Origin: a virus
IMG/VR virus record: IMGVR_UViG_3300049893_001984
Coordinates: 1 to 64,000 of that record
Strand: one strand, 5' to 3'
DNA: 64,000 bases
Positions within the stretch are counted from its first letter, which is position 1, and the number at the start of each line of letters is the position of its first letter. Of this stretch, positions 1-64,000 are shown one piece after another. The notes beneath the pieces are model-generated. The model was not told the origin of the DNA. It worked only from the letters and a program-made list of their open reading frames with translations, and ran no database searches. Both the position numbers and the translations under genes were made by a program.

Positions 1-147
1 GTCTAAAACAGTCAGCACAGCGGTTGGCAAATTGTCATCCGCTTTAATTGTGACATCGACACGAGTGATATGGTCGATTGGCTTGCCTGTATCAACGTCT
101 ATCACGCTAACGTTGCTACCACTGCCTTTGATGTGCACTTTAGCCAT
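1..147 (-). CDS. hypothetical protein, 3' end outside window
   Basis: ATG at 147 preceded by AAAGGA; open frame MAKVHIKGSGSNVSVIDVDTGKPIDHITRVDVTIKADDNLPTAVLTVLD runs to the window edge. Confidence 0.7.
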   Translation of the reverse strand, partial: MAKVHIKGSGSNVSVIDVDTGKPIDHITRVDVTIKADDNLPTAVLTVLD

Positions 148-357
148 GAGCTTATCCTTTCCGGAGTAACACCTTTAAGGCACAAAGACCATTTGCCGGT
201 CTTTCCCGGCTGTCAGCTTATCCCCCGCAGGATGTATCGGTAACAAGCTGCTGCGGATTCGGGTGATGTTCCCAGTGTGTGACAGCACTGCCGACTCCCC
301 TCGGTCGCCTCTCACAGCTTGGCAATACCTCTATAGTCGGTAAACCTTATGTATGTA

Positions 358-450
358 GGGGGCTGGTGTTGGAGTTGAGGGTGCGGGAATCGGACCCGCC
401 TTTGACACCAGTCTCCCTCGACGGGCGCTCCAATCGCCCCACCAGCCCCC
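358..450 (-). ncRNA. candidate structured RNA with tRNA-like arms (not a canonical tRNA)
   Basis: Intergenic; 11-bp closing stem GGGGGCTGGTG/CACCAGCCCCC, D-like hairpin GGGCG-ATTGGAG-CGCCC, T-like hairpin GCGGG-TCCGATT-CCCGC. Confidence 0.35.
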
Positions 451-459
451 TGTTATGCC

Positions 460-744
460 TCAGGCTGACTTTGCCAGCGAATCATTGTCTTCATCAATGT
501 AAATGCCAGCTTCGCACAGCGTTCTCACCTGGCTTTCGGTTATTACTGCAGCCAGGTCTTCCAGGTCGACATCCAGCCAAATCTGGTCATGCTCTGCACA
601 GGCTATGATGTTATTCGTCCCAGGTACAAGCGCGTCCAACAGTGTGAACGCTGCCAAGTCCTTGCGCTGCGGCTTACCTGTGTTGGGGCTGCTCCGCTCC
701 ATGCCAAACTTCTGAAACAACGCCTTCATCTCATCGACTGTCAC
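460..744 (-). CDS. hypothetical protein (94 aa)
   Basis: GTG start with AAGGAGG upstream; protein-like composition. Confidence 0.8.
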   Translation of the reverse strand: MTVDEMKALFQKFGMERSSPNTGKPQRKDLAAFTLLDALVPGTNNIIACAEHDQIWLDVDLEDLAAVITESQVRTLCEAGIYIDEDNDSLAKSA

Positions 745-757
745 TCGTGGCGCCTCC

Positions 758-1117
758 TTATAATATGTGTAAGTGTAGGATTTTCATACACTTACAATCG
801 CCATACAAAAAGATGGCAAATTTTGCCCACCTGACCCTCAAAGTGCCTGGGGTCGCAACCTGGGGCGCCAGCGTGTGCTCTCTCTCGCTCAATCGCCCCC
901 AGGTTCTCACCCACACCGCAAACATCTGCACCCGTTGAGACACCAGCTCCTGCCCAGCTTCCCGCCAGCTCCTGCTCAGCTCCTGCCCAGCTTCCCGCCA
1001 GCTCCTGCTCAGCTCCTGCCCAGCTTCCCGCCAGCTCCTGCTCAGCTCCTGCCCAGCTTCCCGCCAGCTCCTGCTCAGCTCCTGCCCAGCTTCCCGCCAG
1101 CTATCTGCCCAGGTCAT
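758..1117 (-). CDS. doubtful ORF carrying SWREAGQELSR repeats
   Basis: Open frame through the 33-bp repeat; weak RBS; C-terminal part not protein-like. Confidence 0.25.
   Translation of the reverse strand: MTWADSWREAGQELSRSWREAGQELSRSWREAGQELSRSWREAGQELSRSWREAGQELVSQRVQMFAVWVRTWGRLSEREHTLAPQVATPGTLRVRWAKFAIFLYGDCKCMKILHLHIL
944..1102. repeat. tandem repeat, 33-bp unit (about 4.8 copies) built of three 11-bp subunits
   Basis: Unit CAGCTCCTGCC-CAGCTTCCCGC-CAGCTCCTGCT read directly from sequence. Confidence 0.95.
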
Positions 1118-1133
1118 CCCTGTGATACATCCG

Positions 1134-1448
1134 CTAACGCCCAGCCTCTGTATGTATCAGTGGCTCCTTGCCCTCGCCCCTATCCTCGAACACTGGCTTG
1201 TTTCTACCTATGAAAGCCTGCAGCTCTTCCTCTGTCGTAAGCACAGGCTCACCCACTTGAAACTGGGTATTGTCTTCCTGTCCTTGGGCCAGTCTGTATG
1301 CAAAGACCTTACGGTTACAGGCCTTATCCAGAGCCACAGCTATGGCTCTATCCTCGTCATCCGCCCTGACCAGGACCTCGCTCTCCCATATGATCTCCTG
1401 CACCATCTTCACCTTTATCTTGTAGTTTTGCACTGTGTGCTCCCCCAT
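1134..1448 (-). CDS. hypothetical protein
   Basis: 104-aa ORF; real start may be the GTG a few codons in, behind GGGGGAG. Confidence 0.75.
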   Translation of the reverse strand: MGEHTVQNYKIKVKMVQEIIWESEVLVRADDEDRAIAVALDKACNRKVFAYRLAQGQEDNTQFQVGEPVLTTEEELQAFIGRNKPVFEDRGEGKEPLIHTEAGR

Positions 1449-1470
1449 CTGTGACGCCCAAGTTTGAGCT

Positions 1471-1495
1471 GTTTTCTTTCTTTTAGATATCAGCT
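1471..1495 (+). repeat. inverted degenerate copy of the early-region hairpin repeat arm
   Basis: Reverse complement AGCTGATATCTAAAAGAAAGAAAAC resembles AACTGATAGCAAAAGAAAAC. Confidence 0.6.
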
Positions 1496-1525
1496 AGCTG
1501 TCCATCTCAGGTAATCCTCCAAATT

Positions 1526-1570
1526 AACTGATAGCAAAAGAAAAAGCACAAGCGCATATAGGCCTGTGCT
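1526..1570 (-). terminator. conserved hairpin repeat copy 1 (degenerate)
   Basis: AACTGATAGCAAAAGAAAAAGCAC...TGTGCT on + strand. Confidence 0.55.
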
Positions 1571-1645
1571 GACAGGGGCTACAGGTAACTACCCATAGCC
1601 CAGGTTAATGCCACGCTTAATATGCATGGCTAACATTTGCTAACT

Positions 1646-1694
1646 AACTGACAGCAAAAGAAAACGCACACGGACGTGTGTGCATTTTCTTTTG
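1646..1694 (-). terminator. conserved hairpin repeat copy 2, intrinsic terminator-like
   Basis: AACTGACAGCAAAAGAAAACGCACAC-ggacgt-GTGTGCATTTTCTTTTG; 10 nt after the stop at 1705. Confidence 0.8.
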
Positions 1695-1704
1695 AAAGCC
1701 AGCG

Positions 1705-2223
1705 CTACTTCGCGCTGGCCTTCTTATTGGCCTCCGCCCAGGCGGAAGCGAGTTGCGCCTTGTACTGGCGAGGGCACAACGTGAAGACCTCAGCCCGCTC
1801 CTCCTCGGTCAAGGACAACAACACCTCGCCGACCTCTTTCGAAACTTTGGAGCCGCGAAGGAGCGATGCCCGGTAACTTCCGCGCACGTCGTGCGCGAAA
1901 TTCACCGCTTCATTCTTGAAGACTTCGATGATTCCCATAACGACCCTGCCCGTCGCCGTGGCGGCGTGCCAGGGGGCAACAACCCCGGCGACAGCCACAG
2001 CCTGCACCTGATCACCCCACCCAGCTTCCGCGCTGGCCTTCTCCGTGAGGGCCTTGCCGATGGCCTCGAGTGAGCGGATCTTCTGCTCCTTCGTCTCGGG
2101 CTCGATCTTGGCGCCGCAGTCGTAGGTGTGCACTTCCACCTTGGGCTCAACCTTGGGCTCAACCTTGGCAGCCCCGACCTTCGCCTTCTTCGCCTTCTCG
2201 TAAATCGTTGCTGAAATGGCCAT
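1705..2223 (-). CDS. hypothetical early protein (about 172 aa, Lys/Ala-rich N-terminus)
   Basis: Start reassigned to ATG 2223 (MAISATIYEK) behind AAAGGGAG; the upstream extension in the ORF track crosses a promoter and low-complexity DNA. Confidence 0.8.
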   Translation of the reverse strand: MAISATIYEKAKKAKVGAAKVEPKVEPKVEVHTYDCGAKIEPETKEQKIRSLEAIGKALTEKASAEAGWGDQVQAVAVAGVVAPWHAATATGRVVMGIIEVFKNEAVNFAHDVRGSYRASLLRGSKVSKEVGEVLLSLTEEERAEVFTLCPRQYKAQLASAWAEANKKASAK

Positions 2224-2321
2224 GGGCCACTCCCTTTCTGTCCCCCATTGGGGACCCTTCTGTTTGCCCCCATCAGAGGGCTTAAAAAGCGGGATCAGCG
2301 GAGTGCTAATCCTCACAACAT

Positions 2322-2351
2322 ATAATAACGCATATATGGCTATATTTAAGG
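2322..2351 (-). promoter_or_regulatory. early-cassette promoter motif P1
   Basis: Minus strand CCTTAAAT-N11-TGCGTTATTAT. Confidence 0.8.
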
Positions 2352-2436
2352 TATAGGGGTACCCCCCCCTATATACGTGGGTATAGGCGTATAGGGGCGT
2401 ATACGTGTATAGGGGGTGTGCGGGGGGTATATAGGT

Positions 2437-2486
2437 AACTGATAGCAAAAGAAAACGCACACGTCTGTATGTGTATGCGCTTTCTT
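2437..2486 (-). terminator. conserved hairpin repeat copy 3
   Basis: AACTGATAGCAAAAGAAAACGCACAC...TGCGCTTTCTT; directly after stop at 2493. Confidence 0.75.
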
Positions 2487-2492
2487 CCCCGG

Positions 2493-2843
2493 CTAGTCGC
2501 CGAGCAGGTCAGCGGGGCTAACTCCCGACGCTACGATTGCCTTTTCAATTTCTTTACGCCCATTAACCTTCATGTACTGGGCGAAGTAGAACAGCGCGGT
2601 TTTCAGCTGTTTGTATCCCTCACCACCGAAGAAGGTGATGCACTGCTGAGCGCCTTCTTCGGACATGTTCGACAACAGGCTGTCCGCCACCTTGCACTTC
2701 ATCTTTTCAATCACCGCCAAAATGGCCTCGACTTTGCGGTCGGAACACCCCTGAGCCTTTAGCAGGAAAACGAGCATATCGGTTTCCATCAGGCTTTCGG
2801 TGATTTGAACTACCGCTTCGACATTTTCACTTACCTGTACCAT
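2493..2843 (-). CDS. hypothetical early protein (about 116 aa)
   Basis: Start reassigned to ATG 2843 (MVQVSENV) behind AAGGAGGA. Confidence 0.8.
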   Translation of the reverse strand: MVQVSENVEAVVQITESLMETDMLVFLLKAQGCSDRKVEAILAVIEKMKCKVADSLLSNMSEEGAQQCITFFGGEGYKQLKTALFYFAQYMKVNGRKEIEKAIVASGVSPADLLGD

Positions 2844-2940
2844 GACATCCTCCTTCTGCCCCCTAAGGGGCCATCCCAGCCCTATCCATCGCCAAGACCT
2901 CAAGGCCTTTAAGTCGATGGATAGGTAACATCATCAAGGG

Positions 2941-2970
2941 ATAATAACGCAAAAAGGAGGGGATTTAAGG
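2941..2970 (-). promoter_or_regulatory. early-cassette promoter motif P2
   Basis: Minus strand CCTTAAAT-N11-TGCGTTATTAT. Confidence 0.8.
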
Positions 2971-3052
2971 TATGCGTATATAGGCATAATGCCCAGGCTA
3001 TACACGTACACATAAGTGTATGGGTGTACATGACTTACACGTAAGCGCACTA

Positions 3053-3100
3053 CCTGATAGCAAAAGAAAACGCCCACGGCTGTGTGGGCGTTTTCTTTTG
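3053..3100 (-). terminator. conserved hairpin repeat copy 4
   Basis: CCTGATAGCAAAAGAAAACGCCCAC-ggctgt-GTGGGCGTTTTCTTTTG; compensatory A-T to C-G change in stem. Confidence 0.8.
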
Positions 3101-3106
3101 AAACCA

Positions 3107-3439
3107 CTACCAAATACCGGCAGTGGTCTTAATCACATAATCCCTGGCGAGCGCCAGGGTTCGATCATCGTACAACAACTCCATCTCTTGACAGGTAAGC
3201 CAACCACTGGATAGCTCCTTAGTGGTTAACTCTTGATACAGGTCGTAACTGATACGGGCCGCTTCCCGCTCCCAATCAGTCCCCGTATTGTCCCAACTTT
3301 CCCCGTCTTTGGGATGACGGGCCAGCCCCAGCCCGTCGTAAGACATTTCCGCAGCCTTTTTGGCTGCTTCCTGGAGGCTTTCCGCCTCGATGAAGTCGTG
3401 CCGGTCCTGGCACGACAGATATACTTCGTAGAGCCGCAT
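3107..3439 (-). CDS. hypothetical early protein (110 aa)
   Basis: ATG with AAGGAG; flanked by promoter P3 and hairpin copy 4. Confidence 0.8.
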   Translation of the reverse strand: MRLYEVYLSCQDRHDFIEAESLQEAAKKAAEMSYDGLGLARHPKDGESWDNTGTDWEREAARISYDLYQELTTKELSSGWLTCQEMELLYDDRTLALARDYVIKTTAGIW

Positions 3440-3529
3440 GATCGATCACTCCTTGTAAACATTCCCAACGCTTTCAACTAGCGACAGCCTCAAGGCTATC
3501 TAACCAATTGAAGTTTATTTCTTCAGGTA

Positions 3530-3560
3530 ATATTAACACCATAAGGACTTATGTTTAAGG
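3530..3560 (-). promoter_or_regulatory. early-cassette promoter motif P3 (variant)
   Basis: Minus strand CCTTAAAC-N12-GGTGTTAATAT. Confidence 0.55.
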
Positions 3561-3634
3561 CATGCCCAGGTTACACACGCACACATAAGTGTATGGGTGT
3601 ACAGGGGTTATGTACGTACATACGCACGTGCATT

Positions 3635-3681
3635 AACTGATAGCAAAAGAAAACGCACAGGTACATATGTGTGCGTTTTCT
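3635..3681 (-). terminator. conserved hairpin repeat copy 5
   Basis: AACTGATAGCAAAAGAAAACGCACA...TGTGCGTTTTCT. Confidence 0.8.
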
Positions 3682-3697
3682 CTGACAACCCCACCCA

Positions 3698-3943
3698 CTA
3701 GGAATTGTGGATGGAGTTGTCAAATGCATCCTCCTCTCTTTCAGCGCAGTATTCGTTCCACTGCGCTATAGCGCGGTGGCATGCCTCCAACTCGTCCTCT
3801 AGGACGAATATCCTGGTGTAATCCTCTTGACTAAGCTCTACTCGTGTTTCGTAGAGCTCTTTTAGCTCTGCCTTAATCTGGGGGCACCTCACCTCCGCCA
3901 CAATTGCTCTTGTTTCAACATCAAGCACATCATTGTGATCCAT
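3698..3943 (-). CDS. hypothetical acidic early protein (81 aa)
   Basis: ATG with AGGAGG; between P4 and hairpin copy 5. Confidence 0.8.
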   Translation of the reverse strand: MDHNDVLDVETRAIVAEVRCPQIKAELKELYETRVELSQEDYTRIFVLEDELEACHRAIAQWNEYCAEREEDAFDNSIHNS

Positions 3944-3997
3944 GTTACTTCCTCCTGTTAGGGTTTCGAATTAGCAGACAGCTAATCCAATCACAGG

Positions 3998-4027
3998 ATG
4001 ATAACGCAGGTGGGTGTGTATTTAAGA
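3998..4027 (-). promoter_or_regulatory. early-cassette promoter motif P4
   Basis: Minus strand TCTTAAAT-N11-TGCGTTATCAT. Confidence 0.75.
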
Positions 4028-4057
4028 TGAGCGTATGCAGGCAGGATTGGTTCCATT

Positions 4058-4106
4058 AACTGATAGCAAAAGAAAACGCACACCTTGATCAGGGGTATAC
4101 GTTTTC
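4058..4106 (-). terminator. conserved hairpin repeat copy 6
   Basis: AACTGATAGCAAAAGAAAACGCACAC...TACGTTTTC. Confidence 0.7.
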
Positions 4107-4203
4107 AACACAAGCACTTTACCTGGCGGGTCAACATATGTCAGCCGGGTATCGGTGCTTGTGTCAGCGTTCCGAGTATTATGTTACCGCCCCCTCGGTG
4201 GGG

Positions 4204-4406
4204 CTATTTGTTCACCATCACCTTCCCCTCACATCTAAGGGCCTGGTTCAATTCAGGAGTAGGCACAATGCCATTCTCCACGTACCATGGGGTGTAGTCT
4301 ATGTGCCGTATTTGTGTATCGGCCGAAGACTTTAACTCCCCATGGGTCTTACAAACTGAGTTTTGTTTGCTCGCCCCCTCAGCTAGGGCTCGAACAACGG
4401 TTCCAT
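4204..4406 (-). pseudogene. frameshifted small early gene (or sequence error)
   Basis: AGGAGG-ATG gives MEPLFEP-stop; a shifted frame continues ALAEGASKQNSVCKTHGELKSSADTQIRHIDYTPWYVENGIVPTPELNQALRCEGKVMVNK-stop; total length is one base short of a multiple of 3. Confidence 0.5.
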
Positions 4407-4493
4407 TTTAATCCTCCTACGGATTGGAACCTCGATCAGCTACAGCGGCAACACTGCCACTACTTTCAGCTGACCGTTAACGACGATCACCCT

Positions 4494-4523
4494 ATTATAA
4501 CGCAGTGGTTCCGTTATTTTAGG
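4494..4523 (-). promoter_or_regulatory. early-cassette promoter motif P5
   Basis: Minus strand CCTAAAAT-N11-TGCGTTATAAT. Confidence 0.8.
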
Positions 4524-4533
4524 GTGACCGCAC

Positions 4534-4800
4534 TTACTCCAACTCCGCCATGACTGCTGTGATCCTTCTCTTTATGTCCATCAGTCTGGCCTCGCCCTCA
4601 CGTAACCGCGCGATGATGTCTTCGGCGGTCCGAACGAGGGCGTTTAGTTCTGCGAAGCTCAACTTGCTAGCGCTGAGCTTCGCCCGCTCAATATCAGCGT
4701 CGTTGGCCTCTGACTCCTTCATGATGGCTTCCATCTCCATCATGATGGCTTCGCCTTGTTTAATCAGGGCGTCGACCTGCTCTTTCCTTCCTACTCCCAT
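4534..4800 (-). CDS. hypothetical coiled-coil protein (88 aa)
   Basis: ATG with AAAGGAGG; heptad-like E/A/M-rich sequence. Confidence 0.8.
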   Translation of the reverse strand: MGVGRKEQVDALIKQGEAIMMEMEAIMKESEANDADIERAKLSASKLSFAELNALVRTAEDIIARLREGEARLMDIKRRITAVMAELE

Positions 4801-4814
4801 CTTGATCCTCCTTT

Positions 4815-4860
4815 AGCTGATAGTAAAAGAAAACGCGCACATGCCTATGTGCGCGTTTTC
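4815..4860 (-). terminator. conserved hairpin repeat copy 7
   Basis: AGCTGATAGTAAAAGAAAACGCGCACAT-gcct-ATGTGCGCGTTTTC. Confidence 0.8.
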
Positions 4861-4888
4861 CATGTGAACGGCAGCTACAGCCCGCCGC

Positions 4889-5209
4889 TTATTCGTAATA
4901 AGTGTACTCCTTAATCGTGAGACCTTCCTTGTCACGGTCGATCGCAACCAGGTGCTTCTTCGCCTCTTCGGCGGACTGGTACACACCAATCCTGTTTCCC
5001 CAGATGTCATAGACCCCGGCCCTCTTTCCTTCTTTCCGTGTGTCGATAAAACTGTGTGCCTCTCCACAGTACAGAATGGAGATCTTTCCGTTCGTAGAAA
5101 TCCACTCCAAGGCCTGAGCCTCGGTTTCAAATGTAAAAAACTCGTCCTGACTCTCATACGTCTCGGTCATCGGGACGTACGCGGAATTCCTTCGAATCAC
5201 CCTGACCAT
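4889..5209 (-). CDS. hypothetical early protein (about 106 aa)
   Basis: Start reassigned to ATG 5209 (MVRVIRRNSAY) behind AAGGAGGTG. Confidence 0.75.
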   Translation of the reverse strand: MVRVIRRNSAYVPMTETYESQDEFFTFETEAQALEWISTNGKISILYCGEAHSFIDTRKEGKRAGVYDIWGNRIGVYQSAEEAKKHLVAIDRDKEGLTIKEYTYYE

Positions 5210-5322
5210 CTCACACCTCCTTGAAACATTTCCTTTTCCCATGGGGGTCACAGACCCCTCGATCCCCTCATAGTCGGGGCAACACCGGGCATGGGGTCCG
5301 GTGCCCTGAATGTTCAATAAAC

Positions 5323-5371
5323 AACTGGTACCAAAAGAAAACGCACACCCTTGTGAGAGTGTGCGCTTTCT
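5323..5371 (-). terminator. conserved hairpin repeat copy 8
   Basis: AACTGGTACCAAAAGAAAACGCACAC...GTGTGCGCTTTCT. Confidence 0.7.
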
Positions 5372-5404
5372 GAGCCTTTTAACGTCATGCTCAGGACGTA
5401 CTTT

Positions 5405-5695
5405 TTATTCTCCGCTGATCTTCGCCTTAAATTTACTCTTGGCGAAGGTCACCAGGTTCTCAGGGATTTGCGCGGCGACCGCCACGCTAAACTGGGGGTG
5501 GTCACCCAGTCTAAAAATGTTTCGGTCGTCGATCCAACCATCCATTGGATCGAGGTTGGCGCGTTTGCACCAACCTTCAAAGCTGTCACGCCGACCATCA
5601 ACGTGATACCCTACGTACATCAATCTTCCCTGATTCATCTTCACATTTCCTCCCACGACTGGGAAGCATTCCAACACCAACAAGAAAACCCACAT
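5405..5695 (-). CDS. hypothetical early protein
   Basis: 96-aa ORF between P6 and hairpin copy 8; start uncertain. Confidence 0.65.
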   Translation of the reverse strand: MWVFLLVLECFPVVGGNVKMNQGRLMYVGYHVDGRRDSFEGWCKRANLDPMDGWIDDRNIFRLGDHPQFSVAVAAQIPENLVTFAKSKFKAKISGE

Positions 5696-5733
5696 GGGTC
5701 CTCAATTGAGGTGATGAAATACTTCATCAACGT

Positions 5734-5763
5734 ATAATAACGCAAAAATGAGGTTATTTTAGG
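5734..5763 (-). promoter_or_regulatory. early-cassette promoter motif P6
   Basis: Minus strand CCTAAAAT-N11-TGCGTTATTAT. Confidence 0.8.
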
Positions 5764-5780
5764 CGCTTCGGGATGGCGGT

Positions 5781-6080
5781 TTAGAAGTCTTTTCGCTGCA
5801 CTTTGGTTCCATCATTCCAGTACAAAGTGGCAGTCTTGGTATTCAGGATGGCTTTTAGGCGGTTAAGGGTACCCTCGTCCATACGGGCGAGGGTACCTTT
5901 TACCCTACTCATTTCTTTAGCTATCAGCTGGCGATCAACAGCCTTGCGGTTGCACTTGCACCCACCCCTGGGAGTGGGCAGGTTAAGGCGCATGTAAGGG
6001 AATATGCGCAGTATATCAGCACGTTTGCTCAGCGTTTGAAGCAGGTCGTCAGTCAATACTATATGCTGCTGTTGAGCCAT
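5781..6080 (-). CDS. small basic hypothetical protein (GGCKCNRK), probable paralogue of 6578-6922
   Basis: 99-aa ORF; similar layout of central Cys/basic motif and C-terminal aromatic strand. Confidence 0.8.
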   Translation of the reverse strand: MAQQQHIVLTDDLLQTLSKRADILRIFPYMRLNLPTPRGGCKCNRKAVDRQLIAKEMSRVKGTLARMDEGTLNRLKAILNTKTATLYWNDGTKVQRKDF

Positions 6081-6121
6081 AGGGCACCTGCTTCAGATAC
6101 AAATCGGTTCCATGTAACTGT

Positions 6122-6556
6122 TTACGGTGTGCAGCTGGTTGAAGACAAGGACTCATTGGTATCACAAGCGCCAAACACCACAACCTCTTGCACCTCAAGG
6201 GTTTCCATCACACCCAAGGTATTAATCAGGGCGTCAACATCTTCCTTGATACACTTCCAAGCATCATCAGCCAAGGTTATGTTCCTGAATATCAGATCAA
6301 TGTGACAACCACGGAACCATACACCCCCAGGATTAGGCGCCCCTACAGGATACTCAGCCATATCAGCAGCACTGGCAACGTTTGTAAACGTATTCACTTC
6401 ACCCTGCGGAAGGATTTGGTTCTGGTAAACAAAGATATTTGGGTCCATGCCGCCACATTGAGCACTTGCATCAACCACCATGCGATAGCCTTGAATACGG
6501 TTGTTATCGTATATAGACATTCCGCTTCGCGTAAGCTGTATAGCCTTGCTTGCCAT
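6122..6556 (-). CDS. hypothetical protein, possibly virion-associated
   Basis: 144-aa ORF co-oriented at the end of the structural operon; Ser/Cys C-terminus. Confidence 0.75.
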   Translation of the reverse strand: MASKAIQLTRSGMSIYDNNRIQGYRMVVDASAQCGGMDPNIFVYQNQILPQGEVNTFTNVASAADMAEYPVGAPNPGGVWFRGCHIDLIFRNITLADDAWKCIKEDVDALINTLGVMETLEVQEVVVFGACDTNESLSSTSCTP

Positions 6557-6577
6557 AATTGGTTCCTCAGTAAGGGC

Positions 6578-6922
6578 TTAGAATTCCAATACCCCTTCGC
6601 CGCCATCCGCAAGTTTATACTGGATGCGCACGTTTATAAAGTCTTTGCCATAAATCCTTTTTGCTTCCTGTTTAAATAACCCCAGGTTTTCCGGTTTGGT
6701 TGCCTCTGCAACAATCAAGCTTGCCAACGCCTGTGCTATCTGCATGCCAACCTTCATAACCTTTCGTCTGGCACAAGCCGTACATGCAACCTTTGCCTTC
6801 TTAATCTTCTCATGCACGCTAAGTGTTGGTTCCTTAAGGGGTAATAGGAACGGAACATTATCGTACAAAGAGGGGTCAGCGGTTAGCTTGAGGGCTACTT
6901 CGTGATTTAGTTCGAGGTTCAT
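6578..6922 (-). CDS. small hypothetical protein (CTACARRK)
   Basis: 114-aa ORF overlapping the upstream stop (ATGA). Confidence 0.8.
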   Translation of the reverse strand: MNLELNHEVALKLTADPSLYDNVPFLLPLKEPTLSVHEKIKKAKVACTACARRKVMKVGMQIAQALASLIVAEATKPENLGLFKQEAKRIYGKDFINVRIQYKLADGGEGVLEF

Positions 6923-8394
6923 ATTGCCTCCAGGTATGCTCCAGCATCAGACAGTTTGGTTCCATCTTTTGGATCCAGTCCTCTGACCCAGTTGAAGCAT
7001 TCTTGCTTTCTTCCCGCAAGAACATAACGGGTTGAGTATGTACCATTTGTTTCCAAGCTGTGTACGCCACCAACCTTTCCTTCCGGCAGCGTTGCCGCAT
7101 AGTCAAACAAAGAAGCTTTTGGCATTACATAACTGTCAAGCCAAAGCACCCTTTCCTTATCCGTATTCTCTATCAAGTCCGCCTTGCCCCCAGGTTCAGC
7201 AACATGGATCTTGATCCCATTGCTGTCCGCGAACTCATCCAGACTGGCCGTGGTTACATCTGTCCGAAGTACCATGTTCCAATTCCCAGGCATTCGGCTG
7301 TATAGGGCTGTAAGGTATGGCATAGTTCTAAGGTCACGCGGATCGACTTCCACATAAACAGTTCCATTCTCTTTTATCTCCTCAACTGCCTGTAGCCCTT
7401 CTCCGAAGGTATACAAAACTACTGGCCCAGGATTCCTTGTAAGGATTCCTTTCTGATAATACCAGTCAACTTCCTGCAGAACCCTCTCAGGCGTAATCAT
7501 CTGCATGCACATTGGCAGTTTGGTTCCGTTGTGCACAACAGTCTTGTGGCAGTTTGATTTCCCAGGTCCGTCCACTTGGCTCCTCCAGCAACCGATACCC
7601 ATGCAGCACGGAAGCTGGTCCATCGTATCTATGAATCTATGCGGTATGAAATCGTCGTTCGCCGGTGGCTTCCAGTTCTTGTCAACCCTGGTCATTGAGA
7701 GTATCCGGCTACGCTCGTCGTACGCTTCCCACCACCATGGTTCCCTTCCGCCGCCCAGGACAACACAGGGTTTATTGAAGGCAGCAGCTACGTGCATCAG
7801 ACAAGTAACAATGCACAGCACGCCTTCGCTGTGATAGATCAGGCGCATGAGATCCCTGTAGGATGTCTTGCCAACCATATCAACAGCACCCTTGATCTTG
7901 GGGTGTACATGGCTGGCAGCGCCTACCTGTACCATCGGTACCTTTGAACCCAGGTCTGCCACAACTCTTTCCCAGCTAACTGGTTCCCACCATTTGGCTG
8001 TGTAGTCCTTCTTTCCACCAGAGGCAAATACCCAATATGGTTTTGGGTAAAGTGGTTCCCTCTTCTCTTCGTCTGTAAGGTAAAGATCAGGTCTGAACTC
8101 TGTAAGGTTTATCTTTAGATCAAGCTGCTTGTTTAGATCCTCGATAAACCCCCACATGAAGTGCGCACGCTCCTGGTTTGAACGCTGCACAAGCGGGTAT
8201 GCGGCTCTAACCACCTTTGCTCTGGAGGATACTCGTACGTTATAGGGATTGGCAAGGAACACTGCCTTCTGTGGCACTTCTATCTGTGTGTGAAACTCCC
8301 CAGGATAGCACCTATGCAGGTCACGTACTGCTGAGCTAAGGACAACGTAATCACCAGGCGAAAGGTTATTCCTTATTATTAAGTGCTTTCCCAC
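6919..8394 (-). CDS. glycosyltransferase, GT9 (heptosyltransferase-like) with C-terminal extra domain
   Basis: N-terminal SPGDYVVLSSAVRDLHRCYP and C-lobe HSEGVLCIVTCLMHVAAAFNKPCVVLGG match GT9 signature segments. Confidence 0.8.
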   Translation of the reverse strand: MGKHLIIRNNLSPGDYVVLSSAVRDLHRCYPGEFHTQIEVPQKAVFLANPYNVRVSSRAKVVRAAYPLVQRSNQERAHFMWGFIEDLNKQLDLKINLTEFRPDLYLTDEEKREPLYPKPYWVFASGGKKDYTAKWWEPVSWERVVADLGSKVPMVQVGAASHVHPKIKGAVDMVGKTSYRDLMRLIYHSEGVLCIVTCLMHVAAAFNKPCVVLGGGREPWWWEAYDERSRILSMTRVDKNWKPPANDDFIPHRFIDTMDQLPCCMGIGCWRSQVDGPGKSNCHKTVVHNGTKLPMCMQMITPERVLQEVDWYYQKGILTRNPGPVVLYTFGEGLQAVEEIKENGTVYVEVDPRDLRTMPYLTALYSRMPGNWNMVLRTDVTTASLDEFADSNGIKIHVAEPGGKADLIENTDKERVLWLDSYVMPKASLFDYAATLPEGKVGGVHSLETNGTYSTRYVLAGRKQECFNWVRGLDPKDGTKLSDAGAYLEAI

Positions 8395-9163
8395 TTAAGG
8401 CAGCCTCCACTAGTGGCTTCAACCCGGAGGCAGCTTTTTCCAGGCTGTACTCTTTTTTAATGTAATCACACAGCTTATAGCTTGAGATACGAATGGCTTT
8501 TGATTTAGCCTGCTCAAACTCATCACTGCGCAGATAGGTGTAACCGTTTACACCATTCTTTACAGTCTCGATCAGTGATCCGTCTTCGAGCCCCACCACA
8601 GGGATACCTCTTCCCATTATCCAGAGGTAGTCCGAACAGTTCTGGTCTGTCACGTGAAATGGTTCCGAGTACATGTCCGCATAGGTGCAGCGTATATCCA
8701 CGTAGGGTGCCGACACGTTGCAGTAATCCGGATCCATTTCCGAGGTTATATCCGCCAGATGTCTTGCTGATTCACAGAAGAAAGATTTCCAATGTGCGAA
8801 TGGGTTTGAGTAATCTATCCACACTTCAATAACAGGAACATCTTCTCTTCTACCGTTATACAGTTCCAACATCCCCTTGAAGCACAATGAGTGCCATGCT
8901 TCAGTGGCCACGATAATGTCGCCTTTCACGCCTTTGTCCAGTATGGGTTGAGCCTTATCAATAAACTCAACCTGCCATCCATCGTAGATGCTTGTCTGGG
9001 TTCCAATGTTTGAAGCGTTTTCAGGGTTACAGATCTTGGATGTCAGCGCTGTTACTTTAAACCCAAGCTTTAACATAACCGCTATTAGTGACTTAAACCG
9101 ATCTGTTCGCTCTGGGCTTACATCCTTTGTGCTGACATCGCCTAGCAGGAAACAGGTTGCCAT
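8366..9163 (-). CDS. GT-B (GT4-like) glycosyltransferase-related protein, possibly degenerate
   Basis: MGRGIPVVGLEDGSLIETVKNGVNGY resembles the GT4 C-terminal G.PVV...GG..E.V..g.nG motif. Confidence 0.55.
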   Translation of the reverse strand: MATCFLLGDVSTKDVSPERTDRFKSLIAVMLKLGFKVTALTSKICNPENASNIGTQTSIYDGWQVEFIDKAQPILDKGVKGDIIVATEAWHSLCFKGMLELYNGRREDVPVIEVWIDYSNPFAHWKSFFCESARHLADITSEMDPDYCNVSAPYVDIRCTYADMYSEPFHVTDQNCSDYLWIMGRGIPVVGLEDGSLIETVKNGVNGYTYLRSDEFEQAKSKAIRISSYKLCDYIKKEYSLEKAASGLKPLVEAALSGKALNNKE

Positions 9164-9165
9164 TT

Positions 9166-9573
9166 CTATTTATCCTTGTTGCCAGAATTAATCATCCTCA
9201 CCGGAAAGCTTTTACCTGAAAGCGCTTCGATCATCGCCTTTGCCTGCTCTGGGGATGACACCGGTATGCTGGTGGGGGCTGGCGCCTTAAGCGGCGGCCC
9301 GTCATTCAAGCTCCAAGTCCTCTTTCCAACAAGATTATGCGCGGCACACTGATCATGTATGGCAGCCAGGAGCATGAGCAGCTTGCCGCTGTTTGCTGTT
9401 TCTGGCGGCATGAACAGATTCCATTTGTTTGCAGGGTTATCTTTTACATGGTAACAGACGATCAATTCATCACATTTCTTGATGATTGAAGACATCTTGG
9501 ATTCGTCACCAACCCACACGTCAAAAGAAGCGCCCGTCTTCGCGGGCGCATTTTGGTCTTTATTGTTTTCCAT
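9166..9573 (-). CDS. hypothetical protein
   Basis: 135-aa co-oriented ORF, tight gene packing. Confidence 0.75.
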   Translation of the reverse strand: MENNKDQNAPAKTGASFDVWVGDESKMSSIIKKCDELIVCYHVKDNPANKWNLFMPPETANSGKLLMLLAAIHDQCAAHNLVGKRTWSLNDGPPLKAPAPTSIPVSSPEQAKAMIEALSGKSFPVRMINSGNKDK

Positions 9574-9591
9574 TTGTAAACTACCTCAGCC

Positions 9592-11043
9592 TTAGATAGC
9601 CGAAGAGCAGCAGCACAAGCTAAGTCCCGGCACGTCATTATTATTACACTCTGTTACCTCACTCAGGAATCCAGCCCTGAACCTGAGTGTTCGGTAATAT
9701 ACCACCAGCATACAATTTATGTCTATCTCAAGATCGCAGATCATGTCCAAGTCAGAGGACTTAACGGTAGACGGTGTGCTAAGCGTTACGTTAAGTTCAT
9801 ATGTACAGTTAGAGGGAGTGGCTGTGGGTATAACAGTCACTTGACCATTAATGTTTGACTTAAGCGGGTACTCAATAATGTTCAGGGTTGGAGATGGGAA
9901 CTCATCACAACGCAAGCGCAATGAAGGAACTATGTCAAACACACAGACATCAGTACCAGCTTGAACCGTAGGTGTAATTTCCAGCTTTATCTCTGGCGGA
10001 TTCGTTGTGGTAAACGTAGGCGTCCTTGTCGAACCGTTAAGCACAGGGCACGGTATCACAAGATCCATAAATACATCATAATTACAACCAGTTGGATCCA
10101 AAGGATTTTGGTTATCAATTGTCAGTGTGGCGTCTAGTGCGGGCCCTCTTTCTATTATGGGCGTCGTGGTAAATGTAGGGCAACTGATGCCCAGAACTAC
10201 CTCAAACAGGTATTCACAATAGGCACCAACAGGGTTAACCGGTGTAACGTTAAAAGCCGTGAAGTTGTTGTTGTAGGTTACGTTAAGATCAGGAATGAAC
10301 TCACCACAAGCCAAGTCCAGCTGAGAGTCCACCTGATAAATACACTCGGCCTCATTACTGCTTGGCAATATGACTATTACCGGTTTTACGGTAACTGAAA
10401 GGCTTGGGACGATCGCGTTAGGATGATCCCATTTAACATTAGGCCCAGTGCTGTTATAGAAGGTAGGGCATTGCACGTTGATATCTAGATCAAGATTAAA
10501 AGCACAACCATTTGGTGTTGCGCTTTGACTAACCTCTATTTTACCAGACGTACTCATTAAAAAAGCAGTGTGAACAGAAATGGATCCAGTTATCTCAGGA
10601 CACGGTATATTCAGGTTCACATCGAACGTGTGTTCACACACCTCAGAATTTCGGCTTGAGGTTACGAGGTAAGCAGGCGGAACATTGGCAGGGAAGAAGG
10701 TGATATTACCCTTCTGGCTAATCGCTGTGCACGGAACTTTAAAATCAATATCAATGTTGGGTTCGCACACACCTGTTTCATCGAAGTGCGGGTAGAACAC
10801 ATTTGCATTCACAAGATTTGTAGGCAAAGGTGCGGTGTCTGTGTAAATGATACCAGTAACACTGGTTAACAGCTTGGTTTCATAACATCCGAAGTCAAAC
10901 GTAGTGGGAGGCACAAACGGAGGATCTATAATAAACGTCGGAGGAGGCGGGTTCTCAATGAGACACGACGACACAAGGCTACCAGAGACAGCTGGAATGC
11001 TGGGAACTATACAATCAGACCTCTCTGGAAATGCTCTCGACAT
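9592..11043 (-). CDS. beta-rich repeat protein with C-x11-C motifs, putative tail fibre/appendage
   Basis: Seven exact C-x11-C motifs plus one partial at roughly 45-aa intervals; located after tail paralogue cluster. Confidence 0.7.
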   Translation of the reverse strand: MSRAFPERSDCIVPSIPAVSGSLVSSCLIENPPPPTFIIDPPFVPPTTFDFGCYETKLLTSVTGIIYTDTAPLPTNLVNANVFYPHFDETGVCEPNIDIDFKVPCTAISQKGNITFFPANVPPAYLVTSSRNSEVCEHTFDVNLNIPCPEITGSISVHTAFLMSTSGKIEVSQSATPNGCAFNLDLDINVQCPTFYNSTGPNVKWDHPNAIVPSLSVTVKPVIVILPSSNEAECIYQVDSQLDLACGEFIPDLNVTYNNNFTAFNVTPVNPVGAYCEYLFEVVLGISCPTFTTTPIIERGPALDATLTIDNQNPLDPTGCNYDVFMDLVIPCPVLNGSTRTPTFTTTNPPEIKLEITPTVQAGTDVCVFDIVPSLRLRCDEFPSPTLNIIEYPLKSNINGQVTVIPTATPSNCTYELNVTLSTPSTVKSSDLDMICDLEIDINCMLVVYYRTLRFRAGFLSEVTECNNNDVPGLSLCCCSSAI

Positions 11044-11054
11044 GGTCTATATCC

Positions 11055-11936
11055 TTAACCGCAGTTCTGTGCCGCACGTATATTTATAACCAGTTTGTTG
11101 TTGTCCTGGTCAGGCGTAACGTCAACATTGGAAGCCCCTGTAATAAGCAGCCTGCCCCTGTCGGCAACTACGCCGTTTATAGAGCTTATAAAAGAACTGC
11201 AGTTATCATCGCACAGCCCAGCCCCACGTTCAATGCCCATGCCATCTATAAGGGTATCCTCGCAGGTAACACCTTCTCCTGCCCCTATGATACCTCGTAT
11301 CTCAATTGAATTTGCTCTTGTGTCTGTCACAAGAGAACAGTTGTGTCCTTCTCTGAGCTTTATAGGTCCTGTAAGTATTGTTTGTACATAAGCATCAACC
11401 GTATCCACGGCGGGTGTTTCACAGCACTGGGCAGGGCAGTGCCTTGGTGTGTTGGCCACAACTATCTTTCTAACATACGTCTTGGCCAGGGGTTGTATCA
11501 AAGCAGGTTCCACTCTGGCAGGCGTAGACAACACATAGTCGCCATTAGCCAACGCACTTAGCTCGGACAGGTCACCAACAGTTAGAAACCCATAACCCAT
11601 TTCAGGGTTTGGGGTTAACAAGCTTACAAGCTGCGGTACTGTATAAAGAGTGCAGCCAAACGGATCCGTTTTTAGAAATATGAATCTAAAATGGTATGGA
11701 GCCATTCCAGGTGCGTCAGAGCGTATATCAAACACAATTTGGGTTGGTGTTACAGTTACGCCATACAGATAAACCAAATGGGTACCAAGAACAAACTCGC
11801 TATCAATACCCATAATAAACCCGGCATCCACCACGCCTGTCTTGGGCAGCAGGCCAAGGCCTGTGACCAGCGAATCGCCGTACACGAATGGATAGGCTAT
11901 GCTGTCAGCCACGTCCATGAAATCTAGTTCAGCCAT
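11055..11936 (-). CDS. tail/baseplate-associated paralogue 5
   Basis: N-terminal AYPF motif and ISSINGVVAD motif shared with four upstream genes. Confidence 0.7.
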   Translation of the reverse strand: MAELDFMDVADSIAYPFVYGDSLVTGLGLLPKTGVVDAGFIMGIDSEFVLGTHLVYLYGVTVTPTQIVFDIRSDAPGMAPYHFRFIFLKTDPFGCTLYTVPQLVSLLTPNPEMGYGFLTVGDLSELSALANGDYVLSTPARVEPALIQPLAKTYVRKIVVANTPRHCPAQCCETPAVDTVDAYVQTILTGPIKLREGHNCSLVTDTRANSIEIRGIIGAGEGVTCEDTLIDGMGIERGAGLCDDNCSSFISSINGVVADRGRLLITGASNVDVTPDQDNNKLVINIRAAQNCG

Positions 11937-11937
11937 G

Positions 11938-12708
11938 TTATGTCCCCGCCAGAGATATACGCAGAACCCCGTCCGTCTCTTGGCTTATGCGTATAATGTT
12001 GTCGAGCGTTCCGCCAGCTACGGTGTTTGCTCCGGCCGTAAATGTAAACTCGCCATTTTCGTCTGGCGGTATTCCGTTTATGGTTTTGAGACCACAATAA
12101 GTCTGTGGGTTGCCAGTCTCTTCCTCACACACCTTTACACTGGCATAGGGATCGCCGACTAGATCAATAACAATGGCATCTCCATCGAACTCAAGTACAA
12201 CGCCATTATCCCCAACCAGATAAACATCTTCCGTCAGAAATGATCCGTCGTTGAGTACAAGCCCCCGTAGACACACCTGAGGCATGGGGATTGCGCACGA
12301 AGAAACAAACTCCGTTGCCTTTCGACTAAATACTGTTTCACCTGTTGGCAACTGGTTCCTAAGAAGGCTGAACCTCTCTGAGGTGCTTACAAGTATCCCG
12401 GCAGGCCTCTCGTACGAGTCATAAACAGGGACCTCGTCCGGTATCGGAAGGTTAAAGTCAATAAACCCAGTGGCCCTGCTTCTAATGGCATCGTCCCCGA
12501 TATGAAATGTCATACCGGATGCGTCAAGACTAATTGAGCTTATATATAATCCAGCCTGACCCCCAATAGGGTAAAGCCTGGCGTCCAACAACAGGTCCGG
12601 TTCCAAGACATCACCAGACTCAGCTGTTAGCGTGGCGCTATCCACGAAGGGATACTTGATCCTCTCGTTACCGTTGCGCCACTCTGGATATATAATTTGT
12701 TGAGCCAT
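11938..12708 (-). CDS. tail/baseplate-associated paralogue 4
   Basis: EWRNGNERIKYPF and LKTINGIPPDENGEF motifs. Confidence 0.7.
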   Translation of the reverse strand: MAQQIIYPEWRNGNERIKYPFVDSATLTAESGDVLEPDLLLDARLYPIGGQAGLYISSISLDASGMTFHIGDDAIRSRATGFIDFNLPIPDEVPVYDSYERPAGILVSTSERFSLLRNQLPTGETVFSRKATEFVSSCAIPMPQVCLRGLVLNDGSFLTEDVYLVGDNGVVLEFDGDAIVIDLVGDPYASVKVCEEETGNPQTYCGLKTINGIPPDENGEFTFTAGANTVAGGTLDNIIRISQETDGVLRISLAGT

Positions 12709-12717
12709 AATTAAACC

Positions 12718-14745
12718 TTAAGGGTCAACCCTTACATCGAAGGTTCCAACAGCTTGACCATAACCTTCCACTTGTATAAAGAACACTTCACTAGGAACGG
12801 CTGGGTCAACAAAGGTAGATGTGAAGTCTATATTCACGCCGCTCTGTTGACCAAGGAGTTCCATGGTTCCAAATGATGGCCCATATCTGTACAAGCCCAC
12901 TGCCTTGGTAAACCCATTTCCACCATCAACCCTAACTCTGAACTGAACTTCGCCCCCAGTTGGCTGGAATACAAACCACACACTCGCAGTTCCACCGTTA
13001 ACCAGAAGTGGTTCCCCTAACTCCTTTGTACCATAGAAGTTATGCTGGTTGGTCAATGGCGTTGAGAGCACCATACCGTACGCATACGCTATATTATCGT
13101 TACCAGGACCAGCAGGATCTGCTGTGCAGTTCACCGCAAGGTTATCAAATTCAGCAAAGGCCAAAAGGGTTCCAAACCCAATCTTACCGTCCCTGTTACC
13201 TGGCTTTATTGAAGCGTTGATCGGTATGTTAAAAACCTGAGGGCCGGTTGAGCCTGCACCCCAGGTTACTTCGTAGTTAACAGTTATAAGCGGTCCTGTT
13301 TCACTAACAGTTATGTCAACCTGGTAGTCGTCCTCAACTAGTCTTGCGGCATAATTTGGCATGGCAATTACAGATAGGAACACGTAGCCAGAGCCAACAG
13401 GACCTATACCATTTGACCCGCCAGTCCCAGCAGTAGCGGCAACTCTGCGCCCCAGTGCTATAGCACCGTACGGATAGAGTGGGTGGTGTAGAAGCACTGA
13501 CAACCAGAAGAAGTTAACATTTGTGTCATAACCGAAGATGGCGTGACCCTCGCCCATGGCGGCATACGGGCGAACAATCATGGATAAAGTGTAACCATCG
13601 TTCGAGTAGTACCTGTACCCGTTGTTTATAGCAATCAACTCTTTACCTGCTGTCGTCGCCACTATGCGTTTGGTTCTTCCAGCGGCGTCATCCAATATAA
13701 ATCCGTCAGTAGGAGAGAAGGTCAGGTAGTGCGCATTGTCCTCAAAGTTCTCACAGTATATGGACAAGTCAGGCTGTGGGTCAGGTTGGTTAATAGACGA
13801 CGCTGACGAGTCGGATGGACTGCCTGAAGGTGTCTCTGATACAGCAGAGGTCCCAGTGTCACTTCCGCACGTTAAAGACGTTTCATACACAAGGTTTAAA
13901 GAGCCCTGAGGGCAGACATCTGCCAACCCAATAGGGCTGTCCAGAATGATCCCATCGCCAACTGTACCGACAATGTTTTCGCCTATAAACTCTATGTCGA
14001 TGTTTCCGTTACAGTCAGGTATTACCCCGTTTATGGAAGATATGGGCGTTCGAAGACACGAGCCTGAGGCTGGCCTCTTACCACATGGGCCTGCGTACCT
14101 TTCCTGGAACGCAACCTTTGACCCAGGCGCACCGTCCAAGGCAATAACTCCAACCTCTCGGGTATTGCCGTCAACGTTCATCGTGTCTTTGTAAGTCTTT
14201 ACGACACCTGCAGCACCCTTCAGCTTAACCTCCCCAACAAGCTGGGTTGCGCCGAACAGTTTACCAATGGATAGTACAGGCGGCTGCTCATACGAACGAG
14301 CGCACCTGTCTACGAGAAGGGTCTGGTTAGGCGCAGAGAACCGGTAAGTCACCATGCTTGTAGATGCATGTCTTAGTACCTTTGCCCCAGGTATAACCCA
14401 ACCTCCAACGCCTGGAATCATCGCCTGTATTGGGTAGTTTTTATACTTCACAATAGGCGTGCGTACGGAGCAGGCTGCCAGTGGCACGAAAGTGGTTACA
14501 ACCGGGTTGTTACAGAAAGGGGTATCCGGAGCAGCGCAGAACGTAACGGAGAACAGGTTTGGTGATATGGATACAGACGATACAAATATAACCTTACCCA
14601 AGGTGGAAGGGATCCACAGGTTTACCTCAGCCAGGACATCTTGAGGCATGACCGCCCCTGTATCATCAATCAGAGAAGCTGAAGGATGAAACGGGTAGCG
14701 ACGTTGCTCGTTACTATTGAGCCAATCCATGAATACGAGAGCCAT
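12718..14745 (-). CDS. tail/baseplate-associated paralogue 3 with C-terminal beta-sandwich-like domains (candidate receptor-binding protein)
   Basis: DWLNSNEQRRYPF, ISSINGVIPDCNGNI, Ser-rich linker, then a beta-strand-rich C-terminal half. Confidence 0.65.
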   Translation of the reverse strand: MALVFMDWLNSNEQRRYPFHPSASLIDDTGAVMPQDVLAEVNLWIPSTLGKVIFVSSVSISPNLFSVTFCAAPDTPFCNNPVVTTFVPLAACSVRTPIVKYKNYPIQAMIPGVGGWVIPGAKVLRHASTSMVTYRFSAPNQTLLVDRCARSYEQPPVLSIGKLFGATQLVGEVKLKGAAGVVKTYKDTMNVDGNTREVGVIALDGAPGSKVAFQERYAGPCGKRPASGSCLRTPISSINGVIPDCNGNIDIEFIGENIVGTVGDGIILDSPIGLADVCPQGSLNLVYETSLTCGSDTGTSAVSETPSGSPSDSSASSINQPDPQPDLSIYCENFEDNAHYLTFSPTDGFILDDAAGRTKRIVATTAGKELIAINNGYRYYSNDGYTLSMIVRPYAAMGEGHAIFGYDTNVNFFWLSVLLHHPLYPYGAIALGRRVAATAGTGGSNGIGPVGSGYVFLSVIAMPNYAARLVEDDYQVDITVSETGPLITVNYEVTWGAGSTGPQVFNIPINASIKPGNRDGKIGFGTLLAFAEFDNLAVNCTADPAGPGNDNIAYAYGMVLSTPLTNQHNFYGTKELGEPLLVNGGTASVWFVFQPTGGEVQFRVRVDGGNGFTKAVGLYRYGPSFGTMELLGQQSGVNIDFTSTFVDPAVPSEVFFIQVEGYGQAVGTFDVRVDP

Positions 14746-14747
14746 CG

Positions 14748-16136
14748 CTAGTCCTTAAAAAGTGGTTTCAGTAGTTCAAGCGTAAGTGTTCCGGATGAAG
14801 AGTATGGAGGAGCAGACGCCACACAGACTATTGTAGCCGTCCCTGTTCGCGGACTCCCTCTCGGATAACGTACCTCAAACGAGTAAGTTGCGATCTTGGC
14901 AGGCGCCAACGATGGTACGATAACCTGTAAAGATGGCGCATCTGCTTGCACATTCGGGAATCCAGGTGCATCTAGATAACCAGATCCGTCTATGTACTCG
15001 GCTCCCAAGGGAGTTATTGTAAACGTCAGCTTTATGTTAAACAGCGTTTTATCCGTATTGTTGGACAGGACTGCACCAACTGCAAAGGCGTAGTCAGGTC
15101 TGGATATTGCACGCACCTTAACGTTGATTGTGTAGTCGGCAATTATGTCCGTAACTATTGTGTTATAGTTTTTCCGTGCTGTCTCTATCCTTTGGGAAAC
15201 GGCTAAAGCTCTGTTCCACAGATCCGACAGCTTCTCGTAAGCCGCTTTGTAGTCTTCGCAGTCGCAGCAGGCTTTACAGTCTGCGTGTAGCCGCAGCATG
15301 GCTGCTTCAAGCGTACCTTTGTAATCCACGAAGTCAGGAATAGGTGGGGATATTGAATAAGTGCCTGAGTCAAACGGTGCCTCTACCCAGGTACACCCTT
15401 CGCCTTGGAGCAGCACATTACCTAACTTAGGACCCTGCCCGCTGATAGTCTTTATCTCACCAGCCGGATCAACGCACACAATATTCAAACCAGAACCAGC
15501 GCCTGCGATTGCATCAAACTGAAGGCGCACAGGCGATCGAACTGTTTTAAGAACAGATCCGTTAATGACAGCCGACAGTGGGTCAGCAGACTTGCCGATG
15601 GTCATATTGGTTCCAGCTTGCAAGATAACTGGACCTTCTGAAGGCGTTTGCAAACAGCAGGGGAATCCACTAACCCCCACGGCGATCCTTCTAACTCTTG
15701 GTATGTGGGGATTTACGACAGATCGCAGCAGATATGCGTCTGCAAGGTCAACCGGAGCTATGTTTAAAAGGTTGGCCTTTTCAGCCAGAATAACAAACCT
15801 GGCGACTATATCTTCATCCGTAAGCCCATTACCCTGCGTAGTTATTCTTTTCCATTGGTAGATGATATACCGGCCAAAACTTGTGGCCTGGAAAGAATCA
15901 GAGGTGGATGTCAAATAGGCAAGCAGACTTCCATTACTGTAACGGAGTTCAACCTCTTTTATAGCAGATACGGTGTCAAACTTTGAAACCCTGACAAGCA
16001 TCGGAGGGTCTGGTGTAACACTATTATGAGATATGTATGCGTCTGTGAATATCTCATGTATGGAGTTTGGCTGCGCCTTTATAAACGGATAAGGCGTAGT
16101 AGTGTTACTGGAGTACCACTCGTATGAAGCACCCAC
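14748..16136 (-). CDS. tail/baseplate-associated paralogue 2
   Basis: EWYSSNTTTPYPF, IKTISGQGP, CKACCDC followed by coiled coil and Ig-like C-terminus. Confidence 0.7.
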   Translation of the reverse strand: MGASYEWYSSNTTTPYPFIKAQPNSIHEIFTDAYISHNSVTPDPPMLVRVSKFDTVSAIKEVELRYSNGSLLAYLTSTSDSFQATSFGRYIIYQWKRITTQGNGLTDEDIVARFVILAEKANLLNIAPVDLADAYLLRSVVNPHIPRVRRIAVGVSGFPCCLQTPSEGPVILQAGTNMTIGKSADPLSAVINGSVLKTVRSPVRLQFDAIAGAGSGLNIVCVDPAGEIKTISGQGPKLGNVLLQGEGCTWVEAPFDSGTYSISPPIPDFVDYKGTLEAAMLRLHADCKACCDCEDYKAAYEKLSDLWNRALAVSQRIETARKNYNTIVTDIIADYTINVKVRAISRPDYAFAVGAVLSNNTDKTLFNIKLTFTITPLGAEYIDGSGYLDAPGFPNVQADAPSLQVIVPSLAPAKIATYSFEVRYPRGSPRTGTATIVCVASAPPYSSSGTLTLELLKPLFKD

Positions 16137-16145
16137 AGCAAACTC

Positions 16146-17057
16146 CTATTTCTTTAACACATTCACGGAGAGGTTAGATATAGCGCTGTCTATGCGGCTA
16201 GCTAGACTCTCCAGGCTGGTTATCTGTTGAACGATACTTTCCAATGTCGTTTTCACTATGTTAAGCTCATCACACCCGCAACAAGGAGTTGCGCAGCTTT
16301 CAACAATCTTCAGCCCGTTCGAGATGGCATCAAGTTGTATACAGTCGTCCCCATCCAGTTGAAAATTTCCATCGTTGTCTGGGGGTATACCGTTAATCGT
16401 TTTTACGCAGGGGCGATCGTCTCCCTCTGAGCACTCACACCCCTGGTCAAGGGATGTTCCATCTATAGCGTTAAACACAATCCGGTCAGGCTCTGCGCCT
16501 ATACCTGCAATAACGTTTATAAGGAAATTTCTTCCGGCCTGTAAGATTATGTCGTTTTGAAACGGACCGGATATATCAGTACCATTCTGAACGTACAAGC
16601 TGGACACGCCCCTTACCTCCGGGCGCAACACTGTTGCCTCTAACCTTCCACCATTAACATTAAATGTAAACGAACCTGAAAACTTCAGGGTGTCATCCAG
16701 ATCACCGATAGTGATCACACCAACGCTGTCAAAGAAGTCACCAGTGCACGCTATTCGGTGCACTGAGTTTCGCGTAAACCCTGTTGCGGGTATTGAAACG
16801 GATCCAATGGGAGATCCATTGTATCCGAGAGAAATAGTCAACCCCGAGCCAAACACAGATACATTCAATAGATGTATTAAGGTGAAGTCTATTGTAGGGT
16901 CGGGGTGAACTGGCAAAGACAAATCAACAATCAACGAATTTGGCAGCTGGAAGCTATTGGATAAGTCACGACAGCTGGCTCCCTCGTGCAGCGGATACTT
17001 CCGCTGCGAGTTCTCTGACAGCCAATCTAGATTCCATATCGGTCCAGCTGGAGGCAT
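16146..17057 (-). CDS. tail/baseplate-associated paralogue 1
   Basis: DWLSENSQRKYPL, VKTINGIPPDNDGNF, CCGC followed by coiled coil. Confidence 0.7.
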   Translation of the reverse strand: MPPAGPIWNLDWLSENSQRKYPLHEGASCRDLSNSFQLPNSLIVDLSLPVHPDPTIDFTLIHLLNVSVFGSGLTISLGYNGSPIGSVSIPATGFTRNSVHRIACTGDFFDSVGVITIGDLDDTLKFSGSFTFNVNGGRLEATVLRPEVRGVSSLYVQNGTDISGPFQNDIILQAGRNFLINVIAGIGAEPDRIVFNAIDGTSLDQGCECSEGDDRPCVKTINGIPPDNDGNFQLDGDDCIQLDAISNGLKIVESCATPCCGCDELNIVKTTLESIVQQITSLESLASRIDSAISNLSVNVLKK

Positions 17058-18913
17058 TAGCTTGTTATCCTAAAACCCATACGGAGTATGCCAACGTCTG
17101 CGGTATACCCGTCAGTTGATCCTGCTCTTGATAACGTAAAGAACACAAGGTCACCCTCAGAAATGCTTATATCAGGCGAACTTGTAAGTTCAGCATAGTC
17201 ATTAGCTGGCACAGCGCAACCACTTAAAGTGTCTATGGTAATCTCGCTACCAATGCCTGGAAGCGTTTGGGTTGTAGTACAATCCACGGGTCTCGACAGT
17301 ATTCGGTAAGACAGGGTTAGGTCAGGAATAGCACCGGTAGTCAGACCAAGCACCCAAAACCATACCTGGAGCTTTGGAGACACCACAAGACCCTCCCTAG
17401 GTATTTCAATCCTTCCACGGAGAGACGTATCCTCGCCAGCAGGCAGTGAAAGGAAGAATATATCGTCTATAGTGTCTTCTCGTACCCCGTTAAGGGCCAC
17501 CAGAGAAACAGCACCCTCTCGGGTGTCAGCTCCAGCTAGATCGGCGTCTATTGTTAGCTGTCCGTAATACACGCCAGACAGAAGCTCACCTTTTCCAGGC
17601 GTGGGTGTGATTGTCACATTGGTTCCAGCTTTGAGGCCGGAGACAATCTTGCCCTGCTTGAACTTCTGATCCTCAATAGTCTTAAGGGCTACGTACAGAT
17701 CATCCGTGTCCTGCTCGAGGGCCAGGTTAAGGTCCAGCGAAAGCTGAAGATCGCCTGTAGTTGCCGGGTTACCATCACAGTTCTCAACAATTATAGGCGA
17801 TCCAGTTTTGGACTTAAGACTAGTCACCATAGAGTCGCTGGTCTTGAATATCATCTTCGTGAAGTAGATACGAAGACCGCGACCGCACGGGTCTATGCGT
17901 ACAAACCCCTCTTCTTCAAGCGGGGCATCCAGGGCACAGCTCGAAGCAGCTACAGAGTCGTAAGAGCAAAACGAATTAGAAGACGAAGGGTTACCACAGG
18001 GATCTGGTTCAACCGGCCAAGGTCCGTGGCCATAACAAGCGTCGTACCACCAAATAGTTGTCTGGTCTACAGACCACGTACCTGGTTTAACGCCAACACC
18101 TTCCATTTCCAGATATACGTTGTTGGTCGGTATCGGGGGCCAAACTCTATCTAACTCTGGATGCTGACTGATGTTATAACCATAAACAGCACCAAGAGGA
18201 GCAAGCCCACCAAAGATCGGGTCGTTGGCTGGAAGCCACCCAGGCAACGAATTATCTGTGGACACAAACGCATACTTCTCGTTGCTGGTTAGCGGGCAGT
18301 CCAACACACCAGCAGGTGTGCTGTACAGATCGAAAGCAAAATGGACGTGATCTTCCAACACTTCCCTAGGTGTAGGGTTTATGTGTGCGGAGCCGTCTCC
18401 GCGCAGGAACCCAACGTAAATACCAACAGGCGGTTTTTGCTTAGTGCATCGCCCTGCCAGAAGCGGGTTGCTTGTGAGATAATATGCTCCAGCCTCTGGC
18501 GCTGTATTACCTGGCGTACCTATCAGGTTCGTAAAATCAAAGTCACGAAGGAACCCAAACAGAAGCACATCACCAGTTGTGCTGGTGAATTTCTGTGTCA
18601 CAACTCCGACTGCGAAGCTGGTAGGCGAAATCGTGTAAGCCCCCAAGCCAGGGTTGAACGTCACATTGGCATATGCGCTTTTATAGTCACTATCAACAGA
18701 ATCCCAATACACAACGTGCCCCACCTGAACTGGTGAGGCAAGTTTTACATTGTGCACATACAAGGCTTCACCAGCCCCTATGCTATCAAGGCGGTCTTTA
18801 AGGTGTTGGGTTCGCTGTTGCAACTCGCTCGGGTGTCGATTTGCAACCTGCGCCTTTACCTGTTCACCGTCCTTGATGGGGTGCGTCTTACTAACCCACG
18901 GAGTCGTGCTCAT
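17057..18913 (-). CDS. putative tail/baseplate structural protein
   Basis: 618-aa beta-rich ORF in baseplate module; N-terminal DGEQVKAQVANRHPSELQQRTQHLKDRL resembles tail-fibre attachment N-termini. Confidence 0.6.
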   Translation of the reverse strand: MSTTPWVSKTHPIKDGEQVKAQVANRHPSELQQRTQHLKDRLDSIGAGEALYVHNVKLASPVQVGHVVYWDSVDSDYKSAYANVTFNPGLGAYTISPTSFAVGVVTQKFTSTTGDVLLFGFLRDFDFTNLIGTPGNTAPEAGAYYLTSNPLLAGRCTKQKPPVGIYVGFLRGDGSAHINPTPREVLEDHVHFAFDLYSTPAGVLDCPLTSNEKYAFVSTDNSLPGWLPANDPIFGGLAPLGAVYGYNISQHPELDRVWPPIPTNNVYLEMEGVGVKPGTWSVDQTTIWWYDACYGHGPWPVEPDPCGNPSSSNSFCSYDSVAASSCALDAPLEEEGFVRIDPCGRGLRIYFTKMIFKTSDSMVTSLKSKTGSPIIVENCDGNPATTGDLQLSLDLNLALEQDTDDLYVALKTIEDQKFKQGKIVSGLKAGTNVTITPTPGKGELLSGVYYGQLTIDADLAGADTREGAVSLVALNGVREDTIDDIFFLSLPAGEDTSLRGRIEIPREGLVVSPKLQVWFWVLGLTTGAIPDLTLSYRILSRPVDCTTTQTLPGIGSEITIDTLSGCAVPANDYAELTSSPDISISEGDLVFFTLSRAGSTDGYTADVGILRMGFRITS

Positions 18914-18935
18914 TTATGAGCCCCCTTTTTATAAA

Positions 18936-19667
18936 CTACTTATTTTCTTGTTCAGGAGTTTCCTTCTTAGGCTCTGCCTTTTCGGGGGTCTCCTTAGCTT
19001 TCGCCTTAGATTCTTCCTTGTTCTTCCTATAGTTTTCATATTGACGCTGACTTGCATAGCCTACGCCTGCACCTGCTCCGGCAACTGCTCCGCCACTTAT
19101 CATGCGCTGAAGAAGTTGACGCGCATTAACTTCGTCGGTCATCTTGCTTATGACGTCGTTTCTGTCTGCTATACGCAACATCTTCTGGTCAATAGGCGAA
19201 CCTGGAACATGTTTAGGCATATCAGCTCTTAGCTTTTTATTAGCTGCAGCAATGGAATGCGGCCGCTGAAGGCGCCAGAGATATTCACTAGCTGCTCCGC
19301 CGCCTGCACCTGTCAGACCGCCGAACAGTGCTCCGCGTCCGATAGACCCTATGGGGTTATCCTCGCGCTCTTCAGGAGAGGCTCCAAGGTAACCACCGAC
19401 AGCACCAGTGCCAGCCCCAATCAACCCACCTAGCAGTGTTCTTGACAACAGGGCACTATTGTAAGGGCGTAAGTGTTTAAACCTATGGCCGTCATCCGGT
19501 TTAACACCAGCTGCCGCAAAAGCGTCCGCAATAGCTTTCCCAGCGCCTCCACCACCTCCGCCAGCGGCACCAGGCGGGGGTGCGTCGATCGGAACAGTCT
19601 TAGCCGGTGACACGCCAGTAAGTAGCGGAGTTGAGGCTGTCTTTATCAGGTACTTTAGGTGGTTCAT
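18936..19667 (-). CDS. MNHL-tagged glycine-zipper protein, putative packaged/ejected protein
   Basis: Starts MNHLKYLIKTA; hydrophobic GxxxG segments GGLIGAGTGAVGGYLG and GALFGGLTGAGGG. Confidence 0.75.
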   Translation of the reverse strand: MNHLKYLIKTASTPLLTGVSPAKTVPIDAPPPGAAGGGGGGAGKAIADAFAAAGVKPDDGHRFKHLRPYNSALLSRTLLGGLIGAGTGAVGGYLGASPEEREDNPIGSIGRGALFGGLTGAGGGAASEYLWRLQRPHSIAAANKKLRADMPKHVPGSPIDQKMLRIADRNDVISKMTDEVNARQLLQRMISGGAVAGAGAGVGYASQRQYENYRKNKEESKAKAKETPEKAEPKKETPEQENK

Positions 19668-19678
19668 AGCACTTTCCT

Positions 19679-20305
19679 TTAACTAAACCGAATGGTCCAA
19701 GTCACGCCTATCTGGAAACCTGCTTCAGCTAATATCTTATCAGTCCACCCAGGTGAACCAGCGTAGTATCTAGAGAAAACTAAATCCTCAGACTGGCTAA
19801 GGGGATCCGGTGCAGCGATCAGAGCGGCACCATATACAGCTGAGTTAACAGAAGGTCCGAATGTCTTACCATGGAAACCAACCGAACCTTCTGATATCCC
19901 GAAGAAAGTAGCCTGGTTACCTTCGTACAAAACACCAGAGCTAGTTATGTTCGGATTTACCACTAGAGGTACACGCAGGAAATCTGTGTCCAAGGAGGAT
20001 ATAAGCCCGTTGTAATAATCAATCCCGTCCTCTCTGGTAAAGGATGGATTAACAATTGGGTCGGTTGGAAGTGGAAGATTCTTAAACTCCAAGTACATCG
20101 TGTTTACTGCGTAAGAACTTTGACCACCTAATAGGCGTGCCATAATGTCAGCGCCGCTGTACAAGACAAGGTTCTTTGACTCTATGACCTTCTTCACTAG
20201 ATTGGTTGCAGGATCGAACGAAAACAGACGTACAAAGCCTTGGGCGCTTTTACCAAGGCTGTAGTCATCAAGCTGTTCTTTAAGTTCTTTAAGCTTAGCG
20301 CTCAT
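19679..20305 (-). CDS. baseplate/tail structural protein
   Basis: KNLVLYSGADIMARLLGG motif typical of phage baseplate/tail proteins; synteny. Confidence 0.6.
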   Translation of the reverse strand: MSAKLKELKEQLDDYSLGKSAQGFVRLFSFDPATNLVKKVIESKNLVLYSGADIMARLLGGQSSYAVNTMYLEFKNLPLPTDPIVNPSFTREDGIDYYNGLISSLDTDFLRVPLVVNPNITSSGVLYEGNQATFFGISEGSVGFHGKTFGPSVNSAVYGAALIAAPDPLSQSEDLVFSRYYAGSPGWTDKILAEAGFQIGVTWTIRFS

Positions 20306-20314
20306 CGTTCGCTC

Positions 20315-21916
20315 CTATTGGCATGACATCGAGACAAGTTTAGCAGTAACAAACTGGTCGGCATAAGTTAGCACATTTGGGGGTGCACCTGCCGTAGGGT
20401 AGGCAGTTTCGACAATGGGCCCGCTAGTCTTGAGCAGGCCCAAGGTCTCACCACAACCAGCACCTTCCTCGTCCCCGATGTCGTCTAATGTAACTGTTTC
20501 GAGCACAGGTTCAAGCTCTAGGAATACAACATACGTCGTATTTGGCGGAGTTAGCTCCCGCAAGAATCTGCACACCGAAACTCCGGGCGCGTCTTCATTA
20601 AACGAGGCCTCTCTTAACTTTATGAGAAATAAGTTGTTCCGCATGATTTCATTGAGAACAAACTGCATTGGGTTAATCAGTGTTGGCAAGTTAGATGCTA
20701 CAGGCTCTGTAGTCGGATTTTCCCTGGTGTCTAGGTAATTGGCAAGCGTTTTGCCTGCAGACTTTCCAGCAGCATGGACTGCAGCCCAAAAGTCTTCTAC
20801 ATCACCAGGATAGCCCGAAACCTCAAACTGTACTATCGCCTTGCCATCACCATCAACCCCCATGTAATCCACTGTAACGTTATGATTCTTAACGGTAAGT
20901 GTTGAAAAATAACCACCGCTAAGAAAGTTGGTTCCAAGGGAAAGAGCAGGGAGCAAGGAGTAATCAGGGTGCTGACCGGATAATTCACTTACCATAACTG
21001 CATCAGACATCCTATCACCAGCATATAGAACATCCCCAACAGAGACGATTATATTCGCTGTGAGCGGGAAGCTATAGGAGTGCCCGCTAGTTACAACAAG
21101 CTTCCTGTCAGATTCGGTCTGCACAACCTCAACTGTTTCAACCGGGTTCCTGACCCTGGGATCGCCACTAAGTGCGGAAAGAAAAGACTCAAAGCCTAAC
21201 ATTGAAGGGCCTTGAACGTACATGTCAAACAATGCGTTTATCACTTCTTTTGAAAAACGACTGCTCTTAAGTTGTACGCCAATGGCGTATCCAAAATGTG
21301 TGTAGACATAATCAAGGTCGAATTGACCTCTATACACCCACACCCCCACTTCTATGTCCACCACGTTTCCTTTTGAGTCGTAGACTATTCTCTGGGGAAA
21401 CCTTGTATCTTTGAAAATATCGTTTCTGAGCCGTAGGTAACCTTCGTCTACTTCGTAATCAACCCCGTTCACCAGCACGCTCGTTGGGTACAAAACAAAG
21501 TTCTGCAGTGTAAACGGAAGTGCAACAAGCTTAGGCGGTAACTTGATCTGTACAATCCCAGGCTTATCCTGCCCTCCGAATGTCTGTATAAATCCAGCTG
21601 GCCTCTCTACCACGGATCCATCTTGGGGTCCGTACACAAGGTCGTCCGATCTGTACCTGGAAGCTGTTGCCGCTACCTCTTTCTGCGAGATGACAATAAG
21701 GTGCCAATCCTCCGTGTGGAACACAGGGACTGTCAGACGAGAAACGCAGGCTATGGCTTCGAGCGTATTTATATACGTCTGCCCTTGTTCATTACCCGAA
21801 GCTCTTAAAAACGCCTGAACACGATCTCGCTCTTCAAAGATGTTTACCCAGAAAGACCCGAGCTGCTCAAGCAACAGGCGACCCTGGTCAAAATCGTATG
21901 GAGGGTAGTTAATCAT
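20315..21916 (-). CDS. baseplate wedge protein (follows baseplate J-like gene)
   Basis: 533 aa; position downstream of J-like gene; C-terminal LRELTPPNTTYVVF typical of wedge subunits. Confidence 0.55.
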   Translation of the reverse strand: MINYPPYDFDQGRLLLEQLGSFWVNIFEERDRVQAFLRASGNEQGQTYINTLEAIACVSRLTVPVFHTEDWHLIVISQKEVAATASRYRSDDLVYGPQDGSVVERPAGFIQTFGGQDKPGIVQIKLPPKLVALPFTLQNFVLYPTSVLVNGVDYEVDEGYLRLRNDIFKDTRFPQRIVYDSKGNVVDIEVGVWVYRGQFDLDYVYTHFGYAIGVQLKSSRFSKEVINALFDMYVQGPSMLGFESFLSALSGDPRVRNPVETVEVVQTESDRKLVVTSGHSYSFPLTANIIVSVGDVLYAGDRMSDAVMVSELSGQHPDYSLLPALSLGTNFLSGGYFSTLTVKNHNVTVDYMGVDGDGKAIVQFEVSGYPGDVEDFWAAVHAAGKSAGKTLANYLDTRENPTTEPVASNLPTLINPMQFVLNEIMRNNLFLIKLREASFNEDAPGVSVCRFLRELTPPNTTYVVFLELEPVLETVTLDDIGDEEGAGCGETLGLLKTSGPIVETAYPTAGAPPNVLTYADQFVTAKLVSMSCQ

Positions 21917-21935
21917 CTTATCCTCTAGAAGGAAC

Positions 21936-22097
21936 TTACTGTTTCTTTAAGGAATCCTTGTACTTCTCAACCTCACGAGCAAATGTGTCTGCGTCAACAA
22001 CCTTGCCTTCAACTTCATACACTACCTTACCCGGCAGATAAGTTTTACTTCCATCTTTATTAATAAGTTCCTTGATATCCTGTGACGCACTAAACAT
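21936..22097 (-). CDS. small hypothetical protein
   Basis: Likely start MFSASQDIKEL behind AAGGAG, inside ORF-track call 21936-22142. Confidence 0.6.
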   Translation of the reverse strand: MFSASQDIKELINKDGSKTYLPGKVVYEVEGKVVDADTFAREVEKYKDSLKKQ

Positions 22098-22107
22098 TTT
22101 AATCTCC

Positions 22108-23769
22108 TTAAACAGGTAACGCCGGTACGTTCTGTACCTCAACGTCTATGAATTCCTCTGTCAGGTAAAACACGGTCGTTCTGCTTGTAACCCCTATGGC
22201 TGGGCTATTGGGTATCACAAGCTCGTTCAAGCTGTGCAAGTTTATCGTGCTTCCATCCGGCGCCTTCACATATGCATTCATATCTAAAGGCGACACAACG
22301 AACACACCACTCTTGCCAACGACATCATGTGCAGCATCGTACACGATTGAAGAAGGGAGTCTACCCATATCGAAGTTCAAGGCATTTACTCTTTCAACAA
22401 TCTTCGTCTTAAGATTCTTGACCAGCGTGGTTATATCAGTCGGAATTGACTTCGCAGTGTACAGAACCTTAAGGCTCATTGTTACAAACGCCGGGATTGG
22501 GGCACGAACAAGGTAGTCAGCTGTGGGATTGTGAACCGCCCTTGACGTTGCGTTATCCTGCAAAACCCCGATGTTAGGCATGTGTAGTATGTACACATTA
22601 TAATCCTGAGTGCTAACTCCTTGGGTAAGAGACGTATGGTCAGTCTCTGTATCAATAAAGCGTATAACAGCAGTCTGATACCTAGAGTAAGCGCCCTCTA
22701 CGAGATTGTCCGCGTATGGGACAAACTCGTTTGCTGTCTGAGTCATATCAAGAGCTCGGCTCTCTTGCGTAATCTCAAACGAGTTCTCAGATTGGTCGCT
22801 GGTCGTGGGAAGAACCGCCTCTATTGAGTAGAACCCTGGTGCATCGTTTCTATTAATAGATATCTGCCACGTCTTATTTGGCTTATCTACCAGCAAAGCC
22901 GTCTTTTTAACCACAATGGTTTCAGGGTACGCTTGAGTTCTAGTATACAGGTCAGCCTTACCCCCAGTTGATATGGAGAATATGTTATGCCGATCCCGTA
23001 ACATCTCCGGGTCTCCGTACCCTACTTGGCTTATTGCCGTAGTAGTAGGAACCAATGCCTTTAACAAAGAGTCTACCTGAGCTCTTCCGGACAGGACTGT
23101 TTGCGTCAGTCCATTCTTAAACCTGGCTATAAGCTCCTCGTTCGTCTCTGCGTTTGATCCGCCTGAGAAGTCTTGCGCCGCAAACGAGTCAACAAACGAA
23201 ACCGGAGACGGTGTGATGGTCAGCTTTGTATTTCTTCTGAGCTTATAAGCATCCCCAACCAGCTCCGCTTCAACAGGCACGGTAAAGGCAAATGAGCCAT
23301 CGTTTCTAGCTAGTATCAACCGTTGCGTACTACTCAGCACCAAGGACGGGTCTGTCACTGCAACATAAGAGTCAGTAGTAAGGAACTTCAACCCGTTTGC
23401 TTCAAATATAGTTCCTACGTCTATCGCTGTAGGTGTGTTGGTCGATAGAATTATAGTGGCTATGCCTGACGCTTTTGTCCCAGGGCTTCTAACAATCCTG
23501 TAATTAGAAAGAACACCATCAACGATAGTATCGTCAGCTAGAGAAGGGTCCTCCTCTATAGCTTTCAGGGACATGGAACGACGAAGCCTGTCTAGATCTG
23601 TCTGCTCCAGTACATGAAAAAGGGCGGCTGAACGAAGCAAGATGTCACGAAGAACCCCACCCTCTGTCAGGTCCATCGAAGGGTACTCAGCTTTAAGCCA
23701 TCCGGCTAGAAATTCCTCAGCCTGGGTTACAAGGGCTGGATCCAGTTGGTCAATAGTAACGTTGGCCAC
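22108..23769 (-). CDS. baseplate J-like wedge protein
   Basis: PSMDLTEGGVLRDILL, FSGGSNAETNEELIARF signature; directly after gp25-like gene. Confidence 0.85.
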   Translation of the reverse strand: MANVTIDQLDPALVTQAEEFLAGWLKAEYPSMDLTEGGVLRDILLRSAALFHVLEQTDLDRLRRSMSLKAIEEDPSLADDTIVDGVLSNYRIVRSPGTKASGIATIILSTNTPTAIDVGTIFEANGLKFLTTDSYVAVTDPSLVLSSTQRLILARNDGSFAFTVPVEAELVGDAYKLRRNTKLTITPSPVSFVDSFAAQDFSGGSNAETNEELIARFKNGLTQTVLSGRAQVDSLLKALVPTTTAISQVGYGDPEMLRDRHNIFSISTGGKADLYTRTQAYPETIVVKKTALLVDKPNKTWQISINRNDAPGFYSIEAVLPTTSDQSENSFEITQESRALDMTQTANEFVPYADNLVEGAYSRYQTAVIRFIDTETDHTSLTQGVSTQDYNVYILHMPNIGVLQDNATSRAVHNPTADYLVRAPIPAFVTMSLKVLYTAKSIPTDITTLVKNLKTKIVERVNALNFDMGRLPSSIVYDAAHDVVGKSGVFVVSPLDMNAYVKAPDGSTINLHSLNELVIPNSPAIGVTSRTTVFYLTEEFIDVEVQNVPALPV

Positions 23770-23778
23770 GGTTCACTC

Positions 23779-24252
23779 CTATTTAATAGCGTATGGAACA
23801 GGGAGCACTATATCCCTGGACTCACCTGCAGCTGAGTTGACTATAACATAAAGGGACAGCTTACTGTTCGCCTTATCTAGTGTGAAACGGCTTAATGTGG
23901 CTGAAACAAAGCGCTCGTCATCAGGGGTTACGTTATTGTCAGCTGACAAGGCAAGCACACGCCTGACCTTTTCAGCGGCTACACTAAACTCAACAACAAC
24001 GTCAGACTCGTCACGTATAGCCCCCTGCTGTACCCTTAGTATGAAGTCTGTTCCGTTGTTAGGGCTATACTGGTTAGAGCCTAAATCAGTAAGAAATAGT
24101 TGTGTGAATTTCTGACAAAGCTTCTGTATGCCAGTTGTCACTTTACCAGTGTTACCAAAGCCGAGGTGCACGCGCCGCTCCCCAGTTGGAGCTGTGTTTT
24201 GAAACGACAAAAGGTCTACAGTTCTGCCTGAGTAATTAGTTGTCACAGCCAT
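23779..24252 (-). CDS. baseplate wedge / sheath initiator, gp25-like
   Basis: TGIQKLCQKFTQLFLTDLGS...NGTDF pattern, size and position. Confidence 0.7.
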   Translation of the reverse strand: MAVTTNYSGRTVDLLSFQNTAPTGERRVHLGFGNTGKVTTGIQKLCQKFTQLFLTDLGSNQYSPNNGTDFILRVQQGAIRDESDVVVEFSVAAEKVRRVLALSADNNVTPDDERFVSATLSRFTLDKANSKLSLYVIVNSAAGESRDIVLPVPYAIK

Positions 24253-24276
24253 CTTAGGGTCCTCCGGCTATTCGTG

Positions 24277-24714
24277 TTAGGTGGATTTGGGCTTCTCATC
24301 CTCAACCATGATACGAGTAAGCCAATCCGTGCTATTCCTAGTCAAAGGCCCAAGAGGATTATTATTAGACTTAGCTCGGCATCCAGCGTGAATCAGAGAC
24401 CTTATCCTGGACCGCCTAAGCATACGATAATCACGTTCAAACCCAGCCAAGTAATCACCCGCCAACTTCGTTACCTGCAAGTCTTTAAGCTTACTCTTCC
24501 TTTCTTTTCTAACCTCAAGATAGTTCTGGTTAGCGTCGTTACGAGTAAATACAACATCATGTAGCGTGCTGTAATTGTAGTTTCCTTCACCGCCAACTTT
24601 GTCAAAATTCATCCAAGGACGTTGCCCCTTGGCGAATAGGCCATCGGCAACCTTGCCTTGAAACTCCCTAAGGTATTCAATAATCTTGTTTAACTGAGGG
24701 TCAAGGCTCGCCAT
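24277..24714 (-). CDS. hypothetical protein
   Basis: 145-aa co-oriented ORF. Confidence 0.75.
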   Translation of the reverse strand: MASLDPQLNKIIEYLREFQGKVADGLFAKGQRPWMNFDKVGGEGNYNYSTLHDVVFTRNDANQNYLEVRKERKSKLKDLQVTKLAGDYLAGFERDYRMLRRSRIRSLIHAGCRAKSNNNPLGPLTRNSTDWLTRIMVEDEKPKST

Positions 24715-24985
24715 TTTTGCCTTCCTTCCATTCTTCGCCTTCTTCGTTTTCCATATCTTCCATTACGCCCTTAACTACCATTTTAAGGTATACCATTTCG
24801 TCGCCAGACATGTAAGGAGTGGAAAATATTTCCACCTCAACATTTGAAGTGCCCACCTCTTTCAACGCCCGTATAGCTTCTGTGCACATACCAAAAAGGG
24901 CGCATAGCCCAGCTATGTTAACTTCAACAGAAGGTCCTGATCCTGTTTGAGTTACAACAAGCTTCGGTAGATCCTCGTCGGTCAT
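24701..24985 (-). CDS. small acidic hypothetical protein
   Basis: 94 aa; overlaps both neighbours. Confidence 0.7.
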   Translation of the reverse strand: MTDEDLPKLVVTQTGSGPSVEVNIAGLCALFGMCTEAIRALKEVGTSNVEVEIFSTPYMSGDEMVYLKMVVKGVMEDMENEEGEEWKEGKNGEP

Positions 24986-25686
24986 AACTCGATCCCCTGC
25001 AGATCACTCATTTGCTTGGCTATTCTCGCTGCCCGCTGCGACACAGCGGATGGTGTCAGGTTCAATCTCTTAGCAATGTCGTTAGTTGAAAGCTTTGACT
25101 TGCCGTTATACCCGGTACGCCACTCCAGTATCTTCTGATCTATTGGGTGTAAGTCGTGGTGCAGATACTCCATGAGTATTTGGTTATGATCAGGCTTCTC
25201 TGTTCCAGGGTAGAACACTCCTTCGTCACCTTCGTCGTTCTCTGTAAGCTGGCTTTCAATATACTCGCCACCTTGATGCTTACGGATGTGACGCAACCGT
25301 TTCATAGACAACCCAGAGTGGTCAGCTAGCTCCTGGTCGCTAGGCTCTCTGTTAAATTGGTCTTGGAACTTCTGGTAACTTTGGTTCATGTTATACAGGT
25401 CAGCCTGTATACGCTCTGGGACATGTACTGCTGTGGTCGACTCTTTGTGGATACGGGACAAGGGCTGAAGCTGCGTCATTAAATGCGTGTTAAGCTTTGT
25501 ACCCTTGGACGGGTCATAGCTCTTGAACGCTTTAATAGCCAGCATCTTGGCATGAGGTTTCATGGCGGAGTTTCCCTGCGCATAAGACTGCACACCAGAG
25601 TTAAGGGTGGGGGCTGCCTTGTCTAACAGCTTACCCATGTTTTCTGGCGTAGGGTTCTTCTTCCAAATTTCAAATTCTTGTTCCAT
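24982..25686 (-). CDS. RNA polymerase sigma factor, sigma70 family (regions 2-3-4 only)
   Basis: AFKSYDPSKGTKLNTH (region 2), VHVPER...FNREPSDQELADHSGLS (region 3), LHPIDQKILEWRTG...STNDIAKRLNLTPSAVSQ (region 4 HTH). Confidence 0.85.
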   Translation of the reverse strand: MEQEFEIWKKNPTPENMGKLLDKAAPTLNSGVQSYAQGNSAMKPHAKMLAIKAFKSYDPSKGTKLNTHLMTQLQPLSRIHKESTTAVHVPERIQADLYNMNQSYQKFQDQFNREPSDQELADHSGLSMKRLRHIRKHQGGEYIESQLTENDEGDEGVFYPGTEKPDHNQILMEYLHHDLHPIDQKILEWRTGYNGKSKLSTNDIAKRLNLTPSAVSQRAARIAKQMSDLQGIEL

Positions 25687-25688
25687 TA

Positions 25689-27308
25689 CTAAGCCCCTTC
25701 AACCAAAGGACAACCATTAAAAACTGTACCGTACAACGGATGATCGCTAGCCGTGTACGCTTGCTGCTCTTCTTCGCAGCGTATATGGGTTAGATACAAC
25801 ACAGTAAAAGCTGTGTTGCTCTTTCCATCCATGACCAGTGTTACTTTATTAACACAGCCGTACAACGGGGCTGTGCTCTTTGAGAACTTGTCACCAACCG
25901 TCATAATCTTTACAAGGCTGCCAGGTGCAATATCCGCCCTGAACCTTCCCCAAAGCCTCATTCTCCTTCCGGCGAACATTACCTCGTGAAGAATAGTTGA
26001 GGCCAGCGCATCACCAAGACCTGACTCTAAATAAGCCGTCTCTTCAGACGACTGGTCGAACGGCGGTGGTTTACCTTCCTGGGGAGTAGTAGCGTCAGGT
26101 ACGCCATCGCCTGCGTTCAAAGATACTCTACCATTGGCACCCGGAGGAATAACCCAGGAAGGGGCTGGTAGTAGCAGAAGCCTTCCCTTGCCCAACAGGT
26201 TTGAGTTTCCACCTTGGTTATAGCTAAATATACCAATAGACCTTGCGCTCTTTGCGTCACCTTGCCAAGGGCTGGCCTGGAAGTTTGGTGCGTGTAATGC
26301 GCAGGTTGTTACATACGCCAGCTCTCCACTGAACGGATTCTCTGTTCCGCCGTCTAAACTCTCATCCTGTTCAATCTCCCAGTATTCGTCGGTTCCTATT
26401 ATTTTATGTGGAGCCGCATTTAACTGCGGGCACACAGGCATCATGTGGTCTTCAGTCGCCAATGGTACATAATAGAAATGGAAAATCTGAGACAAGTACA
26501 TCATCGATCCGAACAAATTAGAGCTCTTCCAAGTAGTGTACAATATGTCACTAATGGCCGTGGCAAGAGCCCTGTTTAACATACTAGGAAACTGGCTGCC
26601 CCCGTTAAAGCTGCCCAGAGGCATGATCCTGTGAGAAGTCACGCGTTCAGATTCAAAGCGCTTAAACGCAAAAGCTGCAAACCTTTCCTCGTCCTCGTCG
26701 TATCTAGGCGTACTTCTCTCCACCATCGCCTTAATAATAAACTGTATACCGTTGTTCCATATATCAGCTTGAAAATCCAAAGTGGAGAACACGTCCTGTA
26801 CAAAATGGGAAATCTCACCATCATCACCTAAGGATATGGCCTGAGGGTAGCCGCTGTTGTAGGTCTGAACAGTTGTCATTGACTGTACGAACTGAGTACC
26901 AGCTGCTAAGCCAGCCATTACCCCCTGGCATATCACGGTTATAGTAGCGACCCCACTAGCAGACACTTTTGACGACGGCACTCGGACATACCCTTGAAAG
27001 ATGATGAACTCACCAGCCGGGAACCCCAAGTTAGTGCCAGGGGGTGACTTCAACCCATCTCCAGACAAAGTAACCTTGGCTAGTATGTCCACAGCCGTAA
27101 ACGGCTTTAGCTTAGCGAGCAGGTCGTTAGCCTTTGACTCTTTATTTGTTAGGGCGTCTCTTCCCACAGCTATCTGAATAATGGCCTGAGGAATAGCGTT
27201 AAGTTGATAATCAACCTCAAACGAGGTAAGAGGCATCTTCACGCCATCAACAAGTGCGTAAGCCTCAAGGTGGTAGGCATACATGTTTATAAGGTTACTT
27301 GCCCCCAT
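25689..27308 (-). CDS. baseplate hub protein (gp27/gpD-like)
   Basis: N-terminal LTSFEVDYQLNAIPQAIIQIAVG and C-terminal GRFRADIAPGSLVKI...VNKVTLVMD; size and position. Confidence 0.6.
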   Translation of the reverse strand: MGASNLINMYAYHLEAYALVDGVKMPLTSFEVDYQLNAIPQAIIQIAVGRDALTNKESKANDLLAKLKPFTAVDILAKVTLSGDGLKSPPGTNLGFPAGEFIIFQGYVRVPSSKVSASGVATITVICQGVMAGLAAGTQFVQSMTTVQTYNSGYPQAISLGDDGEISHFVQDVFSTLDFQADIWNNGIQFIIKAMVERSTPRYDEDEERFAAFAFKRFESERVTSHRIMPLGSFNGGSQFPSMLNRALATAISDILYTTWKSSNLFGSMMYLSQIFHFYYVPLATEDHMMPVCPQLNAAPHKIIGTDEYWEIEQDESLDGGTENPFSGELAYVTTCALHAPNFQASPWQGDAKSARSIGIFSYNQGGNSNLLGKGRLLLLPAPSWVIPPGANGRVSLNAGDGVPDATTPQEGKPPPFDQSSEETAYLESGLGDALASTILHEVMFAGRRMRLWGRFRADIAPGSLVKIMTVGDKFSKSTAPLYGCVNKVTLVMDGKSNTAFTVLYLTHIRCEEEQQAYTASDHPLYGTVFNGCPLVEGA

Positions 27309-28098
27309 GTGCCCTTACCTCCTCTATTTTAAGTCCAACAGCAGCCACAAAAGAACCAAGCTTGTACTGGATCAACGCGTTCTCAAGCCACATCCTTTTC
27401 AGGGTGGGGAAAGGTTCTTCTCCGTCAAACAAAGCGTCTACCGCATTTTCTGTCATGTGGAACTGTATATTGTTCACAACCTGGTTTAGGTCATCACTTG
27501 GAAGAGTGAATGTTTCAACCTTCCATGTAGCACCAGGAGTTAGTGCGCCTGCACCTACGTAAACTCCAAAGTCCTTGAATCCAGCCAGGGGCGCGAACGA
27601 GCTTATACCGTTGGAGAACGTAAGACTGGTTGACACGCCATAAGTTTCGTTAGCTAGAACCGTTTCCAAGGTTGAGGCATCAATGGCTTTGACTATCCAG
27701 TTGTGAAAAATGCGCAGTGTCTCGTTTGGGTTTGGCATGGGTCCGAGGTTATAAAGCGTAACACCTGAAGCCTGTACGTTAGTAGGGGTAGAAATAAAAT
27801 AATCACGACTAGCCACGTGGTTGTGGCGATCCAAGTAGGTCACACGCGGATCCAGTCCTGTGGCGATCAGCCCAAGCTCAGTGGAGTGTATAAGCTTTAG
27901 GTACTGGTTAACTCTAAACCGGGCGAAGGCGTAATCAGACCCGTCCCCAAACAGTATCTTATGCGAAGCTAAAATGAAACGAGGGAGCTCAAGCGCCACG
28001 TATTCTGGGTCAGTGTATTCCATCATGAAACCATTGGGGTTTCCGGCATAGATGGAACCGCTCTGGTTTAACAGCAATGTTCGTAGATGGTTTATCAC
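27295..28098 (-). CDS. hypothetical structural protein
   Basis: 267-aa ORF in baseplate module. Confidence 0.7.
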   Translation of the reverse strand: MINHLRTLLLNQSGSIYAGNPNGFMMEYTDPEYVALELPRFILASHKILFGDGSDYAFARFRVNQYLKLIHSTELGLIATGLDPRVTYLDRHNHVASRDYFISTPTNVQASGVTLYNLGPMPNPNETLRIFHNWIVKAIDASTLETVLANETYGVSTSLTFSNGISSFAPLAGFKDFGVYVGAGALTPGATWKVETFTLPSDDLNQVVNNIQFHMTENAVDALFDGEEPFPTLKRMWLENALIQYKLGSFVAAVGLKIEEVRAHGGK

Positions 28099-28104
28099 AG
28101 TGGT

Positions 28105-28563
28105 TTAATCCTCGTTAGGAAGAGCAGAAATAGTCAATGAGAAGTTACTGGTAAGAGTTCCAGGATCGTCTCCAGTTGAATTTGCAAATAGCTCCAATCC
28201 TGTCAGATACCCATTGATAAGCTTGTCTGCCACAAAAACAGTAATAAGCACATTACGTTTGGATAAACGATTTGACTTGTAATAGTTTAAGACATCCTGC
28301 ATGCCGGATGCGCCACCTTCGCAGGTGGCTAAAAGGATCATGCCTTTGACCCTGACTTGTCCTATGTTGTCACCAAACACATAAACGTAAACAGAACCTT
28401 GCAGTGAGTTCTGAAACGACTGACGTGTGCTCTGTAAATAGTCAACGCCAGTGATAAGGGCTCCCCTTGGCTCGAAGCCTTCCAACGCAACACGACCCGG
28501 TATGGCCTTCTCTTCTTTGAAGGTAGCTACTGTACCTGGTGTTGATTTAAATATGTTAGGCAT
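28105..28563 (-). CDS. tail tube initiator / tube-fold baseplate protein
   Basis: GSVYVYVFGDNIGQVRVKG and FSLTISAL resemble tube-fold strands; 152 aa. Confidence 0.55.
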   Translation of the reverse strand: MPNIFKSTPGTVATFKEEKAIPGRVALEGFEPRGALITGVDYLQSTRQSFQNSLQGSVYVYVFGDNIGQVRVKGMILLATCEGGASGMQDVLNYYKSNRLSKRNVLITVFVADKLINGYLTGLELFANSTGDDPGTLTSNFSLTISALPNED

Positions 28564-28571
28564 GGTTACCC

Positions 28572-30407
28572 CTACGTCTTCTTCATAGAAACGCCGTCAA
28601 ACTTTAAAGCAGGACCGCCGCCCTCTTGAACAACGCGCACAGTACCCTGCATTTCAACCCTTTCTGACTTGGAGTGCGATGATCCGACAGGATCACCACC
28701 TGAACCTCCCTTCATGGGGGTTACGCCAGGAGAACTCACAGTACCCATTGATCTCGAAAGACTACCTTCGGACCTTCTGGCAGCAGGGGTCGCAGCTGGC
28801 GACTCTGCCTCACTATAAACATCTCTTGGGGTACTACCTCTTATCTTAGACATAAGACCTTCCAAGTGCTGCTCATCGTTATTGGCTTGCATATTCTTTA
28901 GCGATGATTCGAATCCGCTGGAACCTGCCCCGACGAGGGAGGAGGTGGAGTGACTGTTAGACCCTTTGGCACTTGCGACGGCGGCGGACGCGGTATACGT
29001 CTTCGAGTCCATTCTGGGGGTATGCACGACGCCACCGTTAGAACGAACCCTATCAGCGACAGAAAAACCATGAACCCCCAGTCGTCTATCTCCTCTCTTG
29101 AAAACACTTTTGCCCCCTCTATTCGCCGCTCTATTGCCTGCTTGTGTCACACGCTCGCGCAGCTCCTCGTGAATTGCCTTTGTTCTATTGTTGTGTTGAT
29201 TAACAATAGAAGCATAGAGAGGTGTGTTGAACAGTTGGGAAGCGTTGGATTCACCACCAGCCGCCTTGTTGAGCATAGCGTTTACTTTCTCAGGAGGTAT
29301 ATCCGCTATCTCCCTAAGCCTTCCTTCTTTTACGGCCTGAGCCATTCCGTAAAGCTCATTATCCTTTTCCAGCTTCCCCGCATCCATTAGCTCGGCTGCC
29401 CTTGATATCTGGGCAAGACGTGCAGGAGCTGGTAGCAGTTCAGGCTGGTTAGAGGCGTGGCCTGACATTACCTGCATATAAGCTTCTCTGTCAGCTACGC
29501 TTATAAGCGGGTAATTACGCATATCACCCTCTTTGTGTTGGAAGGATGACGTGTCAACCCTAGGGGCAGATGCAATAGCTGGACTTCTAACTGTTGTGTC
29601 GACAAAAGAGCGCATAGGCTTAGGGTCTACTGACAGTGGTTTGGGGTAAACACCTGCGCTTGAAACGGAGTTAACCTGGCGCTCAACCTTTTCTTGGCCT
29701 GGCTTATTAATTCCAGCATGTTCCTCACCACTGTCTTTCGGAGACTCTAGCTGTGCTGCTGGCGCAGACACACCAGATTCAGTAACAGAAACTTGATTCT
29801 TAGCTGGTTCAACCTTTTGTGTAGGCAACGTAACATCCGGCACCTTAGGGGCTGTGCTTGCCATGTCTTTATTAATGCTTTTATGCAGTTCTGTATCCTG
29901 AACCTTTTTGGATAAGAATTCTGTAAAGCTTTTTGAATCAATTTTGTTTTGAGTTACCTGTCCCTTACCACTTGTGTAGATATGACGATCGCTTAAAGCC
30001 TGGCTAGTCTTTAGCGACCCTTCTATCTTTGCTGTATCGGTTTTAGGAGCATAAACTTTTTCAGCTTTTTGTTCACTGTGTGGCTGTTTGACAGTACCAG
30101 ACACATGCTCACTCGCCTTATACGCTTGTTCCGCTGAAGTTATCTCAGGTGCGCTTGCCAAAGAAGAAGACCACTCCCTGTATGGAATGGCAATTGTGTC
30201 TCCTTTGTAAAACTTGTCCTGGATAACGTTATTAACCTTTTCCTTAACCAGCGCGGTTGTATCAGCTTTTACTTTCGAAAGGCCATCAACACGTCTGCTA
30301 AGGTCAAGCAGCATCTTGCGGAATGTTTTAAACGGATGTTCTTGTTTAGCCCCGCCAGGGTGTGCTCCAGAAGAAGAAGGTATTTCTCTGTTCTTATTAG
30401 ACATCAC
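28572..30407 (-). CDS. large low-complexity hypothetical protein (Ser/Lys/Pro-rich)
   Basis: 611-aa ORF in tail module; no recognisable motif. Confidence 0.7.
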   Translation of the reverse strand: MMSNKNREIPSSSGAHPGGAKQEHPFKTFRKMLLDLSRRVDGLSKVKADTTALVKEKVNNVIQDKFYKGDTIAIPYREWSSSLASAPEITSAEQAYKASEHVSGTVKQPHSEQKAEKVYAPKTDTAKIEGSLKTSQALSDRHIYTSGKGQVTQNKIDSKSFTEFLSKKVQDTELHKSINKDMASTAPKVPDVTLPTQKVEPAKNQVSVTESGVSAPAAQLESPKDSGEEHAGINKPGQEKVERQVNSVSSAGVYPKPLSVDPKPMRSFVDTTVRSPAIASAPRVDTSSFQHKEGDMRNYPLISVADREAYMQVMSGHASNQPELLPAPARLAQISRAAELMDAGKLEKDNELYGMAQAVKEGRLREIADIPPEKVNAMLNKAAGGESNASQLFNTPLYASIVNQHNNRTKAIHEELRERVTQAGNRAANRGGKSVFKRGDRRLGVHGFSVADRVRSNGGVVHTPRMDSKTYTASAAVASAKGSNSHSTSSLVGAGSSGFESSLKNMQANNDEQHLEGLMSKIRGSTPRDVYSEAESPAATPAARRSEGSLSRSMGTVSSPGVTPMKGGSGGDPVGSSHSKSERVEMQGTVRVVQEGGGPALKFDGVSMKKT

Positions 30408-30871
30408 TATCTCCTTTTCTTCTTAAACCCACCCTTTTTAAGCTGGTTCAATTCTTTAACGGCTGTGTCAATATCGCCTCCACCCATAGCCTGGGCTCGG
30501 TAATCATTGATCCTTTTCCGTTCTTCCCTCAACCATTTTGCATACTCAGGGTTCTTCTCGGCTTCCTTGAACCTTTTCCATAGCTCTGCCAAGGACCTTT
30601 CGTCGGGTTTCGTCCATTGTTTATACCAAGGTAGGGTCAGCTTTCCTATGGCCTTGAATGTTTTACTGGCCTCTTTACGGTGGAACTCAAACTGCTTACC
30701 CTGTTCGTCCCAAGCAGTTAGCTGGGCTGCAGAACAATGCCACTGGTGAGCCAGCGCATTAAGCTGGCTAGCCCTCTCATCTTCTATGGCGCTTAGCACC
30801 CATTCCTCTTTAAGCAGGAAACGAACATCGTGTACTGGTGCATTCCGGTAGTCCAATGCACCTCGTTTCAC
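30407..30871 (-). CDS. hypothetical tail-module protein
   Basis: 154 aa, helical and basic. Confidence 0.7.
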   Translation of the reverse strand: MKRGALDYRNAPVHDVRFLLKEEWVLSAIEDERASQLNALAHQWHCSAAQLTAWDEQGKQFEFHRKEASKTFKAIGKLTLPWYKQWTKPDERSLAELWKRFKEAEKNPEYAKWLREERKRINDYRAQAMGGGDIDTAVKELNQLKKGGFKKKRR

Positions 30872-30882
30872 CGCCTCAACTG

Positions 30883-31509
30883 CTAAGCAACTCCACCGGT
30901 CTTCCAGAAATTTGGTTCTTGTGCCTTTTGAATCATAGTGGAGACAAGCTGCTCAAAACACCTGTTGGCGTCCAACAGTGCCGCAAACAAAGGCTTGTTA
31001 ACCGATAACTGTTTAACACGATCCTTTAGGCTGGATGGGACCGGATGCGTTGTCCTGTCTTTGCCTGCCTTTACCTCGCGCACGTTAGCCGCTGTCTTGT
31101 ACCGGTTAAGCCAGTCCAACCATTCAATCTCACTCAACTCACACGTGCTAAAGTCATTTTCAAGCTGAGCGTACAGCTGTTCGTCTAGTTCCGCATTACG
31201 ATCTACGAACAAGACCTCCACCTGGCCAAAAAGAACGTATTTCTTAGAGAACTCAGATCCACTTAGAACTGAGCGTATAAAGGCTTTCTTGTCTTCGTCC
31301 GTTGCCTCAGCGTATTCTGCTAGTTCCTGGCTAGTCATCCCAGGCAAAGGCGTAGGTGTTGCTCTAGCCTTTTCGCTGCCTTTGGTTTCAACCTCTGGCT
31401 CCTCTAGAACATCGGAGTCGGGGTTATCTCTTAGACCTTCGTACAAAGCTCTTCTTTCAGGGTCCAAAGAACTAACAGGAACTGGTTTTGGTACCTTCGG
31501 GTTTTCCAC
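30883..31509 (-). CDS. hypothetical protein, possible tail assembly chaperone
   Basis: 208 aa, acidic; position in tail module; function by inference only. Confidence 0.55.
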   Translation of the reverse strand: MENPKVPKPVPVSSLDPERRALYEGLRDNPDSDVLEEPEVETKGSEKARATPTPLPGMTSQELAEYAEATDEDKKAFIRSVLSGSEFSKKYVLFGQVEVLFVDRNAELDEQLYAQLENDFSTCELSEIEWLDWLNRYKTAANVREVKAGKDRTTHPVPSSLKDRVKQLSVNKPLFAALLDANRCFEQLVSTMIQKAQEPNFWKTGGVA

Positions 31510-31514
31510 CTTGC

Positions 31515-34118
31515 TTACTCCTGAACGTTGACAATGTACCCACTACTAAGTGTAGTCGGCTGCTCCGAGCTTCCTTGCGATGTAACCTGATCGTGCCCCT
31601 TGGCTATGCCTTGTACGTCATCGTGGTTAACGCTGTTGTCTATCTTCTTATACGCGCTCCACGACTTCCAAGCATCCTTACCAGGCCAAGGTAAAGTATC
31701 TCCGCCACTACCCGGCGCTTCAACCACAGGTTCATCCCACGGTATTCCACCTGCGTTACGGAGTAGTTGCTGCCATCTTGTTTCAAACAACGCGAACGAG
31801 GCCTGATCGAGCTTCAAGTCTTTAACTGTATCTCTGAACGAGAACCCAATTGACTTAAGGAACTCAGAGTTACCAGGGCTTTGCTCGCTGTTTTCAAACA
31901 GATCCTGTTTTATCACGCCGTTAGCCGTAGACGTGGTTTCAATTATGGTTGTTATCTGCGCTCCGATCGTTGAAGCGTCAGGCTCTATGGGTATGGGGTT
32001 GTTAAGGTCTCCAACAAAAGGAGCGCCATCAATTGATGCAAATCCTTTGTTTGTGAGGATATTACCATCAGCCAGTACTGACTTATGGCAAATAAGCTCT
32101 CCGCCAACGATCAGGTTGGCTTCATTAGCACCAGTAGGAGCAATAACAACCGACCCGCCTACTAACATCCCTGTTGACACGACCGTATTGGACTCGCTCA
32201 TCTGAATTAGGCGCTGTTCACCTGTACCACCAGAACTCAAGACTGTGAACGCTCCACCTTCCAGGGCATTTATGATGTTGTCACCGCGAACGTAACACAC
32301 GCCCTGTTCACCGGCGTCTATGGTAACTGGGTTACTACCAGTCATACCACCGGTCCCCAGGTAAGCCCCCTTACCATAAAGGTACAAAGGCGCCTTCTCG
32401 CTCTTCAGAACAATACCCGATGCGTTCGCCTGCTCACCAGGCTGGGCCCAGTTACTAGCAGCTATACCACCTTCTGACCTGGACTCTAGGAGAATGCCGC
32501 CGTCCTTCTTGTTGTTACCCGCGAGGCAGTGCAGATTCTTTTCGGCTTTAATGCGCACGTCACTCTTAGCAGCGGAGATATCAACCGCGTGACCAGCTCT
32601 AACGACAGCGTCAAACGGAGCCAGGGTTATGCAGGATCTTCCTGGTTGCATAATTACATCGCCGACGCAGGACAGATGGATGTTTCCGCCTTTCATGGCT
32701 ATCTGTGATCCGTACCCGTCTTCGATCACAATAGAGCCGTCGTCGAACTGTTTAATAAGAGACCTGCTTTGATAGTAACGTACGGAGTGACCTTGCCGTT
32801 GGTCCACCACAAGAGTAGCAAAATCCGGTAGGCTAGCTATAAACTTGTGACCTATGTTTATAGAAGATGGGTTGACTTGCCCACGACTACCCAGGTCAGT
32901 CAGCTCATTCTCATTGGGCACATACCAGTCATTCTCGTGTTCTACAAGCCCACGCATGTAGTACTTGTTATTCAGGTAAGCATGGTAGTCTGGCCATTGG
33001 GCAGTTCTATGCCCAGGATCGTTATCACTTGCCCAAGTGAACTCAGGCATATCGTGAGCTTGCCCGGATCCAAGTTGCCCAGCTGCCTTGTAGTTAGGGG
33101 ATTCACCCGCAGAGGAATCGCCCTCTGGATCGCTAGGCCCCTTCAGCTCCTTGGGTACAGGTATTCGTATATACTTTTCGAAACTGATCTCTTTAGCCGA
33201 ACGAATTGAATAAGCCCCGTTTATGTGCTTAACAATTTCCATAAGGCCAATGTACTTATCGCGGTCACTGTGCTTAGCCGTTGTCAGACTGCTGGGAGGA
33301 GCACATATAAACTCGTGCTCTATGTCTCCGAGGTAACCACCCAGCTTAAGGTGGCGGAAGATCATTGTCTGATCATCTTCCTTTGGTTCAAAGGGAGCTT
33401 CCTCGCTGCCCAGCTTAAGCACGCCATTCAATGATTTTGTGGCATTACCTGTTGAGGTGGATATACCCAACGCTTCCCATAGGAACGGCGTGGAACGCTC
33501 AACCACCCTATACTCACCCTCGTCAGCATGATGGTGGTACTCTCCACCGGCTGTGTGGGTCTCCAGATTATACCCTGTTATACGGGTAAGATCGTCACCC
33601 CAGAAGCACTCTAGTTTTGAACCGTCCGATGCTTTAAGCGTTGCCATAATTCGGCCGATAAAAAGCATAAGGCCAAGATCATTAGCAACGCCCCAGTCTC
33701 CAGGAATAATGTCAGCTGGTCTTCCAGCCGAGTGATTGGAGATGATTGACTTCTCACTAACAAAAGGTTTGAAGTGCATTGGATCTTCGTGGATACCAAC
33801 ACGCGATCTGAGCACCACCGATTCAGGAAGTATCATCCTTGGGTCAAACATGTTATGGGTGGCTGGTCCCATAATAAGTGCGTAAGTAAGACCTGGGATG
33901 AAGGCAAGAAGCACACGTGTTTTGATTGCGTACTGACCGGCTGGTCTGGCACCTAGAGGTACATTCCCACCTGACAACATATCAACCCCCAAGCAAGGAG
34001 GTCCGCCAGGTATATGCACTATGTAGGCACCAGTATGGGCGAATGAGTCTTCGATCGTTCCAAGTGAGAGCCTAAATTCCGTGATTGGATCTTTGTTGTA
34101 ATCTGAATCGCTGCTCAT
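31515..34118 (-). CDS. baseplate central spike, gp5/VgrG-like
   Basis: N-terminal OB-like segment and beta-helix repeats SLIKQFDDGSIVIEDGYGSQIAMKGGNIHLSCVGDVIMQPG. Confidence 0.7.
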   Translation of the reverse strand: MSSDSDYNKDPITEFRLSLGTIEDSFAHTGAYIVHIPGGPPCLGVDMLSGGNVPLGARPAGQYAIKTRVLLAFIPGLTYALIMGPATHNMFDPRMILPESVVLRSRVGIHEDPMHFKPFVSEKSIISNHSAGRPADIIPGDWGVANDLGLMLFIGRIMATLKASDGSKLECFWGDDLTRITGYNLETHTAGGEYHHHADEGEYRVVERSTPFLWEALGISTSTGNATKSLNGVLKLGSEEAPFEPKEDDQTMIFRHLKLGGYLGDIEHEFICAPPSSLTTAKHSDRDKYIGLMEIVKHINGAYSIRSAKEISFEKYIRIPVPKELKGPSDPEGDSSAGESPNYKAAGQLGSGQAHDMPEFTWASDNDPGHRTAQWPDYHAYLNNKYYMRGLVEHENDWYVPNENELTDLGSRGQVNPSSINIGHKFIASLPDFATLVVDQRQGHSVRYYQSRSLIKQFDDGSIVIEDGYGSQIAMKGGNIHLSCVGDVIMQPGRSCITLAPFDAVVRAGHAVDISAAKSDVRIKAEKNLHCLAGNNKKDGGILLESRSEGGIAASNWAQPGEQANASGIVLKSEKAPLYLYGKGAYLGTGGMTGSNPVTIDAGEQGVCYVRGDNIINALEGGAFTVLSSGGTGEQRLIQMSESNTVVSTGMLVGGSVVIAPTGANEANLIVGGELICHKSVLADGNILTNKGFASIDGAPFVGDLNNPIPIEPDASTIGAQITTIIETTSTANGVIKQDLFENSEQSPGNSEFLKSIGFSFRDTVKDLKLDQASFALFETRWQQLLRNAGGIPWDEPVVEAPGSGGDTLPWPGKDAWKSWSAYKKIDNSVNHDDVQGIAKGHDQVTSQGSSEQPTTLSSGYIVNVQE

Positions 34119-34139
34119 TTGTACCTCGCACTAATGGAA

Positions 34140-34176
34140 AGAACCTCGGTGCATTGCTTTCAGCAACCGAGGTTCT
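34140..34176 (-). terminator. intrinsic terminator after tail tube gene
   Basis: AGAACCTCGGT...ACCGAGGTTCT stem followed by TTCC on minus strand. Confidence 0.65.
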
Positions 34177-34234
34177 ACCACAGCCTATGTATTACGGTAC
34201 ATCGTTTTCAGTACCGGGCCTTGCCTATCCTAAA

Positions 34235-34684
34235 TTACAGGTCAAGGCGTGCAAACATAATGGACAGATCCTCGTTGATAATCATGTCCTGGGCCGCAAC
34301 CACATAGGTAATGCTGTTAATAACCACACCGGAAGCCTTCAAGCTACCAACGCTCTGGCCAGTCGTACAACCAGCGGTGAAGTCCAGCGTCATGGTGTTG
34401 CCCTTCATATTACACACATCAGCGTACTTCTGAATAAACTCGCTGCTGATGCCTTTGTTACCGACAATACGCTTGATGGACATCGTACCAGCTGTTCTAC
34501 CTGCAATGAAGAACGTCTTGGCCGAGCCAACTTCGTAAACACGATTAATGTTCTGGGTGTAGGTGATGGTGACATTCTGCACCATGAGGTCTGCATTGCC
34601 TGTTCCACCTATGAGAAGTCGAGTGGAGTCAGCTGCAAGCGGATCACCAATATCTACCTCTCGTTTAAAGATGTCTCTGGCCAT
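34235..34684 (-). CDS. tail tube protein
   Basis: 149 aa directly after sheath; VQNVTITYTQNINRVYEVGS...GRTAGTMSIKRIVG tube-fold pattern. Confidence 0.85.
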   Translation of the reverse strand: MARDIFKREVDIGDPLAADSTRLLIGGTGNADLMVQNVTITYTQNINRVYEVGSAKTFFIAGRTAGTMSIKRIVGNKGISSEFIQKYADVCNMKGNTMTLDFTAGCTTGQSVGSLKASGVVINSITYVVAAQDMIINEDLSIMFARLDL

Positions 34685-34762
34685 ATCTATTCTCCTTTTT
34701 AGCTATTTATTAGTTGAGTGGGCCGCATAAGGTACGGCCCACTCCAATATAGTTTGTTTGGT

Positions 34763-37522
34763 TTACGCGATAAGGTGCAGCTCAACATTGTTCAGCGGGA
34801 AGGGCAGGTCAACCGATATGCGTGCAACGATACGATCCAACAGTGTCGGATGTTGCTGCAGCTCTATGATAACCGCGTCCAACATCTGCGGCCCCAAGCG
34901 CGGAACAAGAATCGTATTCTTGAACTCTTCCACCAGGTCGATGATCTCGGTCTTGATAATACTAATCATCGTCGGCGTCACGTTACCTCTACCGATGAAC
35001 GGCTTGATACGGAGCAAGAAGTTCTTCGATATATTATCGAGGTTGGTCGTGATGTTCTGTTCTTTCTGCGTCAGGTCCGTCTGGTCACCCGTGGACAACT
35101 GGTGCCGAGTGAACACCGTGCCGTTCTTCTTGTCCTTGGTCACGATCCAGTAACCACTGTCGGCCAACACATTCAGCTGCGTGGCAGAGAAGTAGTCAAC
35201 CGTGCGGGACAGGTCGTCGAACCCGGTTATCTCGACGTTGGTCAACCCCTGGTGAGGGAGCGAGGCAGCCCGGAGGCCTGCCAGCGCCGCGCACAAGTGG
35301 AACCCTTCGAACACCATTCCAGCGTTGCCAACCTTATCCGGCCACACCAGGAAAGTACGTCGGCTGCGGAAGAGACCAGGCTTCTGAGCCAAGTCGGCCG
35401 CAATCTCGTTTCTAGTAAGAGTCCGGTGAATTTCGATCTTGGAGGCAGTGATAACCGGGGAAGCAGGCCCAGTAAGCAGGCGCAGCGTTTCCTCAGACAG
35501 AACCGCATCAATCTCGTATTCACTGTAGGACACGTTACCGAAACCATCGGTAGTGTAGAGCGCGCGCAACGTGTCACCGGCACGCACACCCTTTGTAATG
35601 AACTCACCACCAGCAAGGTCCACAATCGTATACTGTGTACCGCTGGTGTTGACGTCATCACTAATTGTAGCAAGGAGAGCCTGGTCCAGGGCATCTTTGC
35701 TGTAAACGTCCAGCACTTCAGTGGGGTCCTGGTTGATCCAGCAGATCCGCCAGCGGCCGTTGAAGGGGCTAGATTCGCTGTCACAGTGAGCACTGAAAGC
35801 ATCAAGCACTTCTTTGTTCTTAGTCAAAGGCACCAAGGAGTAAACATCCTCGTTACCCGTAAGGATATCAATTGCATCAAGCCAGTTTTCGAGGTCGTCA
35901 CCGCACACCCCAAGGTAGTAGCAGTCTTCGCCATTACCATTGAGGAGAGAGTTATACACGCCAAACACCAGCGGGTTGTCAGGATGAACCACTGCGCCAG
36001 GGGCGAAGACACTGTCAATGTCCCCCACGCTGTTGATAGACCCGAGCACGTTGCAATTTGTAGACAAGCGATCCCGGTGCTGCACGAAAACCTTACCAGC
36101 TTCCACCGGAAGGTTAACCGGAACGTTCGCAACAGCCCAACTATCGTCTGTGGCTTCAATTCCGTCCTTAATGCAGATCTCAGTATCGCTCTGAGTGTAG
36201 TTAACCAGCGGAGCAGAACCGATACGGTTCTCGCTGACTTCAATGTTCTTCTTGATATACAGCGTAGGAGCAAGAGCAGGCGCAGCACCTTGAATTCCGC
36301 CGCAGAACCCTCTGAGATCGTCAGGAAGGTTATTAGCCAGCGTAACCGTTCGCACAGCACCCTCAGCTGCAGCAACCACAGCGACGTCCCACTTGTCGCC
36401 AATGTACAATCCACCGCCACCGATCGTGAAGGTGATAGTCACACCAAGGGAACCGATCGCCACAGCCACACCGGACGTTGTAACGTCAGTCGGGCCGCTA
36501 AGATCGATGCCAGTCGTAGTGGAGACAGTGATCTGCGGTTTCAGTACATCAGAGAACTTACCACCACGCGTAACCTCAACCACGTAAGTAGTGTCGGAAT
36601 CTCCTACATACGTACCAGCCGCAGTCACGGTTGGAGCCGTATAAGGCATGGTGACAGTCACAGTCCATTCCTGGCCTGCAACGAAGTCATCAGCAGTGTT
36701 GGACCAAGTAACTGTCAGTCCACGGGTACCAATGGTCGTAGGGGAAGCGAAGGCCGCAGGCGTATTACCTGTGGACTCGTCGTTTCCGCTGGCTGTAGTA
36801 ACGTCGAACAAGGCAACACCAGGAGCACCACCGAGGGTGAACGTAATGGTGTAAACCTCGCTGGCGTTGCCGTCAGCATAGGCGTTAAAAGAAGCCGCAG
36901 ACGCAGCTTCAGTAATGTCATTTGCAGTACCCGCTGTCTGAGTAATGACAGCAGCCGCAGCCTGGCTGGCCAGATTGGCGGCGTAAGCATCCGGAGTGGC
37001 GTCGATCGAGGAGCTGATAAGATCAGCAACCAGGCCGGTAATAGTGGAGGTGAACTCCATAGTGGCGCTGGAGCAGTCAAGACCAGACACCTTGAGGACG
37101 TCGCCAACCTTCACATCACGCAGGAAAGCTCCAGAGCGTGTGAAAGAGTTAGCGGTCTTCAGCACAAGGCTGGCAAACCGAACACGGTTCTTAGCAGGGG
37201 TAACGCCGTTGGTCGTAGTGACCACCGCCAACCCACCACTGCCAGACGTGTAATAACGGAGCAAGGCGTCTTCCATAAACACCTTGGTATAGTTGAAATC
37301 AACCTCGGCACCGGCTTCACGCCCAGGCCACGGATAACAAGTTTCCGTGGTATAGTCGTAAACATCCGTTACCTTAGTCCCGGCTTTTTCATCGGAATCC
37401 GTATACCGATGCAAGTCGTACTGATGTCCTATAATACAGGCGTTCTGCGGCTGTGCCAAAGCAACAGGCTGAGACGCAAATTCCTGGAAAACAAGAACCT
37501 GAGGCAATACATAGTTAGGCAT
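34763..37522 (-). CDS. contractile tail sheath protein
   Basis: N-terminal MPNYVLPQVLVFQEF; C-terminal sheath domain (ALAGLRAASLPHQGLTN...QLNVLADSG...VARISVDLPFPLNNVELHL). Confidence 0.9.
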   Translation of the reverse strand: MPNYVLPQVLVFQEFASQPVALAQPQNACIIGHQYDLHRYTDSDEKAGTKVTDVYDYTTETCYPWPGREAGAEVDFNYTKVFMEDALLRYYTSGSGGLAVVTTTNGVTPAKNRVRFASLVLKTANSFTRSGAFLRDVKVGDVLKVSGLDCSSATMEFTSTITGLVADLISSSIDATPDAYAANLASQAAAAVITQTAGTANDITEAASAASFNAYADGNASEVYTITFTLGGAPGVALFDVTTASGNDESTGNTPAAFASPTTIGTRGLTVTWSNTADDFVAGQEWTVTVTMPYTAPTVTAAGTYVGDSDTTYVVEVTRGGKFSDVLKPQITVSTTTGIDLSGPTDVTTSGVAVAIGSLGVTITFTIGGGGLYIGDKWDVAVVAAAEGAVRTVTLANNLPDDLRGFCGGIQGAAPALAPTLYIKKNIEVSENRIGSAPLVNYTQSDTEICIKDGIEATDDSWAVANVPVNLPVEAGKVFVQHRDRLSTNCNVLGSINSVGDIDSVFAPGAVVHPDNPLVFGVYNSLLNGNGEDCYYLGVCGDDLENWLDAIDILTGNEDVYSLVPLTKNKEVLDAFSAHCDSESSPFNGRWRICWINQDPTEVLDVYSKDALDQALLATISDDVNTSGTQYTIVDLAGGEFITKGVRAGDTLRALYTTDGFGNVSYSEYEIDAVLSEETLRLLTGPASPVITASKIEIHRTLTRNEIAADLAQKPGLFRSRRTFLVWPDKVGNAGMVFEGFHLCAALAGLRAASLPHQGLTNVEITGFDDLSRTVDYFSATQLNVLADSGYWIVTKDKKNGTVFTRHQLSTGDQTDLTQKEQNITTNLDNISKNFLLRIKPFIGRGNVTPTMISIIKTEIIDLVEEFKNTILVPRLGPQMLDAVIIELQQHPTLLDRIVARISVDLPFPLNNVELHLIA

Positions 37523-37541
37523 GAGGTAGCTCTCCTTAAAA

Positions 37542-38252
37542 CTACTTTGGTCTTACGTCTACAGCAATTGACTTTAACCAAGGCGCTTCCATGTCAACGC
37601 GCCAAGATTTAGAGTATGCATAGTTTACAACAACCGGCACAACAAAGTGTTCCGCAGATTCATCTAGAATAGCGGGATCTTCCATCGTAATCTCGTCAAA
37701 AGTCATAAAGTTTAGTGCACGTCTTATAACAGGACCAAACTCCATGAGATGATGGAAAACTTCGTCAGCTAACAAGTCCGACTCTGCGGCTGAAAAGGCA
37801 ACGCAGTATATAGTGTGCGTTCCTCTTACAAGCCTAGAGTGGAACTCCCCAGGAACGCGAACAAGCTTTTTAGTATTCTTATCATAAATAGCGCCGGTAG
37901 TCATCCCGTTATCTATACATCTCTTTTCTGGGACTTGCTTTCCACGCTTTACGTAGATTGCAGCTCTACGCTGTATGTCTTGTGCAATATAACGGTAAAC
38001 AGGCTCAATCTGTATCGTTGTGAGCTTAGCGTCTTTGTTCCAGACAAGGTCCTCCAGCTGTCTTTTGTGCTGGCGTGTCTCGTGGTTTATAAACTCGTTA
38101 GAGCCTTCAAACTCTAGCTGCTGCGGGTTAGAGAAATGCTCCTGCAGCATACGTACAAACAAACCAGTCAGGATATTACCAGTAAACCGCGTAGTGCATA
38201 GACTACTGGCTGTGTCCAGTCCGATGTTTGTCGTGTTCAGGCTTAGATTCAC
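37542..38252 (-). CDS. tail terminator / completion protein
   Basis: Position before sheath; RAAIYVKRG...GTHTIYCVAFSAAESDLLADEVFHHL pattern. Confidence 0.6.
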   Translation of the reverse strand: MNLSLNTTNIGLDTASSLCTTRFTGNILTGLFVRMLQEHFSNPQQLEFEGSNEFINHETRQHKRQLEDLVWNKDAKLTTIQIEPVYRYIAQDIQRRAAIYVKRGKQVPEKRCIDNGMTTGAIYDKNTKKLVRVPGEFHSRLVRGTHTIYCVAFSAAESDLLADEVFHHLMEFGPVIRRALNFMTFDEITMEDPAILDESAEHFVVPVVVNYAYSKSWRVDMEAPWLKSIAVDVRPK

Positions 38253-38352
38253 GTTTAGGCTCTTCCTCTTCGTATAACTTATCTATCATACTTATACGGT
38301 TGAAGAAAGGGTTCTTAACTTTCTTCTTCTGCTCTTCAGCTTTGTTTTCCAT
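38203..38352 (-). CDS. small charged hypothetical protein (49 aa, below ORF-track cutoff)
   Basis: MENKAEEQKKKVKNPFFNRISMIDKLYEEEEPKRESKPEHDKHRTGHSQ with GGAAG upstream. Confidence 0.45.
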   Translation of the reverse strand: MENKAEEQKKKVKNPFFNRISMIDKLYEEEEPKRESKPEHDKHRTGHSQ

Positions 38353-38530
38353 CTTCACGACTTCCTAACCAGTAAAGGATAGCCTGGCTCAACTTATCTG
38401 GATCTTCGACACCAACAGCGTTAGCCATCGCCTCCTTGGTTATACCGAGCTCGTTAAGTGCAACATCCAGCCCGAAGTCAAAGGCCCTTATTCTATTGTC
38501 AATCAGAATTGCTTCTGCTTCTTTAGTCAT
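38336..38530 (-). CDS. small K-x-A protein
   Basis: MTKEAEA...TKEAMA; GAGGA upstream. Confidence 0.7.
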   Translation of the reverse strand: MTKEAEAILIDNRIRAFDFGLDVALNELGITKEAMANAVGVEDPDKLSQAILYWLGSREDGKQS

Positions 38531-38566
38531 GTTAGTTTCCTCGCATTGGTCAGTGTAGTCAATACT

Positions 38567-39487
38567 TTACCAATCGCCATCTATATCTATCCCAATAGAA
38601 GCTGAGCTCAAGCTGCTGTAAGAAGAAGAACTGGAGGAGCCACCGTACTCTGGGATCAGATATATGATCTCTGAAACTGGGGCTAGTCGTAGTTCAACTT
38701 CGTAAATAAGCGGTATACCGCCTAGTTCGGCTACATGCTTAATCGAGTTTACGAAATAACGCTCGCCGTTGTCCCGTCTAACCCAAACATCGTTAGTGTC
38801 TAGATGAGGGTAAGCTACGCAACGCCCCATCCTTGTTATGTCATTATGTATACCAGAGTTATCAGAGAACTTAAACTCCCGAGTAGGGGCTGTCAGCGTC
38901 ATCGTCATATCAACTGCTTTGAAGTAACCACCAACAAAACCAGTGCTAAAGCAAGTTTCACACCACGACTGCGGTTCTCGTGTATCGTATTCCTGACAAA
39001 GTTCGCAGGGCTGACCCCACCTTCTTCGTTTATGGACAAACCCTACGCAGGTCTTGTTAGTACCCTTGCGCTGCTGCAGGTATTCCTTACGCACTATCTC
39101 TTTGGCAACTAGCCAGTCACGTTTACTCCAAAGACCATTCGCTTGTTGCGGTTGTGATACATAAGCAGTGTTATTCTGGTTTGGGAGTAAGAGTCTTACA
39201 CGATAATAGAAGTCTGAGGTCTGGTCGTAATATCTTTGCTCTGGATCTATTAAGGTGCATTCGTCTACCACAGGCGTTGTCTGCACCATCTTCCATTCGC
39301 TTGTTCCAGCCCTGCCAAAATCAACGTAAAAGTGAAAGGGCCCTGGGGCCTTAAACCCAGGCTTAAGCCCCCAGGATATACGTGTTCCGCCTAATGGTTG
39401 CGTAACAACCTGTATACGTGAGAATACGTCGCAGCTTCCAAGGCGTACCGGATCACCCTCATTAAATATGGGAATATTAAGCCCCAT
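38567..39487 (-). CDS. head closure / neck protein with Zn-finger-like insert
   Basis: CELC...CETCFSTGFVGGY motif; YPHLDTNDVWVRRDNGERYFVNSI; Ser-tract C-terminus. Confidence 0.6.
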   Translation of the reverse strand: MGLNIPIFNEGDPVRLGSCDVFSRIQVVTQPLGGTRISWGLKPGFKAPGPFHFYVDFGRAGTSEWKMVQTTPVVDECTLIDPEQRYYDQTSDFYYRVRLLLPNQNNTAYVSQPQQANGLWSKRDWLVAKEIVRKEYLQQRKGTNKTCVGFVHKRRRWGQPCELCQEYDTREPQSWCETCFSTGFVGGYFKAVDMTMTLTAPTREFKFSDNSGIHNDITRMGRCVAYPHLDTNDVWVRRDNGERYFVNSIKHVAELGGIPLIYEVELRLAPVSEIIYLIPEYGGSSSSSSYSSLSSASIGIDIDGDW

Positions 39488-40139
39488 GGTGCCGCCTCTT
39501 CATAATGTTCATTAGGTTTTCACGGACCTTCTTTTGGTGTGGGGTTACGATCCTTACACCCTCTTCGTCAGACGGTTGAGCTGTGTCATCACGGCGAGGT
39601 GCGGCATTGGTTTTTGCTTTGCGTAAAGCATCGCGCATTCCATTCAGCCCATCAACAACCTCACGTGGCTGCAACTCCTGCATCATCTTGTCGTTAGGCG
39701 GCGGAAGAGGCGGAGGCGGCATGACTTGCTGAGGCGGCGGCAAGCCAGCCCCAAGCGGTGGATTTGGGTCTGGTGGCGGGGGAGGCGGCATTGCCCCAGG
39801 AGGCGGCATTGCCCCAGGTGGGGGCATCCCACCTGGGGGTGGGCCACCTGCTCCAGGTGGGATGCCCCCTGCGCCTGGAGGAGGCGGACCATCGGCCCTC
39901 TTCCTCATAGCGTACGCACTCTCCTTGTACAGCTTCTCTTTTTCTTTCGCCGGATCGTTATAGTGTTTTGCTGCGTACCCAACCACAGGCGCTACTGCTG
40001 CGGCACCCATTACATATTTAAGAGGGGTTGGCACAACATCACCAGCAACAACACGACCGACAGACCTTATGGCCTTGTTCTCCTCTGGGTTCATCCCCAG
40101 AATCTGCATAATTCTATCGGCCAACATATGGTTACTCAT
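39477..40139 (-). CDS. Pro/Gly-rich putative internal head protein
   Basis: Hydrophobic segment then KRA and long PPG/MPP tract. Confidence 0.7.
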   Translation of the reverse strand: MSNHMLADRIMQILGMNPEENKAIRSVGRVVAGDVVPTPLKYVMGAAAVAPVVGYAAKHYNDPAKEKEKLYKESAYAMRKRADGPPPPGAGGIPPGAGGPPPGGMPPPGAMPPPGAMPPPPPPDPNPPLGAGLPPPQQVMPPPPLPPPNDKMMQELQPREVVDGLNGMRDALRKAKTNAAPRRDDTAQPSDEEGVRIVTPHQKKVRENLMNIMKRRHHGA

Positions 40140-40141
40140 AA

Positions 40142-41041
40142 CTACCTCTGAGGATTAAACCGGTAGCCGCCAAGGTCTGCGAAAGCACCCAGGATGTTAA
40201 TTTCGATCTTCTTCTGTTTAACAAAGTCCTGGTACGCTTTCCATCGTTCCTGTCCCATCTTTAGGTAATCAGGCCATTTCTTAGTGTCAGCCACAGAGAC
40301 TCCACCAGCGTTATAATCCAAATCGTTTCTACGCATCCAGTGTGCAACTAGAATCAGGAGTTGACCCACTGTAGCCTCCAGCCAGTGATACCGGTACGGG
40401 AACGTGACAGCAGTAAACTCACCTATAGGCGGCGGGACTTCGTTCCAATAGTCTATGGGTCTACGCATAGCCCAGGCTATTTCGTGTTCTTTGAAATCAA
40501 CCGTATCAATCAGGAAGTTTATCTCTGGGCAGGTATCTCTAACAGCCAAGCGTACTTCGAACATCGTAAGAGGACCTGGATCGTTCTTGAATTCAAGGTT
40601 AGGCATAACCTCGTAGTAAAACGGGTAGATCTTCTTTCTGACGCCCATCTCGTAGATAGTAGCAGTGCCTACCCATATACCTGCGTATGAAGTTGCAGTA
40701 GCGTCAAAGTTTATCTTAACAATACCTTGCGCGGCGTCTTGATCTGAAACTATTTCAGCCATGCCTTGGTGCATAGGCAGGTGAGACCATTCCATTTCTT
40801 TAATGGTGATCATGACTCCATTGGTAGGACATTCTATAGTAGAAGTGCTGGAGTTCTCTGAGCAGGAAGAGGAGCTTGAAGTTGCCCCAAGTCCATATTG
40901 AGTAAGGTCAACGGGTGTTCCAGTCTTTACGTCAACCAGCTGGAAGTAAACAGAGTCTACTGTGCCCTGGCCAACGGATAGGACCTTAAGCTCATTCAGG
41001 CATGCGCCCAGGTGATCCAGGCAGTCGTTTGCAAAAGCCAT
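40142..41041 (-). CDS. head-tail adaptor (neck) protein
   Basis: C-terminal LEATVGQLL...RRNDLDYNAGGVSV pattern typical of adaptors; position after capsid genes. Confidence 0.65.
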   Translation of the reverse strand: MAFANDCLDHLGACLNELKVLSVGQGTVDSVYFQLVDVKTGTPVDLTQYGLGATSSSSSCSENSSTSTIECPTNGVMITIKEMEWSHLPMHQGMAEIVSDQDAAQGIVKINFDATATSYAGIWVGTATIYEMGVRKKIYPFYYEVMPNLEFKNDPGPLTMFEVRLAVRDTCPEINFLIDTVDFKEHEIAWAMRRPIDYWNEVPPPIGEFTAVTFPYRYHWLEATVGQLLILVAHWMRRNDLDYNAGGVSVADTKKWPDYLKMGQERWKAYQDFVKQKKIEINILGAFADLGGYRFNPQR

Positions 41042-41052
41042 AAAGAGCCCCC

Positions 41053-41094
41053 AATAAAAAGCCGCCCTGGCAGGAATTCATCCGTCCGGGCGGC
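41053..41094 (-). terminator. intrinsic terminator
   Basis: GCCGCCC...GGGCGGC stem with TTTTTATT on minus strand. Confidence 0.55.
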
Positions 41095-41118
41095 ATTATC
41101 CTGTTTTACAAATACATA

Positions 41119-41493
41119 CTACTGGCGAAGCGGAGAAGAGATGGGCTTTGATCCATCGCCCAAGAACACGTTACCCTTGTTACGGGCGTTACGCATCTTG
41201 GATAACTTCTCTTCTTTGACAACCTCCGGATCTTTAACTTCTTCCTTGGTAACAACTTCTTCTTTAACTGCAACTTCTTGTTTTTGTGTAACCTTTTCCG
41301 GGTTAGTAACAGTAACAGTAACGGAAAGCGGATCTTCCTTCTGGTGAAACACAGCGTCAACAATCTCAACCTTGCTTTCGCTGATAGTTGAACTGCTTTC
41401 TTTTACTTCTTCCACCTGAGGCACCGGTTTTCTGGTGCCGTATCTATTCCGCTTAAAATCACGTTTGTGCGGTTTTTCGTACGCGATCGACAT
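41119..41493 (-). CDS. Lys/Glu/Val-rich hypothetical protein
   Basis: 124 aa with GGAG upstream. Confidence 0.7.
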   Translation of the reverse strand: MSIAYEKPHKRDFKRNRYGTRKPVPQVEEVKESSSTISESKVEIVDAVFHQKEDPLSVTVTVTNPEKVTQKQEVAVKEEVVTKEEVKDPEVVKEEKLSKMRNARNKGNVFLGDGSKPISSPLRQ

Positions 41494-41508
41494 CGTTCTC
41501 CCTTTCGG

Positions 41509-41982
41509 TTACGGCACGTTTATCACAATCGCCTTATTTGCACCCAGGCTACCTGCAGCTCCAGGGGCTGGCAATGTGAGTGAAACAGCGACACCGTCCC
41601 TGTCAATTAGAGTACCACCATTCAGCTCAAGAGAGCCTGTGGTTTTGTAATCAAGGTCAGCGGAGGTGTCACCTGAGACCGTCGTATAGTTGAAGGTCAA
41701 AGTTGCACTCCCTGTACCAGACGCATAAGTAGCGTAGCGGTCAGTCGTACCAGTTTCTAGCAGTATTCTAGGCGTCCCTGTCACATTCACAATTTCGCTA
41801 AAAGTAACGAGAATCGGGACAACCGTAGCGGCACTGGTTATGGTTCCGTTTGCCGTCGAAGAGGTTACGTTACTCACGACAGCAATCTTCCAAGCATCAG
41901 CCTCCCGATAATGGCGAGTTGATGGTCTGCGGCGAGCAGGCTGAGAAAACCTAGAGGTGCGGCGAGGTCTATAGTTGGGCAT
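41509..41982 (-). CDS. Ig-like domain protein with Arg-rich N-terminus, possible head decoration
   Basis: VTFSEIVNVTGTPRILLETG...ATYASGTGSATLTFNYT Ig-like repeat; MPNYRPRRTSRFSQPARRRP leader. Confidence 0.65.
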   Translation of the reverse strand: MPNYRPRRTSRFSQPARRRPSTRHYREADAWKIAVVSNVTSSTANGTITSAATVVPILVTFSEIVNVTGTPRILLETGTTDRYATYASGTGSATLTFNYTTVSGDTSADLDYKTTGSLELNGGTLIDRDGVAVSLTLPAPGAAGSLGANKAIVINVP

Positions 41983-41991
41983 GGTTCCCCC

Positions 41992-42471
41992 TTAACTGGC
42001 ATGCTGCTCTAGAATACTCACGAGCCCAGTGCCTGAGAAAGCGCTTACGTATACTTTATAATAGGAAGGCGGTATGTCTTTAATAACCCACAGTTCCGAG
42101 AACGTCAGAACCTTAGTGGTGACCCGCACCCATGTTCCTCTATTAGCTCTGCTAGCGAGGGTGGGTGCGGGTGTCACCGGATTAGTAATAATGGGTGTTC
42201 GTTCTATTTCTGCTTTTTTCCAGAGTTCAAGAGTTACCGAAGTAACGCCGTCTCCTACTATAACCGACAAGTCCAACTGGGCATTACGCCCATACTGCGC
42301 GATATCGTTGGTCGTGTCGTTTATCTGACCAGCACCGTGCGTGTAGGTGTTAAGGACTGGAACTAACTCGTCATCAAGGAAGTCAGCCGTGGAATCCACA
42401 GCTATAGCCTCCCGGAAGAACGCAAGTCCTGTAACAAAGTCCGCTCCCTGAACTGCTCGCTTGCCAGCCAT
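41992..42471 (-). CDS. hypothetical virion protein
   Basis: 159-aa beta-rich ORF in head module. Confidence 0.7.
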   Translation of the reverse strand: MAGKRAVQGADFVTGLAFFREAIAVDSTADFLDDELVPVLNTYTHGAGQINDTTNDIAQYGRNAQLDLSVIVGDGVTSVTLELWKKAEIERTPIITNPVTPAPTLASRANRGTWVRVTTKVLTFSELWVIKDIPPSYYKVYVSAFSGTGLVSILEQHAS

Positions 42472-42496
42472 TTGTCTACTCCTATTACGCTACTTA

Positions 42497-42838
42497 TTAA
42501 GCCAAGACACTGGCCAGGGCCGCTTCACGAATTTCAGGATCACCGGACAGGAAGTAAGAAGCTTCCTTAACAGCCGTTTCTGCCAACTGCGCTGTTTCCG
42601 CCTGATGCACTCCCAGCATGTTCTTCAAGGCATAGTTTGCCTGTTTAATCACGTTATTCGTATTGCTGGCGCTCATCTGCTTTACATACGCCGCAGTCTC
42701 CAGCGCAGCATCCAAGCTTTCATTATCCGGGATGTTGACACCGAGCTCCGCGCACTTCTGAATAAAGACAGGCGCGTAAATCTTTTGAATGAGAACCGCT
42801 TCCTGCGGGGTAAGTTCGTTACTCATGGCTAGCTCCAA
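42497..42838 (-). CDS. small K-x-A helical protein
   Basis: KCA, KQA, KEA motifs; likely start MSNELT. Confidence 0.75.
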   Translation of the reverse strand: MELAMSNELTPQEAVLIQKIYAPVFIQKCAELGVNIPDNESLDAALETAAYVKQMSASNTNNVIKQANYALKNMLGVHQAETAQLAETAVKEASYFLSGDPEIREAALASVLA

Positions 42839-42860
42839 TTGCTGTTTTATTTTTCACCAC

Positions 42861-42895
42861 AAAGAAAAGGGACCAGGCCAGTGACCTGGTCCCTT
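42861..42895 (-). terminator. intrinsic terminator after major capsid gene
   Basis: AAGGGACCAGG-ccagtga-CCTGGTCCCTT followed by TTCTTT on minus strand. Confidence 0.8.
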
Positions 42896-42904
42896 GCACA
42901 CAAC

Positions 42905-43840
42905 TTAGTAGAAGTCCACGCGACCAACAGCAGCCACGTTGGCAATAGCCGCGCCGATGGACTCGTACGCGAAGAACTCAAGCATGTACGCACGCCGATC
43001 AATGTACATGGTCGTGTCTTCGAGCACGTAGAACTTGCCATGGAACTTCGGTTCGGCAAACAGGAAGACCGTGTCGTCCGGAACCAGGTCGCGCTTGATA
43101 GTGATGATCCAGCGACGGCCCATGAGCTCCTGTTCAGAGAACCCAGTCTTGAACAGTTCCTGAGACATGTCACCGCCGACCTCATCACGTCCAAACTTAA
43201 CGATATCCCAAATCGTCACGTTGTTGATGAGAACGGTTGCCACGTTCAGGTGGTACGGCGTCTTAGGCAGCGTCTTCATGGCCTCAGCCAGGTTGTCACG
43301 GGTAACGCCACCAGTGATCGAGCGCCACTGAACCGTATTCGTTTCAGTGACTGTAGAACCAGCGGAACCGCCCAGAAGGCTGTTCACAACCGCGATGTAC
43401 TTACCATCTTCCTCGGCCAGCATGTCCTTCACGCTGTTGTCAGACAGCACCTGGCGGATGTCGATGTTGTACGTGCGCAGTTCATCCACGTCCTTAATGA
43501 ACTTCGGAGTAAGGATGCGGTCGAACATAACCCGGAAGCGGGGTCCCTTGATGTACCGATTGGACGGCATCGTACCAAAAGGCACGCTGACGGCCGCAGG
43601 ACTATCCGGTTCCTTGTCCACAACCTTCACCGGCTTGTCCGTATCAACCTGGCGATCAAGTTCATCGTTGGTGATAGTGACGGGCGGGAGAATGCGGCGG
43701 AAGAAGCCGTCTTCGCGGATCTTGAGGCGGATATAATCATTCACCGCATCTTCGGCCTGCTTCTGAATACCAGAATCCTTAGACGTGAGCTTGTCCAGGA
43801 CGGTGTTGTTAATCATTTTAACTGTAGGATCGTTACTCAT
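42905..43840 (-). CDS. major capsid protein, HK97 fold
   Basis: 311 aa; IRLKIREDGFFRRILPP, RILTPKFIKDVDEL, EFFAYESIGAAIAN; follows protease/scaffold/decoration genes; strong terminator; GC3-biased codons. Confidence 0.85.
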   Translation of the reverse strand: MSNDPTVKMINNTVLDKLTSKDSGIQKQAEDAVNDYIRLKIREDGFFRRILPPVTITNDELDRQVDTDKPVKVVDKEPDSPAAVSVPFGTMPSNRYIKGPRFRVMFDRILTPKFIKDVDELRTYNIDIRQVLSDNSVKDMLAEEDGKYIAVVNSLLGGSAGSTVTETNTVQWRSITGGVTRDNLAEAMKTLPKTPYHLNVATVLINNVTIWDIVKFGRDEVGGDMSQELFKTGFSEQELMGRRWIITIKRDLVPDDTVFLFAEPKFHGKFYVLEDTTMYIDRRAYMLEFFAYESIGAAIANVAAVGRVDFY

Positions 43841-43955
43841 TTTAACCTCCGTTTTAGCTTATACGGGATGCACTTCATGGCAGATGCCCGCTTCTTTGTT
43901 ACATGGAACTATAGTTTTCTCTACAGAACCAATCTTTGTCAATCAGTTGCTTTAC

Positions 43956-44357
43956 TTACTTGCCCTTCTTTTTGTCTCTTTGTGCGCGTTGCCAAGCTAG
44001 AAGCGCGAGTCCGGAAAGTCCTGGAGGGGGCGCTTCAGGAATTGGCTTGCTGCTGGGGTAAACAGAGAACCCACTGCTTCCGGTTCTCGGTTTTGGTTCT
44101 GGGACGTATTTACTTCCTTCCCAGTTTGGCGTTGGTGCCATAGACACCGTTCCGCCTGCGACAGAAGGCTTGTCCCCGCTGAAAATAGGGTTGTTCAGTT
44201 TTGCGCGCAAACCTTCAGGAAATATACTGGCAACACCTTTACCTGTTGCAGCTAGCGTCCCTCTAGCAACGTCATATAGAGCCCCAAGAGGAACCATGCC
44301 CTCTTTTTGGAGCCCGCTATTAGTGGCTTCTTTAATCAGATATTTAAGGTGGTTCAT
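43956..44357 (-). CDS. MNHL-tagged protein inserted between decoration and capsid genes
   Basis: Starts MNHLKYLIKEA. Confidence 0.75.
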   Translation of the reverse strand: MNHLKYLIKEATNSGLQKEGMVPLGALYDVARGTLAATGKGVASIFPEGLRAKLNNPIFSGDKPSVAGGTVSMAPTPNWEGSKYVPEPKPRTGSSGFSVYPSSKPIPEAPPPGLSGLALLAWQRAQRDKKKGK

Positions 44358-44377
44358 AGCTACAACCTCGTCGTAGG

Positions 44378-44415
44378 GTTAAGGGTGGTTATGCTTAGCC
44401 ATAACCACCCTTAAC
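44378..44415. other. perfect 16-bp inverted repeat without U-tract
   Basis: GTTAAGGGTGGTTATG-cttagc-CATAACCACCCTTAAC. Confidence 0.9.
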
Positions 44416-44421
44416 ACTAGT

Positions 44422-44931
44422 TTAGTACTTCGGAATAAAGACCGGCCAGAAGCGAACCACACTCTTGCGATAGGAGTTCGTGAACGGAGCCGTAATATCC
44501 GAGACTATTCCAACGATGGTCTTAGCGTAAGAACCAGTGTTAACCACTTCAAGCTTTCCAGGAGTGGCGCCAGCCGGATCCGAACCAAGCGCAGCGTTCG
44601 GAACGAAGCCTGTTCCGGCGTATTCCGTGCTTTCCAGTTCATAACCACCGGTAGCAACGAGACACATCCATTTTCCACCAGAGATGTTACCGACGTCCGA
44701 ATTGGTATCGAAGTCGTTAAGATTCTGGAAAACAAACATCGGCATTGCAAAGTTAGCAGCGCCAAGAACGCCCTTCGCGCTCGAGTTAAGGGCAACCACC
44801 ATACCCGCGTTCATAGCGGTGACAGACGCGTCCATGGTGACAGCTTTGTCGAGAGCATAGGGTGACGGCCAACCCTTAACAGGGTTAAGCTCGTGGTCGA
44901 ACATTTGGGCGGGTGTAAGAGTACCTGGCAT
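44422..44931 (-). CDS. capsid decoration / cement protein
   Basis: 169 aa beta-tulip-like pattern (AGMVVALNSS...GGYELESTEY...GKLEVV); between scaffold and capsid genes. Confidence 0.65.
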   Translation of the reverse strand: MPGTLTPAQMFDHELNPVKGWPSPYALDKAVTMDASVTAMNAGMVVALNSSAKGVLGAANFAMPMFVFQNLNDFDTNSDVGNISGGKWMCLVATGGYELESTEYAGTGFVPNAALGSDPAGATPGKLEVVNTGSYAKTIVGIVSDITAPFTNSYRKSVVRFWPVFIPKY

Positions 44932-45007
44932 TTTGAATTCCTCCGTTTTCGTTTATAGCGGCATCCTATAATAGGTTTTCCGCGTTTAGTGTTATTTGCT
45001 TTTATTC

Positions 45008-45358
45008 TTACTGAATAAGTCCGAAATCGCGCAAGAACTTATCGTCAGCAGCACTACCTTTTTCCGCTTTTTCAGTTGAAGCCGACTTGGAAATCATCGG
45101 TTCACCCAAGGGAGCAACCATGGAAGTTTTGCGGTGGAACTCAGCCGCAGTCTTCTCAAGACTCTCTAGAGCACGCAAGGGGTCTTGCAATGAAACTATA
45201 GCCTGAGAGCGCTGATTCTCAAGCAGGAAACCAGCCTTAATCAGAGCGTCGACAGTGCTCGGCGCTTTATTAGCAATCGATCTTTCAAGCTCAGCAGCCT
45301 TTGCAAGCAAAGGTTGTGTAGCTTTCACGTACTCAACGTATTTCTTTTCAACACTCAT
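45008..45358 (-). CDS. small scaffold-associated protein
   Basis: KTA/KSA motifs; acidic-hydrophobic C-terminus DDKFLRDFGLIQ like capsid-binding tails. Confidence 0.6.
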   Translation of the reverse strand: MSVEKKYVEYVKATQPLLAKAAELERSIANKAPSTVDALIKAGFLLENQRSQAIVSLQDPLRALESLEKTAAEFHRKTSMVAPLGEPMISKSASTEKAEKGSAADDKFLRDFGLIQ

Positions 45359-45402
45359 TTTATACCTCCGGGATGTTTTGTCAGGTGTTGACCTAACTTA
45401 GT

Positions 45403-46428
45403 TTAAGCACCAGGCATGCCGGGAGGCATTCCGCCAGGAGCTTCTCCGCCGCCACCACCATGTTCGGCTTCAATCTGCTGAATGGCCTGAGCGAGTTCCT
45501 CAGGAGTTACGCCAGCTTCCTGCAAAGCCTGAGCAAGCTGTTCAAGATGCTCGTCAGCTCCGCCGCCTTCGCCACCTTCGCCGCCCATCATATGCGGGTT
45601 ACCAGCCTCATCAGAGGCGGTTTCCTCTGCACTACCCGCTGCCATAGCGTCGTTGGACATAGGAGCGCCTTCGCCAGGCTGTTCGTCTCCGTCAGGTTCG
45701 CCAGCTCTCTTCATGTGAACCTTGTTCAAGCCTGCAATGTGCCCCGCAAGAAACTGAACATACCGTTCGGCATCCTCCTCAGCACTCTTGATGATAGATT
45801 CTACCACGCTTTGCGCGACTTGAGTCTGGGCTGTTTCAGCCTCGGCTGACTTGGAAAACCCCAACTGCTCAGCCAGATGGCAAGCTGCCGCGTAACCAGC
45901 CTCGGCGTCTTCTCTGTACTGTTCAGCCGCAGCCTCTTTGCTAAGCCCCTGTTCTTCCGTGCAACCCTCTTCATGTGAAGACTGCTTCTCCAGCTCAGCC
46001 AGCAAGTCAGCACCTAGTGCCGCCGCTGCAGAGAAAGAGGAGTACTTTTCGCTGAAGGTAGAGTTGCTCGGATGACCGGAAGATTCCTGAGGCTTGTCCT
46101 TACCCGACTTAGGGTGAGCGACATTGCCCTTAACTTCCCCGGCTTCCATCTTCTGCGTTCCAATGGAATCGGCCGGATCTTTTCCGTCGACAGAGTTGGC
46201 GTCTTCCTGCCCGCTGACATTGCTATTAGTATCAGCCGCGTCACCCTTATTCTCAGCGGAACGGGCACCTTCACGCGCCTTCATTGTACCGTCATCCGCA
46301 TCCATGACCGGGTGGGTCGTGGGTTTGGAGGGATCGGTAGCCTGCTTAATAGAGGCACGCTTCTCGGTGCGGACTTCTGTCAGAAACTTGTCCATAAGGT
46401 CAAGCACATCAACGTTCATCTTACTCAT
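45403..46428 (-). CDS. putative capsid scaffolding protein
   Basis: Acidic, low complexity, directly after protease; multiple K-x-A motifs. Confidence 0.6.
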   Translation of the reverse strand: MSKMNVDVLDLMDKFLTEVRTEKRASIKQATDPSKPTTHPVMDADDGTMKAREGARSAENKGDAADTNSNVSGQEDANSVDGKDPADSIGTQKMEAGEVKGNVAHPKSGKDKPQESSGHPSNSTFSEKYSSFSAAAALGADLLAELEKQSSHEEGCTEEQGLSKEAAAEQYREDAEAGYAAACHLAEQLGFSKSAEAETAQTQVAQSVVESIIKSAEEDAERYVQFLAGHIAGLNKVHMKRAGEPDGDEQPGEGAPMSNDAMAAGSAEETASDEAGNPHMMGGEGGEGGGADEHLEQLAQALQEAGVTPEELAQAIQQIEAEHGGGGGEAPGGMPPGMPGA

Positions 46429-46464
46429 TTTATGTCTCCTACGTTATGCCCCGTTTGTGAGCGT

Positions 46465-47916
46465 TTACACTTTAATGTAGTTACGCATTACAAGCAAGGT
46501 GTTAGTTATTGGATCGTTACCCGTGAGACTAGCAAACGACAGCTGATACTTTACGTACTCCTTGGCCAGCTCAGCCGCTTTCACGGAGCAAGAAGCGGTT
46601 TTAACTGATCCAAGGTTCTTAAAAGCAGGCTCATCTCCACGTACCGTGGCGGCTAAAACCCTGCGCTGAACTTTATTCTCTGCGATAGAGTAGTCGTTTT
46701 GCAACTCCTCGGCTACCTTTACCGCCGACAAAGGGTATACATTAGTTGGGCTGTAAGCACAACTATCTATACAAGTTTCCAAGTCGAAGTTGCTTATATT
46801 AGAGTACATACCAGGAAGCAAAGCTTCAACCTCTGAAGCTTCTTTATAACTCCCTTGGCCTGTAAGGGTAAGGAAATCCATTACAGATAACGGAATCTTA
46901 GCAGAACCAAGAGCGCTAAGGGCGTGGGCAGTCTTGTGCGACTTCAACTCTTCCATAGCTTTACTTGGTATGTTCTTGGTGCAACAGCCCAAGGCTAGCT
47001 TGTTTGCCAGGTGCTTGTTGTCAGCACCAGCAGCTACGGCTTCGATCTTCTTCTCAATCTCAGCCAGCTTTTTGGCGGCAGAGAGCTTAACGGCGGCGTA
47101 CTTGGAAGATACGCCAAGGAGTTCGACTGGAGCCGATACCCCCAGCTCTTCTGCCAGCTCAGCTCCGCCAATTGGCCGCTCCAAAACAGAAGCAACCTTC
47201 TGCAGGGACCAAGCTATTCGGTCTGCAGGGCGGACTACCTTTGATATATCAAAGAAGGTGGGCTGGTCGTTAATAGCAAAAACCTGGTGCCCACTCTTAA
47301 TAATAGAAGTCATGTGGTCTCGCAGGTGCTCGCAGTATTCCCCGCGATGCTTTGCTTTGTTACCACAGATAGAACAAATATCGTAAGGAACCTTGGCAGC
47401 CATCGAGAATGGGATGTCTTTACCAGAAGCAAGCTTCTGCAAGTCACCTTCCCACTCTTTATCGTGAGGAACCTTTATGACAAGTTCGCCGCGATGCATG
47501 TCTTTATTATAAGCAGCCGCCTTTATCTGTCCGATAGACTTGGCAGGGTCGTCGTTCTTGTGATGCTTATAGACATGCCCGTGCTTCATAAACGTGCTGT
47601 CGTGCCGACCTATTAGGCCGTCAACCATGTCGTAGTACCCAGGCTGACCCGGCTTAGGGAAAGGGATGGTGAAGCGAGCTTGTTTCTCGTTGAACCCGTC
47701 ACCATTCCTGTTATTGCCGAACATCTCCATAGCACCAAGGGAGATCAAATGAATAAGGCTGTGACCAGGCTCTGGCCGAAGCTCGGCCATCTTAGGAGTG
47801 AACAATGCAGCACGTTTCTGCATCCACGATCGATCTACGCCCCTGGAATGCACATCCATAAGACGTGCAACCGGGGTTCCAAAATCGAATGAGTCGCTGG
47901 TTATAACCTTGATCAT
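46465..47916 (-). CDS. prohead maturation protease (assemblin-like) with C-terminal extension
   Basis: NRNGDGF, HVYKHHKN, and FSMAAKVPYDICSICGNKA...YCEHL nucleophile/Zn motif; position upstream of scaffold and capsid genes. Confidence 0.8.
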   Translation of the reverse strand: MIKVITSDSFDFGTPVARLMDVHSRGVDRSWMQKRAALFTPKMAELRPEPGHSLIHLISLGAMEMFGNNRNGDGFNEKQARFTIPFPKPGQPGYYDMVDGLIGRHDSTFMKHGHVYKHHKNDDPAKSIGQIKAAAYNKDMHRGELVIKVPHDKEWEGDLQKLASGKDIPFSMAAKVPYDICSICGNKAKHRGEYCEHLRDHMTSIIKSGHQVFAINDQPTFFDISKVVRPADRIAWSLQKVASVLERPIGGAELAEELGVSAPVELLGVSSKYAAVKLSAAKKLAEIEKKIEAVAAGADNKHLANKLALGCCTKNIPSKAMEELKSHKTAHALSALGSAKIPLSVMDFLTLTGQGSYKEASEVEALLPGMYSNISNFDLETCIDSCAYSPTNVYPLSAVKVAEELQNDYSIAENKVQRRVLAATVRGDEPAFKNLGSVKTASCSVKAAELAKEYVKYQLSFASLTGNDPITNTLLVMRNYIKV

Positions 47917-47927
47917 GTTTAACCCCG

Positions 47928-48569
47928 TTAGTAAGTCATGTGGACCTTGTCAACACGCTTATCTCCTGTGCTTGCGATTGTTGCAAGCCTTCTTTGCATG
48001 TTGTCAATGTAGCTAGATAGGTACTGGGACCTCGGTATGTTAGGCAGGTCACCTATAGCTGGGCCTGTGTGATGGTTGTGTATATACGCGCCAGGTGATC
48101 GCAGCTGATAGGCAGGCTCAGCAACATGGCTAAGGCTGATAGGCCCTGGCATTATACCTGGTTTTACCACCCTTTCAGAAACGAGCTTATTAACAGTCTT
48201 ACGCGCATCAGATTTCGCCGTTTGTAAGGGATCTCCGCCATAATTATTCCACCCTGTGGCCATGTTTTTATTAAGCGCCTCAAGGCCTGGCTTCAAGGAT
48301 AGCGTAGCGCTACGGTCTCCAGCAGCAGGTGCCATGGTGTGGCTCACCATGTTCATAACGCTTTTAACTCTATCGGATGGAAGGCTAGATATTGCGTCTA
48401 ACTCTCTTTCTCTGCGCCACTGTGGGCCGTACCTGTGATGTTCGTCTCTATACTGGATTGGAACTGGTTTACCTTTGTTAGCTTCGCTCATAAGACGAGA
48501 GCGCATGGCGTGAAATATGACATTATCAGGGTTTAGCGCCGTTTTGATAAGATAGCCTAGATGGTTCAT
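47928..48569 (-). CDS. MNHL-tagged hypothetical protein
   Basis: Starts MNHLGYLIKTA; remainder unrelated to other tagged proteins. Confidence 0.75.
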   Translation of the reverse strand: MNHLGYLIKTALNPDNVIFHAMRSRLMSEANKGKPVPIQYRDEHHRYGPQWRRERELDAISSLPSDRVKSVMNMVSHTMAPAAGDRSATLSLKPGLEALNKNMATGWNNYGGDPLQTAKSDARKTVNKLVSERVVKPGIMPGPISLSHVAEPAYQLRSPGAYIHNHHTGPAIGDLPNIPRSQYLSSYIDNMQRRLATIASTGDKRVDKVHMTY

Positions 48570-48570
48570 C

Positions 48571-49869
48571 CTACATGCTCCTTTGTTTCAAGGCATCCCT
48601 GAGTTGCTGCATCTGTTCCTGATTAAGTATAACCGCGTTCTGATGTAACCCACTCTCATAAGCAGGCACTGGCCGTTTAATAAAAGAAGTGACCGGCGAC
48701 CTTCTGATTAATTGAGCCTTTTCAACCATATTTGCCCCTGGGCTGAGGAACATGGCATTCCCTTCGCCAGCAGACAGTATGTTTCCTGGGAGTCGGTATA
48801 CACCACCGTCACCAGGGCCTAGTTTACGCGGAGAAAATAGGGGACCTGTAACTGAGGCTTTCTTCAGCGTAGGAAGCTTCTTAATTAACTCATCCCGTTC
48901 CTGTGCTTTGCGCTGCGCCTCTTCTTCCTGATCCTGGGCGTTAAGTCTTGCCCGGACAGCAGCTTCGCCACCTTCTGACTTACGCCACAAAGCGCGTGCA
49001 GCGAACGGAATACCGCTCAGAACGGCACCGCCTGCCATACCTAAGGCAGGTCCGAGCCATTTATACTTCGGAGCCTGGTAAGCCGCTTGAGGCGGGGCGT
49101 CTTTCTTGCCCTTACCACTATCGCCGGGTTTAAACGCTCTTGCCTCATTGTTAATGGCTGCCACTGCGCCAGGACCATACCGTCCTACCAGATCATCCCT
49201 GATCTTCATTGCTTCAGGGCTTGGTTTACCAAACCACTTATTTTCAGAGAAGGCTTCAGCTATTAGCTCAGGGCTTTTAAACCCAATTGAATTGACTACA
49301 TTTTGGGCTAGCTCTCCGCGTAGCTTCATTAAGCGGCCCATATGAGCTTCGGCTTGAGCTGGCGTGTAATGAGGGTACTTATGCTTTATCAAAACTTCTG
49401 CTGGGGCTTGGAAATGCTGCTTAAACTTATACTTTTCAAGTTCGGACAATCGGTCCTGGAACTTGCTGTCCATAAACAATTTCTTAGCAACATCACCGCT
49501 AACCGGTGCGTACTTCTTAGCGAGATGGTGGCCATACACGCCGCCAGCAATAGCAGCGCCTCCACGAATAGCCGCCTCGCCCAAGGTCTGGGGAATAGGA
49601 ATAAGCGTTCGCCCTACGCCAGTACTTATGTATCCAGACGTAGAAGTGTCCTCATCGCTAGCCCGCGAATCTGCCAACTCATGAAGCCGAGCAGCGTGGC
49701 GACGTGCAATTTCTTCTTGAGCGGCTAGTGTCTCAAACTTACTACGCGTTTTAGCCAGCTCTTCGTGATTAGGATTTGCAGCAGGAGGGGCCTCAGCTAA
49801 TGCACCTGCGGCCTGCTTTTGCATCTTAGCCGTTATGCACATTCGTGCTAGTTTTTCACTGATGTCCAT
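48571..49869 (-). CDS. K-x-A putative internal head protein with glycine-zipper segments
   Basis: KQA near N-terminus; GGAAIAGGVYG and WLGPALGMAGGAVLSG. Confidence 0.7.
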   Translation of the reverse strand: MDISEKLARMCITAKMQKQAAGALAEAPPAANPNHEELAKTRSKFETLAAQEEIARRHAARLHELADSRASDEDTSTSGYISTGVGRTLIPIPQTLGEAAIRGGAAIAGGVYGHHLAKKYAPVSGDVAKKLFMDSKFQDRLSELEKYKFKQHFQAPAEVLIKHKYPHYTPAQAEAHMGRLMKLRGELAQNVVNSIGFKSPELIAEAFSENKWFGKPSPEAMKIRDDLVGRYGPGAVAAINNEARAFKPGDSGKGKKDAPPQAAYQAPKYKWLGPALGMAGGAVLSGIPFAARALWRKSEGGEAAVRARLNAQDQEEEAQRKAQERDELIKKLPTLKKASVTGPLFSPRKLGPGDGGVYRLPGNILSAGEGNAMFLSPGANMVEKAQLIRRSPVTSFIKRPVPAYESGLHQNAVILNQEQMQQLRDALKQRSM

Positions 49870-49878
49870 AACTTCTCC

Positions 49879-51270
49879 TTAGTCTGATTTGGCCTTAGGC
49901 TTTGAGGAGGCGCCTGCTATAGGGGACATTAGCGGGATGTCTTCCTGCATGTCGCGCAAACGTTTCTCAATCTGAGATAGCTGGTGGGCCTCAAAAGGTT
50001 CCATTACACCTTCCTGCTGGATAACCTTATGCAGAACTCCACGCATCAAAGCAGGATGCTGACTTGCCAAAGGCGCAAACTGAGCCACGTGGTTGTACGC
50101 ACCATATACTTGGTGCGGCTCGTACGCAGACAGTATAGGGTCATTCGCCACAAAATCATTCAGCATTGTTTTAGTCTTTGCAGCCTGTAGTTCTGCTTCA
50201 TGCGTGGGGTCAAATACATCATTAATAGCGTCCATACGTGTCTCTACGCCTTTAGGCTTAAGCCCCAAAGCAGAAGTCACGCTAGACCCAACGCCACTAA
50301 TAATGGGTCCCTTAAGATCTTCAACATCAAGCGCGGACTTGGCCATACTCTCTTCAGCATCTTCATCGGAAGCGAGTAAAGAACCAAGCAAGGAGGAAGG
50401 TTTTGTGTTTTGTCGCCTTGCTGCTTGTTTAATGGGAGAACGTGCCGCCGCAGAGGCTGCTTCAGCACGGGCGTTAGCTGCTTTCTCACTTTGTTCAAAT
50501 AGAGTGTAGGCTTCGTCGATCACGCGTTTGATCTGACCGTAAGGCTTTTTAGCCTCGTCAAAAGTCATGTGACGACGAGGGTACTCCTCGGCTCGCTTCT
50601 CTTTTAGTTTCCCGACCGCGTAGATCATGTCCATGCAGGTCTTGCCTACGCTGCCGAATGTAGCAACCGCTCTTTTCTCAACCTCAGAGAACGGAGAGTG
50701 CCCGATCGTGTGGAAATATTCAGATGCTTCTTGAGCCAAGGAAGCGACCTTCAAGAACTGGGCTCTATATTCACCGTCGGCGTAGTTAGCTAACTTCTCT
50801 AACCCCTTGGCCTTATCTATGCTCTTTCCGTCAGCCCATTCTTTATCTCTGTCGTATGCGCTCGGTTTAAGAGACCACTCAGTGGGAAGATCGTTGCGGG
50901 CGTAGGATTTCTTGGTGAAGTCAGTGCGCTCAGCAGCAAGGGCGTCAGAGTGCAGCTCAAAAGCCGCAGACTTCTCAGACTCCCACATTGGCTTTTCAGG
51001 ATACATACGCTCAAGAATAGCAGCGGGGTCAGCGAGCGGGAAGTTCTCCGCCCGATCCACTCCGCTAGCTTGCTTCATGTGTGCAAGCGTGCGCGAAACA
51101 TTGAATGCCTCGCACGCACGCTTTATAAGCTGCGGGTTAAACTTGTTAAGGCTAGCCACCTTATGGATAGCATCGGTTGGGTGCGTGCCGCTGTTGCTGT
51201 CACGAATAGCGGATTCAATAGCCTTGACGATTCTTTCTTCGTCAACCTTGCTCAACTTCTCTATACTCAT
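49879..51270 (-). CDS. K-x-A-rich putative internal head protein
   Basis: KVA, KSA, KLA, KVA, KQA, KSA motifs. Confidence 0.7.
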   Translation of the reverse strand: MSIEKLSKVDEERIVKAIESAIRDSNSGTHPTDAIHKVASLNKFNPQLIKRACEAFNVSRTLAHMKQASGVDRAENFPLADPAAILERMYPEKPMWESEKSAAFELHSDALAAERTDFTKKSYARNDLPTEWSLKPSAYDRDKEWADGKSIDKAKGLEKLANYADGEYRAQFLKVASLAQEASEYFHTIGHSPFSEVEKRAVATFGSVGKTCMDMIYAVGKLKEKRAEEYPRRHMTFDEAKKPYGQIKRVIDEAYTLFEQSEKAANARAEAASAAARSPIKQAARRQNTKPSSLLGSLLASDEDAEESMAKSALDVEDLKGPIISGVGSSVTSALGLKPKGVETRMDAINDVFDPTHEAELQAAKTKTMLNDFVANDPILSAYEPHQVYGAYNHVAQFAPLASQHPALMRGVLHKVIQQEGVMEPFEAHQLSQIEKRLRDMQEDIPLMSPIAGASSKPKAKSD

Positions 51271-52121
51271 GATCCGCCTCCGCCTGTAAGTTCCGGAACT
51301 GGCGCTTGATATCTCGGGAGCACTGCTCCACCCATCAATTCACTGGCTCTAGGTTCGTCCACAATAAGTTCAGCACGTGCAGAGATGATAGTCGTCTTGC
51401 AATGGTCAAGCAAGTGGTTGAGTTGTGTCATCATCTCGTCTTTTTGAGCTGGCGATTCATTCTTCTGCTCAATCTCCTTCAACTTCAGACAAGCATCCAG
51501 GAGCGCCCCTGAGTTGAAGTTGTTAGGTTGGACCTTATGAGCAGTTATCCACCCCAGCTTAAGCATCCTATCCTTAAAGTTATTCTGGAGGAAAGCGTAT
51601 GAATCTTCTGACATATTGCGGTTGTCAATAAACTCACAAAAAACCTTCCATCCTCCACAGTACGCCAACGTCTTATAGAGAAAGTCGTAATCTCTCTCAT
51701 GTATACCATTAGTAACAGCCGGTATCAGTATCTGGTTAAGTATGTAACCTCGTGATCCCAGCTTAGGTCTTACGTCGTAGAAGTACTTCTCGTACGTTCG
51801 TATAACCTCTACATGATGACCAACGTACTCAGAAAGCTCCTCATGGGATACATCTGTGAGCAAACCAGCTTCAATAATCCACCGCTCACTTTGAGGGTTC
51901 GCATAGAGTATATAGGCGCTGGTTAGATGCGGGTAATCCTGCTTGAGGTACGGAAGATCAGCTTCTGTGGACTTTCTCCAGCGCTTGAAGAACCTCCATC
52001 CATCCCGCACATGGCTATCCCTAACAGCACGGCCAGGATCCCGTTTTTCTACTACAAGGGACCGGACTTGCGACCAACGCCAGTCCGGTCCGTTGTCTAG
52101 AAACCTAATTATTTCTTCCAT
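51267..52121 (-). CDS. hypothetical protein
   Basis: 284-aa helical ORF overlapping next gene. Confidence 0.8.
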   Translation of the reverse strand: MEEIIRFLDNGPDWRWSQVRSLVVEKRDPGRAVRDSHVRDGWRFFKRWRKSTEADLPYLKQDYPHLTSAYILYANPQSERWIIEAGLLTDVSHEELSEYVGHHVEVIRTYEKYFYDVRPKLGSRGYILNQILIPAVTNGIHERDYDFLYKTLAYCGGWKVFCEFIDNRNMSEDSYAFLQNNFKDRMLKLGWITAHKVQPNNFNSGALLDACLKLKEIEQKNESPAQKDEMMTQLNHLLDHCKTTIISARAELIVDEPRASELMGGAVLPRYQAPVPELTGGGGS

Positions 52122-52126
52122 TTTCC

Positions 52127-54406
52127 TTATCCGTTAGCCAGGTCAACTTCGGAGTTGGCGTCGTTATCCGGCTCAATAGTCTTCTGCTTCAAGAACAACG
52201 ACAGCTCGCCCAGGTTCTTAAACACATTACGAAGGTTGTCCTCGAGCTCAACCATGTCCTGACGGCCATAGCGGTCTTTGAACTTATCGTTATGCCAATA
52301 GAACATAAACAGGATTCTACCAACCCGGTCAAGGCCCAACAGCAAATCACCGATGTAGCTGTCGATCGTGGAGTCGGTATCAACCGTCTTAACCAACCCA
52401 GAGATGACAGACGTATCGAGAATTTCCTTCTGGCCCATCTGGCTGGCCTGTTGTGCGTTGTTACGGGCATCTTCGTCAATATACATGCTCCGCGTATAGT
52501 TATCACGGTTTCCAGAGGAGTTGATAGTGCCAAGCCCCTGAAGCATGGTTTGCGGATAATGCGTTTTGACCTGAAGCCCAGGTTCGGACCCGTACAGCGG
52601 GTCAGGGAAACTTGCCTGATTAGGCACATCGCCGCTGGCTGTATAGGTGAATGCGTATTTCAAGAAATGAATGTCGCTCTTGCTTCGCCCGCCCTGCACC
52701 TGGCTAACAAGGTAATCAACGCTGTCCTCAGACAAACCCTTATTCTCAATAAGGTCCTGATACAGGGCTGATTTTGTCAGTCTGGCACTATGCTGCCCGT
52801 CCAGAACAACAGTATACCGTACCCCGTCGCTACGAACCTGCAGCTGATGGTAACCTTCCTTCAACTCAGCGGATTTGTAGATGTCAGCAACGATGTTAGA
52901 AGGATTGCAAAGGTTCAGTTTGGGCTGGAACCAGTTGTAACCCTTGCTCTTCTCGTTCTTAAGCTTGATGACCTTGACCTTCTTGCCAATATAGAAAGCG
53001 CTTCCAAGGTGTTCAATGGAATCGTTATCCTTGTCGGTCAGATGGATCGTGGTGTCGTGATTACCGCAACAGAATCTAGGGGTCGTGCCATAAATGCCCT
53101 GCCGCTCGTAGTTTACACGGGGGCTGAACACCTGCGTAGCGTCTGTATGGGTTCTGACAGTGAAGTCGGTCGTGCCTTCGCTGTCAGTCCACTTGGAGTC
53201 AATACACATAGGCATCGTGCCGGTACCGTCTTCCCGTACCAGAACAAAGAAGTCGCCCATGGAAAGGCTACTGGGGCCAGACAACCCTTCAAACTTCTTC
53301 TGCCAATCAGAGAAGTGCTGCTTGGAGGTCATGATGTCATGAGGCGCGAAGAGGCCGTAATCCTTCGTGTCCCAGTCTATCACAAGGGCCAGGTTTGAAC
53401 CTCTACCAGGCTCCAATGCATGCTTGGGCCCGATAATTACCAAGGCTTCAATAGTGTCGCTCTTGGAGTTGACGACGTCGTAAAACCCTGTCTGACCTGG
53501 GTTTGTGTGGGCAGCTGCAATCTGTGTCTTGTACAGTCTGCTCTTTTCGCCGTCTTTACGTTTATCTCTGACAACGAAGCCGCTACACAAGACCTTGGAC
53601 TTCTCGGCCTCTGTGAGCTCTTCTTCGCCGTTGCTGCCATTGAAGGATGTGATAACGCGCACCTTGGGGAAGGTGTGCTCACCTTTACGCATCTTCTTCT
53701 GCAGCTCTTCCTGATCCACAAGGTCCTGAGCGAGCTTAGTGCTGAGCAGTTCGTCAGGGTCGTAGAACTTCAAAATAGCATCAGCAAAGTCATGATCCTT
53801 GCGCATAGTCTGCACAAGATTAATAGCTGCCTTCTTGCCCAGGATCTTAAGGGCGGCAGGGATTGTGAACTTCTCTTCAAGAGAAGCAAACTTCTCAGAT
53901 CGCGGGCTAGTCAGGAAAGCGGAGTCCATAAAATCCTGCATGTCAGGATCCATGCGCGCTCGTATTTCCTTGAAGCTCGGGCGCTTAGCTGAGGCGTACT
54001 TTGACCCGATATAAGGCGTGCGTGCCAGGATATCAAAGTCAGGCTGCCTCAGGCCCAGGCGATGCCTAGGCGTTTTCTCTGTAGACCCGAGGATCTGGGG
54101 TCTACGGTTAAGAATATAGTTAACCCATTCCTCCGTAAGCGGAACGAAGGCGTCCTGACTCTTGATAAACAAGAGTTCATGACCTTTGAGTTCTCCATTG
54201 ATGAAGAACACAGGGGCATACACTAGCTCCGAGCCTACTTTAAAGCCGTAAACACCTACGGCATGGGTTTCCTCGTCATTCTTGTCAATCAACTGGAAAC
54301 CCAAAATGTAGTCGAGAAGGGTCGGAGCCTTGTCACGCATGCGGGCGTAGGCAAGGTCCGAAAATGTCTTCTCATAATTACTTTCTGTAGATTTAGGACC
54401 CGGCAT
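52127..54406 (-). CDS. large K-x-A putative head protein
   Basis: 759 aa; KYA, KFA, KLA, KSA, KYA motifs; GC3-biased codons like capsid gene. Confidence 0.7.
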   Translation of the reverse strand: MPGPKSTESNYEKTFSDLAYARMRDKAPTLLDYILGFQLIDKNDEETHAVGVYGFKVGSELVYAPVFFINGELKGHELLFIKSQDAFVPLTEEWVNYILNRRPQILGSTEKTPRHRLGLRQPDFDILARTPYIGSKYASAKRPSFKEIRARMDPDMQDFMDSAFLTSPRSEKFASLEEKFTIPAALKILGKKAAINLVQTMRKDHDFADAILKFYDPDELLSTKLAQDLVDQEELQKKMRKGEHTFPKVRVITSFNGSNGEEELTEAEKSKVLCSGFVVRDKRKDGEKSRLYKTQIAAAHTNPGQTGFYDVVNSKSDTIEALVIIGPKHALEPGRGSNLALVIDWDTKDYGLFAPHDIMTSKQHFSDWQKKFEGLSGPSSLSMGDFFVLVREDGTGTMPMCIDSKWTDSEGTTDFTVRTHTDATQVFSPRVNYERQGIYGTTPRFCCGNHDTTIHLTDKDNDSIEHLGSAFYIGKKVKVIKLKNEKSKGYNWFQPKLNLCNPSNIVADIYKSAELKEGYHQLQVRSDGVRYTVVLDGQHSARLTKSALYQDLIENKGLSEDSVDYLVSQVQGGRSKSDIHFLKYAFTYTASGDVPNQASFPDPLYGSEPGLQVKTHYPQTMLQGLGTINSSGNRDNYTRSMYIDEDARNNAQQASQMGQKEILDTSVISGLVKTVDTDSTIDSYIGDLLLGLDRVGRILFMFYWHNDKFKDRYGRQDMVELEDNLRNVFKNLGELSLFLKQKTIEPDNDANSEVDLANG

Positions 54407-54449
54407 TTTCTACCCCTTTCAGCTAGTGTGTTATTTGGTATCAAACCTA

Positions 54450-55163
54450 TTAACGGAACATGCCACCCATCGGCATACCGCCAAACCCACCGCTGTACAT
54501 ACCGCCGCCACCAGACCTGGCCAAGTTGCCCATCATTTCATTCATTTCAAGATTACGCTGCTGGTTCTTCAGCGCCATCTGATTGACCTGCTGCATGGTG
54601 CGCGGGTCCTGTCCACCCCACGAGGTGGTGCTACCCATACCAGCGCCGGGGGCTGTGTTCATCCACCGATTATACAGGTGACCGAGCCCAGCTGCTCCAA
54701 CCAAGCCACCAGCGCCAAGCCCGAGCATGAGGGGCCAACCGGCTTGTTTCTTGAAGAACTCTGCGCGAACACGCCCAACAGGCAGCTTGTTGTCATTAGC
54801 CACTTTAGCAAACAACTGATGCGGTATCTTGTTGACGTTACCGGCGTAACCATGGTGGGCAGCCAGAAGCTCGAGCTGGTGAACAGCCAAAGCAGTGTCA
54901 GACGCCATTTTTGGCATCTCCACTTCATTGTTAGGAACTCTACCCTTATCAGTTGCTGGTGCAGTTATGTTGGTGTCGTGCTTAGGAACGTCCATTTTAG
55001 ACGTGAGTGAACTGTTAGGCTTTGTAATCTTCGGAGCACTTTTAGCCCCTTCAGACTGCTTTGCCTCTGGCGCCGCACCTTCATTAGCCTTTTTCTGCAT
55101 CCAATAGGACAGGAGGCTCTTAAGTTGAATGTTTTCGGCTTGTTTTCTCATGCTCTTACTCAT
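54450..55163 (-). CDS. K-x-A putative internal head protein with glycine zipper
   Basis: KQA, KKA, KMA, KVA, KQA; KKQAGWPLMLGLGAGGLVGAAGLG. Confidence 0.75.
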   Translation of the reverse strand: MSKSMRKQAENIQLKSLLSYWMQKKANEGAAPEAKQSEGAKSAPKITKPNSSLTSKMDVPKHDTNITAPATDKGRVPNNEVEMPKMASDTALAVHQLELLAAHHGYAGNVNKIPHQLFAKVANDNKLPVGRVRAEFFKKQAGWPLMLGLGAGGLVGAAGLGHLYNRWMNTAPGAGMGSTTSWGGQDPRTMQQVNQMALKNQQRNLEMNEMMGNLARSGGGGMYSGGFGGMPMGGMFR

Positions 55164-55187
55164 TTTAAAGTCTCCATTGACTAAGGG

Positions 55188-57032
55188 TTAGTAACCAACG
55201 CCATCAGGCGGTTTACCAAACTCGGTGCCTTGTGCCAGTGCTGGTATATACGAAGTTCCGTGCACATTGGAATCTCTGCCGCGATGGGTTGACTCAAGCA
55301 ACCCTTTCTTAGACTGCCATCCGCCCAACCTGACCATCCAATCATCAGCGTGCGACAGTGTTTCCATCGCGCGCTGCATTTCAGGTTGAAACGATGGCGG
55401 GTCCACGTGCGCCTTAACAGTTCCGAACTTATGCTCGTCTAAAGTCTTTATTACACTTGGTGTTATCTTTGTTCCTATAGAGTAATGTAACGCCGGTTGC
55501 TCTAGATACAAGCCTCTGGCTTGTTTAGGCTCCAGTGTTTTATGTCCAAAACGAGGTTTGTAGTCGCGGACAAGATTATCGTACTCAACGACGTCATCAG
55601 GAACTGTGTCATGTGGGCCGTCAATATCAGTAACCTGTACGTGATTTATAAGCCCCCTCGATAACAATTCCACGTTCCGTCTATGTGCAGCGAGTCCTGA
55701 CTCCTTTAGTGTTTTGTGCAGGTAATCAGTGAAGTAACGTCTCCCTTCACCAATCCCTTTGTGACGGACAATGTCTGCTGGGTTAGGTATGCCTGTAGAC
55801 ATAATGTCACCAGCTTCCACTTCATCACCTTTCTTTACGTGAATATTTTCATCCGCAGGTGCCCAGTGCTGTGTGTTACCCACATAAATGTAGTTACCGC
55901 CTTGGGGGGCTGGCTCAATCCTCTCTACCCTGCCTTCTACCTGTGAAATGGCGGCTGCCCCTGCAAACGTTTTAGGAACTTGGACTAACTGAGTAATAAG
56001 GTCTAAGCCTTGCTTCGTCTGCTTCTTTACACCAGATACAAGACCGCCTCCATGCTTTGTTCCAAGTTGGCCCTGTCCGATCGGTTCACTTATTGCCTGC
56101 GCGGCTGCGATTCCGGGGTTATCACCGATTGGTGAAAATCCGTTTCTTTCGTGAATGCCAACACACTTCTGGCAAACACCGTGAGAAGACTGACATGAGA
56201 TAGGTGAGCGTACAACTATTTTCTTGTCGCCAAGCGTCTGAAGGTGCTTCGGAGTCAATATAGTTCCAGCCGCAAGTCCACCTGCTGGAAAAGCTAGAAC
56301 AGCCCCCTCATTCTCGGGGTCGCTAGCACTAACTGGCATACCATTAACTGTTCCACAATCCTTCTCGGTAATCATGAGCCGGTGTGCGGCCAAGGCCATC
56401 TGTTTACCAAGGAACCCCGCTTTAGGGGTGGCAAACTTAGTGGCAACGCTGCCCTTTCTAGCGCCGTAAGAACCAGCCCAGTACTGAACAGGGTCAAGCC
56501 CCTCGGCATAGCTGGAAAGAATGGGGATGGGGATAGGCTGATCCTTATGGTCAGCCACCATCAAATCTCCAGCTGTCATAGACCGAAACTGTGCTTTATT
56601 ACCGCGTGACCCGGAGTGGACCTGGACTGCCAATGAGTTATTGTTCTTGAAGTGTTCTTCAAAGTTGGCCTTTTCTACAGGATCCACATACGGGACTACA
56701 GTAGACACAATTTCCTTATCTTTGGCAGTCTGGTCTATTGGTTTGGTTAAAATATTATTTATCTTACCCTGCAACTCATCGCGTAACTTCTTTACGCCCT
56801 CTGGCGGCTTAAGGTTAGAAAGGGAGAAAGAAGTCTCTCTCCCGTGCGTAGTTATGATCTTTGTGGCTATGTTATGCAGCTTCTGATTGATCTCTGAGTA
56901 TTTGTCTGGATAACGTTCGGCCACCTGGGTCATCAAATTCTTGAGACCCTTTTTATCAATAACGCGGCTGCTGTCCCGAAGGTCTTCGGGCAGTGCCTCG
57001 TTAAGCATAAGCTGGCCTACAGTCATTTCCAT
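55188..57032 (-). CDS. rpoC: RNA polymerase beta-prime subunit, C-terminal half
   Basis: SGSRG, bridge helix GLDPVQYWAGSYGARKG...DCGT, Zn site SPISC...CQKC, trigger loop EPIGQGQLGTKHGGG. Confidence 0.9.
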   Translation of the reverse strand: MEMTVGQLMLNEALPEDLRDSSRVIDKKGLKNLMTQVAERYPDKYSEINQKLHNIATKIITTHGRETSFSLSNLKPPEGVKKLRDELQGKINNILTKPIDQTAKDKEIVSTVVPYVDPVEKANFEEHFKNNNSLAVQVHSGSRGNKAQFRSMTAGDLMVADHKDQPIPIPILSSYAEGLDPVQYWAGSYGARKGSVATKFATPKAGFLGKQMALAAHRLMITEKDCGTVNGMPVSASDPENEGAVLAFPAGGLAAGTILTPKHLQTLGDKKIVVRSPISCQSSHGVCQKCVGIHERNGFSPIGDNPGIAAAQAISEPIGQGQLGTKHGGGLVSGVKKQTKQGLDLITQLVQVPKTFAGAAAISQVEGRVERIEPAPQGGNYIYVGNTQHWAPADENIHVKKGDEVEAGDIMSTGIPNPADIVRHKGIGEGRRYFTDYLHKTLKESGLAAHRRNVELLSRGLINHVQVTDIDGPHDTVPDDVVEYDNLVRDYKPRFGHKTLEPKQARGLYLEQPALHYSIGTKITPSVIKTLDEHKFGTVKAHVDPPSFQPEMQRAMETLSHADDWMVRLGGWQSKKGLLESTHRGRDSNVHGTSYIPALAQGTEFGKPPDGVGY

Positions 57033-58696
57033 TAATGCATCGCTCCCATGGATCCAGGTACGGTACCTAAGTGTTTAGCACCCGGAGCCGTCCTACCAAT
57101 TGTGGTAGTTTCCTTCGAAGTTCCACCAGGCCCGCTGCTCTCGGTTGTAGTTGATGTGCCAGTGACCGGCGTGTTTCGCATCCTCTGTTTATCTTTGTAA
57201 GCCCGCTCAGCCTCAGATCTAAGGCCTGGATTGCTTAACCTGCTGAGGTCAGGCTTTTGTGTTATGTTACTTCCTATAGGCTTGTTGTTTATCTCCGTCG
57301 TCGTTGTGGTCGACTTAGCCGCTGGCGCTTGTGTTTCCGGTGGAGATGACATAGGCGCCGTTGCTGCCGCTGGTTCTTGTGTGGCTGCGGGTGCCTGCAA
57401 AGGAGCGGAAGGGGCTGCTTGCGCTCCAGCCATACCGCCAGTCATACCAGTAGCAGTACTACCCGCCATACCTCCAGTCATGCTAGCAGCTGTACCACCA
57501 GCCATACCGCCAGTCATGCCAGTAGTCGTACTACCGGCTGCACTACCCGCCGTACTACCAGCCGTACCACCAGCTGTGCTTCCCCCAGGACCTTCCGGCT
57601 TAGGTACAGCCGCATCAGCAGGTTTACTAGCCGTCGCACCTGAATTCGTCGGTGCTCCTGCCATACCAGACATACCACCCATCGCAGCGCTCATGCCAAT
57701 ACTCTTACCCTTTGCCTGGTTATTAGCCAATGGGGGGGTTGGCACTACGCTTTCTCTAGGATGCCCTTCATGCTCTTTCTCTGAGATCCCAGGGCGGGTA
57801 TACCGTTCTTTCAGTGCAGTTTTCAACTCAGGGAACTTTGCGGCCAACCGCTCTTTCTCTTTCTGGCTAGCTCCACCGTACATACGAAGAACCTGTCCTG
57901 GGTCCATATTATTGGCCAAAGCAGTTTCAATCTTTTGATCTATGCCACTTCTGCGTGCGTCACGCATCTTCAGCATTTCATCTCTTCCGCCTTCGTTCCA
58001 TGAGCGATCTATCTTCTCGGCGGCAGTATGCGGATCTTTACCGAACAGACCCTGCCAGGCCATTGAACCTAAGCCTTTTACAGTTCCTGTAATGGGAGAC
58101 AACCAACCGCCACCCATCGTTGTGTCTTTGTATGTCTTCTGTCCAGCTTCGAACGCGTCTCTAAAATCCCCATCACCCCAAAGAAACCCAGCCAGCTTGC
58201 TCATTGCTTCTGCGTCTTCTTTGTCGAAACCATTTTCAGCGCAAAATCTGTCAATGCCAAACTGAAAAGCGGCCATCTTGTTGGCTAAAACTATTGGGTT
58301 TAAAGGAGCTGAAACAGCTCCAGTAACTGGATCTTGAACGATGACCGGCTGTCCACCGTTAAGATCCTGCATTTTTGCTTGCTCGTAAAGCATTTGTCGC
58401 TGACGTTCTTTAATAATCTCTTTTTGCATCTTATATGTATCTTCGTACATCTTAGCTGCTTGGTCGTGCATCTGCGCAACATTAGCTACCTGCTGCTGAG
58501 TCGTGTCCATGCCTACTGCTTTATTGGCCATAACCTGCATACCAGTTCCGAGGCCAGTTTGTACGGCCAAGGTGGGGCCTTGCTCTTTAGTGATGCTCCA
58601 AATAGCAGCGGGTGCCTTTCGCACGTTTTTAATAATATCACGTACGAAAGCTTCCTTGGTAAGGTTTAGCTTTGAGATCTCGTATGGGTTATGCAT
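57032..58696 (-). CDS. K-x-A putative internal head protein with Gly/Met/Thr repeats
   Basis: KEA at residue 14-16, KMA, KLA; repeated MTGGMAG segments. Confidence 0.7.
   Translation of the reverse strand: MHNPYEISKLNLTKEAFVRDIIKNVRKAPAAIWSITKEQGPTLAVQTGLGTGMQVMANKAVGMDTTQQQVANVAQMHDQAAKMYEDTYKMQKEIIKERQRQMLYEQAKMQDLNGGQPVIVQDPVTGAVSAPLNPIVLANKMAAFQFGIDRFCAENGFDKEDAEAMSKLAGFLWGDGDFRDAFEAGQKTYKDTTMGGGWLSPITGTVKGLGSMAWQGLFGKDPHTAAEKIDRSWNEGGRDEMLKMRDARRSGIDQKIETALANNMDPGQVLRMYGGASQKEKERLAAKFPELKTALKERYTRPGISEKEHEGHPRESVVPTPPLANNQAKGKSIGMSAAMGGMSGMAGAPTNSGATASKPADAAVPKPEGPGGSTAGGTAGSTAGSAAGSTTTGMTGGMAGGTAASMTGGMAGSTATGMTGGMAGAQAAPSAPLQAPAATQEPAAATAPMSSPPETQAPAAKSTTTTTEINNKPIGSNITQKPDLSRLSNPGLRSEAERAYKDKQRMRNTPVTGTSTTTESSGPGGTSKETTTIGRTAPGAKHLGTVPGSMGAMH
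57428..57590. repeat. degenerate coding tandem repeats (MTGGMAGxTA / GSTA)
   Basis: Three CCATACC(G/T)CCAGTCAT units about 36 bp apart plus 12-bp GSTA-type repeats. Confidence 0.7.
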
Positions 58697-58896
58697 CTTG
58701 CATTCAATCCTATACCAAGGCCCTTTAATACATTAACGAAGTCGGGCTCCCCGGCACTACATGTATATATACTACCCTTATCTAGCTTCTGCACAACGAG
58801 TATCGGGTTATTGAAATCATCGTAAACTACAATGGAGCGTAAGTCATTCAAAATGACCGGCTCCGATAGGTCGGAGCCGGTTGTCCGTGTGTGCAC
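58666..58896 (-). CDS. small hypothetical protein
   Basis: GTG start behind AGAGGTG; contains an 11-bp perfect hairpin at 58856-58881. Confidence 0.7.
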   Translation of the reverse strand: MHTRTTGSDLSEPVILNDLRSIVVYDDFNNPILVVQKLDKGSIYTCSAGEPDFVNVLKGLGIGLNARCITHTRSQS

Positions 58897-58918
58897 GATT
58901 ACACCTCTCTAAACCGGG

Positions 58919-59806
58919 TTAACCGCGTATAGCTCTCAGTATGTTCTTGATAGTTTTACGCCGGTCCTGGTCATGCTCGTAGGAAGCTTGAACCTGCATT
59001 CCGCCAGGAGCAGGCTGGCCACCTGCACTAGGGTCTGCCGGAGGAGCAGCGCCCATTGACGGGTCTCCGCCAACCATAGGAGTAGGTCCAGCCATATCAG
59101 GGGAAACCCCTGCCCCAATTGGGGCTGGCGCACCGCCAGGTTGATCTTGTCCACCAGCCGAGTCCTGACTCCCACCACTAGACTGGGGGGCAGAACCGCC
59201 TCCAATAGGGAGACCAAGTGCGCCAGCAATCTGCAGCATAATCTCTTTCATGGAGCGCACTTCTTTTTCTACGGCTTCCATGCGTATGTCGTTCTTGGCG
59301 CCCTTACCAGCTCCTTTAGCTCCGCCAGAGTTGGGGTCGTTAGGTGCACCTCCGCCTCCACCCTGCTGTCCGCCCATTGCTTGAGCTGCTTGCATAATTA
59401 GCTGCTGAAGATCCTGAGGCTGAAGCATAATAGGGGCGCCCGGTCCGCCACCTATCGCTGCCGGGTCTCCACCTTGGCTGGGGTCGGCTGGGGCTCCGCC
59501 GCCTTGACTGGGGTCGGGGGGCATCCCACCTGCTGAGGGGTCTTGGGGCGGCGGACCTCCAGGACCAGGAGGCGGCCCACCACCCATAGGGCCAGGAGCA
59601 CCACCACCAGGAGGCATGCCAGCAGGAGGCGGTCCTCCGGCCCCCATTGGGACGAACGCCCTTTTCTGGAGAGTTTCAGCTGTCTTTGCCGCGTTTGTTG
59701 CTGTTGCTGCCACAGCTGCCGCTGCAGCCTGCTTTGTGTGCTGCTGTGCGTAAGCCATTCGTGCTGCGAGTCTGGCTTTTTGGAATACATCGAATTCGCC
59801 TTTCAT
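58919..59806 (-). CDS. Pro/Gly-rich K-x-A putative internal head protein
   Basis: KQA, KTA, KRA then long GGPPP/DPS tract with a central short helix. Confidence 0.75.
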   Translation of the reverse strand: MKGEFDVFQKARLAARMAYAQQHTKQAAAAAVAATATNAAKTAETLQKRAFVPMGAGGPPPAGMPPGGGAPGPMGGGPPPGPGGPPPQDPSAGGMPPDPSQGGGAPADPSQGGDPAAIGGGPGAPIMLQPQDLQQLIMQAAQAMGGQQGGGGGAPNDPNSGGAKGAGKGAKNDIRMEAVEKEVRSMKEIMLQIAGALGLPIGGGSAPQSSGGSQDSAGGQDQPGGAPAPIGAGVSPDMAGPTPMVGGDPSMGAAPPADPSAGGQPAPGGMQVQASYEHDQDRRKTIKNILRAIRG

Positions 59807-59809
59807 GTC

Positions 59810-60061
59810 TTACCTTTCAAAACGGTTTAAGTTTCTGGCAATCCCTGCTCTAACTGGCGCGCGGCGCGCACCAGGTTTCTCGTTTGCAACAAGCTGATCT
59901 ATCGTCTTCTGCTTATCTGCATCCCACACATCCTCTATTGGATTACCATTACTGTCTTTGGCCGTCTGGGTCAAGGTATGATCCATAGCGGCACGACGAG
60001 CCTTCCAAGCCTCAGCCTGTTTCTGTAGTGCCATGCTTATAAGGTATCGGCAGTGGTTCAT
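59810..60061 (-). CDS. small protein with degenerate MNHL-type tag
   Basis: Starts MNHCRYLISMALQKQA. Confidence 0.7.
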   Translation of the reverse strand: MNHCRYLISMALQKQAEAWKARRAAMDHTLTQTAKDSNGNPIEDVWDADKQKTIDQLVANEKPGARRAPVRAGIARNLNRFER

Positions 60062-60654
60062 TCTTGTCTTCCGCTAGCGCGCAGGGATTCAGCTATGAGC
60101 TTAGCTCGCTCTTCCTTACCATATCGTTGGGCGAGGTAACCAAGGCCTCCGCCAGCAGCAGTGCCTATCAAGGCGCCAATGCCTGGACGGCTAGAGTGAA
60201 GTTCGCCTAAAACTGCACCCAAGCTGCCCCCTGTTCCAGCGCCAAGGGCTGGTATTAGCCAAGGATTACGTGAACTTTCAGCTGCTTCGCCTAAAGCCAT
60301 AATTTCCTCTGGCTTATACTTGTGTTTCTTGTCTATACGCCCTTTGAGATGGTCGTTATATAGCGTGTCTACGTTATGGTCTTGTAGTTTGTTTTCTAGA
60401 TAACCAATACCAGCGCCAATACCTCCACCTACAGCCGCTCCAAGCCATGGCTTAGGATTGTCAAAACCATGGCTGGCGATGGCGCCTAACCCAGCACCTG
60501 CAAGTGAATTACCTCCAATGGTTAAAGCACGGGATAGGGGAGGGTTCATTTTATTCCGCATATACTCAGCAGCAGCGCCTTCGTCCAAATACAGGTCTGG
60601 TTCGTGAACAAACCCACTAACTGCGGATTTAATTAGATAGGACAAGTGTTTCAT
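60058..60654 (-). CDS. MNHL-type tagged glycine-zipper protein
   Basis: Starts MKHLSYLIKSA; four GxxxG hydrophobic segments in two repeats. Confidence 0.75.
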   Translation of the reverse strand: MKHLSYLIKSAVSGFVHEPDLYLDEGAAAEYMRNKMNPPLSRALTIGGNSLAGAGLGAIASHGFDNPKPWLGAAVGGGIGAGIGYLENKLQDHNVDTLYNDHLKGRIDKKHKYKPEEIMALGEAAESSRNPWLIPALGAGTGGSLGAVLGELHSSRPGIGALIGTAAGGGLGYLAQRYGKEERAKLIAESLRASGRQE

Positions 60655-60656
60655 TG

Positions 60657-63600
60657 TTAACCTTTCACCACGACCTTATCGTGGATATCAATATCGCCAC
60701 GCTGGTATGCGGCTATAACATCCGCCTTTGAGCGGAAAACCCTGGGCGGCTTATCGTTCTTTGAATTGCTAGCCAAATACAGACCCATCAGGAACTCATT
60801 GCGCGGCAAATAATGTACACCAAAGTCACGCGTAGACTTCAGGTTAACACTTGGCAGCATTTTCTCTCGTGCTTCTTTTACCGCTTCTTCAGTCACAGGT
60901 ACATGATAATTCATAGCGTCGCCGTCAAAATCAGCGTTGAATCCATTACACACGACTGGAGGAAGCTGCAAAGTGTGGCCTTTACTAAGTTTAGGGAACG
61001 CTGCCATGAAGCCATACCTGTGGTAAGTTGGCGCACGGTTAATCATAACCGGTCGCTCTTTCATCTCTTCCAACATCGTCTTACGAGCCAGGTCTGTCTG
61101 GTTGGCAACTGATTTAGCTGCCTCAACGGCGGGCAAACCTTGCCGAATAAGGCGGCGTACAATAAACGGACGGTAGATCGTCCAAGCCTTAGGCTCCGGC
61201 AACCCCACCTCATCCATACTCAGGTCAGGGTTAGGTGTGATAGCTGCGCGGCCAACCATGTCCACAGGCATACCAAGGACACGGCGCTGGAACATACCCA
61301 TCTTGGGGCTGTTTCCAAAGACGTGGGCCAACAGACCCTTAACCTTCTTCTCCTGCGTCTTCTCCTGCACAGGGTCACCCAAGCCTGACACAGCCTTAAC
61401 AGCGTTATAAAGCTGCAACCGTTCTTCGTTAAGGTGCTCATCGCCAACCTGACCAGACAGGTCCTTAAGGGCCTGGTTAGAGGTCATGAGATCCTTGTAC
61501 AGAAGGTTAGCGTCGGCAACCAAAGGAAGATCCTTGAACTTGGTGATTGGCCTGAAGTTAGGGGGTATCACCGGAACCTTATTCATCATAAGTTCCTTGG
61601 GGTGTGTACCTTCCTTCTTCAAGGTCTCCAAGTAACCCAGGACCTTTACAGCGTTATCACGCTTACTCTTGGCACCGTCTTTAATAATGCTCTTATAGCG
61701 TTCAATTTCACCATCAACGTTTATGCGCCCCAACGCAGCTTGAATAGCTTTTGGTCCAGTTGCACCACCAAGCTGTTCTTGCCCGCCCAGGATTGCCTCA
61801 AACTTCTTTCCAGTCAGTCCAAGCATGCGCCTAACCGGTTCTTCAAACACAGGGTTAGGCATGGGTTCGTGCAGGTTGATGTGTCCCCATCTATTACCAC
61901 CGTGGCCACCAGTAATAGTACGGTCAAACAGGCCACCAGGAATCTCAGTCATGTCGTTCTGATCGACAGTCTTGTTTTCCTTGATCTCACCACTGCTCAT
62001 CTCGTCTACATGCTTGTCTGTAAGAGCGAACAGATGCAGCTTGTTGCCGTCCTTTTCCACGTTTATGCCTGCGCCCTTCAGGTGGGCTAGGAACTTATTG
62101 TAGATCAGCGGTTCCTTAGGTGAAGGAGGGGTAAGCCCCATACGGAAGGCTTTCCAGTAGTCGTCATTGCGCTGACCACGGATAACCTGTGCTTCCCTAA
62201 GAACGTTAGGAACGCCGTGAGACAGCAGGGAGAAAGTCTCCATCTGGGAGATTCTCTTCGCACCCTCATCGCCGCCCCTGGCGGGAAGGCCCTCACTTGT
62301 GTACCCACCAACGTCTCTACCTTTACCTTTACCTTCTGCCAGGTGGTGCAGCTTCATCATGAAACGCTCACCAGTCAGAACCCCAGGTATTGACTTCCCT
62401 GTTTCAGGATCAACCAGGTCCTCTGTGTCCTTAAGCCCATGCTTAGCCAGCTCTTCTTGTACGTGGTCAACGCTAGCCTTACCTTTAAGACCAAACCCAG
62501 GCAGAAGAACAGGTTGTCCTGTCTTACGAGCGATCTTACCGAGCAGCGCTTCATACACCTGGCTGGGGTTGATACGGGAGATGATACCCAGGGAGTTAAG
62601 GATCAGTTCCAAGGGTTTGCCGTCTTTGGAGTGAGGCATCTGGTGGTCAGGGATAACCCGGCTGATAACACCCTTATCACCGAAGAACCCGGCCAGCTTA
62701 TCGCCCTCTTGGGCAGGGGCATGGCTCTTGACAGTGATGTTCCAATCACCGTTCTTGTTCTGTGTGACGTCGGTTACAACACCATCGTGTACGTGATCCC
62801 ATTCCATGGCTCCGTTGGAGAACATGGGTTTATGCCCTTTATGCACAGCGTCCTGCTGGCTGCGTCTAAGGGACAAGAACAGAGGATCTCCATGCTTAAC
62901 GACCGTGCCAACCTTCACCACACCGTTTTCATCGATAGGCTTCAGCTGGTTTGGTTTATAGGCCCCAGGATATAGTGACAGAAACTGTTTTCTGCCTAAC
63001 ACTGTTTCACCCGGAGTGTGTTCTAGCACGCGCTGATACATGTGCTCACTACGCAGGCGCTGGGCGGCTGACTCACTGATGATCACACCGTCTTCGAAGG
63101 CCAAACCCTTGTACGGCATATAGCCAGTACGCAGGTTAGTGCCCATGGCTATCTGGCCTTTGTCGTCCGTGTAGTTACTCTTGGCCAGGAGCTGGCCTTT
63201 GCCAACTGCGTCGCCAATCTTAACAACGGGCGTGTTGTGCAGGAACGTGTTATGGACGATCAACCCACCGCACACTGCAAAGTTCTCGGAGCCTTCCACA
63301 CAGAGGTCATAAACGAAGTCTTCGTTAGGGTGTGGGGTGATGTCCGTAATCAAATCCCACATAACATCGGACCTGCCCCACTTGCCGTAGGTGCCAGAAC
63401 CTTCTCTCAACCTATCCTTAGCTACAAATCCCAAAGAAGCGGTTTTGTATCTAAACATTGAAGCCGACTCAAACTCCTTGTACATAGCCTTTCTACCAGC
63501 TTTAGTTACTGGCACAGACTCAAAAGGAGATGCCCTGAACTTCTTCTTGAGTTTACTGGCAAACCTGGCTTGTTTGTCTGCGTAGAAGAACCAGCTATCC

Positions 63601-64000
63601 AACTTTCCAAGGTGTCTGCTAATTACTCTCAGACTGTAAACATCGCGCCAATTGGTATTTTCCAGGCGCTGCTCTTTATGTGCTCTGGTAGTGAAAATAC
63701 CAAGAGAAGCTAGTAAATCACACAGGTCGTCACGCAGCTGCTTGGAGACAGACGCGGCCCCTAGTTGTATGGCTCCATTGCTATCCGACCAAACACAACC
63801 ATCCCCGCCAAAGTACCCGCTGATAAGGCCTTGTTTAAATTCATTAGAGGCCGACAAGTACTTTTCAGGTATCCGCTTGTTGTGGGCAAGGTGACCGAAC
63901 GAGCTAGTAAGCCAATCGCACAAGGCGTGATCCGTCAAACACACAGAACCGCCATTGCGATAAGGCTCTCTACCGTTGGTTACTTTTCTAAGCAGGCTAA
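60657..64000 (-). CDS. rpoBC: RNA polymerase beta fused to beta-prime N-terminal half, intein-containing; 5' end outside window
   Basis: beta motifs FEDGVIISE, GDKLAGFFGDKGVIS, SRINP, KLHHLAEGK; then beta-prime motifs VIPPNFRP, VDMVGRAAITP, INRAPTYHR, NADFDGD; frame is open to position 64000. Confidence 0.95.
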   Translation of the reverse strand, partial: SLLRKVTNGREPYRNGGSVCLTDHALCDWLTSSFGHLAHNKRIPEKYLSASNEFKQGLISGYFGGDGCVWSDSNGAIQLGAASVSKQLRDDLCDLLASLGIFTTRAHKEQRLENTNWRDVYSLRVISRHLGKLDSWFFYADKQARFASKLKKKFRASPFESVPVTKAGRKAMYKEFESASMFRYKTASLGFVAKDRLREGSGTYGKWGRSDVMWDLITDITPHPNEDFVYDLCVEGSENFAVCGGLIVHNTFLHNTPVVKIGDAVGKGQLLAKSNYTDDKGQIAMGTNLRTGYMPYKGLAFEDGVIISESAAQRLRSEHMYQRVLEHTPGETVLGRKQFLSLYPGAYKPNQLKPIDENGVVKVGTVVKHGDPLFLSLRRSQQDAVHKGHKPMFSNGAMEWDHVHDGVVTDVTQNKNGDWNITVKSHAPAQEGDKLAGFFGDKGVISRVIPDHQMPHSKDGKPLELILNSLGIISRINPSQVYEALLGKIARKTGQPVLLPGFGLKGKASVDHVQEELAKHGLKDTEDLVDPETGKSIPGVLTGERFMMKLHHLAEGKGKGRDVGGYTSEGLPARGGDEGAKRISQMETFSLLSHGVPNVLREAQVIRGQRNDDYWKAFRMGLTPPSPKEPLIYNKFLAHLKGAGINVEKDGNKLHLFALTDKHVDEMSSGEIKENKTVDQNDMTEIPGGLFDRTITGGHGGNRWGHINLHEPMPNPVFEEPVRRMLGLTGKKFEAILGGQEQLGGATGPKAIQAALGRINVDGEIERYKSIIKDGAKSKRDNAVKVLGYLETLKKEGTHPKELMMNKVPVIPPNFRPITKFKDLPLVADANLLYKDLMTSNQALKDLSGQVGDEHLNEERLQLYNAVKAVSGLGDPVQEKTQEKKVKGLLAHVFGNSPKMGMFQRRVLGMPVDMVGRAAITPNPDLSMDEVGLPEPKAWTIYRPFIVRRLIRQGLPAVEAAKSVANQTDLARKTMLEEMKERPVMINRAPTYHRYGFMAAFPKLSKGHTLQLPPVVCNGFNADFDGDAMNYHVPVTEEAVKEAREKMLPSVNLKSTRDFGVHYLPRNEFLMGLYLASNSKNDKPPRVFRSKADVIAAYQRGDIDIHDKVVVKG
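63249..64000 (-). mobile_element. intein with LAGLIDADG homing endonuclease (C-terminal part)
   Basis: GLISGYFGGDGCV endonuclease block; splice end VYDLCVEGSENFAVCGGLIVHN followed by extein Thr. Confidence 0.9.

Follow-up and report, generated by a model that had tools for sequence, protein, structure and literature searches.

The window analysed here, a stretch of 64,000 nucleotides, comes from an uncultured phage with a genome of 192,334 bp (G000 in our set of relatives). Five of its open reading frames, all on the minus strand (starts at 19667, 44357, 48569, 60654 and 60061), open with variants of one 11-residue peptide, M-[NK]-H-[LC]-x-Y-L-I-[KS]-x-A, hereafter the tag. A sequence-only reading of this DNA had described four near-identical N-termini and a degenerate fifth, and all five starts and peptides were as claimed:

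18936..19667, minus strand: tagged gene 1, 243 aa; MNHLKYLIKTA, tag codons 19635-19667
43956..44357, minus strand: tagged gene 2, 133 aa, basic; MNHLKYLIKEA, tag codons 44325-44357
47928..48569, minus strand: tagged gene 3, 213 aa, basic; MNHLGYLIKTA, tag codons 48537-48569
60058..60654, minus strand: tagged gene 4, 198 aa, four glycine zippers; MKHLSYLIKSA, tag codons 60622-60654
59810..60061, minus strand: tagged gene 5, 83 aa, basic; degenerate tag MNHCRYLISMA, tag codons 60029-60061

Searching all six frames of the full genome with this pattern, as that reading had proposed, gave these five matches and no others. Gene 1 is flanked on both sides by baseplate-module genes; past the tag, its protein runs through a Pro/Gly linker and three glycine-zipper segments to a Lys/Glu tail. 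Gene 2 lies immediately upstream of the major capsid gene and gene 3 immediately upstream of the protease gene. Gene 4 immediately follows an RNA polymerase gene, and its stop is overlapped by the start of gene 5 (ATGA), in which L-Q-K-Q-A comes directly after the degenerate tag. Searches of the tagged proteins with PHROGs and Pfam gave nothing beyond the glycine zipper of gene 4 (PF13441/PF13488; 33.6 bits against a gathering threshold of 28.9, and 26.9 against 25). Among 5.8 billion proteins the only homologue of gene 3 was gene 3 itself, and an atlas look-up of it returned low-confidence leads only.

The tag is conserved as a peptide. Each of the five ATG codons lies 4-7 codons 3' of an in-frame stop and is preceded by a Shine-Dalgarno-like AGG/GGAG. 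When 1,376 candidate N-terminal 11-mers from the whole genome were compared all against all, the five tag ORFs accounted for 10 of the 15 top pairs. Pairwise identity of the tag codons was 8-10/11 at first positions and 7-10/11 at second positions but only 2-6/11 at third positions. Positions one and two are kept and third positions are scrambled, and selection therefore acts on the peptide and not on the DNA, as had been proposed. No conserved DNA was found upstream of the tag genes. With their tags removed, the five proteins had no mutual similarity by BLASTP, in agreement with the earlier statement that they are unrelated past residue 11.

The tag recurs in related phages, where the sequence-only reading had suggested looking for it. 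At the nucleotide level, nothing in 50,697 phage records matched the head module, and peptide patterns from the RNA polymerase and a baseplate protein found no relatives; relatives were collected instead by fetching whole records. Three syntenic relatives (G001-G003, with capsid proteins 74-75% identical) have 5-8 tag copies each, and a distant relative (28% GC, capsid protein 26% identical) has about 9 tag-like N-termini. The four syntenic genomes hold 22 tagged proteins (the eighth in G001 has an alternative start), among which BLASTP detected similarity beyond the tag in one paralogous and one orthologous pair only. In six-frame profile searches the tags scored 19-28 bits against a background of 15 or less, and every top match was at the start of an ORF. 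The consensus was M-N-x-[RHK]-x-[YF]-L-I-K-x-A, with L7, K9 and A11 invariant, and the peptide is an amphipathic helix with L4, L7, I8 and A11 as its hydrophobic residues. All clear tagged genes belong to the virion module, where they occupy 11 slots flanked by conserved genes; several lie not with head genes but amid those for sheath, tube and baseplate. In different genomes one slot holds tagged genes without detectable mutual similarity, and the slot of gene 2 is also occupied by a tagged gene in G001 (MDKKCAAYLIKEA). The genes had been described as single insertions; their slots do lie between conserved genes, but many are positional counterparts in syntenic slots and not free insertions. 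The peptide is under selection and is common to unrelated proteins across five genomes.

The tag is not universal among the relatives. We found no tag in the intermediate relatives G010 and G012, and one or two looser copies only in the intermediate relative G004; the tag is thus patchily distributed, and members of the clade can do without it. No shared N-terminal tag was found in Arash, a cultured Salmonella phage that is also a relative; its gp221 (MNHNEELLK) and gp212 (MNDQLDYLDK) have loosely tag-like N-termini and were not counted. To our knowledge, no cultured phage bears the tag. A back-translated pattern specific to the tags of the window had 0 matches in IMG/VR, and a looser one had 32, about the chance expectation; of these, only the ones in G001 and in the distant G007 proved genuine. 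MNHRDYLIKTA also turned up in a 413-kb contig, which was dropped because it had no related capsid gene.

The tagged proteins share general properties. The pI was 8 or more in 27 of 30, and half have glycine zippers, so that the earlier suggestion of arbitrary cargo does not hold. They range from 67 to 626 aa with widely varying compositions, and every genome has tagged proteins that are free of zippers.

The invariant residues of the tag correspond to a motif that is over-represented in head proteins. We scored all 400 a-x-b patterns, an unbiased test from which the tags were excluded, and K-x-A ranked first of the 400 in the head-module proteins of G000, G001-G003 and Arash. There were 70 occurrences in G000 (40.4 expected, z 5.0) and 46 in Arash (21.3 expected, z 6.1), and z was 6.1-7.3 in G001-G003; K-x-A was not enriched in tail proteins (z -0.2 to -1.1). 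The longer pattern [LIVM]-x-K-x-A occurred 26 times in the G000 head proteins (8.2 expected) and 36 times in those of Arash (5.1 expected). Residues L7, K9 and A11 of the tag make up this same L-x-K-x-A motif, and Ser or Ala often comes next after the putative Ala-ending sites. The head-module genes concerned are given below, with the observed and expected numbers of Phi-x-K-x-A where these were counted:

42905..43840, minus strand: major capsid protein, 311 aa; I-Q-K-Q-A in the N-arm, residues 25-29 (43754-43768)
45403..46428, minus strand: scaffold-like protein, 341 aa, between the protease and capsid genes; 3 against 0.5
46465-47916, minus strand: prohead protease candidate, 483 aa, adjoining tagged gene 3
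49879..51270, minus strand: conserved head-module protein, 463 aa; 6 against 1.45
52127..54406, minus strand: conserved head-module protein, 759 aa; 4 against 0.99
54450..55163, minus strand: head-module protein, 237 aa; 5 against 0.58

The motif in the capsid N-arm, [ML]-[QE]-K-x-A, is kept in nearly all of 30 distinct N-termini from 55 relatives. The N-terminus of the scaffold-like protein contains T-E-K-R-A and S-I-K-Q-A, and the 237-aa protein has two Phi-x-K-x-A sites within its first 26 residues. In Arash, such sites are found in the capsid protein gp226 (ending at residue 29), in the protease homologue gp222 (L-T-K-Q-A) and twice in gp223 (M-T-K-x-A). The 463-aa protein is a candidate core or scaffold substrate, and the 759-aa protein, which had no family match, is a candidate portal, judged by size and position only; Pfam and PDB-sequence profiles gave nothing useful on the head genes. 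The enrichment of K-x-A could instead reflect a structural or scaffold-binding motif and not a cut site. Mass spectrometry of Arash virions is published at table level, with gene sequences as the supplement, and the 'coverage' in its Table 2 is not real coverage (100% with two peptides) and is uninformative on N-termini.

The gene next to tagged gene 3 encodes a candidate prohead protease. A domain with the gp21/assemblin fold spans approximately residues 46-230, with H119 and S171 invariant and presumably catalytic, and the C-terminal half is helical. Among 48,161 PDB representatives, the two best matches to the domain model were T4 gp21 (Z 8.8, rmsd 3.3 Å, 129/165 residues) and the varicella-zoster protease (Z 8.0), and the next fold had a Z of 6.3. 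The match to gp21 is moderate. The fold surfaced only with a structural aligner: plain Foldseek on the 483-aa model gave nothing significant, there was no Pfam match at E 0.05 or better, and the matches to PDB profiles included no protease. Residues 1-37 are poorly ordered (pLDDT below 50), and this disordered stretch ends in K34-R35-A36 (WMQKRA, 47809-47826), of which K34 and A36 are invariant across 25 orthologues, including that of the distant relative. Complex prediction with the full-length protease and tag N-termini gave a score of 0.00, which counts neither for nor against an interaction.

The tag core, L-x-K-x-A, is the top over-represented motif of the head proteins, and the tag is therefore most likely a removable label by which proteins are loaded into the capsid. 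By analogy with the capsid-targeting sequence (CTS) of T4, we consider it on balance probable that the tag is a capsid-targeting propeptide and that the protease reading it apparently uses L-x-K-x-A and not x-x-Glu. The T4 comparison had been drawn by the sequence-only reading, and it is sound: the tag is portable, a gene for a gp21/assemblin-fold protease adjoins one of the tagged genes, and the K-x-A of the tag is a head-specific motif that the capsid protein and the protease also have close to their N-termini. Tagged proteins would co-assemble with the scaffold or core in the procapsid late in infection. The protease would then remove the tag, probably after Ala11, and would cut at the same time at L-x-K-x-A in the capsid N-arm, in its own N-terminal 36 residues and in the scaffold-like proteins. 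The mature proteins, mostly basic or with glycine zippers, would remain in the head and exit with the DNA. We infer the targeting, the position of cleavage and the ejection of the tagged proteins from the parallel with T4.

We considered other explanations for the tag. It might be a pro-peptide that is removed by the protease without any role in targeting, keeping harmful or membrane-active proteins inactive while other parts of these proteins bring them into the virion. This would account for invariant residues that are exactly L-x-K-x-A and for glycine zippers in half of the cargo. But conservation extends to M-N-x-[RHK]-x-[YF], which would be superfluous for a bare cut site, soluble-looking, non-membrane proteins are tagged too, and a head protease is active in procapsids only, where its substrates must first arrive; we regard this explanation as unlikely. 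Equally improbable, in our judgement, is an uncleaved N-terminal helix that docks onto a virion or assembly partner (the portal, the inner capsid wall, or the tail or baseplate) or onto the cell membrane. The amphipathic character of the tag and the location of some tagged genes between sheath/tube and baseplate genes would fit such a helix, but the coincidence of the invariant residues with a motif restricted to head proteins, and the recurrence of the same motif where the disordered N-terminal stretch of the protease ends, would be left unexplained.

Descent of the tagged genes from one small glycine-zipper gene, with the N-terminus as the slowest-evolving remnant and without any addressing function, appears less probable still. 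Half of the tagged proteins do have glycine zippers, and the lack of similarity between tagged genes in the same slot of different genomes indicates very fast divergence. However, to keep 11 residues while the rest diverges wholly would require strong selection on the peptide in any case, and the range of sizes, the very different compositions and the zipper-free members do not fit a single origin. Lastly, the tag might act in regulation from the beginning of the coding sequence, as an N-degron recognised by a host protease or as a signal for translation or recombination. This would suit a short tag at the extreme N-terminus but is very improbable, as randomised third codon positions and the lack of conserved upstream DNA argue against an RNA or DNA signal, and neither the restriction to the virion module nor the link to the head motif is expected of a degron.

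The preferred explanation, a removable capsid-targeting tag, has its closest parallel in T4. The T4 CTS is MKTYQEFIAE, at which the head protease cuts once (PMC8442874), and the internal proteins of T-even phages are diverse, with the CTS alone conserved (PMC3012670). In both systems an N-terminal peptide of about 10-11 residues is found on unrelated, mostly basic proteins (in T4 on IPI, IPII, IPIII and Alt, from which gp21 removes it), is amphipathic, its hydrophobic residues falling at positions 4, 7 and 8 (hydrophobic moment 0.41-0.56 for the tag versus 0.44 for the T4 CTS), and ends in a motif that capsid and scaffold proteins also contain. Both head modules include a gene for a gp21-fold protease, and the cargo genes of both are scattered and fast-evolving (PMC8442874, PMC3012670). 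In contrast to the T4 CTS, the tag has no sequence similarity to MKTYQEFIAE and no conserved Glu, and its presumed site is L-x-K-x-A where that of T4 is [LI]-x-E. This phage is also not T4-like: its capsid protein has 311 aa, and its virion module includes multisubunit RNA polymerase genes. Half of its cargo are glycine-zipper proteins, and its encapsidation and cleavage steps are predicted only. A site ending in Ala would break with the gp21-type phage proteases characterised so far, all of which cut after Glu (PMC5694885).

Other systems have some of the same elements. In phiKZ-like phages (phiKZ, 201phi2-1, SPN3US), capsid, portal and ejection proteins are all cleaved at a single short motif by a gp21-like protease (PMC5694885), and the diverged paralogues gp53 and gp54 have identical 15-residue N-termini. 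They too are large phages with an RNA polymerase and numerous ejection proteins as packaged cargo, but their proteases cut after Glu ([AS]-x-E), most of their propeptides exceed 100 residues as against 11 Ala-ending residues here, and neither their capsid protein nor their gene order is related to that of this phage. The first 30 residues of DarB of phage P1 suffice to bring a heterologous protein into the capsid (PMC9024508). This too is an N-terminal peptide that acts as a packaging signal, but DarB is the one protein known to have it; it has not been reported as a tag common to several proteins, nor is it connected with any protease motif. The maturation sites of herpesvirus assemblin have Ala at P1 and Ser at P1'. 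Assemblin has the same fold as the protease candidate, and the putative sites here also end in Ala; they differ in that the conserved residues are a Lys two before the Ala and a Leu or Met four before it, around a presumed cut position.

If the tag is a capsid-targeting propeptide, it would be a read-out, from sequence only, of the proteins that are packed into the head and delivered to the host, a set of fast-changing basic and membrane-active proteins beyond the reach of homology-based annotation. L-x-K-x-A would then be a new substrate rule for the protease fold of T4 gp21 and herpesvirus assemblin, directly testable in the cultured relative Arash (host Salmonella Typhimurium). The principle was established with the T4 CTS (1996), and the advance would thus be a variant with a wider distribution and not a new kind of system. 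A broader possibility, which we hold only tentatively, is that throughout this clade of 150-235-kb phages with RNA polymerase genes in the virion module, Arash included, a gp21/assemblin-fold protease cuts after the Ala of L-x-K-x-A and not after x-x-Glu, and that in some lineages the 11-residue tag is a sufficient and transferable loading signal. If so, the set of injected proteins could be read from sequence alone, and the channel-like glycine-zipper proteins may help the polymerase and DNA across the envelope.

A possible sixth and looser copy of the tag, MYLKYLITQAV, opens a 324-aa protein, for which an atlas look-up gave low-confidence leads only, on the plus strand of the genome outside the window (182134-183108).

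Five minus-strand ORFs indeed share an N-terminal tag, and their agreement goes far past what chance would give. The sequence-only reading had described these ORFs and their first 11 residues (M-[NK]-H-[LC]-x-Y-L-I-[KS]-x-A), and that description was exact. The window, the initial 64 kb of one 192,334-bp virus contig (G000), is a minus-strand virion module:

18936-19667 (-), tagged gene 1
22108-23769 (-), baseplate wedge gene
42905-43840 (-), major capsid protein
43956-44357 (-), tagged gene 2
45403-46428 (-), scaffold-like, 341 aa
46465-47916 (-), protease candidate, 483 aa
47928-48569 (-), tagged gene 3
49879-51270 (-), 463-aa protein
52127-54406 (-), portal candidate by size and position, 759 aa
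54450-55163 (-), 237-aa protein
55188-57032 (-), multisubunit RNA polymerase piece
59810-60061 (-), tagged gene 5
60058-60654 (-), tagged gene 4
from 60657 onwards (-), multisubunit RNA polymerase piece

In all five tagged ORFs an in-frame stop lies 4-7 codons ahead of the ATG, with no other start in between, and a Shine-Dalgarno-like sequence precedes the ATG. We ran the proposed regular expression over six frames of the whole genome and found that it matched at just these five places. When the first 11 residues from each of 1,376 candidate starts were compared all against all, the five tagged ORFs made up 10 of the 15 best pairs, the other 5 being ordinary paralogues. Outside the window, at genome 182134-183108 (+), a 324-aa protein starting MYLKYLITQAV may be a sixth tagged one; its gene stands alone on the plus strand amid small minus-strand genes, and the protein has an H-T-H-P motif and weak language-model leads (<0.8) to JAB-like toxin domains.

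The conserved object is the peptide. Comparing the tags pairwise, we found 8-10 of the 11 first codon positions identical and 7-10 of the 11 second, versus just 2-6 of the 11 third, and the DNA upstream of the tagged genes showed no conservation; therefore selection acts on the peptide and not on a DNA site, as had been claimed. The proteins were also said to be unrelated past the tag, apart from generic glycine zippers in two, and BLASTP of the parts beyond it gave no match among the five. Only 60058-60654 had a family match (glycine zipper), and tagged gene 3 had no homologue among 5.8 billion proteins.

The tag is found in varied slots of collinear virion modules. There is no close phage in GenBank at the DNA level, and the nearest isolates by protein are Salmonella phage Arash, in whose purified virions the proteins detected at highest abundance were RNA polymerase subunits (PMC10585845), and three Vibrio phages (capsid identity ~30%). 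A related capsid gene occurs at 65 IMG/VR loci (identity 56-78%, genomes of 150-235 kb). We compared complete records of three close relatives, G001-G003 (capsid 74-75% identical), and the greater part of G004 (72%). The virion modules of G000-G003 are collinear gene for gene; G001, G002 and G003 have 8, 5 and 5 tagged ORFs, and tagged genes occupy 11 different slots in the four modules:

Polymerase/portal side: after the polymerase; between polymerase and portal candidate; between portal candidate and the next gene
Head side: before the protease; before the capsid gene; after the capsid block
Tail side: between sheath and tube; four baseplate slots

Often several genomes have a tagged gene in one slot, and these genes show no detectable similarity to each other; the 22 tag-less sequences that we compared yielded only one paralogous and one orthologous pair. 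The tags give the consensus M-[ND]-x(0-2)-[AHP]-[RHKL]-x-[YF]-L-[ILV]-K-x-A, with L7 and A11 invariant and K9 in 20/22. In a six-frame profile scan, tags scored 19-28 bits and all else 15 or less, every high score being at an ORF start on the coding strand.

Farther out, the signal is patchy. G004 has two looser copies at most, and none was found in two further complete relatives (G010, G012) or Arash. Unexpectedly, a 74.7-kb, 28%-GC contig (G007, IMGVR_UViG_3300026484_000382, loci L146-L149) has ~9 tag-type N-termini (for example, MNATQYLIKTA, MRSFYLIKTA, MRAFDLIKTA, MNASDFIKVA), many on proteins with glycine zippers. Its capsid protein is just 26% identical, and the closer G010, G012 and Arash lack the tag, so this is an old or mobile signal. 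The 1,983-aa RNA polymerase ORF (60657-66608, minus strand) extends past the window end. Its ~397-aa insert (window 63249-64000, on to genome 64439, minus strand) is most likely a homing-endonuclease intein: it has two LAGLIDADG-like motifs, its last residues are V-H-N with Thr next, and it is present in G001 and absent in G002, where the two flanks adjoin directly.

The tag ends in a motif that is enriched in head proteins. With tagged proteins excluded, each of the 400 a-x-b patterns was scored by its count relative to shuffles of the individual proteins, which avoided a choice of motif by eye.

K-x-A among the 400 patterns in head and tail protein sets
G000: head rank 1, 70 vs 40.4 expected, z 5.0; tail rank 329, z -1.0
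G001: head rank 1, z 6.5; tail z -0.5
G002: head rank 1, z 7.3; tail z -1.1
G003: head rank 1, z 6.1; tail z -0.2
Arash: head rank 1, 46 vs 21.3, z 6.1 (L-x-K second); tail z -0.3
G007: head rank 7, z 2.4 (L-x-K rank 1, z 6.0); tail z -1.1

The longer [LIVM]-x-K-x-A occurred 26 times in the G000 head set (8.2 expected; reached in 0/1,000 shuffles), with no excess in the tail sets. In Arash, the nine head proteins gp218-gp226 (locus L066, OQ632216.1 142729-151607) have 36 (5.1 expected, z 14) and twelve tail proteins 5 (5.5 expected, no excess), making the motif, from sequence, a strong candidate for the Arash head-protease site. The strongest per-protein excess was in the 463-aa, 237-aa, 116-aa and 341-aa head-module proteins and the portal candidate. 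Ser, Ala or Glu most often follows the Ala. Capsid residues ~25-29 read [ML]-[QE]-K-x-A in nearly all relatives, and scaffold-like genes have one or two sites of this kind close to their N-termini. The three invariant tag positions are this same L-x-K-x-A motif, whose final Ala recalls herpes assemblin sites.

Immediately downstream of tagged gene 3 lies a gene, kept at 62/65 loci, whose 483-aa product resembles a prohead protease in its predicted fold. Sequence searches of Pfam and PDB gave no match for this protein. The best match of its AlphaFold model was T4 gp21 (Z 8.8), followed by herpesvirus proteases. With the N-domain folded alone (pTM 0.71) and searched against 48,161 PDB representatives, T4 gp21 (Z 8.8, rmsd 3.3 Å, 129 residues) and varicella-zoster protease (Z 8.0) were the only two at or above Z 8, and no other fold exceeded 6.3. 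K34, A36, H119 and S171 are invariant in 25 orthologues, G007 included. Residues 1-37 (pLDDT <50) end in K-R-A, and the folded domain begins just after.

The tag might be a pro-peptide without a targeting role or an uncleaved docking helix, or the tagged genes might be a diverged paralogue family, but each of these leaves the tag's coincidence with the head-specific motif unexplained. The pattern of codon positions runs counter to a degron or nucleic-acid signal. The simplest account is T4-like, and from the analogy we infer cleavage, packaging and ejection: a short amphipathic N-terminal peptide would carry its proteins into the core during assembly and would be cut off by the prohead protease at a site also used on capsid, scaffold and the protease itself. 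Capsid targeting, proposed in the sequence-only reading, is the best available interpretation, with several independent computations in support, and is still unproven.

There are precedents in other phages. The T4 capsid targeting sequence (CTS), MKTYQEFIAE, is removed by a single cut (PMC8442874); T-even internal proteins are diverse, the CTS alone being conserved (PMC3012670); P1 DarB has an N-terminal signal (PMC9024508); and in SPN3US diverged paralogues keep identical N-termini (PMC5694885). Whereas gp21-like proteases cut after Glu (PMC5694885), the motif here has a terminal Ala preceded by Lys at -2 and Leu at -4, and both the phage lineage and the cargo, rich in glycine zippers, differ from these precedents. 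The hydrophobic moment of the amphipathic tag (0.41-0.56) spans that of the T4 CTS (0.44, same calculation). The 30 tagged proteins examined range from 67 to 626 aa; in 27 the pI is at least 8, and 15 contain glycine-zipper segments.

Two further features of the window were seen. A strong GC-rich hairpin (44358-44421, arms GTTAAGGGTGGTTATG / CATAACCACCCTTAAC) lies between a 169-aa gene and tagged gene 2, immediately upstream of the ribosome-binding site of the latter, and may be a terminator or RNA-processing site inside the head operon. Near the contig start, an ORF at 758-1117 (-) consists of tandem copies of the 11-residue unit SWREAGQELSR.

What the first reader, a model, noticed from the sequence alone, without database searches (positions are those of the whole stretch)
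55188..64000. RNA polymerase re-partitioned: beta fused to beta-prime N-half, C-half encoded 3.6 kb away among head genes
Seen: one ORF carries beta C-terminal motifs, then continues without a stop (LKGAGINVEKDGNKLHLFALT) into beta-prime up to the NADFDGD catalytic loop. A second ORF (55188-57032) resumes at the next expected element (TVGQLMLN) and supplies bridge helix and trigger loop. Five K-x-A/tagged genes lie between them. Established: full beta/beta-prime fusions occur in Helicobacter and Wolbachia; cyanobacteria and plastids split beta-prime into RpoC1/RpoC2 close to this same point. Inference: a fusion-plus-split, bacterial-like phage RNAP. Its position inside the head operon suggests it may be packaged or co-expressed with head proteins. 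No alpha subunit is visible, so it either borrows host alpha or is alpha-independent.
Basis: partly seen in the sequence, partly recalled or inferred. Interest (0 to 1): 0.8.

Follow-up and report, generated by a model that had tools for sequence, protein, structure and literature searches.

The report
Two-piece phage RNA polymerase, beta fused
An uncultured 192-kb phage encodes a bacterial-type RNA polymerase as two proteins, a whole beta subunit fused to the first half of beta-prime (interrupted by an intein) and a separate second half of beta-prime; the same layout is shared by a very large, barely described phage clade in which a cultured relative carries the enzyme in its virions.

Summary

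**The two RNAP genes**
- The left ORF runs off the window. The full ORF is genome 60657-66608 (-), 1983 aa.
- It encodes a complete beta, not only its C-terminus. Beta is interrupted by a 406-aa LAGLIDADG intein and then joined with almost no linker to beta-prime, as far as about 90 residues past NADFDGD.
- ORF 55188-57032 (-) supplies the rest of beta-prime: bridge helix, trigger loop and second Zn site.
- Five small ORFs lie between the two genes.

**Not an assembly artefact**
- All 120 top relatives (52-66% identity, from several data sources) carry beta and beta-prime domains in one protein.
- All beta-prime C-halves that I inspected begin at the same split point.
- Salmonella phage Arash and Vibrio phages D181/D148/D69 share the same junction and split.

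**Other subunits**
- No alpha, omega or second RNAP was found in this genome. Alpha is also absent from the complete Arash and D181 genomes.
- A 234-aa sigma-like gene (24982-25686) is conserved in all three.

**Virion link and prior description**
- In Arash, published virion proteomics found both RNAP proteins and the sigma-like protein abundant in particles.
- The accessible papers never mention the fusion-plus-split layout. The published "mReC" phage RNAPs have separate beta and beta-prime ORFs.

**Verdict:** a new architectural variant of a known kind (phage multisubunit RNAP). Packaging and alpha-independence in this phage are inferred, not shown.

The parts
60657..64000 (-). In-window part of the 1983-aa beta::beta'N fusion ORF (full ORF genome 60657-66608, stop included; P0003)
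   Evidence: open frame of 1986 codons without stops
63249..64000 (-). C-terminal 250 residues of a 406-aa intein (residues S715-N1120 of P0003; genome 63249-64466). It has two LAGLIDADG motifs, ends in HN and has +1 Thr1121.
   Evidence: Pfam Intein_splicing and LAGLIDADG_3. Intein-free relatives read NRK|TF at exactly this place. Similar to PI-PkoII in all three parts. Coordinates.
62055..63248 (-). Beta C-terminal extein (residues 1121-1518): FED motif, GDK..G.KG lysine loop, beta C-terminal clamp. It ends aligned with the last residues of bacterial beta.
   Evidence: Rpb2_6 E 3.7e-46; PDB alignments to beta residues up to 1266/1269; motif coordinates
60660..62054 (-). Beta-prime N-half (residues ~1519-1983), starting about 5 residues after the end of beta. 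The Zn ribbon is replaced by a short Gly-rich loop. Clamp helices are present. NADFDGD lies at 60918-60938.
   Evidence: Rpb1_1, Rpb1_2; alignment with E. coli RpoC; PDB beta' hits covering residues 1598-1983
60058..60654 (-). 198-aa glycine-zipper protein with the N-terminal tag MKHLSYLIKSA
   Evidence: Pfam Gly-zipper_YMGG; sequence; tag
59810..60061 (-). 83-aa protein with the N-terminal tag MNHCRYLISMA. It has a homologue at the same place in L007.
58919..59806 (-). 295-aa Gly/Pro/Ala-rich low-complexity protein. It has a homologue at the same place in L007.
58666..58896 (-). 76-aa conserved small protein. In relatives it is encoded directly upstream of beta'C. Candidate RNAP partner with a confident fold model but no known fold match.
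   Evidence: 209 representative clusters; adjacency to beta'C in L008, L018, L019; AF2 pLDDT 90; no PDB match
57032..58696 (-). 554-aa low-complexity (Gly/Ala/Thr/Met-rich) protein. Its stop overlaps the beta'C start codon.
55188..57032 (-). Beta-prime C-half, 614 aa (P0002): bridge helix 56382-56465, trigger loop 56043-56105, second Zn site Cys cluster. SI3 is absent and the C-terminus is divergent.
   Evidence: Rpb1_4/Rpb1_5; PDB beta' hits; alignment to E. coli RpoC; coordinates
54450..55163 (-). 237-aa Gly/Met-rich low-complexity protein directly downstream of beta'C. In many relatives beta'C itself carries a 500-900-aa low-complexity C-terminal extension.
24982..25686 (-). 234-aa sigma-70-family-like protein, homologue of the Arash virion protein gp10. 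Probable specificity factor of the phage RNAP.
   Evidence: Sigma70_r3 28.5 bits vs cut-off 25.3, weak r4; 26% identity, E 2e-21 to Arash gp10; same-size gene in Arash and D181; only one such gene in the genome, 21.8 bits in the six-frame search

Best explanation
The window encodes the catalytic core of a phage-owned, bacterial-type multisubunit RNA polymerase built from two polypeptides instead of beta, beta', two alpha and omega.

**Chain 1 (1983 aa before splicing, about 1577 aa after)**
- A complete beta whose C-terminus runs, after about five residues, into the N-terminus of beta'.
- It continues through the clamp helices and the Mg-binding NADFDGD loop.
- A canonical 406-aa intein with a LAGLIDADG homing endonuclease interrupts beta at the position of E. 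coli beta T763. It must splice out to give an active enzyme.

**Chain 2 (614 aa)**
- The rest of beta', with the bridge helix and trigger loop.

**Shown by sequence**
- The domain content and the catalytic motifs.
- The exact junction, split and intein boundaries.
- Their conservation across a large clade.

**Inferred**
1. The covalent beta-beta' tether takes over the assembly role of the alpha dimer. No alpha or omega gene exists in this record or in two complete relatives.
2. Promoter recognition is by the conserved phage sigma-like 234-aa protein, since the beta' clamp helices are retained.
3. The enzyme and the sigma-like factor are packaged into the capsid and delivered with the DNA, as the Arash virion proteome suggests. 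They would then transcribe phage genes independently of host RNAP.
4. The enzyme is rifampicin-insensitive. The three classical resistance positions of beta (E. coli D516, H526, S531) read E, Q and L here.
5. The 76-aa protein conserved next to beta'C is an accessory subunit or assembly factor.
For: **Domains and motifs**
- Pfam and PDB searches.
- Alignments to E. coli RpoB/RpoC.
- Present: FED, GDK..G.KG, NADFDGD, bridge helix, trigger loop and the second Zn cluster.

**Intein**
- Boundaries are fixed by intein-free relatives.
- An allelic intein, 48% identical, sits at the same site in P0009.

**Conservation of the layout**
- At least 1980 proteins with E<=1e-10. The top 120 all carry Rpb2_6 and Rpb1_2 in one chain, from JGI, ENA, Logan and NCBI assemblies.
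- Neighbourhoods L007 and L008 show the order fusion gene, 5 or 2 small genes, beta'C.
- Among 120 longer beta'C homologues none is joined to beta'N or beta. In the 40 whose coordinates were printed, and by the median over all, the beta'C part starts at residue 1-2.
- L019's beta'C also starts at the same point.
- Arash and Vibrio phages D181/D148/D69 match across the junction in one tblastn piece.

**Phylogeny**
- In a beta' tree the five fusion+split taxa form one group with 100/99 support, apart from three bacteria and from unsplit or otherwise split phage RNAPs.

**Other subunits**
- No alpha, omega or T7-like RNAP, and only one beta/beta' set.
- Alpha is absent from the complete Arash and D181 genomes.
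- The sigma-like gene is conserved.

**Virion association in a relative**
- Arash gp206 had 3516 spectra, the most of any protein.
- gp216 had 1210 spectra and the sigma-like gp10 had 467 (PMC10585845).

**Genomic context**
- The genes lie co-oriented just upstream of the protease-like gene, the major head gene and baseplate genes.

**Rifampicin pocket**
- The substitutions are read from the HMMER alignment.
Against: - No experiment exists for this phage. Packaging rests on a relative that is only 26-35% identical.
- The Arash authors themselves note that abundant enzymes may simply co-purify with particles.
- The record is an estimated 92% complete linear contig, so a missing alpha or omega gene cannot be fully excluded here.
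- Divergent functional analogues of alpha or omega would escape Pfam models.
- The sigma-like protein passes the Pfam cut-off only for region 3. It scores below cut-off in the six-frame search.
- I found no shared promoter motif upstream of genes.
- Neither RNAP chain carries the N-terminal tag seen on neighbouring putative cargo genes.
- Intein splicing competence is inferred from motifs only.
Confidence: 0.8

Rival explanations
1. The enzyme is a non-virion polymerase. It is made after infection, from host-transcribed early genes, to transcribe middle or late genes. Its presence in Arash particle preparations would then be carry-over of an abundant protein.
For: The Arash authors raise this possibility. 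The Arash preparation yielded 116 proteins, including nucleotide-metabolism enzymes, which suggests contamination. Only one RNAP set exists, unlike phiKZ-type phages with separate virion and non-virion enzymes.
Against: gp206 gave more spectra than the major capsid protein. The genes are embedded, co-oriented, in the structural module in Arash, D181, L007, L008 and here. The flanking genes are low-complexity or tagged proteins of the type expected for internal or ejected proteins.
Confidence: 0.2
2. The two phage chains are not self-sufficient. They recruit the host alpha dimer (and omega) to assemble, giving a hybrid enzyme.
For: All characterised bacterial RNAPs need alpha for assembly. No phage alpha was found.
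Against: The beta' C-terminal region that binds omega in bacteria is not conserved. phiKZ- and AR9-type phage RNAPs work without alpha or omega (PMC7598289). A virion-delivered enzyme would have to be active before meeting host subunits. The beta-beta' tether is the change expected to relieve the need for an assembly platform (inference).
Confidence: 0.12
3. The fusion and/or the split is an assembly chimera, a frameshift or a gene-calling artefact.
For: It is a single metagenomic contig, and I could do no read mapping.
Against: The same junction and the same split occur in more than 100 independent assemblies from four sources and in four sequenced cultured phages. The open frame is uninterrupted for 1986 codons.
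Confidence: 0.01

Closest known systems
Salmonella phage Arash gp206 / gp216 (OQ632216; Yousefi et al. 2023, PMC10585845) and Vibrio phages D181/D148/D69
   Same: Same beta::beta'N junction and same beta' split point. Same missing beta' Zn ribbon. Sigma-like gene of about 235-240 aa. No alpha. RNAP genes lie upstream of the head genes. One clade in the beta' tree.
   Different: Only 26-35% identical. No intein. Arash's intervening genes are different and partly on the other strand. In D181 beta is further split by a free-standing homing-endonuclease gene. The Arash paper annotates the proteins as plain beta and beta' and does not describe the architecture.
mReC: multisubunit-RNAP-encoding Caudovirales (Weinheimer & Aylward 2020, PMC7481178); cultured look-alikes Rhizobium phage RHph_Y65 and Vibrio phage Va2
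   Same: Tailed phages of about 100-300 kb with RNAP recognisably close to the bacterial enzyme. The RNAP genes lie among structural genes.
   Different: Their beta (999-1563 aa) and beta' (902-1303 aa) are separate ORFs, and beta' is unsplit (supplementary data). RHph_Y65, Va2 and RP13 form a different group in the beta' tree.
phiKZ/AR9-type jumbo-phage virion and non-virion RNAPs (Sokolova et al. 2020, PMC7598289)
   Same: Phage multisubunit RNAP without alpha or omega. Beta' is split after the catalytic double-psi beta-barrel. One enzyme is packaged in virions.
   Different: Those enzymes are far more divergent. They have beta split into 2-3 pieces and no beta-beta' fusion, come as two paralogous sets, and have no sigma homologue. 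Here there is one set, the fusion and a sigma-like gene.
Helicobacter / Wolbachia RpoBC fusion (established knowledge, not tested here)
   Same: The beta C-terminus is joined directly to the beta' N-terminus in one polypeptide.
   Different: The cellular fusions carry the whole beta' and still use alpha and omega. Here beta' is cut after the catalytic loop.
Cyanobacterial / plastid RpoC1 (gamma) + RpoC2 split
   Same: Beta' is divided in the linker after the catalytic barrel. Solved cyanobacterial RpoC2 chains begin about 15-20 residues after the phage split point.
   Different: The position is not identical. Cyanobacterial beta is separate. RpoC2 carries a huge SI3 insertion that the phage lacks.

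Membership tests
Bacterial-type multisubunit RNAP core (beta + beta') | Beta double-psi barrel region with FED and GDK..G.KG motifs | tested here: met
   Rpb2_6 E 3.7e-46; motifs located; alignments
Bacterial-type multisubunit RNAP core (beta + beta') | Beta' NADFDGD Mg loop, bridge helix, trigger loop | tested here: met
Bacterial-type multisubunit RNAP core (beta + beta') | Alpha dimer and omega subunits encoded or used | tested here: not met
   No PF01000, PF01193 or PF01192 match in the 192-kb record. No PF01000 match in the complete Arash and D181 genomes. Use of host alpha is not testable here.
Bacterial-type multisubunit RNAP core (beta + beta') | N-terminal beta' Zn ribbon (E. coli C70/C72/C85/C88) | tested here: not met
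   Replaced by a short Gly-rich loop in all five clade members aligned
RpoBC fusion of Helicobacter/Wolbachia type | Beta C-terminus continuous with beta' N-terminus | tested here: met
   Beta ends at residue ~1518 and beta' homology starts at ~1524
RpoBC fusion of Helicobacter/Wolbachia type | Complete beta' in the same chain | tested here: not met
   The chain stops about 90 residues after NADFDGD. The rest is a separate ORF 3.6 kb away.
Cyanobacterial RpoC1/RpoC2 split | Split at the same residue, with a separate beta and SI3 in RpoC2 | tested here: not met
   The split lies about 15-20 residues upstream of the RpoC2 start. Beta is fused. SI3 is absent.
phiKZ/AR9-type phage RNAPs | Two paralogous sets (virion and non-virion), beta split, no sigma homologue | tested here: not met
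   One set only. Beta is whole here. A sigma-like gene is present.
mReC RNAP (Weinheimer & Aylward 2020) | Separate beta and beta' ORFs, each >=800 aa, with NADxDGD in the beta' ORF | tested here: not met
   Paper criteria and listed ORF pairs. Here one ORF holds beta plus NADFDGD, and the other beta' piece is 614 aa.
Arash-like fusion+split RNAP clade | Same junction, same split, sigma-like partner, monophyly | tested here: met
Arash-like fusion+split RNAP clade | Presence of the proteins in virions | not testable with these tools
   Shown only for Arash by mass spectrometry
Class 1 intein with LAGLIDADG homing endonuclease | N-terminal Ser/Cys, block B TxxH, C-terminal HN, +1 Ser/Thr/Cys, two LAGLIDADG motifs, precise insertion relative to intein-free alleles | tested here: met
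   S715; TEDH..VHN|T1121; two LAGLIDADG-like motifs. Splicing activity is not testable.
Sigma-70 family | Regions 2, 3 and 4 | tested here: inconclusive
   Region 3 scores 28.5 bits, over the cut-off. Region 4 scores 17 bits, below it. Region 2 was not detected here, but is weakly detected in Arash gp10.

The most novel reading that the evidence does not exclude
The beta::beta'N tether is a general substitute for the alpha-dimer assembly platform. It would define a minimal, self-assembling, sigma-dependent two-chain bacterial-type RNAP, possibly with the conserved 76-aa protein as a new small subunit. The enzyme would be packed into capsids and ejected with the DNA by a very abundant, essentially unstudied clade of ~200-kb phages.
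Probability: 0.35. Interest if true: 0.75.

Novelty: new variant of a known kind. Interest (0 to 1): 0.62.

Why it matters
**Why the layout is distinctive**
- Phage multisubunit RNAPs are known mainly from the highly divergent phiKZ/AR9 enzymes. Those have no sigma, and their promoter recognition is exotic.
- This clade keeps an enzyme close enough to the bacterial one to align residue by residue.
- It retains the clamp helices and has its own sigma-like factor.
- It nevertheless dispenses with alpha, omega and the beta' Zn ribbon, and redistributes the two large subunits.

**What it could be used for**
- It is a natural experiment on what a bacterial-type RNAP minimally needs for assembly and initiation.
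- It is directly testable, because Arash and the Vibrio phages are in culture.

**Scale**
- The clade is large: at least ~2000 protein clusters in public metagenomes, on contigs up to 211 kb.
- Its transcription strategy therefore matters for environmental phage biology.

**Side result**
- The fusion gene is also a marked intein hot spot, including insertions inside the NADFDGD catalytic loop.

Tried and rejected
- **Nucleotide search:** a megablast of the region against 50,697 phage records found nothing.
- **Neighbouring genes:** PHROGs and Pfam gave no hits for most neighbours.
- **Promoter motif:** a k-mer search for a shared motif upstream of genes found only the Shine-Dalgarno sequence.
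- **Sigma-70-type promoter scan:** it found fewer sites than in shuffled sequence.
- **The 76-aa protein:**
  - The first fold (4 sequences) was poor, pLDDT 61.
  - A deeper alignment gave pLDDT 90.
  - Foldseek/PDB gave no hit at E<=0.001, and VIA-align wide gave at best Z 2.8. Its function stays unknown.
- **Membership of the published mReC set:** considered and rejected, because mReC has separate ORFs.
- **phiKZ-type membership:** considered and rejected, because there is one set, a sigma-like gene and a much closer relationship to bacterial RNAP.
- **Literature:** searches for a described phage beta-beta' fusion or a phage rpoB intein found nothing relevant in the open-access library. This is not proof of absence.
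- **Other 'phage' matches:** the Listeria, Staphylococcus, Enterococcus, Acinetobacter, Escherichia and Salmonella records are, for those fetched (Enterococcus, Acinetobacter), bacterial rpoB-rpoC DNA in unverified records, and most likely so for the others. None is a relative.
Full report
**Where the window lies.** The window is the first 64 kb of a 192,334-bp linear IMG/VR virus record that CheckV estimates to be about 92% complete. Nearly all genes in this part are on the minus strand.

**The observation.**
- The ORF at the right edge of the window is open at its 5' end.
- Read in the whole genome, it starts at an ATG at 66608 and stops at 60657. It encodes 1983 residues (P0003).
- Pfam places the following in one frame, in this order: Rpb2_3, an intein splicing domain with a LAGLIDADG domain, Rpb2_6 (E 3.7e-46), Rpb1_1 and Rpb1_2 (E 9.8e-27).
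- phmmer against all solved structures matches bacterial beta over residues ~64-710 and 1121-1518. The match reaches the last residues of beta chains. It matches bacterial beta' residues ~158-560 over residues 1598-1983.
- The second ORF, 55188-57032 (P0002, 614 aa), carries Rpb1_4 and Rpb1_5. It aligns from its second residue with bacterial beta' residues ~553-1180.

**Anatomy of beta-prime.** I aligned the clade's beta' parts with E. coli RpoC.
- Beta' homology begins about five residues after the end of beta, at LHLFALTD, residue 1524.
- The N-terminal Zn ribbon of beta' is replaced by a short Gly-rich loop in all five clade members.
- The clamp coiled-coil, which binds sigma region 2 in bacteria, is retained.
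- NADFDGD is at residues 1891-1897.
- The chain ends opposite E. coli beta' ~551-569, and the second chain begins opposite ~570.
- The bridge helix, the trigger loop and the second Zn Cys cluster are present.
- The trigger-loop insertion SI3 is absent, and the extreme C-terminus (the omega-binding region in bacteria) is not conserved.
- Solved cyanobacterial RpoC2 chains start at P0002 residue ~10-17. The phage split is therefore in the same linker but 15-20 residues earlier.

**Rifampicin pocket.** In beta, the rifampicin cluster I aligns without gaps. E. coli D516, H526 and S531 correspond to E, Q and L. From established knowledge of resistance mutations this predicts a rifampicin-insensitive enzyme. 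This is an inference.

**The intein.**
- Relatives without the insertion read ..NRK|TF(L/S)H... The inserted element is therefore exactly S715-N1120 (406 aa) with Thr1121 as the +1 residue.
- It has an N-terminal Ser, a TEDH block B, two LAGLIDADG-type motifs and a C-terminal ..VHN.
- It resembles the PI-PkoII intein endonuclease in its N-splicing, endonuclease and C-splicing parts.
- Thr1121 aligns with E. coli beta T763.
- P0009 has a 48%-identical intein at the same site.
- The window holds only the last 250 residues of the intein (63249-64000).

**Not an artefact: a clade-wide architecture.**
- A search with residues 1121-1983 found at least 1980 proteins at E<=1e-10. All of the best 120 (52-66% identical) cover most or all of the junction-spanning query, and all carry Rpb2_6 and Rpb1_2 in one chain. 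They come from JGI, ENA, Logan and NCBI assemblies, on contigs up to 211 kb.
- Two neighbourhoods were read. In L007 (204-kb contig) the order is fusion gene, five small genes, 615-aa beta'C. In L008 (200-kb contig) it is fusion gene, two small genes, 624-aa beta'C.
- A search for longer proteins containing beta'C found 750 hits. In the best 120, none is joined to beta'N or beta. The median N-terminal extension before the beta'C part was one residue, and the 40 whose coordinates I printed all begin at residue 1-2. The extra length in most is a 500-900-aa Pro/Gln/Gly/Ala-rich C-terminal tail, and in a minority inteins or other domains.
- Among 50,697 phage records, only Salmonella phage Arash and Vibrio phages D181/D148/D69 match across the junction in one piece. 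They share the junction, the missing Zn ribbon and the split.
- In a maximum-likelihood beta' tree of 12 sequences, the five fusion+split taxa form one group (100/99). It is separate from three bacteria (100/100) and from a group holding RHph_Y65 and Va2 (unsplit beta') and RP13 (split). Sampling of bacteria is too thin to say anything about origin.

**Partition is fluid inside the clade.**
- In L007's phage the first ~260 residues of beta are a separate 287-aa ORF 1.9 kb upstream (71% identical to residues 29-266 here).
- That break coincides with the place where this phage carries a Cys/His-rich insert (residues ~267-358). Other relatives carry 2H-SAK, SET, GNAT or DUF5661 domains; I did not map where in the protein those domains sit.
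- In D181 a free-standing homing-endonuclease gene separates a 532-aa beta N-part from a 1006-aa betaC::beta'N protein.
- Other phage lineages show other layouts. YerA41 has beta'N | beta'C | beta as adjacent genes. RP13 has beta'N and beta'C six genes apart. RHph_Y65 and Va2 have an unsplit beta'.

**Other subunits.**
- The whole record has one beta/beta' set only.
- It has no match to alpha (PF01000, PF01193) or omega (PF01192).
- A search for T7-type RNAP found nothing, but its control also found nothing, so that result is uninformative.
- Alpha is also absent from the complete Arash and D181 genomes.
- A 234-aa protein at 24982-25686 (-) scores over the Pfam cut-off for Sigma70_r3 and weakly for region 4.
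- That protein is 26% identical (E 2e-21) to Arash gp10, which is annotated as a sigma factor.
- Arash and D181 each have such a gene of ~240 codons. It is the only one in this genome.

**Context and virion link.**
- Downstream in the same orientation lie a gene homologous to an Arash structural protein with a weak prohead-protease match (46465-47916), the major head protein (42905-43840) and a baseplate wedge gene (22108-23769).
- The same order, RNAP then head then tail, is seen in Arash.
- The Arash paper reports virion mass spectrometry (PMC10585845):
  - gp206, the fusion protein, was the most detected protein: 3516 spectra, 100% coverage.
  - gp216, beta'C, had 1210 spectra.
  - gp10, the sigma-like protein, had 467 spectra.
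  - The authors caution that abundant enzymes might co-purify.
- Packaging in this phage is therefore an inference from a 26-35%-identical relative plus gene position.

**The genes in between.** There are five ORFs.
- A 198-aa glycine-zipper protein.
- An 83-aa protein.
- A 295-aa Gly/Pro-rich protein.
- A 76-aa protein.
- A 554-aa low-complexity protein whose stop overlaps the beta'C start.

Only the first two carry the N-terminal tag M[NK]H[LC]xYLI, which occurs on just four ORFs in the genome.

The 76-aa protein is the only globular-looking one.
- Its family has 209 representative clusters.
- In L008, L018 and L019 it lies 1-7 nt upstream of beta'C.
- Its AlphaFold model is confident (pLDDT 90) but matches no solved fold.
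- I propose it as a candidate RNAP partner. This is unproven.

**Literature.**
- The phiKZ/AR9 review states that those RNAPs lack alpha, omega and sigma, and that their beta' split coincides with the cyanobacterial one.
- Weinheimer & Aylward's mReC contigs were selected for separate beta and beta' ORFs of at least 800 aa. The listed pairs are distinct ORFs. Their text never mentions a fusion, split or intein in these phages.
- I found no paper that describes the beta::beta'N + beta'C layout, within the limits of the open-access library.

**Verdict.**
- The feature is real and conserved: a distinct architectural variant of phage-encoded, bacterial-type RNAP.
- It belongs to an Arash-like clade that is very common in metagenomes.
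- Shown here: sequence-level anatomy, conservation, and the absence of recognisable alpha and omega.
- Inferred: alpha-independent assembly through the tether, sigma-like-directed initiation, virion delivery, rifampicin insensitivity, and a role for the 76-aa protein.

Noticed in passing
relatives P0006-P0119 (fusion-gene family); own site window 63249-64000: The fusion gene is an intein hot spot. Large insertions sit at 10 or more distinct positions. One is directly after or inside the NADFDGD catalytic loop (e.g. P0051, P0110, P0046, P0119). Another recurrent ~330-350-aa element starts CY..TEV.T and ends ..GN|S, and occurs at four sites.
   Followed up: partly
window 24982-25686 (-): A 234-aa sigma-70-like protein sits among tail and baseplate genes. 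It is a homologue of the Arash virion protein gp10 and is the only sigma-like gene in the genome.
   Followed up: partly
window 58666-58896 (-): A conserved 76-aa protein family (209 representative clusters) is normally encoded directly upstream of beta'C. The AF2 model is confident but has no match to solved folds.
   Followed up: yes
window 58856-58881 (-): A strong hairpin (11-bp stem, 8 G-C pairs) followed by a short T run. It lies at the very 5' end of the 76-aa ORF as called, just after the 295-aa gene. It may be an internal terminator or attenuator, or a sign that the 76-aa gene starts further downstream.
   Followed up: no
window 18936-19667, 47928-48569, 59810-60061, 60058-60654 (all -): Only these four ORFs in the genome begin with M[NK]H[LC]xYLI[KS]xA. 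Two of them directly follow the RNAP fusion gene. Neither RNAP chain has the tag.
   Followed up: partly
window 54450-55163, 57032-58696, 58919-59806; relatives P0129-P0248: Gly/Pro/Ala/Met-rich low-complexity proteins flank beta'C here. In many relatives beta'C itself carries a 500-900-aa low-complexity C-terminal extension. This hints at a functional link, possibly in packaging or ejection.
   Followed up: partly
L007:7222-8085 and genome 65500-65810 (outside the window): In a 65%-identical relative the first ~260 residues of beta are a separate ORF. The break point coincides with this phage's Cys/His-rich insert (P0003 residues ~267-358, CxxC...HxxxC).
   Followed up: partly
L002 (Vibrio phage D181) 7815-13329: Beta is split by a free-standing homing-endonuclease gene into a 514/532-aa N-part and a 1006-aa betaC::beta'N protein. 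That gives a three-chain version of the same enzyme.
   Followed up: partly
genome ~65100-65170 (P0003 residues 471-495, outside the window): The rifampicin-binding cluster I of beta has E, Q and L at the positions of E. coli D516, H526 and S531. This predicts rifampicin insensitivity.
   Followed up: no
window 34718-37612 (+) and 34763-37522 (-): Two very long ORFs (964 and 919 aa) overlap almost completely on opposite strands. The minus-strand one fits the local gene orientation. Neither matched PHROGs.
   Followed up: no
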